Shown: one piece after another, positions 1 through 64,000 of the stretch
How the letters are laid out: every line of letters starts with the position of its first letter
Numbering within the stretch: position 1 is the stretch's first letter
NCBI GenBank assembly: GCA_001724265.1
Contig: MEDY01000060.1
Span: forward strand, 1-64,000
Length of the DNA stretch: 64,000 nucleotides
Origin: Rhizaria sp. SCN 62-66
Lineage: Eukaryota
Direction of reading: 5' to 3'
The notes under the pieces: model-generated
Databases searched by the model: none
What the model was told of the DNA's origin: nothing
What the model saw: only the letters and a program-made list of their open reading frames with translations
Translations under genes and position numbers: made by a program

Positions 1-503
1 GTCGTGTTTGTGCGCAAATGGTTAGCAATCTCACATTGTGGTTGCGCACTCTTCGACACCACCTGCCCCGTCCCTTCCGTTGGGGTTCTCAAAATATCAC
101 AAAGAGTCATTTCTGGAGTTTAAACAATGTAAATGTTGTGAGATATAAAAAATAACAGAAACGGCCAATAAGCACGCACAATTCTATAAAAACTAAAGGA
201 AGCGCGACTCAGCGATGAAAAAACGCCACAATTAGGCATGTACATTGTACATGTAATACCTGTACCGCAACTGTCGAGCAATATCTTCGGAGATTCAGCA
301 CATATGGAGGGAATGTTAAGGTTTATACACTGTACGTACATATCAGAGGTGGTCTCCGCCATAATGATCAGTTTCAAGTGTTTGATGTATTGTGATATGT
401 TGTATTGACTTGATAACCTCTTCCGAGTATGCTGAAATAAGCGTTTAAATATGCGTTGCCAGCGCAACAGCAAGCTGTGTCGACCGTCCCTTGCATCAAT
501 ATC

Positions 504-3053
504 TCACTTGGCGCGGTCAATCCGGTCCATCTCACGCGCCAACCACTGCGGACACAGAGGCACAACCTCCCATACACGATCCGGCAGCGGTGCCACAGTC
601 TCAGTCTCACCAGACCGCACAGTATCGCCCGCGCCGCCGGTGACGACGATCCGACCAAAGGGCGCCTCGACCTCGGCCATGCGCACCATCGCGAAGCCCA
701 CGTTGACAACTGCGGGGTTGGTCGCGGCCTCGGCGGACTGGGTGGCCTCGGCGGTCTCAGTCTCGGCCTCGGCTTCGGCGGCGGTCAGCAGGCGCACGCG
801 GGGCAACGAGAGCAGTTTGCCCACCTCTGCCGTCCGCGGCGCCGTTTTATCTGCGCCCATCTTCTCAGCAGCAGCTGCGTTGCCAGTCACTGTGCCGAAC
901 TCGGTCGTCATGAGCAGCCCCACACCCTCGGCCGGCGCGCCCGCGGTCACGGCGGCGAAACGCCCGGCCGCGGTTGTCCCGGCGCTCGCTGCGAGCGCCG
1001 CATCACCAGCAACGACTGCCACAGCGGGCGGAGTGTAGCCGGCGATTGTGTTCGCGTGCGGCGCCGCGTCAAACTGCGCGGTGAAAGCGGTCCACAGCGG
1101 TGACCCGGGCTCCAGCCCCAGCGACGCAGCCAGCGCCGCCGGCGACCGCGGCGGCTGCGACGACCGCGACGGCTGAGACTGCTGCGACGACGCCTGTGTG
1201 ACCATGTGCGCGGACTCGGAGGGCGACTCAGACTGAGCGGGCAGCGCAAAGGGCTCGAGGAAAGCCCATGGGAATAACGCGCTCTCGGCCTCGGTGCCCG
1301 GCGCGGTCTCAGCCTCGGCCTCGGCGGCCGCGACCAATGCAGCCGGCTCGTTCGCACGCAGACCGGGCAACGCCACGGCGGTCTCAGCGGCCGCAGCGGC
1401 CGTCGCGGCAGCGGTGTCGAGAGGGCGGAGGAAGACGGGCAGCACGCGCTTGCGCACGAGGCCCTGGAAGTGTGTGCGCGTGGTAAGCTCCTGGCCGAGG
1501 TAGCAACCCTTGTGGAAGTGCACGCCGTGCAGCAAATCCAGGTTGGCCTCGAGTGGGAGTGTTTTCTCCGCCGCCAGCTCGCGCCCGCTCTCAGGCAGGC
1601 CCAGCACGGTGCGCGCGACCTCGTACACGCTGCGGTGCACCGACACGAACGGCGGCGCCAGCGGCGGCGGCGCGGAAGCAGGGCCGACAACGCGCACCAG
1701 CGTCAGTTCGCCCGCCGGCAACAGCTCCTGCCGCGGCGACGGCGCATCTGCGTGCGACTGTGCGCGTGTCTGCACCTCGGTCTGCGCCGCAGCTGCGGCT
1801 GCCGCCGTGGCCGCGTCGGGAACGAACGTGAAAGACTGCAGCACTGCGCCGGGCCCCGCACTGGCGCCTGCGCCGCGCTGCCCCAGCCGCGGGTCGACGA
1901 ACACGCGGTATACGCGTTCACCCTCTTGTGCAGGCTCCGTAATATGCGAGGCAGGCGCGGCAGACTGACCGGCAGCGGCGGCATTCGCGGCGGCTTCTTC
2001 AGCGGCCTCCTCCGCCGCTTCGGCGGCTTCGTCCTGCTCAGCGAGCGCGCCGGCAAGGATGCCGCGCGCGACGGCGTCCTCGGCGGCCGTCTCGCGCACA
2101 GCCGCGGCCCATACGGCGAGCTCGCTGTCGACGGCGATGTCGGCGCGGATGCGGAGCGCCGAAGCGCGAATGTGGCGGGCCAGCTCTGCGGCGCGCGCGC
2201 GCGGGACGTGGACCAGCAGCGACGCGCCCTGCAGCGCGTTAGCCGCCTCCTGCGTGGGCTGCTTGTACCGCGAAGGCTGCTCGTGCTGCTGGCGGTGCGC
2301 CGCCGCGGCGTCGGCCATGTTGTCAGGAAACGTCTCGACCTCGATGACGGTATCGAAGAGGTAGCGGCCCTTGGGGGTGAGCCAGGCTGCGAAGCACGCG
2401 GCCGACGCGACCACACGCACGCCCGCGGCCGCCACGCCTTCGCGCGCAACCGAGGCCGCAGTGGCGTCATGCCCCGCGGCGGGCGAGGGCGCGCGCGTGA
2501 GGGCAGCCTGCTGCGCCTCCCAGGCCTCGGCGAGGAAAGCCGGCAGGTGCTGCGCCGTGAGCGAGTGGAGAACCTTGACGGCGTCGCGCCCGCGCACACG
2601 CACCACGGCCACGTCGTCGAGTCGCGTGAAGACGTGCGTCAGTGAACGCCACTGCGCCGGCGAGCGCGGCAGGAAATCCTGCTCCAGCGGCGCCGCCACG
2701 TCGCTCAGGGGGTCCACTTCGACCACATCCAGCGGGGCCTCTGCGCCCGCGGCGGCCAGAGCGTCCGCGCGGTGCAGAGCCTCAATGTCTGAGTCCATGC
2801 AGGCGCCGTCGTCGAGCGCGGGGTCAACGAATGCGGCTGCCGCAGGCCGGGTGCGCGCGGCGGAAGTCTGAGGGGGCCGACGAAGGTCCGAAGGTCCGCG
2901 GCCGCGCGCAGCCGCCGCAGAGAAGCATGCACGCGCAGCAGACAGAGTATACTGAGTTAACTGCTGTTGAATGCATAAGGACGAGCTCGTTGCGTGCGCA
3001 AACGACAAGAGCGGGCGTCCAAGGCGCCGAATTGTGTTGAAGGGGGCGCTCAT
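504..3053 (-). CDS. IBA57: IBA57/CAF17/YgfZ-family folate-binding Fe-S cluster assembly factor, probably mitochondrial, with many Ala-rich insertions
   Basis: Signature HFHKGCYLGQELTTRTHFQGLVRKR, plus VRGRDAVKVLHSL and WLTPKGRYLFD. N-terminus rich in Arg/Ser/Leu, like a presequence. First ATG at 3053 (the ORF track starts at a TTG). TGA stop. Confidence 0.9.
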   Translation of the reverse strand: MSAPFNTIRRLGRPLLSFAHATSSSLCIQQQLTQYTLSAARACFSAAAARGRGPSDLRRPPQTSAARTRPAAAAFVDPALDDGACMDSDIEALHRADALAAAGAEAPLDVVEVDPLSDVAAPLEQDFLPRSPAQWRSLTHVFTRLDDVAVVRVRGRDAVKVLHSLTAQHLPAFLAEAWEAQQAALTRAPSPAAGHDATAASVAREGVAAAGVRVVASAACFAAWLTPKGRYLFDTVIEVETFPDNMADAAAAHRQQHEQPSRYKQPTQEAANALQGASLLVHVPRARAAELARHIRASALRIRADIAVDSELAVWAAAVRETAAEDAVARGILAGALAEQDEAAEAAEEAAEEAAANAAAAGQSAAPASHITEPAQEGERVYRVFVDPRLGQRGAGASAGPGAVLQSFTFVPDAATAAAAAAAQTEVQTRAQSHADAPSPRQELLPAGELTLVRVVGPASAPPPLAPPFVSVHRSVYEVARTVLGLPESGRELAAEKTLPLEANLDLLHGVHFHKGCYLGQELTTRTHFQGLVRKRVLPVFLRPLDTAAATAAAAAETAVALPGLRANEPAALVAAAEAEAETAPGTEAESALFPWAFLEPFALPAQSESPSESAHMVTQASSQQSQPSRSSQPPRSPAALAASLGLEPGSPLWTAFTAQFDAAPHANTIAGYTPPAVAVVAGDAALAASAGTTAAGRFAAVTAGAPAEGVGLLMTTEFGTVTGNAAAAEKMGADKTAPRTAEVGKLLSLPRVRLLTAAEAEAETETAEATQSAEAATNPAVVNVGFAMVRMAEVEAPFGRIVVTGGAGDTVRSGETETVAPLPDRVWEVVPLCPQWLAREMDRIDRAK

Positions 3054-3390
3054 CCTCAAGCCGCAGTGCGCAAACTAGAGGTTTTCAGTAACTGTTTAAT
3101 GCGCGAGAAATTGAACGTAGATAACAAAACTAATATTATATTAGTATTTAAACCAGTTGATTACACAGCTTTTACAAATTAATATTATCTATAATTGCGT
3201 TTCTGGTGCAGATAACTCCATTTCACGATGACTCACTTCCGTTGAGTGTTCAGACTTGCCAGTTTCAGTCAAGTCACCTCAGCCCGTGCCTCTCATCATG
3301 GTATTGATTCAGGACTTTTAGGCGTGTTTGTGTATTAAATTTGTTATCAGTTCGATGTTACAATCGTTTTGCCTTTCCGCGGGCCCATAT

Positions 3391-5984
3391 TTACGCGCCC
3401 GGAGCCGTGAGCGCAGCGGCGCCGTGCAATGCCAACAACGCTTCCTTGCACTCTGCGACGCCCTTCTCGAGCGCATCGATGCTGGCGCGCCCCGTCGTGC
3501 GCGCGGCAACAAGCGCCATGGCGCGGCGCAACTGCTGCTCGAGCGCCTGCTGAGCCGCGGCGGCCTTCTTGCCGAGCGCGTCGTGCTGCGCGCGGGCTGC
3601 CTTCATCTGCTCGTTGCACTGCTGGTCCGTCAGCAGCCCGCCCAGCGCGGCCTGCTCCGCCTCCATGCTCACCTGTTGTGCACAGACAGAGACAGGGGCA
3701 CACAGCACAGTAGTCGACAGTGTCACCATCATGTAAAGAAAAACGCGCGGAGTGCAGATAACAAGGTGAGCGAGTGATAATATAGTTTGTTGACGTGTGC
3801 AATTCGTGTTGTCGCTTGCTCTTCGTATGCGATGTAAACGTAACATTTCGTGTGTAGATTCTAGACGTACCACGGCGGCCTCAGTCTTGGCGTTTTCTGC
3901 GGCGATCTTAGCGCCCGTCTCCTCGAGCCGCTGCAGCTCACCCGCGGCGCCGTCCCGCGCCGCGCGCGCCATGGCCATCTGCGCCTGTACCGTGGCCAGC
4001 CGCGCCTGCGCCTCCTCCCGCTGCGCCTGCGCCTCCTCCCGCTGCGCCTGTGCGGCCGCGAGCTACGCTGCCCGCTGCGCCTGCGCCGCATCGGCGCGGC
4101 TCTGCTGGCGCTTGCGCGCGGCCTCAGCCTTGCGGACCAGCGCCGCCGTCTCCCGCTCGAGCTTGGCGCGCTCTTGGCCCAGCGCAGCCGTCTCCGCCGC
4201 GGCCGCAGCCAGCGCCGCGCTGCGCAGTGAAAACAGTGTGGGTGTGCGTGTGTGTGTAAGAAAGAGAGAAATAAGAGAACAGTGAGTCAATCGAGTGATC
4301 TGTGTCATTAGCCAGTGAACGTTACGATAGCCTTGAGATAATTTGAGCGCTAGACATTGCTCTTTGACGGACCTGTGTTGCTGCGCGTTGGACTCAACCT
4401 GCGCTCGCACCTGAGCAATCTCATTCTCGACTGTCTCCACGGCCTTGCTGACCTGCTTGACCGCCTCCGCCGCGTTCTTTACAGCATCGGCGGCGTCCTT
4501 CACCGAGTCCCCACCGCGAATCGCCGCGGCGGCCTCCACAGTCTCAGCGTCGACGCGCGCGCGCTCAGCCCGCGCGGCCCGGGCCTTGTCGCGCATTACG
4601 GCGGCCTGCTGCGCCACCGCGCGCGCCGCCGCGGCTTCGGTCTCGCGCGCAGCCAGCGCCGCGCGCGCCGCCGCCAGCCCGGCTTCTGCGCCCCCCTGCC
4701 CCGCCTCGGCCTCCGTGCGCGCCGCCGTGGCCTCAGCCAGCGCCGCACGCTCCGCAGTCAGCGCCGCCGCCGCGCGGTCCGTCTCGGCCTTAGCCGCCGC
4801 GAACGCCGCGGCCTCGGTGGCCTCCTCCGCGGCCGCCGCGGCCAGTACCGCTGCGATGTATTGTTCCACAGTCTCAGTCTCGATTTTAGTCTCAGCGCCG
4901 GTCTCACTTTCGCCCGGTGTAATACTGGCATGTTTGCGGCCGCAGAGCGTGCGCAGGGTGGCGGCGTCGCGCTGCAGCGCCTCGAGTTGCTCCCGCGCGG
5001 CGACGCACTCGGCGTCGAGCGCGGCGGCCTCAGCCCGCAGCGTCTGGACCGTAGCCGCGGCGTCAGCGAGGGCTTCCTTGCGGCCCGCGGCGGCCGTGGC
5101 CAGCGCGGCGCCCTGGGCCGCCTCGGCCGCGGCCGCCACACCGCTCTGCGCCAGCGCGCGCTCGACCTCGCTCAGCCGCAACGCCGCAGCGACCTCGGCC
5201 TGCCGCGCTGCGTCAAGCTCGGCTTGCTTTGCTGTGCGCGCGGCGGCTGCGGCCGAGGCGCGCGCCGCCGCGGCTGTCCACGCGCGCGTCGCTGCCTGCG
5301 CAGAGCGCTCTAGTGCGGCCACATCAGCACTGCTGTCAGCGCTGCTATCAGGGCGACTGTCATTGCTGTCACTGCTGGCGGCGCTGCGGCTGCGGCAGCT
5401 GCTGCTGCTGCTGCTGCTGGCCTGGGCGGCGACGAGGCTCTTGACGGTGGCCTCGGTGGTGCTACGCGTGTCCTGGATCTCGCGCCCACAGGCGGCGCCC
5501 ACAGACTCGATGATCGTTGATGTCTGCTGCGCGCTCTGCACCACTTCTTGCGTCTCCTTGACGCGCTCCTCTGTGCACGCGCGAGAAATGGGGAAGTTGG
5601 TGAGTATTGTTGAAGGCTGAGGACAGTTTTTGTTTGTTTTGAGTTTGTATCGTGGAAATGTCGAAGCACGTACCGAGCTGGCCGATGATGGCGTTGCACT
5701 CCTGGAAGGCGGCGTGGACGGTCGCGGACGCATTCATGCTGCGCTCGCGCGACTGGCGCATGCGCTCCTGGAGGTCCGTCTCGTGGACCTGCTGCTCTGC
5801 GGACGCGCGCAGGACGTCCTCTGCGACGAGATGGTGAGAGGCGACAGTTCGGGGCAAAGGTTAGGTGGGTAACAAGAAATGTCAAGAGTGAGCGAGTGTG
5901 ACATCTGTTTGGAGGCACGGTGTGACCTTGGACTTGAAACCGTGTTGACGTACGCAGCATAGCATGGAGAGACTGAGAGCTCAT
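3391..5984 (-). CDS. Uncharacterised long coiled-coil protein. Five exons (5984-5954, 5820-5674, 5570-4373, 4219-3871, 3672-3391) with an in-frame TAG at 4065-4063
   Basis: Four GT..AG introns (three GTACGT donors, one GTCCGT) join the exons in phase. Continuous Ala/Glu/Gln/Arg heptad-like sequence. ORFs 4063..5733 and 3391..3978 are in the same frame, separated only by the TAG. TAA stop. Confidence 0.7.
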
Positions 5985-6860
5985 GTTTTTCTCGCTCGAG
6001 CTCGGCTTTTGTGTGGGGGCGATGCCGGGGTGGAAAGAGGGCGAATCAGTGTTGGTGAGGGAATGTTTGTTGGGGCATTTGCAGCGCAAGCGTTGAGGTG
6101 GGACGATTGGGACCGGCTTCACGATGGCGATTTAGGCGCTTATAGCAAGGCGGAATATGTTTTTGACGACGCGTCTTGCGGCAATTGGCTAAACAAGCTC
6201 ACCTCCGAGTGGCGGGGGCCTCGAAGCTCGTTCTCGCGTGGTGCAACTTGAAAAAAATTTCCAACCCTTGTTTTCGAAGATTCCTTGACGGATTAAGCAC
6301 TTATTTGGGAATAGCCATCCCATATAATACATTTCATGTTTTATCTCACCATCTATGCTATTAGTTTTTGTATTGGTGGTTTTTTCCCTTGTGATAATCG
6401 TACTTTTCAATGTTTCGCGTGCCGCGCGAGTTTTTCGGTCCACGCTGGCCCGACAAGCACGCGCGGTTGTTGAGCCCCTTTGACGAAGTAGACAGTTCAC
6501 CTGATTGGCGTCCGACAATCACGATTTACTCAACACTCCGGGAATTCAGCGATAATTTGTTGCCATTATTTTATATCCACACTGCGTCACACCGTGACCA
6601 TGCTCTTGCATGCAACATGCTTTTCCGACGCGTCGCCGACTTGCTCATTGCAAAGCGACGTGCCTCCCTCCGACCTCGTCTCACCGCCTACTCACTCACG
6701 TTTCTCCCCCCGAAATAACTCCAACCAGAGTTTTCACCGCGCCCGTGTGTTAAGAAGCTCTCTTTGTCCCCGCCCCATCTCCCAACTCCCCCACTGAGGC
6801 CTTCCGGCGTTTCTCTTGTCTGACGCGACCGTTCGTCGTCGGTCAATCACCTCTGTCCCA

Positions 6861-9800
6861 ATGTCTGTCGCGGCCCGCATGAAGATGTTTGCCGGCGGCT
6901 CCGAGTCCTCCGGACCCTCCGAGAAGGAACTTGTACGTCTCTTTGCTTTGTTCCTTGCCACATCTGTCCTATGACATAGATAACTGTTCTGCTGTCTCTC
7001 AATCATATGTTCTTGTCCCTCTCATTCGGCTCCAACGCTACCTCGATATCTTCTCGCTCGCATGGTGTTATTGCTTGATCTCACTCTATTTGCTCAATCT
7101 CATGCGTCTATCCGACTCTGACTCTGTGCTCGCATCCAAAACTCTCGTTTCGTCTCCCTTTCATCACTGCCCTCGTTGCACTTGCACTCTCTTCCCTTGC
7201 GCGTGCGTCCCCAACATCAACAACACCTCACCATCACAGGACATCGCGGAGAAGAATTACGCGCGTCGCGTCAAGGCGGTGCAGTGGGTCGACAAGGAGA
7301 TCCGCAAGCTGATCGCAGTGCTGCAGCGCACTGGCGGCAAGACGACCTTCGGCGCGCTCTTCGCCGTGACTCAGGACGACTTCGAGGCCATCTCGGGCAC
7401 ACTCGTCGCCGCCAAGAAACGCGGCGTGGTTGAGTACGAAGGCCAGCTCCTTATGCAGGGCATGCACGATGGCGTCGCCATTTCGGTACTGCGCGCCGAA
7501 ATCGAAGACTCTGTCGTCCCCGACAAGGCTGAGTTCATGAAGCAGGCCTTCGCGCCCGCCGCCGCCGGCTCCGGCTTCCAGAAGGTCGACCTCACCAACA
7601 ACGTCTGCGCCGTGTGTAGCAAGACGGTCTACGCCAACGAGCGTCTCGGCGCTGTCGGCAAGGTTTTCCACGCGGCGTGCTTCACCTGCGTCACATGCCG
7701 CAAACGCCTCACTCTGTCTGCGTTCTGCTGCGTCAACGGACTCGTGTATTGCCCGCCCCACTACCAGCAGATGTTTGCCGCCACGGGCGGCAAGTATGAC
7801 GACGCCGCCTCGCCCAAGCCCGCCGCTGGCACGCCGTCAACGCCCTCGTCTCCCATGCCCCCCGCAGCGCCTAAGCCCGCGGTCGCTCCACTGGCCAAGC
7901 CCCCCGCACCTGTTGCACCCGCGCCTGCGGCCAAGCCCGCGCCCGTCGCGCCCGCGGTGCCGGAGCCGTCGCCGGCCGAGGAGGCTGCGGCGGTCGAGGC
8001 CGAGCGCGGGCGCCTGCTTGCCGAGGCCGAGGCCGCGGCGCGGAAGGCGGCTGAGCTGGAGGCCGAGCAACGCCGCGTTGCGGCCGCGGCGGCCGAGGCC
8101 GAGGCCAAGGCCGCCGCCGAGCGCGCGGCCGCTGAGAAGCGCCGCGCCGCTGAGGAGCAGGAGCGCAAGGCTGAGGAGGCGCGCGCGGCGGCGGCGGCCG
8201 AGACGGCGCGCAAGGAGGCCGAGGCACAGCGCGCGCGGCTGGAGCGCGAGGCGGCCGAGATTGCACGGCTCAAGCAAGAGCAGGAAGCTAAGGAGCGGAG
8301 GGCCGCCGAAGAGGCCGCCGCGCGCGAGAAGGCTGCGGCCGAGCGCGCTGCCAAGGCTAAGGCCAAGGCCGAGGCCGAGGCTGCCGAGGCTGCGCGCAAG
8401 GAGCAAGAGCTGGCCGCGCGCGAGGCCGAGCTGCGGCGGAAGGAGGAAGAGCAGAAGCGCAAGGAAGGGGAGCGCCAGCGCGAGGCCGAGGCCGCGGCCG
8501 CCGCGCGCGCCAAGGCCGAGGCCGAGCTGGCGGCGCGTCGTGCCGCCGAAGAAGAGGCCGCGCGCAAGGCCGCTGAGGAGGCCGCGGCCAAGGAGCGCGC
8601 CGTGCGGGAAGAGCGCGAGCGCGAGGAGCGTGCGCGGCTGCAGCGCGAGCAGGCTGAGCTTGCGGCGCGGCGCGCGGCCGAGGAGAAGCGGCGCGCCGAG
8701 GAGCAGCGCCGCCGCGATGAAGAGGAGGCTGCGCGCAAGGCCGAGGAGGAGAAGCGCCGCGAGGAGGAGCAGCGCGCGCGCGCGGAGGAGAAGCGCCGCC
8801 GCCAGGAAGCCGCCGCTGCTGCCGCCGCCGAGGCCGCGCGCGTCAAGGCCGAGGAAGCCGCGGCGGCCGCCGCCGCTGCGGCTGCGAAGAAGGCCGCCGA
8901 CGAGGCCGCTGCCGCTGCTGCCAATGCGGCGAGGAAGGCTGCGCACGAGGCCGCGGCCACCGAGAAAGCTGCGGCCGAGAAGGCCGCCGCTGAGGCCGCC
9001 AAGAAGGCCGCCGAGCTGGCCGCGGAGCAGGAGCGTCTGGCCGCCGAGCGCGCGCGTCTGGCCGCCGAGGCCGAGGCGCGCGAGCAGGCCGTCCGCGAGG
9101 CTGCCGAGGCCGCGGCCGCCGCGGACCGCGCGCGCGCTGAGCGCGAGGCTGCCGAGGCCGCCGCCAAGGCCGCCGCGCGCGCCAAGGCCGCGGCCGAGGC
9201 TGCCGAGGCGGACAAACGCCAGCGCGAGCTCGACGCCGAGGCCAACGCGCTCATGGCGCGGCTCGAAGCGATGGAGCGCGCCAAGGCCGCCGCCGAGAAC
9301 GAAGCCCGCGCACAGGCCGCGCGCGCCGCCGAGCTGGAGCGCAAGCGCAAGGCCGAGGAAGAGGCGGCCCGCTCCGCCGCCTCCGCGGCCACCGCGCGCG
9401 AGGAGAGCGACCGTGCGGCCCGCGAGCGCGCTGATAAGGAGGCGCGTGCGGAGAAAGAGGCGCTTGAGAAGGAGCGCCAGGACCTCGCGGCGCGCACCAA
9501 GGCCGAGGCCGCGGCGCGCGCGGAGGCCGCTGCGAAGCTCGCCAAGGAGGAGGCCGAGGAGCGCGCGCGGCGCGAGCGCGAGGACGCCGCCGCGCGCGCC
9601 AAGGCCGAGGACGAGCGCCGTGCTCTGGCGGCGCGCGAGTCGCAGCTGGCTGCGGAGCGGCGTGCGGCCGAGGAGCGCGCCGCCAAGGAAGAGGCGCAGC
9701 GCGCGGCCCAAGCGGCGCAGCGCGCGCGCGACGATGCTGAGCGCGCCGCCAAGGACGCCCGCGCGCGCGAGCAAGCTGAGGCGGAGCGCAAGCGCCAGAC

Positions 9801-11376
9801 CGACATGGTGCAGCAGCAGAAGCAGGAGCTGGACGCCGCGTCTGCGCTGGCGGCGCGTTTTCGCACCGCAGCCGCAATGCTCCCGCCGCGCGGCTCCGTC
9901 CTGCCGCCCGGTTCGGCCTCGGCCGCGCTGTTCAAGGCGCAGGCGCAGGCGCGCGGCCCCAACGTGGGCGCGAGTGCCGCCGCCGCCGCGGCCAAGAGCG
10001 CGGGCCCGCCCGTGGCGTCGCTGCCCGTGGCCGACTCGCGGCCCAAGTGGAAGATCGAACAGGAGGCCCGCGAGCAGGCGCGCCGCGACGCCGAGGCGCA
10101 GGATGCAGAGGCCCGCGCGCGCCGCGCACAGCTCGTCAACGGCCCGTCGTCGCCGACCGCGGCCGACGCCGCCGCCGCCGCCGCGTCCGCCGGGGCCGCG
10201 GGTCGTCCGCAGCCGCCGCGCATGCCGCCGCCCGTCAGCGGCGCCGGCGCTGGTGGCGCGCGCATGCCGCCCCCGTCTGCGGCACCTGCTGGCGCGAGTC
10301 CGCCCAAGTTTCGCTGGAACCCGGTCTCGACTGCGGCGGCGCAGAGTGCCAAGGCGGCCGGCGGCGGCGAGGATGAGGAGGACGAGGAGCCGTCGGCGTC
10401 GCTGCTGTCTGCGCTGTCGGACCTGCCGCCGGAGATGTACTCGCTTTCGATCGACATCGGCATGCTGGGCAAGGCGTACCGGTTGTTGGCGCTGGCAATC
10501 CGGCATCTGATGCGCAACGGTACGTATGAGACGGATATCTTCCGTCATTGCATTAACCAGAAGGAGACGGACTTGGTGGTGGCTGTGCTCGAGTCGGGCG
10601 TCAACGCCGAGAGCGTCGACCTCAACCAGTACTCGGTCAACTCGGTCGCCTCTGCGCTCAAGCGCGTGCTTAAGCAGCGCGAGCCGCTCGTCACGCCGCG
10701 TCTGTACTCGATGCTTATCGAGACGCAGCAGCGCCGCCTCAGCCGCACCGCGACTGCGGGCGCTGCCGCGGCCGCCGCGGACGGACAGGGCCGCTTCCTG
10801 GAGATCGCGGCCGCCATCTCTGAGCTTCCCGAGAACAACAAAAAGGTGCTGTGCATGCTGTTCGACATGATCGTGCAGGTTGGCCACAACGTCGCGCAGA
10901 CGCAGATGTCGCCCGAGCAGCTGGGCTACACGTTCGCGCCCATCGTGATGCAGCCGACCAAGATGAGCGAGAACTTGCAGCGCGTGGCGCAGGAGCAACA
11001 GGCCGTGAACAAGCTCGTCGCGGACATGATCCAGAACCACGACGCGATCTGGGACAATGTCATCCTCGAGTCGAAGCTCTCGCTCGCGCGCGCGCCCGCG
11101 AGTGGCGTGTTTGTGCCCTGCGCCGCGGTGACCAAGCAGAGTGACGTGAAGCGCGCCGACAAGGGCGACGTCACCGAGTGCTCCATGTGCTCCAAGGCCT
11201 TCAGCATCATCCGCTGGAAGACGGCCTGCGTCGGCTGCGGACAGATCTTCTGTTCCAACTGCTGCAGTCACAAGGCCCCTGAGGCTGTCAGCGGCAAGGT
11301 CTCGCGCGCTGAGCAGTTCATCGGCAAGGGCCTCCTCTGCTCGCCCTGCAACAAAAACCTCAACGGCAGCGCGTAA
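6861..11376 (+). CDS. Multidomain cytoskeletal regulator: Costars domain, LIM domain, long charged helical region, RhoGAP and FYVE-like zinc finger. Exons 6861-6932 and 7240-11376, about 1,400 aa
   Basis: Costars: VDKEIRKLI..FGALF..FEAISGTLVAAKKRGVVEYEGQLLMQGMHD. LIM: CAVC..FHAACFTCVTC..YCPPHY. RhoGAP: DIFR..VASALKRVLKQREPL..LPENNKKVL..MSPEQLGYTFAP. C-terminal CSMC..CVGCGQIFCSNC..CSPC. Phase-0 GTACGT..CAG intron at 6933-7239. Confidence 0.85.
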
Positions 11377-12228
11377 GCAGCTACGAGGGTTCTTCTCATG
11401 ATCGGTACAGGTGTCGCAGTATGTTGTGAATCAAGGGATTCTAGCGAGAGAACCGAGATGTAACGAGGAGGTGCACGGAACTGCTCACAAACACGTCACT
11501 GTCGTCGTGTTTATGTAGAACGTGATGCGTGTCCTTTCTCGAAGCATATCGTGTTCTATTGTTTCTCCTTTGTTTGAACTTTTCAACACTTTTCATCGCT
11601 GCTTTGTGGCAGATCGGAACATTCACACTTGATGGTGCAATTTCTTTCATTCCTTATATCACTCATTGTAACGCACTAAACTCTCTTGTGCAAGTCCGTT
11701 CATCCTATCGTTTTTATTCCGCCTATCTTTCGTTTCTTTTATTTCCGTGTATTTTAATATTCTTTTTGTATGAATCACTTTCTGCCGTAGCATGGCCACC
11801 ATGGCATGCACGGTGCGTGTTTTGCGTTTCTCTTTCAAATCAAAACAACGTTACACATTCAAGCTGCTTTTCCCAAGACGACATCCAAATGCAAACATGT
11901 CTAATATATCTTCTAAAATTCCGAATGTTATGCCCACAAGCACTGCCTGGCTTGGGAGGCGGCTGATGGAATTTTTTTCGATCTCTCGAATACAGTCAAA
12001 TTGCATTTTAACGAATAAGTATTGAATTATTTAAACACAAAAAACTGAGTTTATATGTTGCTTTTTTATTTCAATCACGGAATGTAATTGACAACATTTC
12101 AAGTCTCTGGTTAACTTGACCTCAGGTGCATTATGAAAATGTCGGCAGATACAACCGGCTTAAACAGTAGGCCAGAGCGACAAACTCAGTTGTCTAGTTT
12201 TTTCTTTTTCAAGTTCGTTCGTTCGCCA

Positions 12229-13764
12229 TCACCAAATCTCGAGCTGCGCGTCGGGCTGTCCGAAGCGCGCCTTATTCCGGTCAAACAGCGCGACGAGCGT
12301 CTGCGTGTACCGCCCGTGCCACAGCCGCACATCCTCAAGCGTTGGCTGCGCAATACGCGGCAGCCGCAGCGGGGCGCCGAAGACGGTGTGCATGCCGTGC
12401 GTGCTGTGCGGCAGCAGTCCCGGGGCGCCCCAGGGGAGGACACCGGGAATCTGCCAGCGGTTGAGCCAGAGTCGCAGTCGCAGCAGGCCTGGCACGTTTG
12501 CGTAGTTGCGCTCCTCGCCGAACGTGTAGACTGGCAGCAGCGCGTACCCGTGGCGCAACGCGAACTTGACGAACCCGCGGCGGCGCTTGAGCCACACGCG
12601 GTGTCGTCCGCGCGCGTAGATAGTCGCCTCTTCGAACCCGCCTGGAAGCAGCGCGACGTCGCGGCCGCGGCGCATGAGCCCGGCCACCGTGGCCGCGTCG
12701 GCCGGCGCGTAGCCGCACCAGCGGAGGATGAAGCAGAAGGGCGCGAGGCGGTGCAGAAAGGAGGAGATGAGGAACGTCACGCGCGGGTTCGCTGCATGTA
12801 ACTGCGGACTAGCAACGCCGCCGAGCCAGAAACTCATTGGAAAGATTCCGTGCGGGTGGAAGGCGAGCATCACCGGCGGACTTCCTGTCGCTGCAGACCC
12901 AGACTGCGACTGCGCGCGAGAAATAGCGTCAGACAGTGGAGCGGATAGATTGGCGTTGGCGGCGGCAAACTTGGCTGCTGAGAGCGGGGCGGGCGGGGAC
13001 TGGAGGCCTGGAGGATCAATGTCGTCGCTCTCGCTGGCGCACTCGTCATAGTACGGAAGCGGGGAACCCATTTCCTCCGATGGCGACGGCGACGGCAGCT
13101 GCTACAAGTCAAAGTACGACAACGGTGGCGGCAGAGCGGGCTGTTTGGGCCAAGACGCAGCCTCCTCGCACTGCAGCTTCAGTGGCACCAGCTTCAAATC
13201 GTCTCCAATCTCTGCCTTGGCCTCAGCCTCTGTGTTGGCGTTGGCCTCGGCCTTCGCTACTGGAGCATGCTGTTGTTCTGCGCACGCTTCGGCCTTAACT
13301 GCGGCGGCGCTATCAGCGCTAGATTCGGCCTGCGTTGCGGCGTCCGCGTCGAAGGGCTCGTGACGAATAGCGCGCAGGGCGCCCTCTTCAAAGGTGACTG
13401 AAGTGCCGTGCGGCTGGTAGAACTCGTGGGGACGCGTGGCGCTGCCCAGGAGCCAGATGGCGAATGGCCAGGGCTTGATTTCAACCAGGAGCGCGTAGAT
13501 TTGCGGCAGCAGCAAGCACGTTGCGGCGACGATGTAGCCGCGGTAAAGCAGAAACGCAATCAAAAATGGGCAGATGGAGCTGAATACCCACACCGTGATC
13601 AGAAGTCCGATCGCAACCTTCGATAGCAGGTGCTGGGCGGGCGGGAACGGTCCGCTCGTGCTCACGTGCAGATAGTCCGACTTTGGGTCAAGGGACTTAT
13701 TGGCCGCTGCGGGGGCCCTCGTCGCAGAAACAGCATCGGAATTGCAGAGCATAGCCGATGCCAT
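12229..13764 (-). CDS. DGAT2: DGAT2/MOGAT-family acyltransferase (511 codons) with an in-frame TAG at 13104-13102
   Basis: Motifs FHPHGIF, LLPGGFEEA, RRGFVKFALRHG, LPVYTFGE and VFGAPL lie in ORF 12229..13071. The N-terminal transmembrane segment lies in ORF 13102..13764, in the same frame. TGA stop. Confidence 0.88.
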
Positions 13765-14106
13765 GCGTTAAGTACGGGAAATGCAGTTTTATCGTTCGTA
13801 GAGGCAATACAGAGTGATGCTGCGATCAGTTTCTTCCCCCCTTCGTCGCGTCTCGTGCAGCCCAAGAGGGGTGAGTGCGGTCGGAAGATCTTCAGATAGC
13901 TGGACTACCATGGGCATTCCGTCTATTGATCAAAGAGTGTGATATGCGATGGCAACGATTTATATTCCGTTCGATTTTTAAATTAATTCTCGACAACATT
14001 TGTTCTACCTTGCTCTTTTGGCTTCTTTTAGACTCGCTTTCAGGCTCCCCTTCCTGACAGCGCCACCGATTGCAGTCCAGGTTCAGTGGCGACTGTCATC
14101 TTGCCA

Positions 14107-17100
14107 ATGGACGAGTGGCTCCTTCTGAACGCGCGTTTGGGGCAGCTTCTCTATGTCCACCACCACTCCCAGCCGCTGCAGGACTGGAGTCCCGCGTCTC
14201 TGTCGTCTCCCGCGGCGTCATTCCCGGCCTCCGATGCTGTCACACCGGAGGTAACGCAGCTCGCACGCCGTGCGTTCGCGTTCTTCAAGGCCAGCGAGAA
14301 CGACATCCACTACACGACGGACGCCTCCAACCCTTGGTGCCAGTTTGCGGCGCAGCTCAACGACGTTGCGTCGCGCATCATCGCGTCAGTGGACCGTCCC
14401 GGCGAGTCCATGCGCGTGGCGCATCTCGCCTCGTTGAATATGATCGCTGTGATGACCGTGCGCAACCCACTCGCGCGCGGAATCACCGCCGACGTCATGG
14501 ACTGGCTTTGTCTCTCGTATACAGTCGCGTTACTGCCGCCACACGTTCAAGCGTCCGTGTTCGATGTCGCCGGCGCCGCCTCAGGTCTCGCTGCTTCTGG
14601 CCTGGCCGGCGCGGCTACAGGGCTCGCTAGCGGCGTTAACGGCGGTGGTAACGGCGGCGGCAATGGCGGCAGTGGTAGTAGCGGTGGTGGCGGCGGCGGC
14701 GCGATCCCGCAACGGCTTGTCCCGCTGCCGCGCTGGCCCCTGCTGGAGCTGTCGTACTCTCCGTCCCTCGTCTCCGGCGGCCCGGTGCGCTCGGCGTCGC
14801 AGCCCGCCGTCGGGTCGTCGTCCCCGCTAACCGCTGCGGCCGCCACCGTGGGGCTGTCGCCCGTGATGCTGCGCTGGATGAGGCTGTTGGTCTCGCCCGC
14901 CACCTTGTTCGTCGCCGTTGACGCACTAGAGCGATACGCGGTCTGGGAGTACATCCACAGCGCGTCGCTGGCGCTGCCCGCCGCCGCAGTCTCCGCGGTG
15001 CCCACCCCGCGCTTGCCGCCGCCCCCGCTGTCGGCGGGCCCCGTCTCCATGGCCGCAGCAGCAGCAGCGCTTGGACAGACCGCGTACGACGACGACGCGT
15101 CCCCGGGGCCCGACTCCCTCACCGCCACGACCTCACCGGTGGCGACATCACCAGTGACAACATTGCCTGCGGCAGCGTATCCCGGCATTATGCCCACATA
15201 CGCCCACACGCCCACGCCCGCGTCTGCCCAGTCGCCCGCTCCCGCGCCCGCGGTTGCACCTGCGCCTGCGCCTGTGGTTGTGGGCGTTCCGGCTTTCGCG
15301 CCCGCGCCGTCGCCGCTGCGTCTGCCGCGCCCGCTGCCTTTACCACCGTGGTATCTGCTCGTTTCCCCCAGCGGCGCGCGGCGGCTGGCCGTTTTTGACG
15401 TCGGCGCCCGCACATTGGCCTCTGTCACAGGCGCGCTCGAGGGGCACGAGCCCTCTGGGCCCTCTGGCCACGGGCTCGCGGGCCAGGCGTTATCCAAGCA
15501 CGGACTCTGCTTCACAGGCGGGCCCGCGGCAACGGCACTGAACCCAGCGCCTGTGTCGGTGCAAACCTTCCACGGGACCGCCGCGACGGCGTTCTCGTGC
15601 TCTAGCGCGCACTGCTACAAGCGCTGGCGACCCAACGCCGCTGCTGTGGCCGCCGCGGCCGCCGCGGGGGGCGCCGGGGCCGCGGTGGCCGCGACCGGCG
15701 GCGTCTACGACAGCGGCCCCCCCTCTGCCGCTCCGGTGACGAACAACAACGCTGCGGCGCACGCGGCGAGCGCGGCGGCGAGCGCGGCGTTGCAGTTCCC
15801 GCCCGTGCCGTGTGCGTGTGCGTGTCTGGCGATGAGCAAGCTTGCCGCCGCCGCGCTCGCAATGGCTGAGCTTGACGTCGATCGTGCGCTCGCGCTAGAA
15901 CATACCACGGACGCAGACGCGAACAATGCTGACGCCGGCGGGGATTACGCTGACGCCAGTAGCGCCGCGGTGGCAGACGCTGAGTCGGGCGGAGGCGTAC
16001 GCGTGGGCACCGCGGCCTTGGGGGCTCGCTCGTCGAAGCAGCAGCAACAGCAGCGGGCCTCTGCAGCATCAGCAAGGTCCCCTGCGGCGGCGGCATCCTC
16101 TGCGATGCGCGGCGGGGAAGCGCCTCAGCGTGCGACTTTCTCGCTCGGCCCCTGGCTTGTGGCGACTGCGCCCATCTCCCCCGCCGACCCGGCTGTGCCG
16201 CGCGACGGCCGCGCCTCGCCTGCGTTTGTGGTGCTCTACCCTGTCCCGCGGCGGCCCGCGGGCGACGCCACCGCGGAGGCCGCCGCAGCGGTTGAGGCTG
16301 CCGTCGCAGCCTCGGACGCCTTCCGTGCCGCGCTTGACACAGGAGGCTACGGCCTTGACGCCGGACACGGCCACCACGGCCACCACGGCGGCTCTGGCTC
16401 GAGCAGCTCCAGCTCGGGCTCCAGCCCCGGCCGCAGCACTGGCGCTGGCGCTGCCGGTGCCGGTGCGGGCGCGGGTCCTGCGGCGACGGTTGCGACTGGC
16501 AGCTCTGACCGGAGCTCTGACCGCGTCTCAGACCGTGTTTCGGACCGCGTTTCTGATCGAAGCGCACGTAGCTCCCCGCTCGCGAGCGCGGCGGCGAGCG
16601 CGGCGGCGAGCGCGGGCAATAGTCCGCTGTGCAGCCCCGTCGCACTGGCGGTGCCTTCACAATCACACTCGCACACACACTCGCACAACGCGCACAGTGC
16701 GCACTCGCATACTGCGCAGCATAACTTGCACACGCACACCAACTCGCGGCCTCACTCGCGCGCACACGCCAAGTCCGCGCAGCCCTCGCCAGTGCTTTCG
16801 AGCGGGCGGCGCGCACTGGCCACGGCGACGGCGGCCGCGGTGGCCGCAGACCGGTCGTTCGCGCTGCTCGAACAGGAGGCAGCCGTGCTCGCGTTGAGCC
16901 GCATCGCGGGACGGATCGCGCCATTCTGGGCCTGGGCCGCCGCGCAGCCTTCGGCGCAGTCGCTCGTCACTGGCACCGGCGCGATGGGCGCTATGGGCGC
17001 AATGGGAGCGATGGGGGCCATGGGGGCGGCGGGACCGCTCGGAGTGCTGGGCGGCGGGGCGCTCGGTGGCGCGGGCGCGATGGGCGACACGGGGGCGCCA

Positions 17101-17154
17101 GCCAGTGCGCTGGGCCATGACAATGCACCCTTCGACCCGTTCCGCGTGACGTAA
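14107..17154 (+). CDS. Uncharacterised low-complexity protein of about 1,000 aa. The start is uncertain (possible first exon 13817-13870, GTGAGT donor, acceptor at 14031). The 3' end may also be spliced
   Basis: 3-kb GC-rich ORF with codon usage like its neighbours. Globular-looking N-terminal part followed by Ala/Pro/Ser/His/Gly tracts. No family recognised. Confidence 0.6.
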   Translation: MDEWLLLNARLGQLLYVHHHSQPLQDWSPASLSSPAASFPASDAVTPEVTQLARRAFAFFKASENDIHYTTDASNPWCQFAAQLNDVASRIIASVDRPGESMRVAHLASLNMIAVMTVRNPLARGITADVMDWLCLSYTVALLPPHVQASVFDVAGAASGLAASGLAGAATGLASGVNGGGNGGGNGGSGSSGGGGGGAIPQRLVPLPRWPLLELSYSPSLVSGGPVRSASQPAVGSSSPLTAAAATVGLSPVMLRWMRLLVSPATLFVAVDALERYAVWEYIHSASLALPAAAVSAVPTPRLPPPPLSAGPVSMAAAAAALGQTAYDDDASPGPDSLTATTSPVATSPVTTLPAAAYPGIMPTYAHTPTPASAQSPAPAPAVAPAPAPVVVGVPAFAPAPSPLRLPRPLPLPPWYLLVSPSGARRLAVFDVGARTLASVTGALEGHEPSGPSGHGLAGQALSKHGLCFTGGPAATALNPAPVSVQTFHGTAATAFSCSSAHCYKRWRPNAAAVAAAAAAGGAGAAVAATGGVYDSGPPSAAPVTNNNAAAHAASAAASAALQFPPVPCACACLAMSKLAAAALAMAELDVDRALALEHTTDADANNADAGGDYADASSAAVADAESGGGVRVGTAALGARSSKQQQQQRASAASARSPAAAASSAMRGGEAPQRATFSLGPWLVATAPISPADPAVPRDGRASPAFVVLYPVPRRPAGDATAEAAAAVEAAVAASDAFRAALDTGGYGLDAGHGHHGHHGGSGSSSSSSGSSPGRSTGAGAAGAGAGAGPAATVATGSSDRSSDRVSDRVSDRVSDRSARSSPLASAAASAAASAGNSPLCSPVALAVPSQSHSHTHSHNAHSAHSHTAQHNLHTHTNSRPHSRAHAKSAQPSPVLSSGRRALATATAAAVAADRSFALLEQEAAVLALSRIAGRIAPFWAWAAAQPSAQSLVTGTGAMGAMGAMGAMGAMGAAGPLGVLGGGALGGAGAMGDTGAPASALGHDNAPFDPFRVT
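16983..17027 (+). repeat. Five imperfect 9-bp tandem units encoding (MGA)5
   Basis: atgggcgct atgggcgca atgggagcg atgggggcc atgggggcg. Confidence 0.8.
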
Positions 17155-18587
17155 GGAACGCGTGACTAAATGCGTACCTCTAGGCTACCTTAACGCGTCC
17201 TTAGACCAATTCCGAGTGACATAACCTGTGATGGAGCGCTTGACGTAACGCGTGCCTTATGTGTGTCCCTTATTGCGTCCGTGCGCCGAGTACATACTGG
17301 CTCTTGTTTGGCCACTGGCCGTCATTGTTTATTAGACTTGTTGTAGATAATAATATGTTGTGTTGCTTTTGAACGCGCAGGCCACGGGATAGCTGGCCTG
17401 TGCGACTTTGATTGAAACATACCTTGGCTTGATGCAAGCTGTTTATTCTCTGACTCGACTCTGACTCCCACCCTGTAGATGCTCTGTTGATGCTCTCCCT
17501 CTTTACATGTGTTTGCGCAAACAGGAAACTGGTGCGCTCACATGTTGTTCCCCATTTTTTCAGTCAGTTCACGTCATTCTTGTGTTGAACTGTTTTTTTA
17601 TTTTTGTACTGTACTATATTTCTGCTGTGTTCCCTTTTTTTTGTTGTTGGTGATATTTCTTTGTGTGTGTTTGTGTTTGTGATGCAATAAGTCTTGATTG
17701 ATCATCGCGACTTGATTTTTTTCCTCTGCATGCCGTGCGCGCGCAATTTTGATGTGACTAAAACGCATGAGGATTCCTATTCCGGGTTTCTCATAAGATG
17801 TTACATTAATTATTGAATTATTCCTTGCCCCTTATTGATGAGTCTCAATATATGGAGGGTAAGCAAATGACGTGTGATTGTATTTTTTTACATCTGTACG
17901 TACTGCTCTTTGGTCGATCACACACCGTTGCGAGCGACACTGGGATTATGTCCCCGAAGTTTGCTATGTTCTGTGATTGACCCCTGTGATTCGTTGTTAT
18001 ATTTGAATTTCTATCGTGTTTCCTGTTCGATTTCAGTGTTGTTCTCTGTATTTATTGTGCCTGTTGTTTTTTGAGTTCCGCGCTTTTTTTCCTGTGTGGA
18101 GGTCCGTCCTAAATTGATTCGTGCTTGCAACAATAAAACGATGTTAAGCTAATGATTATTTTATCAAGAAGGATACGCGGCGTATAATTCCCTTGTTTCG
18201 TTCTCAAACTATTAGACTGCATTCATGGTTTCTCGCGCATATGCTGACTGAGTGAGTGACAATTAAGATGCCATCGAGAACGAGAGACGTACGTACTTGA
18301 TTTGTAACCTTATGTAAACTGTGTATTGAAGGAAGTTCAGTGCCACCGTAGCACACGAGCACGCAGAGTCAACACCACTGTAGTTGTGGCGCAGTCCTGT
18401 GCGCACGCGGTCACGGCAACGTGGCAACGACGGGCCCGCATAAGCATAATAGTGAGATCCGGACGTCAAACACATCACATAAGTAGACGTAGCAAGTACT
18501 CAAGTGAACTCAAGCACTGATTACAAGGAGACTTCCACACAGTCACGGCGTCGTCGGTATTACTGCTTCGTCGCCTGTTCAGCGCGT

Positions 18588-20555
18588 TCACGTATGTCCG
18601 CCCTTCCACTTCTCCAGCGCGGCGGGCTGCGAGAAGACGAGGAGGCGAACCAACGCGGGGTACGCTGAAGCAAGCCAATGCCCCCAGAGGAAAAGCGCCG
18701 AAATCAAGATGAAGATCTTAAGCACGAACATGATGAAATAGTCTCCGTGGAGAAAGATGAACGTGAGCTGCATGAGCACTGTGGGCAGGAGCAGCCGCAG
18801 CGGGGACGTGACCTCGCGCACAGCCCACGACAGCACGCCGGGGGGCAGACCACCGGGGGGCTCGAGCAGCGCGCAGAGAGCGAGCACCGCAGCGGGGGCA
18901 GAGGACCGCGGGTCCAGCGCGGTGGCCACGGGCGCGGCGGGGGCCTCGGGGGCGCGCAGGGCCGTGGGGCCGACGAGCGGGGTGAGCAGCAGCAGCGCGG
19001 CGATACGGAAGAAGAGCAGGTGAACCGCGACGAGCAGGCAGATGTACATAGGCCATGCTTCGTAGTAGAGGACGTTCGCGGGCATCATAGCATACGCGGC
19101 GAAACCGGCCGCGAGCGTGAGCGCGTAGCCCAGCGGGTAGCCGACAACGTTCCAGCCGGCCGAGGCGCCCGCGCGCACAATCGCGAGCACAGCGCGGAGC
19201 CACAGCGCACCGGGGGCAGACCCGGCTACCCCGGCCGCGCCCGCCGCGCCCGCGGAGGTGGCCTCGGGGACGTCGAGTGAGCCGTGCAGCAGCGCAAACA
19301 GCGCGTCCAGCGGGCGTTGCGCGAGGAAAACCAGCGCGAGCACCAAGCACGAGTACGATATTAGGAAGGGCGCGGAGGACTCGGGCACCAGAATGGCCTT
19401 CCAGTAGGCCCAGACCCAGTGGACGTTAAAGTAGATTCCGGGCAGCCAGTACCACGGCTTGAAGCGCGGCCACGAGAGCGAGTGCGCGGGCACGTCAAAC
19501 ACGGAGCTGGACGGCATGGACGCAAACTCCTTGACGCGCGCGAGTGACCAGTCGTACTTTTCGATCCAAAACAGCGGGTTAAGCGCGTAACCGGAGGCTA
19601 GACGCATGCGGGGCACGTCTTGCTGCCCCGCGGAAGGCACAAACGCCGGCGCAGCCTCCATGGACCAGAAGTGCGTAAGCAGGAAGTCTTCCCACGCGCG
19701 CTGGCACTCGGCGTCGTCGGTCGCGGCTGCGGCGGCGCGGGCGATGGGCGAGGTGGCGTCGGCGGCGGCTTCGAGGAGAGAGCGGTGCATCGCAGCGTCG
19801 GGCTTAATTACGAGCAGTGCGGCGGCGTACCACTGTAAGTTCATGTAGACCATGCAGAAGCGGCCACAGAGGAAAAGCTCGTCCATGTTGAGCTGCACCA
19901 CGTGGTCTGCGTCGAGCCACACGACGCGGTCAAAGCGGTCGTGCAGTGCGTACATGTGCAGCGGAGCAAAGTCCTGCTTGCAAACGCCGAGCGTCGTGGC
20001 GGCTGAGTTGATCACCTCGGGGGCCGTCATGCCGAGCGGGTATGGCGCGGGCGCGCTCAGGGGAGACGGCGCGGCCGAGGACGAGTGCGCGGGGCGAGCG
20101 CCGTCGACGGCCGGGGATGGCATGTCGATGACGGTGGCACCGTGAGAGCGGAAGACGTCGACGGTAGACTGGCGCACGTTGGCGCCGACCATGACGATAA
20201 TCTGGCGCTTGGAGCCGGTGTGCTTGAGGGACTCGATGGCAACGCGGATGCCTGTGACGCGCTGGTCGTCGTCCCAACGCCCCTCGACAAAGGTGAAGGC
20301 GTAGGCGGTGCGACTTTCCTCGTACGCGCCGTCCCACTTGACGTTGAACACGGTGGACTTGTTCGCAGGACCCAGGCTGGCCAGCGCAGAGCTCCGCACG
20401 GGGGTCACAGAGCGCCAGGCGGTGAAGAGGTACACCAACAGGACGAAAATAGGTACGACAACTGACAGAAAGGCCAGCGGACGGATGGGAGAGACGACAT
20501 TGCGCCGACGCAGAGACGTTCCCGCAATGCGAGAATCGTTATCGGCGTTCAGCAT
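18588..20555 (-). CDS. GT8 glycosyltransferase with C-terminal transmembrane helices, similar to plant PGSIP6(IPUT1)/PGSIP7/PGSIP8
   Basis: N-terminal membrane anchor. DRVVWLDADH (DxD motif), DELFLCGRFC, RLASGY and KPWYW, then several hydrophobic helices. First ATG at 20555. Confidence 0.8.
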   Translation of the reverse strand: MLNADNDSRIAGTSLRRRNVVSPIRPLAFLSVVVPIFVLLVYLFTAWRSVTPVRSSALASLGPANKSTVFNVKWDGAYEESRTAYAFTFVEGRWDDDQRVTGIRVAIESLKHTGSKRQIIVMVGANVRQSTVDVFRSHGATVIDMPSPAVDGARPAHSSSAAPSPLSAPAPYPLGMTAPEVINSAATTLGVCKQDFAPLHMYALHDRFDRVVWLDADHVVQLNMDELFLCGRFCMVYMNLQWYAAALLVIKPDAAMHRSLLEAAADATSPIARAAAAATDDAECQRAWEDFLLTHFWSMEAAPAFVPSAGQQDVPRMRLASGYALNPLFWIEKYDWSLARVKEFASMPSSSVFDVPAHSLSWPRFKPWYWLPGIYFNVHWVWAYWKAILVPESSAPFLISYSCLVLALVFLAQRPLDALFALLHGSLDVPEATSAGAAGAAGVAGSAPGALWLRAVLAIVRAGASAGWNVVGYPLGYALTLAAGFAAYAMMPANVLYYEAWPMYICLLVAVHLLFFRIAALLLLTPLVGPTALRAPEAPAAPVATALDPRSSAPAAVLALCALLEPPGGLPPGVLSWAVREVTSPLRLLLPTVLMQLTFIFLHGDYFIMFVLKIFILISALFLWGHWLASAYPALVRLLVFSQPAALEKWKGGHT

Positions 20556-21003
20556 AGTGACACCCAATGTATGCTAGGACGATTAAAAAAGCCGTTATAC
20601 GGAGTTTGGCGACAGCTTTCAGGCCTCTTAATCTCATCGTCTTGTTTGCGCCACGGGGCAGTCGGCCGCAGCTACGGTGGCGGTTGGAAATTTGTGGTGG
20701 ACCGAAAAAGCCACATTGGCCAGTCTTCGAATAGATCTAGCGAGACATAGTGTCAGTGAAGTAGTGTTGTTATTAACAATAACTGCAGTTGAAGACGCAT
20801 TTTACTTGTCATTTGTATTCTTTTAGTTATCATCGATCAGAATTCTGTCTATCAATGCCTCAAAATGCTATCGCTCACACCCTGCTCATTCTTACGTCAC
20901 CCGACCCCTTTGCCGCACGCGCTTTCACTTTGCGTGCTTTAGGAAGACACTAAACTACGTTTTACACATCGGCCACGTTTGTCGGTACTAAGATTCGGCC
21001 ACT

Positions 21004-24000
21004 ATGGTCAAGTTCGGCGCTTATCTCCAGGCGGAGATGATTGCTGAGTGGAGGGTACGACAGCAGGCGATGGTCTGATTACGAACGCCCACGCGTATCA
21101 CTCGCCACCTCCCGATCTCACGTGTCTGCACTTTGATTTTACTCATTCACCCTTTTGTAGGAGAAGTACATAGACTATAAACGTCTAACCAAGCTTTTAC
21201 GGGCCCTCGTCCCGACCTCTACCACCAGGAATCAGGTACGTTCAGCGCAACTTCGCGATCCGTTGCCTTTCGAGTGGTGCTCCTTTCATCGGCCCGACTC
21301 ACAGCTCCCATCTTCGTCTTTATTTTTGCTCGCTCGCCATTTTCTGCTGTAACAGGAGTCCGCTGCTCGCGCATACATGCTTCTTTGCATCCAGGACACA
21401 AACCGCATCGGACACCCACACCGTAACGCGGGCCCGCAAACACCCGCAATCGGCCCCCCGGCGCCCGGCGGCGGCGCGGCGGCCCGCGCGGGCGCGCGCT
21501 CGCACACAAAGGAGCGCGGCGGCGGCGCCCGGGTGCGCGCATTGTCGGCCGACAATGCTGGCCCGCGGCCTGACAAACGGTCCCGGCGGCCGCAGCCGCG
21601 TGACGTGGCGACAGTCACGGCGCAAGATACCACGCGGCTGGGGCTCAAATCGAGCAACCAGCGCGCCGCGCAGGCCGCTGCACAGGAGGCGTTGACGAAG
21701 CCCGCCACGGGCGGCGTGCTGAGTCCCGAGCAACAGAAGAAAGCGAACAAGAAGGCCAAGAAACAGGCCAAGAAGGAGGAGAAGCGTGCCAATCGTGCGA
21801 ACCGTGCCGCCGCCGCGACGGCCGCCGCTGTGGCCGCAGCCTCAACCCTGGCGGGCATGTCCGACGACGAGGACGACGAGAATGCGAACAGGGACGACGA
21901 CGACGACGATGACGAAGACGACGACGACGACGACGACATCGGCCGCGCTGAACTCGGTGGCCAGGATGACAGCGACTTTGACGCCCAGGCCCGTCTCAAC
22001 GCTGCCGGCGACTCGGACTCTTCCGGCTTTGGCTCTGATTCAGACGACGACGCGGCCGCCGTGCGCGACGCCGCCCCTCCGCGCGGACGCGACCATCAGC
22101 CCGCAACGCGCGGCCCCGCGCTGGGACGCGTGCGGTCTGACTCGCGCTCGCGCTCGCACCCCAGTGATTCACCAGGGTCCGAGGTTGACGGGGACGCCGC
22201 CGCCGCCGCGCGGGGACAGGCCCGCCGCGGCCGCGCTTCCGCCGCCGCCACCGAGAGCTCGGTGGGCGCCGCGGCAGCGAAGAAGACGTCTGCGACGCCT
22301 GCGCGCCGGCAGGCCACGACCCCCGCAAAGGGCCGCTCACGTCGCTCTTCAAACGCTTCGGACGCGCCCGACGGCAGCCCCGCCCTGGCGAGCCCCCACA
22401 AGGCCGGTGCGGCGGCAGCTTTTGCGACAGTTGGCACTGGTAGGATCGTCTCACCCGAGCGCGCGAAGGCTGCGACTGTTGCGCGCCCCGAGCGTCCCCC
22501 CGCCGCCGCCGCTGCAACGGCCTCGGCGTCCTCGGCTGCGACGCCCACCATGAGCAGCAAGACCGCGGCCGCAACGTCCGGTGAGGCGGGCGCCGCGCGC
22601 GGCCACCAGTCGCGGCGGCGCTTGGCCGACCAGCTGGGCGACACCGCGACCTCGGCCGCTTTGGCCGCAAGCGGATCGCCCCCCGCCGCGATGTCAGGGC
22701 TTGTGCCGCGGCGCACCGCGGGCAGCGCGGCGCCGCCGCCGCTAGAGCGGTTTGTGTCGATGACGTCGCTCTACGACGTGTCGGCGAACTATAGAGACGC
22801 CGCTGAAGGCACCAGCGCCGCGGAGCCGCCTTCGGGATCAGCAGACAAGCCTGCTAAAGGCAAGGACGCTGCCGCTGCCCCGGACGCGGACGCGGACGCG
22901 GACGCGGACGCCGACGCCAGTGCGGGCGCGGACGTCGCCGCTCTGTCCCCGCGCGGCGCGGCGCTGCCGCCGACAGTTGCGCTGGGCGCAGGCCGCCGGC
23001 GCGCGACGGGCGCCAACAACGAGGCGGCGCCAGCCCAGGAGCGAGCGCACTCGATCGCGCTCGCGGATCTGCGCCGCGTGGGCAGCACGTCGTCGATCCA
23101 CGCCGACGAAGAAGCCGCTGCGGTCTTCCGCTCTGCCGCTGCCTCGGCGGCCGCCGCGGCGGCGCTGCGCGAGAGTGGGTCCGTTGTCCCGCCGCCGGTC
23201 AAACCCATCCATATCCACCACGCGCAGCCTGTGCACGAGAGCGCGACGGGCTTCGGTGAGATCGCATTGCAGATGCCGTCGCCGCCCGACGCGCGGCTGC
23301 CACTGGTGTCGTCGCGCACGAAGCTCGTCGCCGCGCCGCTGCTGCCGCACACCCAGCCACAGGCGCCGCCGCCGCTGGTGTTCCCCGCGGGCCACCACGG
23401 GGGCGTGGTGGCCGGCGCATCGGGCATGGCCACTGTGCACGGGATGCCCCCGCCTGGCTCGCTTTCGACGGCGTCGAGCTCCTCGCTCAGCGGCCTCTGG
23501 GCCAGTCCCGCCGCCACGCCCGCGCATACCACCGGTGCTGGCGCAGGCGCGGGCGGTGCTGGCACAGGCACTGGCGCAGGTGCAGGCGCGGGCGCGGGCG
23601 TAGGTACACATGGTCACGGGTACCCGCACCACATGCCTGCGAGCGCGGTTCTGGGCGTGACGCCCGCGGCGCACCCGGGCGCTGGCGCGGCGGCGGGGCG
23701 CGCTCTAGCCGAGGCGCACCATGCGCTCTCCTTGTGGGATATGGACGCACTGGACGCCTCCGCCGTTGCCTCGGCCGCCGCGGCGGTGGACACGCGTGTT
23801 GATGCCGCCGCAGAGTCGTCGCCGTCCTCCACGACGGATGAGGCCGACGACGGCACTGCGGCCGACGCAGTTACGGCCGGTGTGCCGCCCCCGCTGCAGC
23901 TGGCGCGGCGCTCCTCGGTCGCGCTCGCTCTGAATGAGGCCATGTCGCCCGAGTCGCCGCTTGAGACCCCGCGCGAGCACGCGTTGTTGTCACCCACCTC

Positions 24001-27000
24001 CGCGCTCGCCGCCGCCTCCGCGCAGGCCACCACAGCAGCATCCGCTGCCACCGCTGCCGCTGCCGCTGCCGCCGGCGCTCCCGCTGCTGTGGCTACCGCG
24101 ACCGCTCCAGCGGCGCCGGTGGCGTCGATCCACGCGGGCCTCACGAGTCCCTTCGCGGCGGCTATGGGCGCACCCGGCGGGCTCGCTGGCTCTGCCCCGG
24201 CGCCCGCGGTTGCTGGCCGCACCCGCAGTACGTCCATCACGGCCGCCGCGCCGCCCGTCTTCGCCCGCGCGCCGCGGCCGCGTGGTGAAGGCACGGCGCC
24301 GATCGCACTGACGCACGAAGACCTCGCATCGGGCATTCAGGTTGATGAACTAGCGCAGATCATGGCCGCGCTGACCGGCGCCGCGGACTCCAGTGCGCTG
24401 GCCGCCGTGCCGCCGCCGCCACAGGCGTTGTGGGCCTCGCCGGCCGCGCTCGCCGTGGTTCCCGCGCCCAACGCCGCGATCCCGCCCACGGGCCCCGCGA
24501 TCGGCGCGGCTGACATGGGGCTCTGGCAGGCACCGCTGGGAGTGGCGCCCGTCGTGCCCGGCGCGCTACCGGGCGCGATTCCCGGTGGTGCGATGCCCCT
24601 GCCGTCGCCAGGCCGGCTGCCGATGAGCAGCAGCCACCCGGGCGCGACCACGATGCCCACGGTCGCCCCCTCGACGGCCGCCGTCACCGTGGGCTCGCCT
24701 GCCATCGGCCTGAGGCTGCACGCGCCGCCCGGCTCCACAGCCAGCGCGGGGTCCTCCACGGCCTCGTCCTCCGCGACCGCCGCTGCCGCTGCTGCTGCTG
24801 CTGCCGCCGGGTCGCCGGGCGCGCACCCGGTAATTGTCGACGGCCCGGGCGCGGCCACCTTCGCCGCGGGGTCCGCGCTGTCGGTGCCCGTGGGCGCGGC
24901 GGCCGCGGGCTCTGTGTCGCGGCTGTCGCGGCCGCCGTCGCTCACGGCCTCGGCCGGAGCATACTCGGCGGGGCTGTCCTCGGCGCAGGGAGGCGCGCAG
25001 TCGTCGACGTCGCAGCACGGACAGTCTCACACGCAGTCGCAGCGCTCGGGGCTTGTGACGGGTAACGAGGCCGAGGACGCCGAGCGCGCCGCTGAGCGCG
25101 CTAAGGCACGGAAGGCTCGCAAGCGCGCGCAACGTAAGTTCCGTCTGCTGCCGCCGATGGGCGACTTGGAGGCGCGGCTGGATCGGCTCGCCGGCGACGA
25201 TGACCCGCGGCCGCACAACAGCAACGCCAACTCGCGCACTGGGGGGCGCGACCGGCGCAGCAGCGGGGCGTCTAACCCGCGCGACGCCAACGCAGACCAC
25301 GACGACCACGGCGATGACGACTACGAGTACGACGGCGATGGGCAGGACGACGACCATGATGGCGACGACGATGACGGCAACGGCGCTGGCGCCGGTGCGC
25401 ACGCGAGCGCTGACTTTACGCCGCACCGCGCGCCTGCCTCTGGCGCGGTCGGCGAGTCTCGCAACGGCGGTGGCACGCGCGCGCGCGCTATGAGCGGCGC
25501 AGTCGCGCTCGGCAGTGTTCCAACTCTTGCCGGCACGCGCCAGAACCCGCACTCGCGCAGCGGCCAGAACCTGCCGCAGCTCAACGTGCACGACCTGGAC
25601 GGCGACGGCCACGGCGGCGGCCACCGCAGGCGCAACTCGGCCGCTGCCTCTGGCACTGGGCGCGATGCTGGTGCCGCGGGCGTAATCGCAGCGCTGGGTG
25701 TGTCGCCTACTAACGCGCACACACAGGCACAGATGCACTCGCACGCTCCCGCGCGCACGTCACCTGCGCCCGGCACCGGCGGTGCGTCGACGCTGAACTC
25801 GCTGAAAAGTATTGAGTCCTTCTCCAACATGCGGCGCGTGGCCTCGCATCGCGAGATTTACAACAGCAGCACGCTGACCGCAGCGGGCTTAGCTTCGCCC
25901 GGGCCCGCGCCCGCGCCCAGCATCACAATGCGCGCCGACGTGCATTCGTCAGTCGGCACGGGCAACCGCACGCAGAAGCTCGCCCTATCACCGACCGACG
26001 CCGCTGCGCGGGTGAGTCCACACGCACACGATGTGGCCGTCGTTGACGCCGCGTTTGGCGCCGGCGTCGGTGCAGGCGCACTGACGCAGCTTACACACGC
26101 TCGCAGCACGCGCAGTATCCACAGCGCTGCCGCGGCCGCCGCGGGACTGTCCTCGCCACCGACGCCCGCACCGCCGTTGTCGCGCGCCGGCTCACTTACC
26201 CACATGGCAAGTGGCAATGTTCTGGCCTCTCCTCTGTCCACGCCGACTGTGCCCACCCCCGGCGGCGCTGGCCCCACAAGCGGCTCGGGGCAGCCGCTCA
26301 CACCTGCCGCTGCGCTCGCGCTGGCCTACGCGCCGCCTGCCCTGCATGTGACGACGACGTCCACCGCGGTCGCGGGCGCGCCTGTGTCCACCGCGTCGTC
26401 GACCAAGTCCTCCACCAAGTCCTCTACGAAAGTCGGAGCGCAGTCGACGACGAGCGCTGGCAGGCCGCCGGCTGCGGCGCGTGGCTCGCTTAAGCGCAAG
26501 GACGCACACTTGCAGAGCGCAGCTGGGGCGGCGCCTGATCTTGAAGCCGGTAATTACCTATCAGCGCAGCTCGACAACCGTCCGGCGCGCTCCACGGCCA
26601 CGGCCGCTACCCCGGCGGCGACGCCGCGCGGACGCGAGACGCAGTCGCGCGGGTCGTTCAATGCGAGCTCGCAGCGGCACGTGGCCGAGTACGGCGACAT
26701 CGACGAAGAGGCGCCCGGTGAGGACGACGATGCTGGGCCGTCAATGTCCCGGCAGACGTCGTATGTGGCCGCTGCGGACTTGCCAATCTCGGCCCTGTTG
26801 CGTTTCCGGAAGGCGTCGCAGGTCGCCACGCGCGGCTCGTCGTGGACGGGGCCCGCGATGGCGCTTGTGATGCACGGCTCGCAGTCTGACATGCACGCCA
26901 CGGACGATCTTACACGCGCGCCGAGTCATTCGCGTGGCAAGTCGCGCAGTCGCGGTGCCTCGCTGAACAAACAGCCGTCGGATCTTCAGCAACAGCAGCA

Positions 27001-30000
27001 GCAACAGCAGCAGCAGGGACCGCTTTTCCAACGCGGCCGCATGGGCGGCAGCGGCAGTGGCAGCGGCAGTGGCGGCAGCGGCGGCAGCGGGCCACGCGAC
27101 CAAGTGCGTGCCGAACGCCGCAGCGCGTCCCCGCACTCTCGCCGCCCCCACGGCGGTGTCTTCGGCAGCGGTCGCGCGGCGGCCGCTGTGGGCAACTCCG
27201 CGAGGAGCCGGCCGCGGCGCCTGTCGTCGGCGGACTTGCCCGAGGTTCTGCAGCCCGATACGGAGGACGCGCTGACGCCAGGCACTTACACACCGCTTCC
27301 GCACAACACGTACTACTTCCGCGACGATCAGGACGCGCACTCGCACGGGGACGACGACGACGGCCACGATGACGGCTATGATGACGGCTACGACGAGGAA
27401 GATGACGACGACGTCGAGGACGCTGAGGGCTACGCAAATGCGCATGGTTACGGATACGGCGGGCGGGCAGCTCATGGAGACGGGCTCGGCGCGTCCGGCG
27501 CGCGCGCTGGCGGCGATATGGGCGACGGCAACGGGGGCCGTGGTGGCAAGAAGAAGGGCAAGAAGGGCAAAAAGGGCAAAAAGAACGGCAAGGGCAAGAA
27601 GAACGGTGGCAGCGGTAAGAAGCGCGTCGTCGGCGCAGGCTACGATGTCGAGATTGAGGACCGCGCCGTCGTGGAGCGTGCCATTGCGGAGACGCCGCTG
27701 ATGGAAGAGTTCGTGCCCGAGGGTGTGTCGATGGGCGGCATTGAGCGGCTTTTCATGCGTGCGCTGCAGGCGCAGCTTGATAAGGTCAACGACTTCTGTC
27801 TTACGCTCGAGGAGTACTACCATATCCACTTGCAGAAGATGGATGCCTCAATCGCAGAGCTAGAGGTCGCGCGCGCCTCGGCCGAGCAGTCGGGCAAGCG
27901 CCGGCGCCAGCTGTTGGGATCGCACCGGCAGACGCTCGAGAACAACATCAAAGCCACGCTGAAAGAGATCTACCGTGGGCTGCACTTGCTTGGCTCGTAT
28001 CAGACGCTCAACCTCACAGGCTTCGTCAAGATCCTTAAGAAACACGACAAGGTGTCCAAGGGCTGGCGCAAAGCGTCGGAGACGATTCTGCCGCTTGTTC
28101 TGACCACGCACTTTGCGCAAAGCACTGCGGGTGAGCGGATGATCCACGCTGTGGAGAAGCTCTACGTGCGTGCCTTTGGTAAGGGCCGCACCAGCGCCGT
28201 GCAGTCGCTCCGTGTGACCTCACAAGAGTCTACTTGGGTCGGCTTTGGCCTCGGCTACTTCCTCGGTCTGTGCACTGCTGTCGTGGTGGCGCTTGTCGCG
28301 CTTTTCTCGCTGTTTCCCGATCAATCGTTCGGTTCCGATGCCTTCTTCCAGGGTTTTCCCGTATTTGCCTTCATGGCGTACCTTGTGATCGCCGTCTGGA
28401 TCTGGGGCGCCGTTATTACAGCCTGTGAACGCACGCGTGTCAACTATGTACTCATTCTGCAGCTTGATCCGCGCACGTACCTGCGCCCCACACAGGTCTT
28501 CAACACAGCCGCCGTTCTTACTGTTGGTCTGCTGGTCGTGTTTGCCGTCTTTTGTTTCTCCGCTTCGTATGATTCGCAGTCAGATATGCAGCGCTATACG
28601 CTCATGTCATGCTTCTTCCTGACATTCGTGCTCTTCTTCTGGCCTCTCGACCAGCTGCACCGGTCGACGCGGTTGTTCTTGATGCGTGCCATCGGCCGCT
28701 TCTTGCTGTCACCCTTCACACGCGCGACGTTGCAAGAGACGTTCGTGGGCGATAACCTGACGTCGATGATTCGTATGATGCAAGAACTCGTTTATGCCAT
28801 CTGCTTCTACGCCACCACCATTGGTGAGCCAACGTCGAACGCACAGTACTCATCGTGCTCAGGCCTCGTCAGGTCCTACGCTGCTTTCGTCGCCGTCGCA
28901 CCGCACTACTTCCGTCTCATGCAGTGCTTGCGTCTTTTTGCGCAGACTAAGCAGCCATTCCCCTTCTTGTTCAACGCCGGTAAGTACACTCTCGCCATTA
29001 CTATTGCGGTGCTGTCGCTCATGGTGTACCATTTCCCCTCTTACGCCGAGCTGCGCGCTGTGTGGATCACGGCGGCAGCATGTGGTACTTTCTACTCTTT
29101 CATCTGGGATATTGCCGTTGATTGGCGCCTGCCCGAGCGTCACAACGCCGTGCTTGTCTTTTTCGATGAAGTTGCGCGCGATGCCGGCAATGCCAAGCTC
29201 ACGGACGCCTCGCGCGCTGACATCGCTCTCTCCATCGGCGCTGGTGCCGATATGAATACTGACGACGATCACGACGACGACGATCATGCTGGTTTTGCGA
29301 GTGACACTGGCGCAGGCTACGATGGCGGTGCTGATGGACCCGTGCCTGCCTCTAAGGCGCCCGTCACAACTGTCACGCTCGATATCCCGAGTCCTGCCGC
29401 GGGCGGCGTGCATTCTTCAGTGCATACGAGCGATAGCATCGATTCAGGGGCTCCAGTACCGGTGAACAAAACATCTCAGGGTGCAAATGCGCGCCAGAGC
29501 GTTGTGACCGCGCGTCATCGCAACTACGGCGACAGCGGCGACGAAGTGAGTCGCAGCGCCAGAGGGGTGCTCGGCAAGCAGGTGCGTTACGACAGCCGCA
29601 GCGACGACGTCGACGGTTCTGACCTGAACGCTATCGGACTCGGACGGGGATTCGTCGCTGAGAATACCCCGAACACGGTCTCGCTGCGCTCACCACCCGT
29701 TGCCCCTGTGAAGCCATCTAACTGGAATGGCACCTCGAAGCCCGCGCGGCCACTGGCGCCTCCCGGCTCCCCGCCCGTGCCCGAGCCTCCTGCTCCGCTC
29801 CCGCGCTCGGGCTCGCTTGCGGCACTGTCATCTCTCGACAGCCCCAAGAGCAAGGTGGGCCGCGCTGCTGCTGAGCTGCTGGCTATGCCGGCGGCGCCCG
29901 CGCCTCTGGTCTCGCGACAACGGCGCCCGTCGTTCGCGCACGAGGACAGGCGCGCAGGCGGCGTGTACCACTCGTCGCACACGCCAGGCGAGCACGTGCA

Positions 30001-31465
30001 AGAGGACGCGCGCGCACAGGGTCGCGCCGCGCTCAGTCGCGCGCAGGCACAGCGTGCGCAGTCGCAGCACGCGCAGCAGCAGCTCGTGGGCCGCGCGGGC
30101 ATGACGACGGCGCGCGCGGTGCGCGGGCAGCAGCTGGATCACCGTGTACCGTCGAATCTCTCGGTACACATGGGGACGCGCCACCGGCGCGCGCGTGGCA
30201 ACAACAACATCCAGAACACGGAGATGGGTGTCGAAGAGCTGCTGCGCGCGGAAGTGCCTGTGGACGACTTGTTGCTGCACTCGGCGTCGGGTTGCGGCCG
30301 CTGCTGCTCAGCATTCCTTGGTGTCGGTCTCATGATTTGGAGCTCCATTGTTGGTTGCATCTTCTGGGTCATTGACCGCGTGCCCTACTGCGCGCGTCGC
30401 TGGGGCAGCGCCGCTCACGCGACAAGGCGCACCACCGGCATCAACTCGAGTGAGGCGTTGGCGAACGAGCTTGAGGAGGACGCGCAACGTGAAGAGGCTG
30501 AGGCTGTGCGCCATGAGCGTTGGCGGCCCGACGCGCGCCGTATTGCGTGCCTGCTGCCCAAGGACATCTTGGCGTCGCACTTTGCGTGCGCTGGACATAT
30601 GCCCGTCTACTACTGCGCGGCCGCACTCAACTTTGTGTTACGCGTTGCCTGGACGCTGACCATCGCACCAGCCCTCATTCCAGGGCTGCGCGCCGAGTAC
30701 CTGTCGTTCCTGATCGCCACTGCCGAACTTATTCGTCGTGGTGTTTGGAACTACATGCGTCTCGAGTCTGAACACATTCGTAACCTGCGTGCCGGCCGCG
30801 CTGTCAACCTGGACGCTGTCGGCATGGCATCGTTTAACGCGCGCCACACCTCATCCGCCACTGCTGATAGCACGAACGCTGACGCCGACGCTGACGGCAG
30901 CCCAACTGACGACGGTCACGACGGCCCTGACGGCCATGAACACTACGACGACGAGCATGCCCACGACGCTAACGCTGTGGTGCGCCCGCAGCGCGGCAGC
31001 TTTGATGGCCGCGAAGACAGCGAGATCTACGGCGAGTCGTTGATGCCGCAAGATGCCGCGGCCGCCGCCGCCGCGGGCGTGACCGTCCGCGCACGCGCGC
31101 CGTCGGTGTCGGTAAACATGAACATGACACGCGACCGTCGTGCGTCGACGGCTGTGTCGCCGTGGGGCGACGACCGCGTGCTCGATGAGCGTCCACACGC
31201 GGGCGCGCGCACGTCGTCAGACACCAACTTGAGCGCCGACATGGTGGACGATTCCGAGCGCACGAATCTGCCGGCCGAGATGGGCTACCGGCGCCGCTTC
31301 GGCAGCATCAGTGTGCAGGGCCCGCGTGTCGAGATCGAGATGGGTGTGATGGGCGAGCGCGAGCGCGAGCGTGAGCGTCAGCGTGAGCGCCAGCGCGAGC
31401 GCGAGAGGGCTGAGAAGGAGAAGGCGGAGGAGGATGAGCTTTACGACGCTATCCAGGCGTGCTAA
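21004..31465 (+). CDS. XPR1: SPX-EXS phosphate exporter/sensor (XPR1/SYG1/PHO1 family), about 3,400 aa. Exons 21004-21054, 21161-21235 and 21395-31465
   Basis: The two short exons encode MVKFGAYLQAEMIAEWR|EKYIDYKRLTK, the SPX N-terminus. QLDKVNDF and LNLTGFVKILKKHDK lie near 27770-28055. EXS motifs: GDNLTS, FRLMQCLR, NAGKY, WDIAVDW, ELIRRGVWNYMRLESEH. Two GTACG..AG phase-0 introns. Confidence 0.9.
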
Positions 31466-32006
31466 GGTTTTTTGTGCGTCCTCGAGCTTGTGACTGTGTC
31501 GCATTGTCTGAGTTTCGGCAGCTCTGCTCGATATGTAGTCTGTGTTTTGTGGAATTTGTTGACCGTTTTGAGACCATCATTTTTTATTTTATTTTTAAAT
31601 CATGCCCAATATTTAAGTTATTCCAAGTTCTTCTGCTGCAATTTACAGTGTGGTGGGGTTCAAAGATTAGTTCCCCATTTAGTCCTACAGTAGCTTGCAC
31701 GTACAAGGTATTTAGCAAGATTTCTGTGTGTGTGTGTATATGCGCAGCGCATCAAAAGACGTAGTCTAGTCAAAGAATTATAATAGATTTTACGCGTGAA
31801 AGGTGTGTCCGTTCATTAGAAATACATCCACATGGATATTTATTTTCGCTCACAATTTAGGTTTGTACAACTAGTGGTACATGTCACTTGATCACAATAA
31901 AGATAAGATTGTCACACTGGCCTATGTCCATCGGCACCTTTAAAAAGCTAAGTAATCGTGACCTGTCTACCATATAGTCGCGTCAGATTGGCATCGTCAG
32001 TGATCT

Positions 32007-34217
32007 TCACTGCACCGCAGCCGCAGCAGCCGCGGCAGGTGCGGTCTCGAGACGGTGACCGCGGAGCTTAACGTGCCGCTGCAGCGCATTGCGAGACGCG
32101 AATCCCTCATTGCACACGCCACACAACACGACCGCGGCCCCCGCAGCGGGCGTCTCGGCGGCAGCAGCAGCGGCGGCGGCGGCGATGATGAGCGAGGGTA
32201 CCGCGGCCGCCGTCGCCGTCGTCTTGCCTGGCAGCCGGCGCGAGCATTCATCGGCCGATTCCCACGTCACAGTCGCGGTCCATCGCGGCGCCGCCGCGGC
32301 GCCGGTAGCGGCGGGGCCGGCGGCGGCGGCGGTGGCCGTGGGCCCGCGTGTGACGGTGAGAAGCAGCGACGGGCTGTCGTAGGAGCCGAAGGAAAAGCAA
32401 AGCGACCCTCCACCGGCCACCGCGACAGTCTCAGCAGCGTCGCCAGCAGCGGCCTGCGGGGTCGCCGTAGCATTGCCGGGGAGCGCGACGGCGGCGTGCC
32501 GCAGCAGCAGCGCGCGCGTGAGAGCGGGCTGCACCCACAGCCGCTCCAGTGCGCCGCCGGTGACTGGCGCCAGCCCGGCCGCCGCGGCCGCAGTGGCTTC
32601 CTGTGCGGCGGCAGCGGTGTCCGCGCGCGCGGCGACGCGTGTCAGTGTCATCGCGTGTGTATCAGCAACCCAGAGCGCCGTAAACGCGCGGACGTGCGGC
32701 GAGGACCCGCCGATAATGAGGTGGAAACGCGCAGGCCGTGCCGCAGTCGCGGCGGCGCTGGAGAGCGCAGGTAGAGCGACGACGCGGTGCGAGTACACGC
32801 GCGGCGCAGCGGCGGGGGACGTGGTGCCGTCTTCGCCGCAGTGCGTCAGCGCGCGCGTGTGCCAGCGGCGTGTGGCCGGGCAGAAAAGCCACGCAGGTTC
32901 GCCGGCCGCGGGCGGGTCGTGCAAGCGCAGCGATGACAGCCCGCCGTGCAGCCACAGCAGCGGGACCGTCTCGGTTGATGTTGCTTCATCGGCAACATCG
33001 GCGTTGTTGCTGTTGCTCAGGCAAGTGCGTGCGATGGGAGTGAGTGAGTGCGCAAGGCGAGGTCCCGGCCCACGCTCACACGCATGTTCTTGCGTTGTAT
33101 CGGAGGATGCGGCAACATCGCTGTGGTGCAGAGTCAGGTCGCTGTGAGGAGGCTCGTCGTAAAGACGCTTCCACCGCACTGCGGGCGCGAGCGCAAGGTT
33201 AAGCCGCCACACGTCCCCGTACACACACAACTCACCGCTCTGGTCTTCAGCTGTGCCAGACGCAACGGGATGCGCGCCGCGGCCGCCGTGCACATACAGT
33301 GTGGAGCCCAGTGCCGCGGCGGCGTGGCGAAAACGAGGCGCAGGCGCGGCCCCGGCGGCGACAGCGGCGTCGGCGTCGGACTCCGAGAGTAGGCAACGCC
33401 ATGCGTGGCGCATGGGGGAGTAGAGCCAGAGGTCGGCGAGCGGGCGCGCGGGACCACGGCGACCACCGTGTACAACCACGCAGTCCACCGTCTCCGTCGT
33501 GCCAGTCTCCGTCGTCTCAATTTCCGTCGCCGAGGCCGAGGCAGCGCAGCGCCTCGTTAAGGGCGTCGCGGGGAAGCAAGCATCGTGTGTCGCGCGCGGC
33601 AGAGCGACCGTGAGCGCGACGTGGTGCTCACGAGCACACGGACCTGCAGCGGCGCTGCCATTCGCACAAGTTGCATCCCCAGCGGGTACCTCCGCAGCGG
33701 CTGGCGCGGTGGACCAGGAAAGGCCAGTCGACGCAAAATCGGCCGTGAACGGGCCAAGCGCGACGGCGACTGAGGAGAGACGGCCGTTGAGAGCGCCAGG
33801 GCCGGTGGGGACGTGGGCCGCCGAGGGGCCGCCAGCGGGCCGCGGCGCGCCGGAGCGTGCGAGGGCCTGCGCGGCCTTCTTCTCGGCCTGCTTCAGACGC
33901 ACAAAATCCTTGCGCTTAAGCCAGGTGCCGTCAGCGCCAGCGCCAGCCTCGCGGGGAGCCGGTGCAGTCGCGGAAGCAGCTTCGGGTGCACTTGAGGCAG
34001 TGGAGGCGTCCTTGAGGCCCACAGCTTCGTCACCGCTGGTGGACTTGGACGCAGTTGTGGCAGCCTCGGAGGCCACGGCCATGGGCTTGTGCACGTCGCG
34101 GCCAGCGCCACCGAAGGCGAGGATCGCTGGAGTCGCTGCTCCGCCGGACTGGGGCGCCCCCTGTTCTGGCGCAACTGCGCAATAATGGAGTGTGTGGCTC
34201 CAACGCGCAAGACTCAT
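32007..34217 (-). CDS. Kelch-repeat protein resembling the beta-propeller half of TYW4/LCMT2, with a C-terminal C2H2 zinc finger
   Basis: Kelch-like units ARWSH..FGG, AREHH..HGGR, PRFRH..HGGR, PRLAHS..HGG and PRVYSH..GG. Terminal GGGSLCFSFGS resembles LCMT2 GGGGNCFSFG. Zinc finger CGVC..F..RNALQRHVKLRGH. Confidence 0.7.
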   Translation of the reverse strand: MSLARWSHTLHYCAVAPEQGAPQSGGAATPAILAFGGAGRDVHKPMAVASEAATTASKSTSGDEAVGLKDASTASSAPEAASATAPAPREAGAGADGTWLKRKDFVRLKQAEKKAAQALARSGAPRPAGGPSAAHVPTGPGALNGRLSSVAVALGPFTADFASTGLSWSTAPAAAEVPAGDATCANGSAAAGPCAREHHVALTVALPRATHDACFPATPLTRRCAASASATEIETTETGTTETVDCVVVHGGRRGPARPLADLWLYSPMRHAWRCLLSESDADAAVAAGAAPAPRFRHAAAALGSTLYVHGGRGAHPVASGTAEDQSGELCVYGDVWRLNLALAPAVRWKRLYDEPPHSDLTLHHSDVAASSDTTQEHACERGPGPRLAHSLTPIARTCLSNSNNADVADEATSTETVPLLWLHGGLSSLRLHDPPAAGEPAWLFCPATRRWHTRALTHCGEDGTTSPAAAPRVYSHRVVALPALSSAAATAARPARFHLIIGGSSPHVRAFTALWVADTHAMTLTRVAARADTAAAAQEATAAAAAGLAPVTGGALERLWVQPALTRALLLRHAAVALPGNATATPQAAAGDAAETVAVAGGGSLCFSFGSYDSPSLLLTVTRGPTATAAAAGPAATGAAAAPRWTATVTWESADECSRRLPGKTTATAAAVPSLIIAAAAAAAAAETPAAGAAVVLCGVCNEGFASRNALQRHVKLRGHRLETAPAAAAAAAVQ

Positions 34218-34418
34218 TCCTACATAATAACAAGGATTTTCAATGTGTTAATTAGATGAGATGTATAAACGCGTATTTAGAATATATTAAGATAAATTTG
34301 TTACTGTTGACGATGGATTTGTCGAACAAACTGTGTTTTTAGTGTGTTCTTCTTGCAACCCCCGTTGTGCCGCCACTGAAGCAGACCAGCAACACCCACC
34401 CACCTCCCTTGTGAGACT

Positions 34419-35846
34419 ATGGGTTCCTGCGCCTCGTCGGCATCTTCGGGCTCAAATGAGCTCCACGCATCGTCCACTAGCGGCCGCCGCTCCGTGTACC
34501 GGACCTCGGGTGCCTCCTCAAAGACACCCGCAGCGCCCAGCTGCGCACCCGCCCCTGAGATCCACAAGGAGATGATCAACGCTCTTTGCGCGACCTCAAC
34601 CCCGGGCACTGTGGTGACTGGCAGCGACGATGGCTCACTTGCGCTCTACGATGCCGCATTAGGCCGCGTGCTACACCGCTGGCTGGGCCACTCTAAGCCC
34701 GTCAACGCGCTCGCCTGGTCAGCACGCGGCGAGACCGCGTTTTCAGTCAGTCGCGACCTCACTCTCCGCGCCTGGCGTCGCTCCGCAGGCGCGGGGCCCA
34801 CGGCCACGGTGACGACGCCGCACACGCTGAGCCCGTCCGCGCTAGCTGCCTGCGCGGACGCGACTGTGCTCGCCACTGGCGGCCGCGACTACCGCGTGCT
34901 CGCCTGGGACGTTAATACTCTTACATCCACTTGGGCAGCACCGGAGCTGACGCAGAACGTTGTCACCTGCCTCGCCTGGCTGCCCGGCGCGCCCGCGCTG
35001 CTGCTGCAGGGCTCCGAGGACTGCACGCTGCGGCTCTGGGACGTGCGCACGCGCACCCGTACTCCTGCCGTTGCGTTCCCGCGCGCCGCACACTTCGCAC
35101 TCGCGTGTGCTGCTTTCGACGCCGCGCCGGGGCTTATTGCTTCAGCTGGCAACGGGTTCTGCGGCGACGGCTGCGCCACTACGCTCTGGGACGCGCGTGT
35201 GCCGCGAGCTCTGGCCACGATCGCACCCTTCAGCGACAACGTCGGCTACGAAAACGACAATGATAGCGGCGACTGCAACAACAACGGTAATGGCGATATC
35301 ACTGATAACGGCGGTTCTACAGCGGGCGAGTGGGGCGAGCCGCAGTGGCGTGACGCCGCCGCGCACCACGAAGCCGTGAGCGCGTGCGCTTTCCTCCCCG
35401 GCGGCGACAACACCGCATCGGCCTCCGGAGCCTCTGCATCTGCAGCGGGCTCTCCGCTGTATCCGCGTCTCGCGACTGCGGGGCGTGACGGCGAGCTCGT
35501 TTGGGGACTTCCGCTGCGGAGTACCGCCCTGCAGACCTCTGCGGGCGGCGGTGGTGGTGGTGTAACTTGGGCCCCTGCGCCCGGTGCCCGGCCGCGCGTG
35601 CAGCGGCTGCCGACCAGCGGCGGCGTCGGCGGCCGCGGCGCGACGGCCGTGGCCGCGCACTGGGACGCATCGACGGCGCAGGGCACGCTCTTTGTGGGCA
35701 CAGATGACGGACGCGTGGGGGCGTGGCGCTATGGCGCTTGCGCGCGGCGGGCGCGGGGGTACGGCGGGGATGATGACTGGGAGGGGGCGCACCTGACTGC
35801 AGTTCAAATCCCTGTCGGTGAAGCAGTTGTCACTCGCTTTCAATGA
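34419..35846 (+). CDS. WDR31: WD40-repeat protein, WDR31-like (ciliary)
   Basis: WD repeats (GHSKPVNAL..SVSRD, TGGRD..WD, QGSEDCTLRLWD). GNGFCGDGCATTLWD matches the WDR31-type NGFGGEGCEATLWD motif. The N-terminal MGSC could be acylated. Confidence 0.78.
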   Translation: MGSCASSASSGSNELHASSTSGRRSVYRTSGASSKTPAAPSCAPAPEIHKEMINALCATSTPGTVVTGSDDGSLALYDAALGRVLHRWLGHSKPVNALAWSARGETAFSVSRDLTLRAWRRSAGAGPTATVTTPHTLSPSALAACADATVLATGGRDYRVLAWDVNTLTSTWAAPELTQNVVTCLAWLPGAPALLLQGSEDCTLRLWDVRTRTRTPAVAFPRAAHFALACAAFDAAPGLIASAGNGFCGDGCATTLWDARVPRALATIAPFSDNVGYENDNDSGDCNNNGNGDITDNGGSTAGEWGEPQWRDAAAHHEAVSACAFLPGGDNTASASGASASAAGSPLYPRLATAGRDGELVWGLPLRSTALQTSAGGGGGGVTWAPAPGARPRVQRLPTSGGVGGRGATAVAAHWDASTAQGTLFVGTDDGRVGAWRYGACARRARGYGGDDDWEGAHLTAVQIPVGEAVVTRFQ

Positions 35847-35943
35847 AACACGAAAGATCAGGATTATTATTGATTGTTATTGAATACTGTATTCTTGAGT
35901 TAAATCCGGTCACTGTCACGTCTGATTTTAAATGCTATTCGAT

Positions 35944-37152
35944 TCATTGCATGTCTGTGTGTTCGTTTTGAACGCGCACATGTGTGAACGACGAGTTGTC
36001 ATGCGCAGGCTCAAGTGCGTGTGTCTCCGCGTTATTAGATCGCTTGATGGAGTGAGCGTACACGTGCGAGTGATTATTAGGCCCGCTAGCTGCACTGAGA
36101 TCAGGCGCTGGCAGCATAAGCAGTCCGAGAAACGGCCCGCTAAGCCCCAGACTTGGCGCCGCGTCCAGCCCCGGCGCCGCGAGCGCTGCCGGCGGCCGCG
36201 GCGGTTGTGACGGAGGCTGCGCCAGATGTATCTGTGGCTGCACCAGCGGTCGCGGCGGCTGTGCGAGCCGCTGCGGTGGCTGTGCCAGCTGTTGCAGTTG
36301 CTGTGCGAGCGATTGCCCTGCCTGTGACGGCTCGCGCGATGTTTCTAGACGCAATGAGGCTGGGTGTGGCAGCGACGCGACTTGTGGCAGCGACGCCAGC
36401 AGCGGCAGCGACGCCGCAGTGAGCGACGGCGGAGCAAACGCGCCCAGTGACGCCAGTGAAGCGACTGTGAGCGACGGTGCGAGGGTGACCGTGAGCACTC
36501 CGTGTGCGTGCGTTCCGCTCTCGCATGACCGAGTACCAGCGCCAGTATGACTGGTGCCGCGACCGTTCGCGTGTGCGTGACTGCTCGTACCGCTGTGAGT
36601 ATAGTCTCCTGTATTGTATTGCATGTCGTCGTTGTCGTTGATGCCGTTATTGATGTTGCTGTTGCAACAAGTGCAGTCGTCGTTTGTGCAGCCGCCGTCT
36701 TCGCAATCGCCACTACCTCTGGAGCCGCCTTGGTCCTTATTGTGTACGTTGTAGCGCCGAGTAGGCTTCAGATCATGCGGGCTCGTCAGCTTAAGCTCGT
36801 GCACCGATGGCTTTGGCGGTTTGACTCTGATTGCATCCGTGCTTACTACGGTGATCATGGGCGCTATGCCCGCCGGCAGCTCAGGTTCTGCAGGGACTTC
36901 GAATGCGTCGCGCGCCGCCCGCGCGTAGGCGAAGGCGCAGGCGGCTGTGGCGACCGTGAGCGCCAAAAGCGCGAGCGGCGACAGCGGCAGCAACGGCCAG
37001 CCTGACCTTGTGCCAGGATACGGCGGGGTTGAACCGACTGCGGAACTTGTCACAAACAGTACGCCGTCATCCGAGTCGTTGATTGACTGGGCGGCGGTCA
37101 GCGTGGCCGTGGCGGCGAAAGTGAGTAGCAGGAGAACGATGCGAATGCACAT
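35944..37152 (-). CDS. Uncharacterised single-pass membrane protein (signal peptide, short ectodomain, TM helix, low-complexity tail)
   Basis: Signal-like MCIRIVLLLLTFAATATLTAA and hydrophobic PLALLALTVATAACAFAYA. 402-aa ORF, TGA stop. Confidence 0.6.
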   Translation of the reverse strand: MCIRIVLLLLTFAATATLTAAQSINDSDDGVLFVTSSAVGSTPPYPGTRSGWPLLPLSPLALLALTVATAACAFAYARAARDAFEVPAEPELPAGIAPMITVVSTDAIRVKPPKPSVHELKLTSPHDLKPTRRYNVHNKDQGGSRGSGDCEDGGCTNDDCTCCNSNINNGINDNDDMQYNTGDYTHSGTSSHAHANGRGTSHTGAGTRSCESGTHAHGVLTVTLAPSLTVASLASLGAFAPPSLTAASLPLLASLPQVASLPHPASLRLETSREPSQAGQSLAQQLQQLAQPPQRLAQPPRPLVQPQIHLAQPPSQPPRPPAALAAPGLDAAPSLGLSGPFLGLLMLPAPDLSAASGPNNHSHVYAHSIKRSNNAETHALEPAHDNSSFTHVRVQNEHTDMQ

Positions 37153-38093
37153 TGGATCAGACTTAAAGACAAATAGTCGACACGCTGTTTGTCCTGCGTG
37201 TTATGAGAGTAATTGATCGTCAGTGTGCGCTGCAAGAAGATAAAATGCGTGGGCTTGTTAGCATTAGCAAGATCACCTGTTAGTATTTGCAAGACAGTCT
37301 ATGTCCAAGTGGTACGTTAACTTCGCATTGTGGACCTGTGATCCGAAGGTCTCGTTTAGCTCGCGATCGAATGCGGGTCGTCGATCAATTCATCGTTCTG
37401 TTTGGATGTGCGACAGCCATTGGCAAGTACGCTCTAATTTCCTGTTTTGTTGTGCGACTTTCTTTCGGTTTTATTCTTTCTTATATGCAGCACTGAAGTA
37501 TACTGCACTTAAAGTAGTCTCCAATGACACTTCAAGTCGTTCCTTTGTCGTAACTGCTGTTCGTCTACAAAGTACGCACAACGCGTTTCTTTCGAAGGTC
37601 CGGTAATGTACTTTGTTAATTTGTTAACCATTATACTTATTTAAATTGATTTTCTTTCAATACGACTCTATCTTCACCACGAAAGGTGTGATTTTGCATC
37701 AGGTCGATCAAAACACAGGAGGTTCATATAATCAAGATATGTACTGGTGCAAAAATAAACCAATTAATCCTTTCAACTGATGTTGAATGAGTAGATATCC
37801 AACTTTTGTTACGGATTACTACTGTCTTATCTGAGTACAAGTCAAAATGTCTCAATTGGGACAACAACGGCGAAAGTGGCTGACGAAGCGAGTTCGGAAA
37901 CGTTAACTCTATCAAGGGTGCTGGACATGATCTGGTCGTAAACGAGAGATATACTGCTACAATCTCAATTTAATTTTGTATTTAGATGCTATACTCTTAT
38001 TATATGCTGCATGTTATCTATTGCATCTCACATTCATCCTTCTCTTTCTCTTGCTTTCCTCGGTCGTCTTCGCTCAGTCCTGACGAGGTTTGC

Positions 38094-38897
38094 ATGGACG
38101 CAATCGATCGCGTCGGCATGGCGGTTGCCCGCCGCTTCCCACCGCGCCCACCTGGCGGTGCGCCCGTGCGCGCGGTGCCCGCAGCCGCCCCCCAGGGTCC
38201 CCTCGGCGCGCCCCCCGGCGACGCTTTGGTGGACCCATTCCACAACAACATTGACGTGCGCGCCGTAGCCGCGACCCTGCTGCGATGGACGCACGCGGTC
38301 TTCTCCTGGCTGCGCGCGCGCCCGCGACTCGTTGTGACGGGCGTTATCTCGCTCACCGGCTGGATTGCGACGATTGCGATTGGTTTCGGCAGCGTGTACG
38401 CGTGTTTCTGGCTCATGTGGCTCATCTTCAACAACCTGGGCGAGCGTAAAGAAGGTGAGATGAGTGCCTACAGCATCTTCAACGCCGGCGGCGAGCGCAT
38501 CACCGGCACGTTTACCGCGGAGGACATCGACGCGCAGTACCGCTATGGCGCTGGCATCACGGCCGCCCGCGCGCCACCCTCCGCTAGCAGTCTCTCCGGC
38601 AACATCATCACTGGTAACGCTGGCACTACGGCGGCGACACGTGCACAGCAGACGGCCGCGCTGGCGGGGCTGCGGCTGAACAAGGACGGCAACAAGCCCT
38701 GTCCCTGCGGCTCAGGCCGCAAGCTCAAGCGCTGCTGCTTCGACGCTGCTGCTGCCGCGCGCGCCGACGCGGACGCTGCTCTGGTGGCGGCGGGCCGCCA
38801 GCAGCTGGGACTGGCGCCCAGCGGCGGCGGCCGCGGCGGCGTGCGCGGGGACAGCGAGGACGACGAGGACGATGGCGAGGAGTACAATGGCGATTGA
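38094..38897 (+). CDS. SAYSD1: SAYSvFN-domain membrane protein (SAYSD1-like) with a C-terminal SEC-C-type metal-binding motif
   Basis: Hydrophobic hairpin followed by NLGERKEGEMSAYSIFNAGGERITGT, and later NKPCPCGSGRKLKRCC. ATG at 38094 follows a pyrimidine tract. Confidence 0.85.
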   Translation: MDAIDRVGMAVARRFPPRPPGGAPVRAVPAAAPQGPLGAPPGDALVDPFHNNIDVRAVAATLLRWTHAVFSWLRARPRLVVTGVISLTGWIATIAIGFGSVYACFWLMWLIFNNLGERKEGEMSAYSIFNAGGERITGTFTAEDIDAQYRYGAGITAARAPPSASSLSGNIITGNAGTTAATRAQQTAALAGLRLNKDGNKPCPCGSGRKLKRCCFDAAAAARADADAALVAAGRQQLGLAPSGGGRGGVRGDSEDDEDDGEEYNGD

Positions 38898-39202
38898 GTG
38901 CAGATATGAGCCATAACGAGGTGTTTTTTTTCGCTGGCCAGTGTGAAACGATATATAAATAAACAAGGCCAGATCTAAGGCGCATTTCTAGATTTGATTT
39001 GTGTATTCAACTTATTGTTCACATCAATATAATCTACGAATACACTTCTATACCATAACAAAACCACCATCGATGACATCACACTCATATATCCCGCGCG
39101 GTCACCCTAATACAGCCGTTGGTGGTCAGTTCACCTCAAGCCAGCCAGCCAGCTCTCAGTCGCTCGCTCTCGGTCAAGCTTCATTCGATCGCTCAGTGCT
39201 GG

Positions 39203-40936
39203 TCAGTACGCCTTGCGGTGCATGGCGGTGGCAGCCTGCCGGTGCAGCGTGTTGAGCTCCTCCGCAGCCGACAGAGCCTGGTCCTTCAGCCGTCCATAGT
39301 CACTCTCACGGCGGCGCGCGGCAAGCCCTTCCGCGATGCCATGGGAAACCTTGCGCAGCGCTGCAACCTTAGCCTCAAGCGCAGTGAGCGTCTTAAACTG
39401 CGGGTTCGCCTGCAGAAGCCGGTCCGCGGTGTCGAACTCCTGACTCGTCTGCTGCAACGCCACACGGAGGGAATCACGCATGCGGCGCGAGTCAACCGCG
39501 GCGCGCGCAAGCTTGGCCTTGCGTTCAGCGTGCTCGCGCCGCAGCTCATCGGCCGACTTGAACTCGGTCATCGCCTTCTCCATCTCGGCACGCTTGGTCT
39601 TGAGTTCGGCCAGCTCGTCCTCAACCTTGCGGTCAAGCCCCTGGATGCGGGACAGCTCCTCACGGCGCTTGGCGAGCTCCTTCTTGACAACACCGATGGT
39701 CGTCTCAGACTGCTGCTGCGACATCTGCTTGAACGACAGGTCCGCTTTGAGCTCCGCCAGCTTCGCCGCGTCCGTGGGCAGCGACTCCTGCGCCGCGACC
39801 TGGGCCGAGATGTGCCGCAGAAGCGCAAGGATGTTGGCCTGTGAGCGCTCCTTGGTCGCGACTTCAAGCGCCATCGTCTCGGGAAAAGTCGTGATGTAAT
39901 CGCGGATGTGCTTGTCCTTGGCGAAGATCGACTCGTACTTGTGGCTGTTGGCTTGGTAGCTCTGCGCGGACGCAACGTCCTTCTCGCGCCGCTCCACATC
40001 CGCCGCGGCGCGCGCGTTGCTGCGTTCGAGATCCATCGCACGCACTTCCAGGTCCGCGGCCTCCGCCTTGGAGTCCTTCAGCAGCCGCAGCAGACGCGCG
40101 TAAAGCTCCTCACCGGTGGCACCGGACTCGAACTCCTCCTCGAGTTGCGCGCGCGAGCGGGAGAGAGCAGCATGCAAGCGCTGGAGCTGGAGCCCGCGCG
40201 CGTGGATGCGGTATGCTTCGGAGGAAAGATCCTCATGGGCGGCCTGGACGCGTGCCTCGATCTCACCGAGAAGCTGCTCTTTCTTGGCGTTCTCGCGCGC
40301 GTACAACGCATCCTCATCACGCAGGGAAACGTACTCCTGCTGTGCGTCGTCGCCCAGAGAGCCCACGCGCTGCGCAAGGCGGTCGTGGAACTCAGACACG
40401 CGGTCCTCGGTCTCCCGCACCGCTTTCTCGGCCGTGGCAGCACGGAGGAAAACCTCGTCGACTGAGGAACGCTCATGCTCGTTGCGCTGGCGCAGGCGGT
40501 CGCACATATCGCGCAGCTCCGCGGCGTCAATGTTTGTGCGGACCTTATCCAGTGCAAGGTTGAAGTCGGCCAAGTCGCCCTCTTTGTTGCGGATGTCCTT
40601 AAGCATGTTGTCGTACTTGCGAGCAAGCTGGGCTTGGAGAACGTTGTCGGTTTCGATCTTGAGAATCTCATCGCGCATGTTGGTCATCTCGTTGTCGATG
40701 TCCTGCAAGCGCTGACGAAGCTCAAGTGTGTGGTAGGCCTTGTCAGCGACCTGGCGACCGGGACCGACATTCTTGGCCGTCATGCCCTGCAGACCGTGGG
40801 TCATCATGGGACGGTGTTCGATAACGACGTCCGTCTGCAGCGGCGCGTGGGACTGCTCGCCGCCGCGCGCCATCGTGCCCATCGGGCGGCGCAGCGTGCC
40901 CAGGCGTCCGGGGGCCACAGTGCCACCGGAAGACAT
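39203..40936 (-). CDS. IFT74: Intraflagellar transport protein 74
   Basis: Basic N-terminus (GRLGTLRRPMGT), RPMMTHGLQGM..GPGRQVADKAY, EGDLADFNLALD, ILALLRHIS and DLSFKQ. Coiled coil, ending in ESDY near the C-terminus. ATG at 40936. Confidence 0.92.
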   Translation of the reverse strand: MSSGGTVAPGRLGTLRRPMGTMARGGEQSHAPLQTDVVIEHRPMMTHGLQGMTAKNVGPGRQVADKAYHTLELRQRLQDIDNEMTNMRDEILKIETDNVLQAQLARKYDNMLKDIRNKEGDLADFNLALDKVRTNIDAAELRDMCDRLRQRNEHERSSVDEVFLRAATAEKAVRETEDRVSEFHDRLAQRVGSLGDDAQQEYVSLRDEDALYARENAKKEQLLGEIEARVQAAHEDLSSEAYRIHARGLQLQRLHAALSRSRAQLEEEFESGATGEELYARLLRLLKDSKAEAADLEVRAMDLERSNARAAADVERREKDVASAQSYQANSHKYESIFAKDKHIRDYITTFPETMALEVATKERSQANILALLRHISAQVAAQESLPTDAAKLAELKADLSFKQMSQQQSETTIGVVKKELAKRREELSRIQGLDRKVEDELAELKTKRAEMEKAMTEFKSADELRREHAERKAKLARAAVDSRRMRDSLRVALQQTSQEFDTADRLLQANPQFKTLTALEAKVAALRKVSHGIAEGLAARRRESDYGRLKDQALSAAEELNTLHRQAATAMHRKAY

Positions 40937-41483
40937 TCTTGACAGGACGAAACAGACAGAAACTGGACGCGTACGAGGCGGGGAAAGACGAAAAGAGAGG
41001 AGAGGCCTACAAACGGGAGAGGGGAGCAGTAGGAATAGAAATTCGTTTGAGTAATGACCGTCAGTACAATTTCTGCGAATAAATTGAAATAAAAGCGTCA
41101 ATATATTGTTTGTCCGTATTATTGAAGAGTGAGAATATGCCATGTGTAAAGCATGGAGCACGAATGAATCTTGGGCTCTTCTAACCGTTGAGCAGAACCA
41201 CATTTGAATTGTGTTGTGTGGCCTTTGACTGAGGAACAGTCACAGCCAATTACATTTGCTGCTCCATGACTCGGTATACAAAGTCCATGGGTTTCAAACT
41301 TCAATTATGGTGCAATTTATATAGCTTTTGTATTGGTGAATACAGTATGTCTTTTGTAGTGTTCTATTTCGCAGCGTGATACCCTCCAAAGGAGTCGCGC
41401 TCGCCCTTGCATCAGGCCCCCATATCGAGCCGTTACCACCTCAAAGGCGCTCTAAAGTGTTGTTAATCTCACTCTCAAGGCGT

Positions 41484-43508
41484 TCAGACCCCCGCAATAG
41501 CGCCCGAGGCCTTGGCGACTTCGGCCTGCTTCTTGGCAGACCCGAGCTTCGCGTCCATCAGCGTGCGCAGTTGCGTGAAGATCTTCCTCTGCCCCACATC
41601 ATCCTGATGCGTCGCCACCGCTTCCCGCTGCTCGTCCTGCAGCCGCTTTTGCAGCCGCTGCTCCGTGTCCACCGTCTTTTCCACCATTTCCTTCCACGTC
41701 TTGAACGCCGTCGACAGCCGTCCCTGGTGCGCAAACCCAGCTTCCTGCTTGGCCTGCTCAGCACGCGCGTTGACCACAGACAGCAGCGCGCGGAGTTGCC
41801 GCATTGCGAGCTCGTCGGCAGCCATCTCGGTCTGGTATTTCGCCACTTCGTCCTCGAGAGACGCGCGGTCCGCAGCGAGTTGACCGGCGACAGCGTCGTG
41901 TTGCTTCCGCCGCTTGGTATACTCCGCCTCAACCTCGTCGAAACCCTGGCGGACGTCCTTGAGGTCGCGGATCAGCGGCTGCAACTTGTTGCGCTTGGCT
42001 TTGATGCTCGCCGTGATGGTATCGACCATCTTCGAGATCTGCTCCAGCGTCGCCCCCTTAGCCAGGTTAAGCTCCGCCTGCGCCGCGGACACGCCCTCGA
42101 GCTGTGCCTGTGTCGCCGCGTAGCCCTCCATTCCACGCTCGCGCTCCAGCTCAGCCGTGAGCTCCTCGACCTTCTCGTCGCGCGCCCGCAGCAGCGCCTC
42201 GGTGTTGGTGAGCACCTGGTTCTCCATCTGTGCGCCCCGCAGTTGCGCTTTGAGGTCGCGGTACTCCGCCATACGGCCCTTAATCTCCTCCGAGACGGCA
42301 GCGAGCTCGCTTTCGGTCATGACCTTCTTGCCGTCGGCGGACATCGCCTTGAGCTCAGCGGCCAACCTCGCGAGCTCCTTCCCGTGCTCCGCCTGCTCTT
42401 GCTCCAGCTCGTCCACACGCTCCTGCAGTTTATCACGGCGCGACTCCGCGGTGCCGAGGTGGGAGCGCGCGAGCTGGATCTGCTCACTCGCGCCGGCCAT
42501 ACTCGCATCACGCTGTTGCATCAACGCCTCGACGTGCGCCTGCAGGAGGCCGCACTCGTCCTCGAGCTGCCCCACCAGCTCCGGTGCCAGCGGGGCGGAG
42601 GTCAGTGCGCGGGCCACCTCGCGGAACGCCTTGTCGCGCTCGCGCACTTCACGGTCAAGCGCTTCGCCGCGCGCGCGGAGTTGCGCCGTCTCCTGCCGCT
42701 GCCGCTGCAACACCGTCGCCGGGGCCGCGCGGGCAAGCTCGCCGTCTTCCAGCGCCTTGAGCCGCGCGAGGCCGTGGCGACGCGCGACGACGGCGCGGTC
42801 CAGCCGTGCGCGCTGCTCGCGGAGCTGCCGCGCAAGCGCCGCTTCTTCCTCCTGCTCTTTGCGGAGAGCGTGTGTGGCGTGGAGAACCTCGGCGAAGTCG
42901 ACTCCAGCAAACTCCGGGGAAGTCTCGACGCGTTGGCGCAAGCGGGCAATTTTGGCGTCGAGCTGCTCCGTCTCAGCGTCGAGCTGGCGGATGTCGCGCT
43001 CCAGCTCCAGCGGCGGCGTGTGCGACGCGCGTGCGGTCTCGGCGGCCTTGTGGAGCTCTTTGAACTCGTCCTGGAGAGCTTTGAGGCGTTGGACGAGGGA
43101 AACGATCTGTTCATCGGCAAAGTACTCCTCAGGGATCGCGGCGGGGCGCAGAAAGCGCGAGAGGTATGCGCGCTTCTTGAGGTCGGGCACGCGCGCAAGG
43201 ATCCAGGCGAGCAACGGGTACACGACCGACTTATCAACGCGGAGGAAGGCTTCTGAGAAGGCCTCCAGGTCCTGGGAAGGCTTGTAGCCGAGAGCAACGA
43301 TGAACTCGAGCATACGCGCGCCCATGAGCGCCTGGTCTTCGTCACGGATGTCACGGCGCGCCTGCTTTGAGTCGAGCACGGCGAAAACGTCGTTGACAAC
43401 TTGGAGCAGCTCAGGCCCCTGCTTGGCATCCAGGGTGACCATCGAGAGCCGCATGCTGAACGGCGGCCGGCTCAGGTTCTGCACGATGAACTTGATTTCA
43501 TCGCCCAT
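41484..43508 (-). CDS. IFT81: Intraflagellar transport protein 81
   Basis: N-terminal CH-like domain MGDEIKFIVQNLSRPPF..ELLQVVNDVF. Also LKKRAYLSRFL, QDEFKELHK, KGATLEQIS and KLQPLIRDL. 674 aa. Confidence 0.95.
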   Translation of the reverse strand: MGDEIKFIVQNLSRPPFSMRLSMVTLDAKQGPELLQVVNDVFAVLDSKQARRDIRDEDQALMGARMLEFIVALGYKPSQDLEAFSEAFLRVDKSVVYPLLAWILARVPDLKKRAYLSRFLRPAAIPEEYFADEQIVSLVQRLKALQDEFKELHKAAETARASHTPPLELERDIRQLDAETEQLDAKIARLRQRVETSPEFAGVDFAEVLHATHALRKEQEEEAALARQLREQRARLDRAVVARRHGLARLKALEDGELARAAPATVLQRQRQETAQLRARGEALDREVRERDKAFREVARALTSAPLAPELVGQLEDECGLLQAHVEALMQQRDASMAGASEQIQLARSHLGTAESRRDKLQERVDELEQEQAEHGKELARLAAELKAMSADGKKVMTESELAAVSEEIKGRMAEYRDLKAQLRGAQMENQVLTNTEALLRARDEKVEELTAELERERGMEGYAATQAQLEGVSAAQAELNLAKGATLEQISKMVDTITASIKAKRNKLQPLIRDLKDVRQGFDEVEAEYTKRRKQHDAVAGQLAADRASLEDEVAKYQTEMAADELAMRQLRALLSVVNARAEQAKQEAGFAHQGRLSTAFKTWKEMVEKTVDTEQRLQKRLQDEQREAVATHQDDVGQRKIFTQLRTLMDAKLGSAKKQAEVAKASGAIAGV

Positions 43509-43939
43509 GGCTGACCCGACTGGGTAGAAAAGATAAAAACATGGTACAACAAAAAGTCAGCAGTGGTAGGGCGTGAGAATTGCGAGCATGAGAGCGAGCG
43601 AATAGTTAGTAGATTGTTGTTTCCAACGGGTATAAAGCGATGAAGTAATGCAAGGGACAGGTGTCGCCTAGACAGGATTAATGCCAACGTTAATTAAAAT
43701 TTAGATATCTCGTTAGCATGATAAATTGTTGGGCGCACTGAACAGTGTACTGACGGCATGGGTGACGCATATCGAGGGTCAAAATCTTCGCCCATTTGAA
43801 AACCGTTTGAGCTGTGGCTCGAGATGACCGTGAGCAGGCGGGTCAAGTCAGCCCCAATTTTTTGAGCGATATCTTCCGCAGTTTATCGTCAATCGTAACG
43901 TCGAGCTAATATTAGCACTAAAAGGCTTTTAATAACAGA

Positions 43940-44568
43940 ATGACTTCTCGTGCACCCGCTGCAAAGTCCCGTAAGGCTGAGGTACGCCCTGCTTTTTGAC
44001 CCACTCGACCGAGCCTAATCTGCATCTCCAACCCGACTTTCTGAGTCCCTCTCACCTCTCGAACGCTCATGTTTTCCTTTGTTATTCTATTCACACGCAG
44101 CCTGTTGTCCAGGCTCCTCTGCGTGTGGAGTCGATGGTGCTCGAAAACCGCACTACGGCGGTGCAGCGCTCTCTGGAGCCGACAATGCGTACTTTACTGC
44201 AGCAAATGGGCGACCCGCAGGTTCTCCCCGCCACCACAGCCGCGCTGGCTGACCTCACTGCGGCGTTCATGGCGGACCTGGCGACCGAGTCTGCGCGCGT
44301 CGCCGCCGCCGCGGCCGCCTTCTCGCCTGATGCACCGGCAGGAGCGGCCACCGCGGCCGCTGTCACGAGTACTATCGCAGGCAGCTCTACAACAGCGGCG
44401 GCGGCGGCGGGCGTGGGCGCGGGCGCGGGGGGCTCGGCGGGCAGCGGGGTCGCGCTGAAGCACGTCCGCTACGTGGTACACTCACACCCCGAGATGTCGG
44501 AGCGGTTGGGCGGTATTGCGCTTCACAAGGGCGGCTCCGAGCGTGACCGCAAGGACCGGGATCAGTGA
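43940..44568 (+). CDS. TAF13: TAF13-like (TFIID 18 kDa) histone-fold protein. Exons 43940-43981 and 44101-44568
   Basis: MRTLLQQMGD..TTAALADLTAAFMADLA..VALKHVRYVVHSHPEMSERL follows the TAF13/SPT3 histone-fold pattern. Phase-0 GTACGC..CAG intron. Confidence 0.62.
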
Positions 44569-45098
44569 CCTTGAGTCACATATCGCGGCATGCAGACAAG
44601 TTGTTCGTGAGGATGATGTTTGCGCTTACACACGTAAGCGTGGTGTAGTATTTATACGGCGACGCTCTTGCTTTATTGACGCTTTGAACCTCATTGTGAG
44701 TCCTAGAGCTGTCGAACGACCAAAAAATGTATATTTGGAGACTTGGCCAATACCCTCTCATCCGGAGATACTACACATGATATTTAGATTTTGATTAAAA
44801 TAACGGAGTGACTCGCAGAGAGTCGTGTTTTCCGATGCCTAAAATACAGTTTACTTAGCTATTACCCATGATAACATGAACTTATCTCCCCAAAAAGCTT
44901 GGGAGTGCCACTCCTTCACTGGCGTCCAGACGTTAAGTCGAGTCTTCGCGCCTCTTCGACGTCGAACTTCAGATGTGTGATACGCCGTGTGAATTGACTG
45001 TGGTTAGCGAATATTCTCTTTTGATCGGCGATTTTGTTTTGATTTGACTTACATCTATTCTTTTTTATTCACGTTCTATGTGCTGATGTGTCTCTAAG

Positions 45099-48000
45099 AT
45101 GTCGGACGAGCCACACGACTAGCAAGTCGACAACGCGATCGACAGCCTCGAGTTCGAGGCGATTCAGCAGCACGCCCGGTCGCTCCTGGATGACCGCCAA
45201 GCGAAGCGCACGCTGTTTAACGACGACTACGACGATCAGTCAGTCCCGCAGAGCGTGATCCCTGGCTCTTTCTCCCAGCCCGCCTCGTACGCGTTTGTCC
45301 CGCATTTGGGCACTGACGGCCCTCTGCCCGCGCCGCCACCCGCCGCCGCCGCCGCCGGAAGCCCCAACGCGCGCCTGGACAACACCACTAGCTCTTCTTC
45401 CGCCGGCTCGCTCTACGCCCGCAAGAAAGCCCGCGCAAGCGACGTGGCCTTCTCGCAAACACTCAGTCAGGACCCTTTCGATAGTATCAATAGTCAAAGC
45501 CATGCGGGAGTCGTCAGTCCTCACTACGGTGCGCTGTCACAGGACCAAAACCCCGTTTACAGTCAGAGTCTGGGGGCCAGCGAGGCCTGGACGCTTCAGG
45601 TCGGCACTCTGTCCCAGTCGCAACAGCAGCAGCCACTGCCACCGTCTCAGTCTCACGGGGGCGCTTCATCGGCGGTGACGGCGCCGGCGTCCCAGGACGA
45701 TGACAACCTGTTCACAGGGCTCGCCGGTGTCAAGCAAGCTGTGCTGGCGTCACAAGAGACTGTGGCAGCGTCACAAGATGGTGATACGCTCTTTGACGGG
45801 CTGGCCGGCATCAAGCAGACAGCACAACACTCTTTGTCTCAGTCGCAGTCTCAGAGCAATTTCCCCACAACGTCTCTTGCCCGTAAGTCGCCCGCTCGCG
45901 CCGCTGCGACTCCTGCCAATGCCCCGGCGCCTGCTACTACTGCGCGCGCGGCAGCGCCCGTGGCTGCGAACGACTTTTACGCCGATTTCGCTCGTGACGA
46001 AGGTGCGTATGAGCCTGATGAACCGGATGCAGACGAATTGGCAGAGTTCGAGGCTGCAAAGGCCGCATACGCACAGTCGCACTCTTCCTCCTCCTCCTCA
46101 AGTGCGCGTGCGAGTGCGAGTTCTAGTGGGGTGCCGGGGATGAGTGAGTGGGAAGAGTACGATGCCGCGTATGCCAAAGAGCTTGCCGCTAAGGAAGCCG
46201 CCGAAGCCGCTGCCAGGGCCGCGAAGGCTGCCAAGTCTGCCAAGACTGCTGCTGGCGCGACTCCGAGTGCTAAGGTTGCGTCTGGTCCCAGCGCCGCCCC
46301 AGTCGAGAGTCCGTACTATACTGGCCCTTCCTCCTCCGATTCTTCCTCCTCCTCAGCCTCAGCCTCTTCCTCGACCTCTTCAGCTTCGACGTCTGCATCG
46401 GCGGCGGTTCATGGCGCGGACGCTGGCTACAGCTACGGCGGCGTTAGTGCCCACACGCGCGCTGGCGCTGGCTTGACTGCGCACCCTCTCCGCCGTCTCC
46501 CCGCGCCGGCTGGGGCGGCGCTATTGACCCGTGCCCCCGCCACGGGTGGTTTCGCCACTCTAACTACCCATACGGCCTCGGGCGCGGGTGGCGGCAGCGG
46601 CGACGGCGACGCCGCGGGCACTCTCACGCGTCGCTGGTATCTATCGGTCGAGAGCGAGGCTGAGCACGCCCAGAGGCTTGCTGGTGTCGCAGCGGCACAC
46701 GCCGGGTTTGCGGCAACCTCTGTCGCCGCTGCGGGAGCGGCCCGGGGCGCGGGACTCGGTTTGTTAAGCCGCCCCATGGCGGAGATCGTCGCCGAGGCGG
46801 ACGCTGACCGGCGCAGGGATGACATAGCCCGCGCACAACGCCTCGCTGCCGAAGCCGCGGAGGCCGCCGAGCGCGCTGCCAGTGAGAAGAAACACAAAAA
46901 GGGCGGTGGCCGCCGCGAGCGTGCTGCTGCTGCGGCTTCGAGTGCGCAGGAGAAAGAGCAGCTTCTGGTGGATAAATACTCGCCGCAGCGGTACATCGAG
47001 CTGCTGTCAGCGGAGCAGTGCAATCGCGACGTGGTGACCTGGCTCAAACAGTGGGATTTGCGCGTGTTCAACCGCCCAGTGCCTGATATGCCTGCCATCG
47101 CGCGGCCTGACCCGCCGTTCGGTGCCCCCCGGCCGGGTCAATTTGCCGCCGCACCGCACCACCAGCAGCAGCAGCCGAAGCCTGACTGGCGCGATGGGCC
47201 CGAGCAGCCAGTGATCCTGCTTGCCGGTCCTCCCGGCGCCGGCAAGACGACTCTGGCACACGTGGCGGCGCGGCACTGCGGCTACCGCGTCATTGAGGTC
47301 AACGCGTCGGATGACCGGTCAATGGACGCGGTCGCGCATAAGATCCGCGGTGCTGTCGAGACAGAGAACGTCATGGGTGAGCGGCGGCCTAACTTACTCG
47401 TACTCGACGAAATCGACGGTGCACTGGGAGGCGACGACGGTGAGTCCCGTGCGGCCGGCGCGGGCGCAGACTCCGCTGTCGGGCTGTTGATTGAGATGGT
47501 CAAGGTCTCACGGGCCCGGGCGCGTGCACGGCAGGGACGCGAGTCAAATGACGACGCCAAGAAGACCCGCGGCGAGGACAGCGACAGCGACGACGACGGC
47601 GACAAAGACGGGAAAGACGGCGCCGCCGCGGCAGCGGGGAAGAAAGGCAACAAGCTCGGTCCCGGTGGCAACGGTGTGACGCGGCCTATCATCTGCATCT
47701 GCAACGACCCCTTCGCGCCTTGCTTGCGCCCGCTGTTGCCGTTTGTGCGGCTTATCCACGTCGAACCCGTCTCCAAGACGCGGCTCGTGTCGCGGTTGAC
47801 TGCGATTACGGCCAAAGAACGGATCCCGGCCGAGCCGCGCGCGCTGGCAGCTCTGGCGGACCTGGTCAACTGCGACGTCCGCTCGGCGCTGCACACGCTG
47901 CAGTTCGTCAAAGCACGGCTCCCGCGGCGCGGCGCCAAACACAAGGCGGTGGTGGCGTCGGCGGCTGGGGCGGGTGATGCTGTGGGTGAAGAGGCTGACG

Positions 48001-49712
48001 ATGACGGCGACGCGCCGACGCGGTTAACCGTTGCATACCTCTCACGGCTCTCTGTCGGCGAGAAAGACATGGCCAAAAACGCCCTAGCGCTGTGGGAGGC
48101 CGTCCTGTGCACGCGCCCCATCCGCGCTGCCCTCGCAGCACCGGCGTTCGAAGCCGGTGCAAGCGCTGGAGTCGGTGCCGCGTTGTCCGCGCCCACGGTC
48201 ACGACGCGTGCCCCGACCACCGCGGCCGCTGTCGTCGCCGCCACCGCGACGAGCGCGAATGCGGGGGAAGGCGGGATTGACGCTCTGGCGGTGCTGCCCA
48301 CGGTCATCTTGGACCATGGTATGGTCGACAAGGTCACCGACGGGGTTCACCACAACTACCTATTCGTCCCGGCCACGGACCCGGATTTGGCCCGTTTAGC
48401 GGGCGCGGCAGAGGCACTAGCGTGGGTCGACTCCCTTGGTCCTTCTTGGGCCGACTACCAGCCCTATGCACTGCTTGGCGTCCGCATTGCGCTTAATTGC
48501 CCGCGCAAGACAGCGTTAGAGTTCCCCAAACCGGCCTCCCTGTGGCGCCAACGCCGTGTGGACGCCGTTTTAGACGCGTTCTTCGCTGCCGACGGGCCCT
48601 GGGCCGCCCGCGCGCTGCCGCGCCGGGACGGACCGCTGTATCTCTTCTCTTTGCTGCAAGACATCCTCGCGCCTGCGCTCGGCGGCAGCGGCGGCAGCAG
48701 CGGCGGCGGCGGTGGCGCACTTCATCTCATGGCCGCCACAGAGCGCGCAGCAGTCGCCGCTCTCGTCGCGAAAATGTTAGCCGCCGGCTTAACTTTCACG
48801 CGCGCGCCGTTGTCCTTCGCTGCGGCGTCAGCTGCGGGCCCATCGATGGTGTTAAGTCCTGATTTAGCGTCGGTGACCACGTACTACTACTCCCGTGACC
48901 ACGCGTTCTATGGGTACACTGGCGGCGGCCTCGGTGGACGACTGCGCTACGGCACGCGCCCGCCTCCAACCATCTTCGACGCCTACCGCGGGCTGCCGGG
49001 GCTCAACCCGGCTCTCGTCAGCTCGCGCGCGCTCGACGCCGCGGGCGGCGCGTTTGCAGGCGCGGGCGCCGAGGCAGGGACGCTGTCGGCGGTGGCGCCC
49101 AAGAGGCGTGAGCTACCGTCGCAGTTGAAGCAGACGCTGGCGCGAGAGGTTGAGTTTGAGCGCATTCGGCGCGAAGACGCCCGCAGGCGTGAGGCGGCTG
49201 CGGCGGCGGCGGAGGAGGAGGCCCGGTACAGCGGCAGCGGCGGCGCGCGCGGCGGGCAGCAGTGGCAGCGCATGCATGACTTCGACGACGACGGCGACGA
49301 CGACACTAATAACGAGGAAGAAGAGGATGACGGCGATGAGGGGGGCAATCAGAGCAGGAAGGGTAAGGCTAAGGCCGTCGCTGAGGCTAAGGCCAAGGCC
49401 GCCACTAACGCCGCTGCTGCGGCGACGGCTGCTGAGACTGCTGAAAAGGCTGCGGCGGCCGCTGCGGCCCCGCCAGCGAAGCCCCGCGCGGCCCCGGTCG
49501 AAATGCGGTCCTTCTTCCAACGCATCCCCCGCGCGCCCCGCGCTTCCACTACTGGCGCCGGCTCTGGTGCTGATGGGAAGACGGCGGGTGGTGAGGATGA
49601 GAGCAAACAGAGCGTAAGCGGGGCAGCGCACCCACCGCTGAGCTATGTGTTCTTGGAAGGGTTCTCGAATGCGGTGAAGCGGCCGGTCAAGATGAGCGGG
49701 CTTTTTGGCTGA
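45099..49712 (+). CDS. CTF18: Chromosome transmission fidelity factor 18 (RFC-like AAA+ clamp loader). The likely start at 45099 requires reading through a TAG at 45120-45122; alternative start near 46140
   Basis: LLVDKYSPQRYIELLS..NRDVVTWLKQWD, GPPGAGKTTLAH, EVNASDDRS, LDEIDG, RPIICICND and the C-terminal EGFSNAVKRPV. Confidence 0.92.
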
Positions 49713-50170
49713 GAGCAGCGTAACGCAGCGCAAATATAGGTAGACGCCAAATCAAATCTAGCATGACGGTAGTGCCATTAGCACACCCGCAGGGAATCAC
49801 CCTGCGCGCGCTGTAACGCCTGTCCCAATGACGCGCTGATAACATAAGTGTCTTATTTCAATTTGTTCCATACATGGTCAAGGACGGCCAGATTTATCAA
49901 TACTATACACAGTTCATTTCGTTGTACACCTGGCTTTGATTAATTACACAAGTTGTATTCAGCAAACTATATAAACATAAACAGAACCATTGGCTCTTCA
50001 CAACGAGGCTTCTTACTGTTTCAAAGAGGCTTCATATAAACGCGGTGTTTCGCGGTAGAATTCAAATCAATCAAACAGAAAAAAAATTACTCTCACATAC
50101 AGTACTACGTATCAACTAAATAAACGTAACCCTCTTTCACTCACTCGAGCATGCTAATGCATTCGCTTTC

Positions 50171-50534
50171 TCACTCAAGCATGCTCATGAGTTTCGCGAA
50201 GCAGGCGACGAACCCAACCACAAGCAGCACAACTCCTACCGCGAACAGGACTCCCGAAGCGTCCACACAGTCCTCACAGTACCCGACGCGACTCCGGCCG
50301 ACGTACCGCCGCTTCTTCGCGTTCCCGCGCGCCGCCGGCGACGTGTAGTAGACTTCCTGAGGCGGGAGGCCAAGCGTGCCTGAGGAGGCTGCGAGAGACG
50401 CCGCGTCGCTGCTGCCGGGGGCGCCGGTGACCGCGCCGCCAACCGAGCCCAGTGCACCGAGGGCGGAGGCGCCGACACCGATGGCCGCCGGCTGCTGCGG
50501 CTGGGGCTGCGGCTGTAACTGAGGATAGTATTGT

Positions 50535-50573
<39 letters not shown>

Positions 50574-51139
50574 AGCGGGGAGTAGGGTTGTTGTGGGAGT
50601 AGTTGTGCTTGCTGCTGCTGGAGCGCGGAGACGAGGGGAACGCCGTGGGAGTCGTACGCAGGCCGCGCGGAGGCCGGCGCGGAGGAAGCTGCGGTTGCTG
50701 TTGTCATGTCGCCACTGTTGTTGTATGGGTATCCACGGGCGCGAGGGAACTGTTGCGAGTAGCCTGTGTAAACTGGGGCGGCAGAGGGGTATGGCGCGGG
50801 CGCCAGCGGCTGGGCGAGCAGAGGCACGTGCTCAACGCTGGTCTGCTGCTGCTGCTGTTGTTGTGTGAAGGCAGGGTTTGATGCAGAGGTAGCGGTAGCA
50901 GACGCTGGATACGACTGCTGCTGTTGCTGGGAAGACGTGGCGCCGCCGTTGTAGTAGGAGACGTGCAGAGGACCGTGCGACGGAGACGGCGGCGCGGCGG
51001 GGCCCATCACACGCGCAGACTGGGACGGATTGTTAGCGGGCGCGAACAGAGGCAAGGCGCCCGCGGCAGAGCGCTGGGAGCGGCTGGAGTCGAGTGGCTG
51101 GCTGTTTGGGAGAATCTCCTGCGGCTCGAAGGAGCTCAT
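50171..51139 (-). CDS. Uncharacterised Gln/Pro-rich protein with a C-terminal transmembrane anchor
   Basis: 322-aa ORF with poly-Q tracts and the terminal hydrophobic segment GVLFAVGVVLLVVGFVACFA. Confidence 0.6.
50521..50575 (-). repeat. Mixed CAG/CAA trinucleotide tract encoding poly-Gln
   Basis: (tgt/tgc)n run on the + strand inside the 50171-51139 ORF. Confidence 0.8.
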
Positions 51140-51438
51140 TATTGGCTCTATTCAGGATATTAAAAGAAATAAATACATGAAATGCAAGGTTAGTGCACAT
51201 AGTTGAAATCTGGTGTCACCGCTCGGATCAAGACCTCGTTTCGGTTGATTCAAAATTGCCTATCTCGACCGCACCCAAACTCGTTTCCAAGTTGAGCAAG
51301 TGCCAACTTTGACACTGCAAAAGTCGTTTATATATCCGATTTAGGCACATATAATAGCACTTACCTTAATTGACACACGAGCTCATTGACAATCTTTGTT
51401 TAAATACTCTTCAACACTCGGTCTAACACTCCCAGGCA

Positions 51439-53328
51439 ATGTTTGCGCGCACCACCCGCGCTGTGGCCCGCGCAGCTGGCCGCGGGGGCCGCGTCTTCGC
51501 CTCGTCCGCGGCAACAGCCACCGCTTCCGCGCCTATCTCCGACGTCGAGCTTGCGTCGGCCCGCCAACTCTTGTCCGGCTCCATCTCAGCCGCTGCGGCC
51601 GCGCTGTCGGCCGGCACAACCAGCGCAGCTGCTCTGACCGAGGCGTGTCTCTCGCAAATCGAGCTCACGCGTGCCTGCAACGCCTACACAGCCGTGCTCC
51701 CGTCATCCGCGCGCGCCGAGGCCGCCGCGTCTGACGCCCGCCGCCGCGCCGGCGCGAGCCTGGGCCCTTTGGATGGCATCCCCATTGCCGTTAAGGACAA
51801 CTTCTGCGTTCTCGGCGCTCCTTCAACCGCTGCTTCGCGCATTCTGGAGGGTTTCGTTGCGCCCTATGACGCCACTGTCGTCGCCCGGCTGCGGCGTGCG
51901 GGCGCGGTGGTGCTGGGCAAGACCAACATGGACGAGTTTGGCATGGGTTCGCACACGACCAACACCCCCCACGGGCCCGCGCGCGCCCCCCTGCCCCCCT
52001 CCTCGGTCCCCCACTCGAACGGCAACAACAACTCACACAGCTCGAGTGCTGCGGTCGCGCCGAGTGCGGCTGCGTGGCCGCTCTCCGCGGGCGGCAGCTC
52101 CGGCGGCAGCGCGGCGGCTGTGGCGTCGCTCACCTGCTTCGCTGCGCTGGGCTCCGACACGGGCGGCTCCGTCCGTCTCCCCGCATCCTACACGGGCACG
52201 GTGGGGCTGAAGCCGACGTATGGGCTGCTGTCGCGGTGGGGACTCATCGCGTACGCGTCGTCGCTCGACTGCCCTGGTGTTATTGCGCGCTCAGGCGCGG
52301 ACGCCACGGCCGTGCTGGATGTGATTCAGGGCGCTGACGAGCTCGACTCCACGTGTCTCTTCACACTCACCGAGAATAACAATAACAACAACAACAAAAC
52401 CCCGTTGACTGCGAGCGCGAGCGCGAGTGCGAGCAATGGGAGCTGTGGGGTTATGACAGAGAAGACGAGTGGGATGCAAGGCTTGCGCGTGGGTCTCCCT
52501 CGCGAGGTCATGTTCCCGGAGCTGCCGGCACCCGTCGCACGTGCATGGGACGCCGCCGCCCGCGCGCTGTCGGCCGAAGGTGCTGAGCTCGTGACCGTTA
52601 GCATCCCGGCTCTCGCGTCGACGCTGGCGACGTACTACACGCTCGCGCCCGCCGAGGCCGTGAGTAACTTAAGCCGCTATGATGGGGTCCGATATGGACC
52701 GAGCACGGCCCCCACTCTCCCGGACCGCAGGAGTCACGGTGGTAGCAACGCCCAGTCGTCTGCACACTCTGCCGTGCCCAATGCCGCTGTGGGCTCGCCG
52801 TTGCAGCAGCTGTACACGGCCAACCGGAGCGCTTTTTTCGGTCCCGAAGTGCGTCGCCGCGTGTTACTGGGCAATTTCGTGCTCTCGTCATCTCGTTACA
52901 GCGCGTATGTTGGCACTGCAACGCGGTTACGTGGCGCGCTCCAGAGCCAGCTCACCGCACTGCTCCGCACGTCACGCATCTCGCAGCCACTCACGCGTCC
53001 CACAAGTGCCGCGCGCACCGCGAGTACCGGTGATGCGGGTGTGGTGGATATGCTGCTGCTGCCGACGGCGACGAGCGGCGCGCCCGAGCTGGCACAGCTG
53101 GCGGCGCGCGCGCGTGCGGATCCCCTCGCCGACGTCCTCGATGACCTGATGACTGTGGGCGCCTCGCTGGCCGGGCTGCCGGCCGTGTCCGCGCCCGCGG
53201 GCGCTGATGAGCAGGGCCGGCCGCTGGGTGTGCAGCTGGTGGGGCCGGCGCTGTCGGAGCGCGCGCTCTTAGCCGCTGCGGATGTCGTGGCGCAGTCCGC
53301 TGCCGCCAAGAACGCCGTCGTGGGCTGA
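51439..53328 (+). CDS. QRSL1: Glutamyl-tRNA(Gln) amidotransferase subunit A, mitochondrial (amidase signature)
   Basis: GIPIAVKDN, GKTNMDEFGMGS, GGSSGGSAAAV, GSDTGGSVRLPA, GLKPTYG, EAVSNLSRYDGVRYG and FGPEVRRRVLLG. Arg/Ala/Ser-rich presequence. Confidence 0.93.
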   Translation: MFARTTRAVARAAGRGGRVFASSAATATASAPISDVELASARQLLSGSISAAAAALSAGTTSAAALTEACLSQIELTRACNAYTAVLPSSARAEAAASDARRRAGASLGPLDGIPIAVKDNFCVLGAPSTAASRILEGFVAPYDATVVARLRRAGAVVLGKTNMDEFGMGSHTTNTPHGPARAPLPPSSVPHSNGNNNSHSSSAAVAPSAAAWPLSAGGSSGGSAAAVASLTCFAALGSDTGGSVRLPASYTGTVGLKPTYGLLSRWGLIAYASSLDCPGVIARSGADATAVLDVIQGADELDSTCLFTLTENNNNNNNKTPLTASASASASNGSCGVMTEKTSGMQGLRVGLPREVMFPELPAPVARAWDAAARALSAEGAELVTVSIPALASTLATYYTLAPAEAVSNLSRYDGVRYGPSTAPTLPDRRSHGGSNAQSSAHSAVPNAAVGSPLQQLYTANRSAFFGPEVRRRVLLGNFVLSSSRYSAYVGTATRLRGALQSQLTALLRTSRISQPLTRPTSAARTASTGDAGVVDMLLLPTATSGAPELAQLAARARADPLADVLDDLMTVGASLAGLPAVSAPAGADEQGRPLGVQLVGPALSERALLAAADVVAQSAAAKNAVVG

Positions 53329-53982
53329 GAATGTGGTTCTATCTATCAAGCTTATTTATTGTTTATTTGGGGTAAATCAACGTTAGATCTATATAATGCG
53401 GCTATTCGTATAAGGCCATTCAAAATAAACGTGTTCCAAAGAGATCTCGTGCACAAATGTCATGTTATAAAATTGCCACCACAAGCCCTATTTCGGATTA
53501 CTCAAGCAGGGTGCAAGTGAAACGGACGAATGGCAAGCTAAAAACCCAAGTTCGATGCTACAAACCTCGTCAGTATAGCGATCTGGTGATGTTTTTGAGA
53601 TCAACCAGAAGAACCCTCTATTATATATCTATAGTATACGCGATGCCATCAGTTTAAATTGTGTATTTCGCGGGTAAACAACGAGACCTTGGAGAACGTT
53701 AAGATCCTCGCGTGCTTGCTTCTTTCTTGGGTTTCACGACATCTCAATCTTCCTCTACGGATGATCGGGGCTATTATGACACAAACATATGTCTAACTAT
53801 GAAAATATCTTGACGGCTTGTACAATGTCGCTAGATTACGCGAGATATTCGTGTAGATATCTAGCCGTGCCGAGAGTGCACGTTTGAGCGTCACCCAAAA
53901 AAATCTCTGCAGAATCAACGCTTCAACAACCTCACCGTTCCCTCACCTCGTCATGCCTTTCCCTGCCCAGCTCATCTACACA

Positions 53983-55398
53983 ATGATGCGCAAGACACTT
54001 GCCCATCTCGCCGCCAAGTCGTCATCCTCGTCCGCTGCACTGCTCGCCCGCGCGCTGCCCCGCGCCTCCTTCGCCTCCCCCGCGTCCGCCCCCGCCGCCG
54101 CCGCCGTTGCTGCCGCCTCCGCGACTCTCCCCGCGACTCCCCCGCACGTCTCGGCGACCGTGCAGGGCGAGCGCTACGCACAGTATCTTGACTGCGCGAG
54201 CGCGACCGTGGGCATGGTGCTCGAATCCCCTTTCGAGCTCACTTTCCGCAACGCCGACCGCGTCGCCCACCAGGCCATGTTCTACGAGTTCAACCGCGTG
54301 CACTCCTCCGCGCCCTTCGCCAAGTCGCTTGGCTTTGCGGACATCCCCATGCCCGGCTCGCTGCTGCTCGCGCACGCCGGTGCCATGTCCCACGTCGACA
54401 CGTCGCGCGAAGTCTGGGACCTCGGCTTCAAGAACGCCGTGTACGTGCGCCCTGTGATGGCTGGCGATACGCTGACCAAGAGCTTCTGCATCCAGTCGCT
54501 GCGCAACACGACCAAGGGCGACGGCACGATTATGTCGATCAAGTGCGAGCTCTTTAACCAGTTCGGCAAGCTCGTTTTCACGCTTGACAAGCAGATGCTC
54601 TTCAAGGACGTGACCAACCCGTTCGCCATCACTGCCGCCGTCGCCGCCGCCAACGCCGCCGCGGCCGCCGCTGCCGCCGCCGCGCCCGTCCCGGCGTCTT
54701 CTCTCAGCGCAACAACAGCAGCCGCTGGCGGCAGTGGCGCTAACGTCCCCGTGCGCCGCTCCCTCGTGGCGTCGTCTGTTGTCCGTGAGACGATCCTTGA
54801 GAACGCGCAAGCGCTGACCTTCCCCGCCACGCGCCCGCTCGTCCCGCGCCAGTGCTTGCTCCACGTGCCCGTCGTTCCCCTGGGCACGTCTCGCCACCTC
54901 GAGTTCTGCACTCGCCACCGTCTGTCGCATCCGCTCCACGTGAACCTCGCTACCCACGCCCCGCAAGACCTCGTTCTGCCTGGTATGGCGGTGGTTAACC
55001 TTGTCCACGCCGCGACGAACCGATCGCTGTACGAGGTCCTCCACGAGACGACGCTGCGGTGCGATTTCCTCGACCGTGTTGCCCCCACGGACGCGGTGGG
55101 CGCTGTGACCTTCATCGAGGGCATCACAGAGGTCCCCGGTGGCGCCGCGGGGCGCGTGTCCGGCCTCGCTGACGTCCGCGCCGTCACGCTGGGCGTCAAG
55201 AACATCGACGTGTGCCGCGAGCTTGCCGGGGCAGAGCTGCCGACGGAGCTGTTCACGCGGGAGATGCGCGCAGAGGAACTCGATGCGTTCCTCGCGGAGA
55301 AGGTGCCCGCGCTCCGGGGCAAGGTCGTCCTGCGGTCGGTCCGCTCGCTGCTTCGTCAGTCGCTGTATGCGCGCGCGGAGCAGATCCCGCTTCTGTGA
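53983..55398 (+). CDS. Double hot-dog (MaoC-type) hydratase, similar to mesaconyl-CoA hydratase, with a mitochondrial-type presequence
   Basis: SSAPFAKSLGF, DLGFKNAVYVRPVMAGDTL and ELFNQFGKLV. A second hot-dog unit contains HPLHVN and VAPTDAVGA. ATG at 53983. Confidence 0.72.
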   Translation: MMRKTLAHLAAKSSSSSAALLARALPRASFASPASAPAAAAVAAASATLPATPPHVSATVQGERYAQYLDCASATVGMVLESPFELTFRNADRVAHQAMFYEFNRVHSSAPFAKSLGFADIPMPGSLLLAHAGAMSHVDTSREVWDLGFKNAVYVRPVMAGDTLTKSFCIQSLRNTTKGDGTIMSIKCELFNQFGKLVFTLDKQMLFKDVTNPFAITAAVAAANAAAAAAAAAAPVPASSLSATTAAAGGSGANVPVRRSLVASSVVRETILENAQALTFPATRPLVPRQCLLHVPVVPLGTSRHLEFCTRHRLSHPLHVNLATHAPQDLVLPGMAVVNLVHAATNRSLYEVLHETTLRCDFLDRVAPTDAVGAVTFIEGITEVPGGAAGRVSGLADVRAVTLGVKNIDVCRELAGAELPTELFTREMRAEELDAFLAEKVPALRGKVVLRSVRSLLRQSLYARAEQIPLL

Positions 55399-56158
55399 GC
55401 GAAGCGCATCGAACGCGGAAACGCACAAAGGAACAGATGCTGTGTACGCGCGCGCGGAGCAGAGCAGAGCAGAGCATAGCCCGCTCCTGTGAGCGTAGAG
55501 TAGATGCGCAAACGCCGATGTTGGGGTGAGCTGGTGATGATGGGAAAAGGCTGAGTAGTGCGCGGTGGGCGTGCTGTCTTGTTTTATATGGAGCACTGTT
55601 TATGCTGAGAGATTGAACTGTTGTTGATATAAGTATTGTTACTTCTGCTGACAAAAATGAAAACGAATAAGAATACTATGTACAGCTTATGTATGTGTGA
55701 TATAAGAAGAAATTATTGTTATTACTACAAATATTACCAAAAAAGAAAACAACAAACCAAACGAAAGTGCACACCACGCAACATAAAAGAGAATACATTT
55801 CACAAACTAGTAATCCAGGATTACTTTTCTTTTCCTATTACGAGAGTATTGTTATTGCGAGACAGTGTAGTACATTTACTCAAAGAAGAATAAGAATAAG
55901 AGAAACAGAAGAGGAGTGAGTGTCAGCCAAACAAAGTGCACAAAAGAAGCAATTGTTACGACTGTTCGTTTGTGACGAGTGACAAGATTACTGCTATTGG
56001 TTTGTGACGTCGCAACGAAAGAGATATGAGATCCTGGCCGAGTCACAACATATGCTCCATGAGTTCATGATCGCGACTGCACAATACGTAAGCCTTTTCT
56101 TTAGTATTAAACAGTCGCTGTTGTTCATTGCGAACTGTGGTTAACCGTTTTAAAGTGT

Positions 56159-57646
56159 TCAGTGGCCGTGATTAAAGAAGCCGAGGACGTCCTTGATGAG
56201 GATCTGCCAGCCCACCATGACAACAACTTCGACAACGATGAGATAGATGATGATATACTCAAGTTTCTCACTGTGCGCAACCTCAAGCTGGTCCGCAACC
56301 ATGTCAAACAGCTCCTTGAGGATACCAAGACGCTTGTTGAGTAGACCAACACGCTTACCGAGCTCTAAGTACTTAAACAGCTTCTCGTACACGTGCTTAT
56401 ACCGGTCTTGCTCCCAGAAGAACTCGGGATCGTCGAGGATATCAGCGTGCAGGTTCACGTTGTTGCGCTCGATGAAGAGCTTGCCGATCTTCTTGGCCAT
56501 CTCGTTGCGCGTGAGACCGATCGAACCCGTCTTGGCCAGAGCTTCGGGAAGCTCCTTGCTCTTCTCAATCTCCTGGTCAATGCGCTCCTCAAACACGTTC
56601 AGCTTGACGCACTGCGCCATTGCAAAGGCGACCGAGAGCTTCTCCAGCGATGCGTCACCGGCGAGCATGACCGTGTCGTTGGACACGTGCGAGTGCGATC
56701 CGTACACATACTCCATGTGTTCCACGCCAGCCTTGCGTTCGCGCGCCGTCAACGGGTCCTCTTCGAAGCGTGCCAGCATGGCCACCAGCTCAGCCTCCTC
56801 GGCGGGGGTGCAGTTAAAGCAGGCGAGGCAGCCGTACTCAAACACGAAGGCGTGCTTTTGCATCGACAGCGCTTCGGTGCGGATCTTGATCTGGACGACA
56901 TCTGAGCCGAAGAATGTGAGCGAAACGCGTGACAACTCGAGAACTTGCTGCAGCGAGCGGGGCGCACCGCTCTCGTCGCCCGCGTCAACGTGAGAGACCC
57001 CAGAGCCCACACCACCAGCACCGGCACCGGCGGCAGCGGCCGCAGCGGCGGCGGCGGCGGCGGTGAGGTCTGAGGCGCTGGCACGGGTGGAGCGCACCGA
57101 CGGAAGCGACTGTTGCGCAAGATTCGAGGACGCGCGGGAAATGGCAGGCACAGGCGCGGCGGTGACGGCGGAGCGCGCGCGCGTGGTCATGAAATGGTAG
57201 AGCTTGGCGAGGTGGTACGTATCGCACGTGCAGTAGGCGGCGACGCGGTAGCGGGTCTCTTCCTCTTGTTCTTCACTGTCGGAGACGTCGGCGTCGGCGT
57301 GGCGCAGCGGGAGGCCCTCGGACTGCTGCTGCTGGATGCGTTGGGCGCGGCGCGAGCGGCGCGCGCGCTTGCGGTACTTCTGCATAGGCGCGACCGCGGT
57401 GGAAGCGTGCAGCCCTTCGTGAAGCCCCTCCGCGTGCGACTGAGCGAAGGAACCGTCAGAATGGTCGCCGCCGTCGCCGTCCGTGTGGTCGCCCAGGTGC
57501 ACCGACGTCTCACCGGGAGCGGTGTCATCGCTGCGCAGGACGGCCACCTTGGAGGACGCTTGCTGGGCCTGGGCGTGGCCCGAATGAGCGTGGATACTCT
57601 GACTCAGTGCGTCGTCGGCCAGCAGGGATTGCTTCTTGTCCGACAT
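56159..57646 (-). CDS. RMD1: RMD1/DUF155-family protein
   Basis: VAAYCTCDTY, FVFEYG, EKLSVAFAMAQCVKLNVFE, VNLHADILDDPEFFW, YLELGKRVGLLNKRL and KLEYIIIYLIVVE. Confidence 0.9.
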   Translation of the reverse strand: MSDKKQSLLADDALSQSIHAHSGHAQAQQASSKVAVLRSDDTAPGETSVHLGDHTDGDGGDHSDGSFAQSHAEGLHEGLHASTAVAPMQKYRKRARRSRRAQRIQQQQSEGLPLRHADADVSDSEEQEEETRYRVAAYCTCDTYHLAKLYHFMTTRARSAVTAAPVPAISRASSNLAQQSLPSVRSTRASASDLTAAAAAAAAAAAGAGAGGVGSGVSHVDAGDESGAPRSLQQVLELSRVSLTFFGSDVVQIKIRTEALSMQKHAFVFEYGCLACFNCTPAEEAELVAMLARFEEDPLTARERKAGVEHMEYVYGSHSHVSNDTVMLAGDASLEKLSVAFAMAQCVKLNVFEERIDQEIEKSKELPEALAKTGSIGLTRNEMAKKIGKLFIERNNVNLHADILDDPEFFWEQDRYKHVYEKLFKYLELGKRVGLLNKRLGILKELFDMVADQLEVAHSEKLEYIIIYLIVVEVVVMVGWQILIKDVLGFFNHGH

Positions 57647-58279
57647 CTGGAGAAGGCCGCAGCAGTGTCAGAGTCAAAAGAGGCAATAATGCAACAGAAA
57701 TAATAATGGTTATACGGAAATTTTGGTGAGCATGTGTGCATAGAGCTTCCTTATGGCACAGACCCAACTCAAAAAAGATTTACAGGCGGGCCTCCGTGTA
57801 CCTCGAGGCGACGCGGTTGACAAAAGTCTTAAACTGTACCCCATAGGCATCGACAGATAGTCCAGAGAACACACATGTCATTTTCTACTTGAAGAACCAC
57901 CGAGCCGTCTTCGTGCAAGGTTTATATCCAGTCCACACACGCCCTGCAATTATCTCGAAAGCGCCGCTCGTGCTTGGGCGACGCGTCAAACCGTTTTCTG
58001 GGAGGTTCGCAAAAATTCGTGGCCAGCATCCTCACCCAACCGAAACCAGTCGAACAAGATCGCACTGTGCTCTTCCAAATGTCCGATGTTGATGATATGA
58101 CTGAAATATCCAACGTATTTTTTTATTTTTATATCATATTTGATTAACAATGCCTCTGTGCTGCGCTATACCGTTGTGTCTCTGTCTTGCTGATCGCTCT
58201 CTGCTCACTCCACACGCCTCTTGATTGCCTCTTCTTTCGTGCGTGCCTCCTCCATTTGCCCCCGCCTTGCTTATACAGC

Positions 58280-59536
58280 ATGAGTTCCCAGGAGTCCCAC
58301 TTTACGGGCACTGCGTTTACGCTGTTTGACTTCAACTCAACCGCGTCTTCGTCCTCCACAACCGCGGTGAGCGCGACGTCCGTGCAGACCGTGCTCGTGC
58401 AAGGCAAGGTCGCCGCCGCCATCGCCGCTGAGAAGGACGCTCTGGCGCACCTCGACGCGCTCTCAGACCAGATCCTCGCCCACTACAGCGCCGACGCCCC
58501 CGAGTTATCTAAAACCACTGCCTTCGCGTTCCCCGAGCTGCCCGCGAAGCTCGCCGAGCCCGCGACCGCGGATCCTGTCGCCATGCTGGCCGCCGACTAC
58601 GCGCGCGTCTGCGCCGCCAACGCCGAGCTGGTGGCAACCACGCGCGGGCTGCAACAGATGAACGCCGAGCTGGCCATTTACGCCCAGCGCTTGCTCGCGC
58701 AGCTGGCGAAGTTCACCCCCACTGCCCCCGCGCCGCCGCTGCCGCTGCTCAAGGCCGCCGCTGCCGGCACCGCTGCTTTCGCCTCCGCCTCCACGGCAAA
58801 CGCGGTCAACGCCGCCGTCCGCGCCCCCGGCGGCAAGCGTACCACTGCTGCGACGGCGACACAGGCGCTGGAGGACGATGCCCTGCCCTTTATCCCTGCG
58901 GCGTTTGTCCCTCTGCTGCGCGCTGCGCCCGGTGGGGCGTTTGACGACGCGTGCGGTGTCTGCTGTGAGATCCGCGCACTGACCGCCGTGCCGCTCCCCG
59001 CCGGCCCCATCTGCCCGCCTACATCCGCCGCCAGCGCCAGCGCTTCCACTGCGACCGCACATGCGACTACGACGGCCGCGTTGCTGGACGACACACTTCT
59101 CGCACGCGCCGTCCTCCCCGGATCTTTCGGCGCCGCCGGTGGCGCTGCCGCTGCCGGCGACGGTGGCGACGGAGCGACTGACCCGGCGGACCCGGCGGCG
59201 GCGCCCGCGGTCGTGGCGGCCGCGGCGGCGCGCGCGGCCCGCGCCTGGGCCGCTGCAGAGGCCGCCCACACCGACAGCGTCCGCGCCCACGACCGCGCCG
59301 CCTCCTCAGACTCTACTACCGCAGCCACCGGCGAGTCTGCTGCGACAGGGACTGGCGCTGAGGCTGCTGGTGACGGCGAGGACGAGGACGGGGAGGCGGC
59401 TCAGAGTGGCGGGAAGAAGAGTGGTTGGGGCGCGACGTCGATGCGCGTGGCGTTGTGGGCGGTTCTCATGTCTGCGGTCGCCGCGGATGTGCTGCTGCGA
59501 GAGCGCGCGCTCAAGCTCGAGTATTTCCACACGTAA
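58280..59536 (+). CDS. Uncharacterised Ala-rich protein with a short coiled coil and a C-terminal hydrophobic anchor
   Basis: GC-rich ORF. ATG at 58280 follows a pyrimidine tract and CAG. C-terminal VALWAVLMSAVAADVLL. Confidence 0.6.
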   Translation: MSSQESHFTGTAFTLFDFNSTASSSSTTAVSATSVQTVLVQGKVAAAIAAEKDALAHLDALSDQILAHYSADAPELSKTTAFAFPELPAKLAEPATADPVAMLAADYARVCAANAELVATTRGLQQMNAELAIYAQRLLAQLAKFTPTAPAPPLPLLKAAAAGTAAFASASTANAVNAAVRAPGGKRTTAATATQALEDDALPFIPAAFVPLLRAAPGGAFDDACGVCCEIRALTAVPLPAGPICPPTSAASASASTATAHATTTAALLDDTLLARAVLPGSFGAAGGAAAAGDGGDGATDPADPAAAPAVVAAAAARAARAWAAAEAAHTDSVRAHDRAASSDSTTAATGESAATGTGAEAAGDGEDEDGEAAQSGGKKSGWGATSMRVALWAVLMSAVAADVLLRERALKLEYFHT

Positions 59537-60229
59537 GCGGATGTGCTGCGATGCAACAATTGCCGAGGTCAAGCTCGAGTAAGTTCACACATATCACACA
59601 GTACACCACTGTCCCCACACCGCTTACTGTATGATAATGCACTGCCGTCATAGTCGTCATAATACGAGGAACGGTACACTCCAAATTAGTTATGTTTTGT
59701 GATGTGATGTGATGTTTTGTTCTGTTTCACCATAGTTACCTAGCACAGAACGGACGAGGTGGGGACGCGGGGAATCAAACCGTGCGTGCCCCGACCGTCC
59801 GGTCAACCGACACATAGAGAGAGAAAGGCACAAGGAAGAGAAGATCCAACTGCACGCGGCAACACAACGATGTGTTTCTGTGTGTAGACTCAAATTAAAT
59901 GTTTACCGTTAAGCACTGTTATGATTACACAACCACTTTTTTAAAAATACAGTACGATCCCAAATCAGTTGATCCAATAAGACTACATATTGTGTATCTA
60001 TCTATACAGAAACAGGGAAAATGTAATTTAGGCAAATTGGCCAACTATCTAACAATATTAAATGCTGCGAACAGTTCCAACAAGCAAGCAAGCAAAAACA
60101 GCAAGTGTAACATCCCTGTGTTGTCCTGCTGCTGCTACATTGTGATGGATTGCTCCGTGGCTGTGTTCCAGCACGCGACTCGTGAGTACTGCTGTTCACG
60201 TGTTAAGCACGTGTTCTAAGTGCTCGTGC

Positions 60230-61716
60230 TCACGTGTAAGGCACGTGTTCGTCGAAAATGACCCACACAAGCGGCGTCGTCGTCCACGCCAGTACTACGT
60301 CCAGACTATAATGCATACGGCGCACCACAAGCAGCATACTTGCAGCGGCCGCAGCAGCCCACGCCAGTGCGGGCACGGCGCGGCCCAGTCCGCGCGAGCA
60401 CGAGCCCCGTGCACCGCCCATAGGAAGGACCCGGGGGACGCGGCGACGCGCAGGGTTGCGCCGGGAGCCGCTGGTCTTGGCGCCAGTAGCCAGAGCACCG
60501 TCACTATGGCCGCCATCGTAGCCGTCATACGCGTTATACACCGCGCCAGCGCCTGTGCCAGTTGCAGTGCCAGTCGCGGGGACGGCCTCTTCGTCGTTAT
60601 CGTCGTCATCCTCTTCGAAGTCGCCGTTAATATCGTCCGTGATATCCCCGTTGTTGTTGCCGTCGTTGTCATGGTGATGCGTCATATCGCCGTCCGAGTC
60701 CGAGTTGTTGTCGTCATGTGTCCCCCCGGAACGCGTGCCTTCATACCACACCCCTGCCCCCGCGCCTGACGCCGCGCCCGACGCCGCGGACCCATGCGGG
60801 TACACGCGCCAGAACCGCGTGACGAGCAGCGCACAGAGCACGTACACGACGGCCTGCGCTGAGAACACAGAGTCGCCGCAGCCAGTGAGCGGCGTCGAGC
60901 CGGCGAGGCCGGGCCACGCGGCGGGCCACGGGGACAGCGCGGCGGCGGCCGCCTCCATGAGAGTGGCGGGGGGCGCGTACAAAGGCGACTGGGGACGGCA
61001 CGTGTCGTTGGGGCCCGGGAGCGTGGTCGAGAGGAAAGACGCGATACGCAGGGTCTGGACGAGGACCGAGGCGGCGGCGACGCGGCTGAGCAAGCCTACG
61101 GTCGTTACGCGCGGGGACGGTGCGGTGGGGAAGAGGAACAGGGGGCGGCGGAGGAGAAACGAGAGCATGAAAAGCGCGGTACCGGCGATGAGGGCGGCGT
61201 GGAGAACCGCGCAAACCTGGTCCAGCAGCAGCGACGGCGTCGGGAGGAGCTCGAACCCCAGGTCGTACAACGGCTCGCGCGGAACGTGGAGGTAGTGCGC
61301 GGCGCGCGTGGCCAGGCTGTGGAGGTACTGGAACGCGTAGGCGAGGAGCAGCAGAGGACCGTGGCGGCGCAGTGCGCGGGCCTCGGCGGGCAGGTTCGCG
61401 CGCAGGGAGTGCGCCAAGCCCTGTGTTGCCGATGGCGTTGTGGGAGTGTTGTTCAAGGTGAGAGGAAGAAAGAGGGATTCAGTTGCGGATATACAACAAT
61501 AGAGATGAAAGAGGATCAGGGGAGGTAAAACCAATGTGGATTTGTCAAAGTGGTGGTGGTGGGTGGTTGGCGACGTACATTGAGCGTGCTAGTGATGAAG
61601 AGCCCGGGCTCGGCAACACAAGAGCGCAGAGAGCGGCAGCAGCTGCCCGACGACGCCGCAGACGCAGACGAGGAGCGCAGATGCTTGCCCTTGCCGAGAC
61701 GGTCTTCGTCACCCAT
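60230..61716 (-). CDS. Plant-type inositol phosphorylceramide synthase (IPCS/ERH1; sphingomyelin-synthase/PAP2 superfamily). Exons 61716-61579 and 61420-60230
   Basis: FQYLHSLA..HYLH..PLYDLGF, QTLRIASFLSTTLPGPN..CR, GCGDSVFS and RRMHYSLDVVLAW. Phase-0 GTACGT..CAG intron. Confidence 0.82.
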
Positions 61717-62286
61717 TCGCGCGGGTTCTTGGCGAAGTGGGATACGCGTGAGCGGAAGAGAGAGGTTTGGGGGAGGACGCGGTGGTGCACCAGAGCGCGG
61801 GAGAGGAGGTGACTGACTGCAGTGACGAAGTGAGGCAAAAGAGGTCAACTTTGTGAGAGGATTTGAAGGCATAAACCGCGACCACTGAAGCTATAATAAG
61901 AAATCCACACATAGAAATGACGTTTAATTAATAGAGCTCTACATAATCTTTATTTGTCGATCTCAGGTGAGATTGCGTATCGGAAATTCAAACGCGCCAC
62001 ACACCCAAAACCGTTTTCGTTCCGCATCGTGATTGGAGCTAGCAGTGAGCAGCTTCATTAAAACATATCTACCGAGAGATATACTCGAAATTATAGCGAT
62101 ATTTCTTCTGAACCTGGTTATATTTGCAGTACGTCTATTATATCAATTTATTACTCATACACAGACACACGTCTATACGTATTTTCAGCTTCTTTTCGCA
62201 CCCAGTCGATTTTGAACTTGATCAAACCCTCCAAAGCCTCCAACAGTCCTGCAGCGCTTCTCGTCTGCGCACCTGACGTCTGCGCG

Positions 62287-64000
62287 ATGCCCATCACCCC
62301 TGCCTTTACTTGGGAGCAGACGGACGACACCGTCAAGGTTGTCATCAAGTCCGTCTCCATCAGCAAGGCCAGTCTCTCTCTCTACGGTACGTTTTTGTAT
62401 TTTCAACACACGCTTGCAGTTACTCACTTAGGCCTGCATCCCACATGACATCCCAACCGCGCTCATCGCATGTACCGCTTTGTCTACTGCTTTTGTTGCT
62501 TGCGCGCGCAGTCTCTGATGTGTTTGTGAAGCTGAGCTCGCCACCTCTGCTGCTGCAGCTCGACCTCCTCCACCCCGTCGTGCCTTCTCGCTCCCGCGCC
62601 GTCGTCGTCCCGGGCGGCGTCGAACTCCACCTCCGGAAGGCCACCACCACGGCAACTACCGGCGCTGATGCCGCGTGGTCCGCGCTGCAGCTGCCTGCGG
62701 CGACTCCGGCGCAGGCGCGGTTATAGCGGCGCGCGGCGTCGATCGCTGCCCAGGACGCCGCCGCGGCCGCCGCGCGCGCCGCGGCCGCCGCGCGCGCGTC
62801 TGAGCGCAAGGCGGCCGCACGCGAGGCCGACTGGGACCTGGAGGCGCGCATGCGGCTGCTCGGCGAGCGGATCGTCCAAGAGGAGCGCGATGCTGCTGTT
62901 GGGGACCTCCTAGCATTGCATCCTCCCACTGCCACTTCTAACAACAACAGTCACAACAAAAACCGTAACAAGCAACTGATGGATGGTGATAGTGCTGCCG
63001 TGAGCGCTGCGAAAGTGGGGCCCGTTGCAGCGGACGCGGCAGATGACAAGCGTGGCGCGACCGCAACCGCATCCGACGCAGCCTCCGTCTCTAGTAGCAC
63101 CCCCTCACCGGCTGCGTCTCCTGCACCTGCGGTCGTTGCGAAGCCTACTGCTGCTGCTGCTGCGACAACTCGCGTTCTGCCGCCGCCGCGCGTTCTGCCG
63201 CCCCCGCGCCGCGCCGCCGGCTCCGCGGCTGCCGCGCCCGTGCTCGTTTCCTTCACCGCGCGCACCGGGCCGTTGGCCCACTTGCCCGCGCGTGAAGCCG
63301 CCGACCGGAAGGCCCTGCTCACGGTCCGTGCTCTCACCCGCGCCCGGCTCCGCGGCGGCCACGGCGGCGGCCAAGGGAGCGCCGGGGGCGGCGCGGTGGG
63401 CGAGGACGGGCTGAGCGAAAGCGAGCGTGTTGCGTGGGCTTACAAAGACAAAGGCGACGCGTTCGCGCGTGAGGGCGCGCTTAAGTCCGCTGTGGAGGCG
63501 TATACGCACGCGCTTGCGCTGGATGGATTCTGCGGGGACGCGCTGGCCAACAGGGCGGCGGCGAGGCTCCGGGCCGCGGCGGAGGCCTGGGGAGCGACGG
63601 CGGGCGCGGTCGCGGTCGAGCTGCCAGCGCCGGTCTACATCGCCGCGCCTGCAGCAGCCTCTGCTCGTGCGGCTGTGTCCGCATCTGGTGACGGGGAGCA
63701 GCAGCAGCATCAGCAGCAGCAGGATGACAAGAAGTCTCAGAACGACGACAATGAAGAAGAGGAGGAGGAAGAGCATTTTGATAGCGCCACTGCCTCCACC
63801 ACTACCACTGTTGATCCCGAGCCTAAACCGGAGTCTGAGCCTGAGTCTGCGCAAGTAGGTGAGGAGGATTTCATGGCGCTGCTTGCGCTGCCGTCCCCTG
63901 TCAAGCCCTCCGCGCCCGCACCGATGCCCACGGTCGCCGCGCCTCTCGCCTGTCGCCCCGCTCTTGCGGCCGCGGCGGCGCATTTGGCCGGCGCAACTGC
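62287..64000 (+). CDS. DNAAF4: Dynein axonemal assembly factor 4 (DYX1C1), CS domain plus TPR. Exons 62287-62386 and 62512 to beyond the window end, with an in-frame TAG at 62724-62726
   Basis: CS domain MPITPAFTWEQTDDTVKVVI..SDVFVKLSSPPLLLQLDL..LRK..W. After the TAG: RRAASI, LPPPR..VSFTAR..LPARE and the TPR AYKDKGDAF..AVEAYTHALALD..LANRAAARL, in the expected order. Confidence 0.88.

What the first reader, a model, noticed from the sequence alone, without database searches (positions are those of the whole stretch)
4063..62726. Non-standard nuclear genetic code: UAG behaves as a sense codon while UAA and UGA remain stops
Seen: four unrelated genes carry one in-frame TAG with GC-rich coding sequence continuing in the same frame (4063-65 minus, 13102-04 minus, 45120-22 plus, 62724-26 plus). 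Of my 21 complete gene models, 16 end in TGA, 5 in TAA and none in TAG, which is odd for a GC-rich genome. I found no internal TAA or TGA in any model. Known: UAG and UAA are usually reassigned together. Separate reassignment of UAG is rare in nuclear genomes (UAG=Leu in an uncultured rhizarian, UAG=Gln in the fornicate Iotanema). Inference: this protist decodes UAG as an amino acid and uses it very rarely. Contexts RAA*LAAAQ, FDL*QLP, PHD*QVD and ARL*RRAAS fit Gln or Leu, and the DNAAF4 position looks polar in homologs as I recall them.
Basis: partly seen in the sequence, partly recalled or inferred. Interest (0 to 1): 0.93.

Follow-up and report, generated by a model that had tools for sequence, protein, structure and literature searches.

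The report
UAG probably read as sense codon
An uncultured, GC-rich flagellated protist from wastewater reactors carries the stop codon TAG inside four otherwise intact genes and never at a gene end, so it most likely reads TAG as an amino acid, a rare kind of genetic-code change.

Summary
Of 21 complete gene models, 16 end in TGA, 5 in TAA and 0 in TAG.

- **Site D (62724, CS+TPR DNAAF4-like gene) is decisive.** A 65%-identical relative, P0001, is collinear from its start codon through the TAG and far beyond. In a 36-sequence alignment the TAG sits directly before a near-invariant Arg-Arg. No intron can explain it.
- **Site B (13102, DGAT2-like).** The TAG lies between two halves that match one homologue.
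- **Site A (4063).** It lies inside an exon with coding signal on both sides.
- **Site C (45120).** It is codon 8, and the next in-frame ATG is 339 codons downstream.
- **The stops are real in DNA.** Those at B and D recur on 5 contigs each from several archives. C is identical in a contig from another study.

Not shown: TAG in mature mRNA, a tRNA with anticodon CUA, eRF1, or the amino acid. The one alignable column is variable: A9, Q7, K7, S3, E3, L1; the nearest relative has Ser.

All four TAGs are followed by C, against 2 of 21 true stops. This hints at competition with termination.

Verdict: probable UAG-only stop-to-sense change, used very rarely, in a non-ciliate lineage. Confidence about 0.7.

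The parts
62724..62726 (+). Site D: in-frame TAG in the CS+TPR (DNAAF4-like) gene, directly before a near-invariant Arg-Arg
   Evidence: The relative P0001 has Ser here, with 91/139 identities and no gaps across the site. RR is conserved in 32/35 and 34/35 aligned orthologues.
62287..62386 (+). Exon 1 of the DNAAF4-like gene (ATG at 62287; N-terminal half of the CS domain)
   Evidence: 25/33 identities to residues 1-33 of P0001, starting at its Met.
62387..62511 (+). Intron (GTACGT...CAG, 125 nt) of the DNAAF4-like gene
   Evidence: Read from the sequence. Exon phases fit the protein alignment.
62512..63998 (+). Exon 2 of the DNAAF4-like gene. It runs off the window and holds the TAG.
   Evidence: 58% identity to P0001 over the aligned length, on both sides of the TAG.
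13102..13104 (-). Site B: in-frame TAG in a low-complexity insert of a DGAT2-like acyltransferase
12229..13767 (-). DGAT2-like gene (ATG 13764, stop TGA 12229-31)
   Evidence: Pfam DAGAT 2.7e-29 on residues 301-511. Homologue P0002 matches query 41-167 and 286-511 collinearly. The ORFs cut at the TAG recur on 2+3 contigs.
4063..4065 (-). Site A: in-frame TAG in an Ala/Gln-rich coiled-coil protein
   Evidence: No homologue or independent assembly check was obtained.
3871..4219 (-). Exon of gene A that holds the TAG, between two AT-rich GT...AG introns (4220-4372, and from 3870 downwards)
   Evidence: The frame-0 coding score stays positive from the acceptor, through the TAG, to the donor at 3871/3870, and drops there.
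45120..45122 (+). Site C: TAG as codon 8 of a CTF18-like AAA+ ATPase gene
   Evidence: An identical contig from another study spans 44849-45638 (X4 record 9).
45099..49712 (+). CTF18-like gene (ATG 45099, stop TGA)
   Evidence: Pfam AAA 8.6e-13, RFC1-like lid. Best named hit is Ectocarpus CTF18. The coding signal starts at the ATG. The next in-frame ATG is at 46140.

Best explanation
In this organism UAG is not a termination codon. The ribosome inserts an amino acid at UAG and carries on, while UAA and UGA end translation.

The most likely agent (inferred, not seen) is a tRNA whose anticodon has mutated to CUA. This was proposed for the rhizarian exLh and Iotanema (anticodon inferred there, tRNA genes not found) and suppressor tRNA genes were predicted for phyllopharyngean ciliates.

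The codon is very rare: 4 in about 17,200 codons, roughly eight times rarer than the rarest ordinary codons. It sits only at tolerant positions: a linker, a low-complexity insert, an N-terminal tail and a coiled coil. All four copies are followed by C, the base that weakens termination in eukaryotes (recalled). That fits a young or incomplete reassignment, in which decoding still competes with release factor.

The amino acid is not determined. Gln, Lys, Ser, Glu or Ala fit the one alignable site. Leu, Tyr and Trp fit poorly.

What is shown and what is inferred:
- Shown: in-frame position, conservation across the site, absence of TAG at gene ends, reproducibility in DNA.
- Inferred: translation of UAG, the tRNA, the stage of the change.
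For: **1. Site D.** The gene is modelled from its Met. Across the TAG the relative P0001 aligns without gaps, ARL-TAG-RRAASIAA against ERL-S-RRAASIAA, with 91/139 identities, and 58% identity persists for about 420 residues after it. In 36 aligned CS+TPR proteins the TAG column is followed by R (32/35) and R (34/35).

**2. Site B.** One homologue, P0002, matches both the part before the TAG (E 2e-12) and the part after it (E 6e-78), in order. A 63%-identical relative, L001, also has an open, in-frame low-complexity insert before the HPHG motif.

**3. Codon-usage signal.** It stays in the same frame up to and past the TAG at A, B and D. At C it starts exactly at the ATG 7 codons upstream. At A it drops at the next splice donor.

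**4. Site C.** The next in-frame ATG is 339 codons downstream, although those 339 codons look coding.

**5. Gene ends.** 0 of 21 are TAG; P = 0.008 against non-coding composition.

**6. Control scan.** TAA 0, TGA 1 weak antisense hit.

**7. Not an assembly error.** ORFs ending exactly at TAG D (P0065, 5 contigs; MGnify, Logan, ENA) and at TAG B (P0213 on 2 contigs, P0214 on 3) are in the protein collection. A contig from another study is identical over TAG C.

**8. Context.** C follows the TAG in 4 of 4 sites, against 2 of 21 true stops, 18 of which are followed by a purine.
Against: - Only four codons in one 64-kb window, and no genome.
- No tRNA of any kind in the window and no Rfam hit.
- No RNA contig crosses any TAG. 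The polyA run X5 starts at 45173, 51 nt after TAG C, and no listed piece covers 62724. Editing or other mRNA-level repair is therefore untested.
- TAG is rare in all frames, and 66% of random nonsense changes would be TAG. The TAG-only pattern and part of the '0 of 21' are thus less striking than they look.
- No consistent amino acid can be read: one alignable site, in a variable column.
- Site A has no homologue and no independent assembly check.
- The N-terminus at site C has no homologue.
- The C-after-TAG pattern was noticed after the fact, in 4 sites.
Confidence: 0.7

Rival explanations
1. The code is standard, with efficient programmed readthrough. UAG is still formally a stop, but in a UAG-C (partly UAG-CAR) context near-cognate tRNAs, for example tRNA-Gln, outcompete release factor. 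There is no dedicated suppressor tRNA.
For: All 4 TAGs are followed by C, and two by a Gln codon (CAG at B, CAA at C). P = 0.005 against the first-base frequency of C (0.268). Gln-codon context promotes readthrough of premature stops in yeast (PMC13192750, abstract read). That +4 C and CAR-YYA are leaky contexts is recalled knowledge.
Against: UAG is never used as a normal terminator (0 of 21). Known readthrough gives a minor extended isoform. Here the short products would lack the TPR half of the DNAAF4-like protein and the catalytic half of DGAT2, and CTF18 would be 7 residues long. No stimulating RNA structure appears downstream (z-scores 0.41, -0.30, -0.13, -1.00). If readthrough were near-complete, this would in effect be a reassignment.
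Confidence: 0.12
2. mRNA editing repairs the codon before translation, for example A-to-I editing of UAG to UGG (Trp) as in filamentous ascomycetes.
For: In Fusarium and Neurospora, premature UAG codons are edited to UGG, and the preference for U before the edited A makes UAG a frequent target (PMC4817773, PMC11156358, PMC10776026: search listing and start of abstracts only). That would also give a TAG-only pattern. The RNA data here do not cover the sites.
Against: At site D, 0 of 34 orthologues have Trp. The nearest has Ser and the next Ala, so editing would not restore an ancestral Trp. The organism has flagellar genes (IFT81, DNAAF4-like), so it is not an ascomycete. The four sites show no significant hairpins. 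Editing would not explain why TAG is absent from gene ends. The RNA run X5 showed G>A and T>C differences only, and no A>G, on the 20 kb laid.
Confidence: 0.06
3. The TAGs are genuine premature stops: nonsense alleles or young pseudogenes fixed in this population.
For: With this codon usage, 66% of random nonsense changes give TAG, so 4 of 4 being TAG is not unusual (P = 0.19). All four sit in poorly conserved segments.
Against: Four of 22 genes would be broken while keeping full codon bias downstream. In the DNAAF4-like gene, 58% identity to a relative persists over about 420 residues after the stop. The same TAGs recur in assemblies from several archives, and near-identical sequence of window 54000-63999, which holds site D, is in runs of at least 3 studies dated 2015-2025. 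This does not explain 0 of 21 TAG gene ends.
Confidence: 0.05
4. Unrecognised introns remove the TAGs (at sites A, B or C), or TAG C is the AG of a 3' splice site.
For: Site A has a GTCCGC 72 nt upstream and several in-frame YAG acceptors downstream. TAG C follows an AT-rich stretch and ends in AG. Site B lies in an insert that other DGAT2 proteins lack.
Against: Excluded for D: residues on either side of the TAG align without a gap to 34 orthologues. The introns I could delimit are AT-rich, GT(A/C)CGT...CAG, 125-153 nt. The candidate at A has 77-79% GC and a strong frame-0 coding signal inside it. No in-frame candidates with that donor pattern exist at B or C. At C the coding signal begins at the ATG, before the TAG. 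Relative L001 keeps an open in-frame insert at B.
Confidence: 0.04

Closest known systems
UAG=Gln, UAA/UGA=stop in Iotanema spirale (Fornicata), Panek et al. 2017 (PMC5304391; passages and section 7 read)
   Same: In-frame UAG only. UAG is never terminal. UAA and UGA are kept as stops. It is not a ciliate.
   Different: Iotanema has 204 UAG in 126 genes and ends mostly in UAA (104 UAA, 15 UGA). Here there are 4 in 22 gene models, and ends are mostly TGA (16 TGA, 5 TAA). Gln is shown there from hyperconserved positions; the amino acid is unknown here. The genome here is GC-rich, from wastewater, and its best named protein matches are stramenopiles.
UAG=Leu in the rhizarian exLh (Sainouroidea), Panek et al. 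2017 (PMC5304391; passages read)
   Same: UAG-only reassignment with UAA/UGA stops. It is rarer in highly expressed genes, which the authors read as inefficient decoding.
   Different: 384 UAG in 71 genes there. Leu is disfavoured at the one alignable site here (1 of 34 orthologues). Membership of Rhizaria was not tested; Plasmodiophora is only one of many DGAT2 hits.
UAG=Leu or Gln in phyllopharyngean ciliates, McGowan et al. 2024 (PMC11687900; abstract read)
   Same: Independent UAG-only changes found by mining metagenome-derived eukaryote genomes. Suppressor tRNA genes are predicted.
   Different: Ciliates, with widespread use of UAG as sense and UAA as the preferred stop. The window is GC-rich with 125-153-nt spliceosomal introns, and UAG is extremely rare.
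Restorative A-to-I editing of premature UAG to UGG in filamentous ascomycetes (PMC4817773, PMC10776026; listing and start of abstracts only)
   Same: Genomic in-frame stops in genes that still encode full-length proteins.
   Different: There it is an mRNA change to Trp, specific to the sexual stage, in fungi without flagella. Here no orthologue has Trp at the alignable site, and TAG is also missing from gene ends.

Membership tests
UAG-only stop-to-sense nuclear genetic code | In-frame UAG inside conserved protein-coding genes, aligned to sense residues of orthologues | tested here: met
   Site D: gapless alignment across the TAG to P0001 and to 34 orthologues. Site B: both halves match one homologue. 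Sites A and C rest on coding signal only.
UAG-only stop-to-sense nuclear genetic code | UAG is not used as a terminator | tested here: met
   0 of 21 complete ORF-based models (16 TGA, 5 TAA). The sample is small; P = 0.008.
UAG-only stop-to-sense nuclear genetic code | UAA and UGA remain stops and do not occur in frame | tested here: met
   Control scan: TAA 0, TGA 1 weak antisense hit. All 21 models end in TGA or TAA.
UAG-only stop-to-sense nuclear genetic code | UAG is present in mature mRNA (not spliced out, not edited) | tested here: inconclusive
   Contigs of one polyA RNA run (X5) and one doubtful run (X6) were laid on 44001-64000. No listed piece crosses 45120 or 62724.
UAG-only stop-to-sense nuclear genetic code | A cognate tRNA with anticodon CUA | not testable with these tools
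   0 tRNA genes in the window, 0 Rfam matches, no genome held.
UAG-only stop-to-sense nuclear genetic code | One consistent amino acid at conserved UAG positions | tested here: inconclusive
   Only site D is alignable. Its column is variable: A9, Q7, K7, S3, E3, L1, I1, M1, D1, H1.
UAG-only stop-to-sense nuclear genetic code | eRF1 N-domain changes that weaken UAG recognition | not testable with these tools
   eRF1 is not in the window.
Programmed stop-codon readthrough | Leaky context after the stop (C at +4, CAR-YYA-like) | tested here: met
   C follows the TAG in 4 of 4 sites; CAG or CAA in 2 of 4. That these contexts are leaky is recalled.
Programmed stop-codon readthrough | The same codon serves as an ordinary terminator elsewhere, and the short product is the main, functional one | tested here: not met
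   0 of 21 genes end in TAG. The short products would lack the TPR half, the DGAT catalytic half, or all but 7 residues.
Restorative A-to-I editing (UAG to UGG) | Orthologous or ancestral residue is Trp | tested here: not met
   0 of 34 orthologues have Trp at the site D column.
Restorative A-to-I editing (UAG to UGG) | A>G difference between RNA and DNA at the site | tested here: inconclusive
   No RNA contig covers the sites.

The most novel reading that the evidence does not exclude
This is an early or incomplete capture of UAG in a lineage with no reported nuclear code change: a GC-rich flagellate whose best named protein matches are stramenopiles. UAG has already disappeared as a terminator. 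It is tolerated as a sense codon only where a following C weakens release-factor action. It may stand for a small residue (Ser or Ala), which I did not meet as a nuclear UAG meaning in the papers I read or listed. Such an organism would be a natural snapshot of the ambiguous-intermediate stage of codon reassignment.
Probability: 0.15. Interest if true: 0.88.

Novelty: new member of a known kind. Interest (0 to 1): 0.68.

Why it matters
Nuclear codes in which UAG alone changes meaning are known from only a handful of lineages: one rhizarian, one fornicate and a few ciliate groups (PMC5304391, PMC11687900, PMC10553269). Another independent case would add a data point on how UAG can be uncoupled from UAA. 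This one is in a GC-rich, TGA-terminating genome from an easily sampled habitat.

The very low use (0.02% of codons) and the constant C after the codon would allow a direct test of whether reassignment passes through a stage of competition with eRF1.

There is also a practical point. Standard gene callers split these genes. The public protein collection already holds the truncated pieces. Annotation of this organism and its relatives is therefore wrong wherever TAG occurs.

Tried and rejected
- **Whole genome:** none is held.
- **Earlier findings of the scan:** nothing for this genome or its look-alikes. Two word hits concern a bacterium and a phage.
- **Read laying on 44001-64000 with X5, X6, X2, X4:**
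  - No listed RNA piece crosses either TAG.
  - No 'other letters' row at either TAG, which the tool says does not prove identity.
  - The many 'joints' lie in GCC/GCG repeats with short sides. One that I first took for an intron (54627-54694) is a GCC repeat.
  - The tool rates X6 as probably DNA.
- **Collection scans:**
  - Metagenome scan with the DNAAF4 alignment: nothing.
  - Metagenome scan with DGAT2: one 1-kb contig, whose insert is not alignable to site B.
  - Genome-contig scan with IFT81, hoping for mis-binned contigs: nothing.
  - Viral-contig scan with the DNAAF4 alignment: nothing.
- **CTF18 search:** no homologue of the N-terminus.
- **Exact look-ups of ORFs ending at TAG A:** three ATG starts tried, none in the collection. 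Starts at GTG or TTG could not be tested by reference.
- **Pfam:** nothing for gene A or for the window's DNAAF4-like ORF.
- **Protein atlas on IFT81:** no taxonomic information.
- **RNA folding of the four sites:** no structure beyond shuffles.
- **Fifth candidate TAG at 36926 (+):** rejected. That frame holds three TAGs, scores 0.015 per codon, and is antisense to an ORF.
- **TAGs just upstream of six other ORFs** (14029, 53854, 37983, 61591, 20576, 3077): they lie before the first Met in non-coding-looking sequence.
- **Lineage:** not established. Stramenopile affinity rests only on best named hits.

Full report
**What the window is.**
- The 64 kb are GC-rich: 0.58-0.71 in 4-kb steps.
- They are densely packed with long ORFs on both strands. 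These are separated by AT-richer spacers of 0.4-1.5 kb with GC 0.39-0.53.
- Pfam identifies eukaryotic genes: IFT81, a CTF18-like AAA+ ATPase, a DGAT2-like acyltransferase, an SPX-EXS protein, a Costars-LIM-RhoGAP-FYVE protein, RMND1, amidase and WD40.
- The few introns I could delimit are AT-rich, 125-153 nt, GT(A/C)CGT...CAG.
- No genome is held. Near-identical DNA is in bioreactor and wastewater metagenomes: 13 of 15 listed runs hold part of it, from 8 studies.
- The best named protein matches are stramenopiles (oomycetes, Chrysophaeum, Ectocarpus). This is weak evidence of lineage.
- There is no tRNA gene and no Rfam match in the window.

**The observation.**
- TAG stands at the four stated places. 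Each joins two long ORFs in one frame.
- A codon model trained on 12 other ORFs (11,623 codons) scores the same frame as coding on both sides of sites A, B and D. The other two frames are strongly negative.
- In 15-codon steps the signal runs unbroken through each TAG.
- At site A it begins at the splice acceptor (4219) and ends at the donor (3871/3870) of the exon.
- At site C it begins at the ATG at 45099, seven codons before the TAG. Upstream lies a 530-nt AT-rich spacer after the TGA of the preceding small gene. The next in-frame ATG is 339 codons further on.
- Twenty-one complete models end 16 TGA, 5 TAA, 0 TAG.
- The control scan for any stop codon with coding-like, stop-free flanks gave TAA 0 and TGA 1 (weak, antisense). 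It gave TAG 4: A, B, D and a false positive at 36926 that I rejected.
- Six other TAGs next to ORF starts lie before the first Met.

**How strong the numbers are.**
- If gene ends followed the share of TAG among stop trinucleotides in the 12.8 kb of non-coding DNA (0.206), 0 of 21 has P = 0.008.
- With this codon usage, 66% of random nonsense changes give TAG. So '4 of 4 are TAG' is unremarkable on its own (P = 0.19).
- The case therefore rests on homology and gene structure, not on those counts.

**Site D is the key.**
- The word-index search found one relative, P0001 (649 aa, 1 hit of 8000 candidates scored).
- It aligns without gaps across the TAG, with 91/139 identities and Ser opposite the TAG.
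- It stays collinear for the remaining ~420 residues, 58% identity overall.
- It also matches exon 1 from its own first Met, 25/33 identities. This fixes the gene model: ATG 62287, intron 62387-62511, one long second exon.
- A profile search of 1.84 billion representatives gave 154 hits at E <= 0.001, of which 150 were listed.
- I aligned the window with 35 of those 150. I chose them because their matched stretch spans the TAG column, and I left out the window's own fragment P0065. One of the 35 (P0096) is gapped at the column.
- Of four of these that I scanned in Pfam, P0075 and P0077 match CS and TPR families above the curated cut-offs, P0067 matches TPR with a CS-like hit below cut-off, and P0001 matches none. 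N-terminal CS plus C-terminal TPR is the DNAAF4/DYX1C1 architecture as I recall it.
- The TAG column is followed by Arg in 32 of 35 sequences and Arg in 34 of 35.
- The column itself reads A9, Q7, K7, S3, E3, L1, I1, M1, D1, H1.
- An intron cannot account for a single codon in a gapless conserved block. So this TAG must be decoded, or altered in the mRNA, for the protein to have its TPR half.

**Sites B, A and C.**
- B: the best DGAT2 homologue, P0002, matches query residues 41-167 and 286-511 in order. Both ORFs therefore belong to one gene. The TAG (residue 222) lies in an insert of about 120 residues.
- B: a 63%-identical relative on a 1-kb contig (L001) also has 91 open in-frame codons of low-complexity sequence before the HPHG motif, and ends in TGA. 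Its insert cannot be aligned to ours.
- A has no homologue. Its support is the exon structure and the codon signal.
- C has no N-terminal homologue.

**Not an assembly error.**
- The public protein collection holds ORFs that end exactly at TAG D: P0065, on 5 contigs, from MGnify, Logan and ENA.
- It also holds ORFs that end exactly at TAG B: P0213 on 2 contigs and P0214 on 3.
- A contig of run X4, from another study, is identical over 44849-45638, which includes TAG C.
- These assemblies may share samples, so independence is partial.
- TAG A was not checked: three look-ups failed.

**What could not be shown.**
No listed RNA contig crosses either; the nearest, from X5, starts at 45173.
- So splicing is excluded only by homology (D) and made unlikely by composition (A, B, C). 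Editing is untested.
- No tRNA-CUA or eRF1 can be examined.

**Mechanism.**
- I think UAG is translated, most likely by a tRNA with anticodon CUA (confidence 0.7).
- It is used about 0.18 times per gene model. That compares with 1.6 per gene in Iotanema and 5.4 in the rhizarian exLh (PMC5304391, passages and section 7 read).
- All four TAGs are followed by C: P = 0.005 against the first-base frequency, and 0.0012 against the 2 of 21 true stops followed by C.
- By contrast, 18 of 21 true stops are followed by a purine.
- C at +4 is the weakest termination context in eukaryotes (recalled).
- The pattern was noticed after the fact in four sites. If it is real, decoding still competes with release factor, which points to a young or incomplete reassignment.

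**Rivals.**
- *Efficient near-cognate readthrough without a dedicated tRNA (0.12).* It fits the context and a recent yeast study (PMC13192750, abstract). It does not fit the absence of TAG terminators or the useless short products.
- *A-to-I editing to UGG, as in ascomycetes (0.06).* Sources: PMC4817773 and PMC10776026, listing only. It is disfavoured by 0 of 34 Trp at site D and by the lack of significant hairpins.
- *Fixed nonsense alleles (0.05) or cryptic introns (0.04).* Both are disfavoured as set out above.

**Comparison and novelty.**
- UAG-only reassignment with UAA/UGA stops is a known kind: exLh Leu and Iotanema Gln (PMC5304391), and three events in phyllopharyngean ciliates (PMC11687900, abstract).
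- A ciliate with different meanings for UAA and UAG is also reported (PMC10553269, listing).
- My three literature searches on code variants listed no report of a nuclear code change in a stramenopile or in a wastewater eukaryote. That is not proof of absence, and the lineage here is not established.
- I file it as a probable new member of a known kind.
- It could be a new variant if the amino acid proves unusual (Ser or Ala) or if the dependence on a following C holds genome-wide.

Noticed in passing
window 4060-4062 (-), 13099-13101 (-), 45123, 62727: The base after each of the four in-frame TAGs is C (TAG-CTC, TAG-CAG, TAG-CAA, TAG-CGG). Only 2 of 21 true stops are followed by C, and 18 of 21 by a purine. 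Small sample, noticed after the fact.
   Followed up: partly
L001 about 400-470: The 1-kb metagenome contig with the relative's DGAT2 changes reading frame once inside the conserved domain, near a run of T. This is probably an assembly or sequencing indel.
   Followed up: no
window 21353-31465 (+): A single 3370-codon ORF. Only its last third matches known domains (SPX at residues 2195-2235, EXS at 2335-2597). The first ~2100 residues have no Pfam match.
   Followed up: no
window 6883-11376 (+): One ORF combines Costars, LIM, RhoGAP and FYVE domains, an unusual architecture.
   Followed up: no
window 35944-37200 (-): A 418-codon ORF with a very low codon-model score (0.08 per codon, against 0.44-0.81 in four of the training genes) and no Pfam match. 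The gene model or strand is doubtful.
   Followed up: partly
window 12232-13071 (-), protein P0216: A variant of the DGAT2 C-terminal ORF with one amino-acid difference (Pro to Ser in the HPHGIFPMS motif) is on 3 other contigs. Closely related strains therefore coexist in the public data.
   Followed up: no
window 4220-4372 (-): The first intron of gene A is 153 nt, a multiple of three, and free of stops in the exon frame. Stop-to-stop ORFs therefore read straight through it. The relative's DNAAF4 intron was likewise translated in frame in the public protein P0001.
   Followed up: no
window 44001-64000, runs X5 and X2: A few single-base differences (T>C at 57735, 61097; G>A at 61115) are shared by X5 and X2 (same study), and T>C at 58506 by X2 and X6, but absent from X4 wherever X4 covers the place (57735 is uncovered there). 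These look like strain differences rather than editing.
   Followed up: no

Follow-up and report, generated by a model that had tools for sequence, protein, structure and literature searches.

The codon UAG is probably read as an amino acid throughout the genome that this DNA comes from, with UAA and UGA as the sole stops, so that a TAG within a gene of the DNAAF4 type would not be a stop that kills this gene. We place the probability of this reading at roughly 60%. The evidence comes from a small sample, the 64-kb stretch of DNA that was analyzed (hereafter, the window), with four in-frame TAGs and the ends of 20 genes. The support differs between the four sites: one TAG lies opposite a residue in all 21 orthologs aligned, one lies between the two halves of a DGAT2-type acyltransferase, and the other two are supported by coding score and gene structure.

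The DNAAF4-type gene is situated at the right end of the window, and consists of the following parts:

62287..62386, forward strand: exon 1 of the DNAAF4-type gene, 100 nt from the ATG at 62287, encoding the N-terminal half of the CS domain.
62387..62511, forward strand: intron of the DNAAF4-type gene, 125 nt, GTACGT...GCGCAG, GC 0.50.
62512..64000, forward strand: exon 2 of the DNAAF4-type gene, open at the window end, encoding the rest of the CS domain, the RR.AS linker, the middle block, and the first TPR.
62724-62726, forward strand: in-frame TAG in exon 2, followed by CGG, with 71 exon codons before it and 424 open codons after it.

The N-terminus encoded by exon 1 aligns with a protein from a sister species (P0005) and with named orthologs. 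Removal of the intron joins two frames (...LSLY/VSDVFVKL...) at a junction that is unbroken in the orthologs. The TAG, for which the letters quoted in a preliminary description of this DNA were found at 62724-62726, falls between the CS domain and the TPR, one codon before a near-invariant RR.AS motif. A single frame is common to the stop-to-stop ORFs on either side, 62277-62726 (149 codons, ending in the TAG) and 62727-63998 (424 codons and open, in agreement with the more than 420 open codons that had been described). Open frames are cheap at 63% GC, however, as seen from an antisense ORF of 297 codons at 63108-63998. As an open frame alone is weak evidence in such DNA, it is homology together with codon statistics that makes this site more than a product of chance. 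Directly flanking the TAG, the coding score of the gene's own frame is 6.8 and 16.3, against -6.6 and -11.5 for the other two frames, and over the 424 codons downstream it amounts to 74.

The Pfam matches of the gene pieces themselves are weak and below the cut-offs (CS, E 0.21; SHQ1-like CS, E 0.084; TPR_1, E 0.017). A word-based search returned one relative, the sister protein P0005, with an identity of 65% in the 139 residues surrounding the TAG and of 58% overall. Downstream of the TAG, the two share near-identical blocks, and their length differences are in-frame only. When a profile of these two sequences was compared to 1.84 billion representatives, 154 proteins matched at E <= 0.001, among them a protein named Dynein axonemal assembly factor 4 in UniRef (P0093), one Pigoraptor protein, and green-algal proteins. 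Matches that span the CS region to the TPR contain both CS and TPR by Pfam, while the matches of the profile in the PDB were TPR look-alikes only, such as RPAP3 (TPR, E 6.8e-8). The CS region aligns over its full length with orthologs whose own CS matches exceed or approach the cut-off (P0087, 30.2 bits; P0079, 21.3 bits), and the first TPR repeat is present before the window ends. Between the two lies a middle block, PPPR...FT..R...PARE, which is nearly identical in the sister species and recognizable in P0038, P0041, P0087, and P0093, and which we take to be the "DYX domain". The protein thus resembles DNAAF4 / DYX1C1 / PF23 in its CS domain, its basic linker with RR.AS, its middle block, and its TPR repeats. 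It differs from them in being very Ala-rich, with long low-complexity inserts and Pfam matches of its own below the cut-offs; its C-terminus lies beyond the window. Conservation of DNAAF4-type features on both sides of the TAG, which had been put forward from the sequence alone, is therefore borne out, with the CS domain upstream, and the RR.AS motif, the middle block, and the TPR downstream.

An alignment to orthologs at the position of the TAG, which the preliminary description had suggested as a check, was made for the first 420 residues and 21 orthologs, hand-picked from the profile matches that cover the region from the CS domain to the linker. All 21 orthologs have a residue in the column of the TAG, without a single gap (Ala in 6, Lys in 5, Gln in 4, Ser in 3, Glu in 2, and Leu in 1), followed by RR in 20 of them and then by an Ala/Ser-Ile motif that is conserved. 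The TAG thus occupies a position at which the protein requires an amino acid. In the sister species, this amino acid is Ser. Among the four TAG sites, this is the only alignable column, and it is too variable for the amino acid assigned to UAG to be read from it.

Every stop in all six frames was then scored with a codon log-odds score trained on 11 ORFs. Of the 227 stops flanked by 50 stop-free codons in both directions (144 TGA, 48 TAG, and 35 TAA), only two TAGs, at 4063(-) and 13102(-), combined a strong coding score upstream with a strong one downstream in the best frame. The TAG at 62724(+) came next, and fell just under the threshold because of the intron upstream of it. No TGA or TAA among the 227 qualified as lying in-frame within coding sequence, none was seen in the window, and no frameshift or other stop was detected in the roughly 15,500 codons that were scored. 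Shorter windows of 20 codons yielded, besides 4063, antisense false positives only. Together with a TAG near the start of an AAA-ATPase gene, three further genes are interrupted in this way:

3391..5733, reverse strand: gene for a coiled-coil protein, with introns at 4372-4220 and 3870-3673; TAG at 4063-4065 in the middle exon, followed by CTC.
12229..13764, reverse strand: gene for a DGAT2-type acyltransferase; TAG at 13102-13104, followed by CAG.
45099..49712, forward strand: gene for an AAA ATPase, with the AAA domain detected by Pfam; TAG at 45120-45122 as codon 8, followed by CAA.

In the coiled-coil gene, the flanks of the TAG have coding scores of 14.6 and 13.8, and since both introns (153 and 198 nt) are multiples of 3, the frame at the TAG is fixed. 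The TAG of the acyltransferase gene falls within a lineage-specific loop, with the membrane part and its invariant WP upstream and the HPHG catalytic domain downstream. Judging by their domains, the DNAAF4-type and DGAT2-type genes would need both halves around the TAG. The site in the AAA-ATPase gene depends on the choice of the ATG at 45099 as start codon. This ATG stands in a typical leader, and the TAG follows after 7 GC3-rich codons; beyond it, the ORF contains no Met for 338-339 codons, though a strong coding score begins immediately. Overall, the use of in-frame TAG is very low, with about 4 per 15,500-19,000 codons, or about one per five genes.

The ends of the genes show the reverse pattern. 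Terminal stops could be placed for 20 genes, of which 15 end in TGA, 5 in TAA, and none in TAG, and in 15 of the 20 the coding-like segment reaches within 6 codons of the stop. Were TAG the stop of one gene in five, the probability of finding none among 20 would be 0.012, and at 15% it would be 0.039. The next base differs as well: the terminators are followed by G in 11 cases, A in 6, C in 2, and T in 1, whereas C follows all four in-frame TAGs (CGG, CAA, CAG, and CTC; 4/4 versus 2/20, Fisher p = 0.0014). As C opens 26.5% of the 15,512 codons, the chance of this among ordinary codons is 0.265^4 = 0.005. The type of codon is by itself weak evidence, since random nonsense substitutions under this codon usage would yield TAG in 67% of cases, and four TAGs out of four then have p = 0.2. 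That the gene should be intact, as had been inferred earlier, is supported indirectly, by the downstream blocks conserved with the sister species, the intact IFT81 gene in the window, the TAG-only pattern in three further genes, and the lack of TAG at all 20 gene ends.

The host is an uncultured, GC-rich flagellated eukaryote, seen only in bioreactor and wastewater metagenomes, and the literature surveyed contained no paper describing such an organism. The window is eukaryotic DNA of 63% GC, with long exons and few introns, three of which are clear (125-198 nt, GC 0.45-0.50, with pyrimidine-rich ends closing in CAG). Of its 24 long ORFs, 13 match Pfam, including IFT81 (E 7.6e-30), an amidase, the DGAT2-type acyltransferase, an SPX-EXS protein, a RhoGAP/LIM/FYVE protein, and the AAA ATPase. 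Named relatives of the IFT81 and DGAT proteins are only 28-48% identical, and come from Chromera, an MMETSP transcript, Saprolegnia, and Mastigamoeba. IFT81 scores lower against Chlamydomonas (220 bits) than against protist transcripts (282 bits), which argues against a green alga as host.

Several other features of the window stand apart from the TAG genes. A single unbroken ORF of 3370 codons (21353-31462, forward strand) has its SPX and EXS domains only near residues 2195-2597, and its first ~2100 residues are without a Pfam match. The least GC-rich part of the window (36001-38000, GC 0.53) contains a 418-codon ORF (35947-37200, reverse strand) with neither a Pfam match nor a coding score under the codon model of the window, which may not code for protein, or may represent a gene whose composition is foreign. 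At 8001-10000, inside a Costars-LIM-RhoGAP-FYVE gene (6883-11373), extreme low-complexity coding sequence has a GC of 0.78 and an AT skew of 0.51, and three long antisense or off-frame ORFs are open throughout.

Two relatives of the host allowed the same features to be viewed elsewhere. A scan of metagenomes with IFT81 yielded 7 kb (5.3 and 1.7 kb) of a sister species, with 83% identity in IFT81 and 79-83% identity in DNA. Its three gene ends are TGA, TAA, and TGA, and it has no in-frame stop; none of the TAG sites is covered for comparison. When metagenome contigs were searched with the DNAAF4 alignment, 600 stretches matched, none of them from a relative, and no mis-binned pieces were found in contigs of prokaryote genomes. 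A more distant relative (L006; 46% identity in IFT81, 51% GC) served as a control of the method: 22 kb of its 174-kb contig were scanned after retraining on its own ORFs, and no in-frame stop was found. One of its genes, of 770 codons (3527-5836), appears to end in TAG, while L006 otherwise prefers TAA. The change, if real, would therefore be confined to a narrow lineage, and this TAG end suggests that it is young.

The last part of the window (60001-64000) recurs in bioreactor, wastewater, and activated-sludge metagenomes: 16 of the 17 runs listed, from 8 studies, hold part of it, and four of the listed runs contain half or more of its sampled words. The window itself may derive from one of these runs. 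P0039, the 93-residue ORF terminated by the DNAAF4 TAG, occurs on 5 contigs (MGnify, Logan, and ENA). For the DGAT gene, the ORF leading up to its TAG occurs on 2 and 3 contigs under two start choices. The five contigs of each may overlap in origin rather than being independent samples. In a poly(A) metatranscriptome, contigs match 63098-63567 and 63561-63885, downstream of the TAG, with 0 differences, and there is no depth over the neighboring intergenic bins or over 61683-62684. Among the listed pieces of four runs, no contig of DNA or RNA bridges 62724. None of the 40 differences listed, out of 95, in the contigs of these four runs falls on 62724-62726, which is no evidence either way, and the depth in independent runs is only about 5-7.

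These data also contain features that matter for their use. A GCC/GCG run coding for Ala in exon 2 of the DNAAF4-type gene (62756-62791) matches hundreds of unrelated metagenome contigs, reaches a depth of up to 423 in one bin, and breaks assemblies, so that it must be masked when reads are mapped to this gene. In run X4, a second, divergent form of 54001-56500 differs mostly at every third base (e.g., 55335, 55338, 55341, 55353, and 55356), as is typical of a related strain or species that evolves under purifying selection. Public protein sets contain the truncated halves of TAG genes as separate "proteins" (P0039, P0187/P0188), predicted with the standard or bacterial code.

Several other explanations of the TAGs were weighed. 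They could lie within unrecognized, unconventional, or very short introns, and never be seen by a ribosome. A 7-nt GT..AG (GTTATAG, 62720-62726) indeed spans the DNAAF4 TAG, and is the sole one within a few bases, while the TAG at 45120 could in principle supply an acceptor AG. However, the latter is not preceded by a pyrimidine tract, unlike the three real acceptors, and the other GT..AG pairs near 62724 (donors 62675 and 62678, acceptors 62726 and 62753) enclose 52, 49, 79, 76, and 34 nt. No pair around this TAG is thus a multiple of 3, which upholds the earlier statement that the nearest GT..AG is 7 nt long and gives no usable intron. The clear introns, of 125-198 nt, are also poorer in GC than the sequence flanking the TAGs (GC 0.62-0.90; 0.75 and 0.90 for the 60 nt on each side of 62724), and splicing would delete a residue that all 21 orthologs possess, which makes this explanation highly improbable. 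We also regard it as unlikely that the code is standard and UAG is leaky in these genes, with near-cognate tRNAs effecting programmed or context-dependent readthrough at UAG-C. The C after all four TAGs and the CAR after two of them would fit this, and CAR-YYA is the readthrough context of plant viruses, but none of the four sites has the full hexamer, and no stable structure is predicted downstream (fold z-scores of 0.06, 0.08, -0.68, and -0.06). Moreover, known cases of readthrough extend a protein that is already functional, whereas the products made before these stops would be useless (8 residues of the AAA protein, a CS domain alone, and a membrane stub), and the lack of TAG at 20 gene ends would be left unexplained.

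Alternatively, the TAGs could be real premature stops, in null alleles or recently formed pseudogenes of the population sampled, or they could be errors in the consensus of a metagenome assembly. The Ser of the sister species is one substitution away from TAG if its codon is TCG, so that a fresh nonsense mutation may have arisen at the DNAAF4 site; random changes produce TAG two times in three, and the depth in independent runs is low. Against this, four such codons occur in 23 genes without any frameshift, TGA, or TAA, and two of the ORFs that stop at a TAG were each found on 5 contigs, drawn from three assembly sources. The codon signature downstream of the DNAAF4 TAG is strong over all 424 codons, and the protein that it encodes is conserved with the sister species in blocks, with in-frame indels only. 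As neither the C after each TAG nor the missing TAG gene ends would be explained, we consider premature stops improbable. Editing of the mRNA could likewise remove the TAGs, either from A to I, by which UAG becomes UIG and is read as Trp, as in filamentous ascomycetes, or from U to C. The accessible parts of the literature describe that A-to-I editing in fungi occurs preferentially in hairpin loops and after a U (position -1), with UAG as a frequent target (PMC11156358), and that 71 pseudogenes of F. graminearum undergo restorative stop editing (PMC10776026). The former preferences speak for such editing, and the TAG lies in or beside a loop in 3 of the 4 predicted folds. These folds are no more stable than those of shuffled sequences, however, and 4 affected genes out of 23 is far above the fungal rate. 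Trp is found in the DNAAF4 column in none of the 21 orthologs, the loss of TAG as a terminator is not predicted by editing, and the presence of flagellar genes shows that the host is not a filamentous ascomycete. Taken together, editing appears quite improbable.

Reassignment of UAG as sense, which we prefer, would place the host in established company, as UAG-only changes are already described, in the parts of the literature consulted, for a rhizarian, Iotanema, Scotinosphaera, and some ciliates. In the rhizarian exLh, UAG encodes Leu, and in Iotanema spirale, it encodes Gln (Panek et al. 2017, PMC5304391); for exLh, the available portion of that paper gives 384 in-frame UAGs in 71 genes, with 56 UAA and 15 UGA as terminators. 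The window resembles these two in that UAG alone occurs in-frame and UAA and UGA are the sole terminators (here, 5 TAA and 15 TGA). It differs in several respects: exLh and Iotanema use UAG often, versus about one per five genes here, and hundreds of conserved sites allowed their amino acid to be inferred, versus one alignable column. A bias in the following base is not reported in the consulted part of PMC5304391, and the lineage is different. Phyllopharyngean ciliates have repeatedly reassigned UAG, to Leu or Gln, as seen in metagenome-assembled genomes (McGowan et al. 2024, PMC11687900, in the part available). As proposed here, these are uncultured eukaryotes from metagenomes in which UAG changed alone and would be expected to be decoded by a tRNA(CUA). 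The genomes of those ciliates yielded suppressor tRNA genes, however, while our tRNA search was confined to the window, and the host is not a ciliate by the style of its genome (63% GC, ORFs up to 10 kb). The Ser of the sister species at the DNAAF4 site, a single data point, recalls the code of the green alga Scotinosphaera, in which UAG encodes Ser (as cited in PMC11687900). Ambiguous codes, in which stops also have a sense meaning, are known from Condylostoma, karyorelict ciliates, Blastocrithidia, and Amoebophrya (PMC4967479, 10.1101/2022.04.12.488043, PMC6394959, as far as these texts could be consulted). The window would share with them the use of mid-gene stops as sense, with context deciding, and its sparse use of UAG resembles that of Amoebophrya, in which about half of the transcripts are without reassigned stop codons, according to the section seen of PMC6394959. 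In these systems, however, two or three stop codons are involved, and the same codon still ends genes, whereas TAG is found here at 0 of 20 ends.

If UAG is sense in this organism, it would be decoded by a tRNA with the anticodon CUA, by virtue of an eRF1 that recognizes UAG poorly, or through both. No tRNA gene was found in the 64-kb window by ARAGORN, and there were no Rfam matches. A C following the stop is the weakest context known for termination in eukaryotes. The C after each of the sense TAGs suggests that eRF1 may still compete at UAG, and thus that the reassignment is young or incomplete. A more specific scenario, which we put forward tentatively and consider rather doubtful, is that of an early, ambiguous reassignment: UAG would have been purged from gene ends, and would now be returning as sense, at low frequency and only at sites where the next base is C, which would shield it from a release factor that has kept its recognition of UAG. 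The amino acid might then be Ser, as in the sister species.

For the study of such organisms, a practical consequence is that standard gene callers split or truncate their genes, as exemplified here by the 93-residue P0039 and the split DGAT gene; functional inventories of such metagenome eukaryotes will therefore be wrong as long as the code is not set. Few nuclear genomes depart from the standard code, and changes of UAG alone number a handful. If real, the change described here would be a further independent case, in a GC-rich non-ciliate known only from engineered water systems, in which UAG is used sparsely and in a restricted context, and it would help to trace the loss and recapture of a stop codon. 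The "ambiguous intermediate" and "codon capture" are stages of codon reassignment that theory has proposed and that have seldom been observed, and if the early-stage scenario is true, this organism would be a natural example of them.
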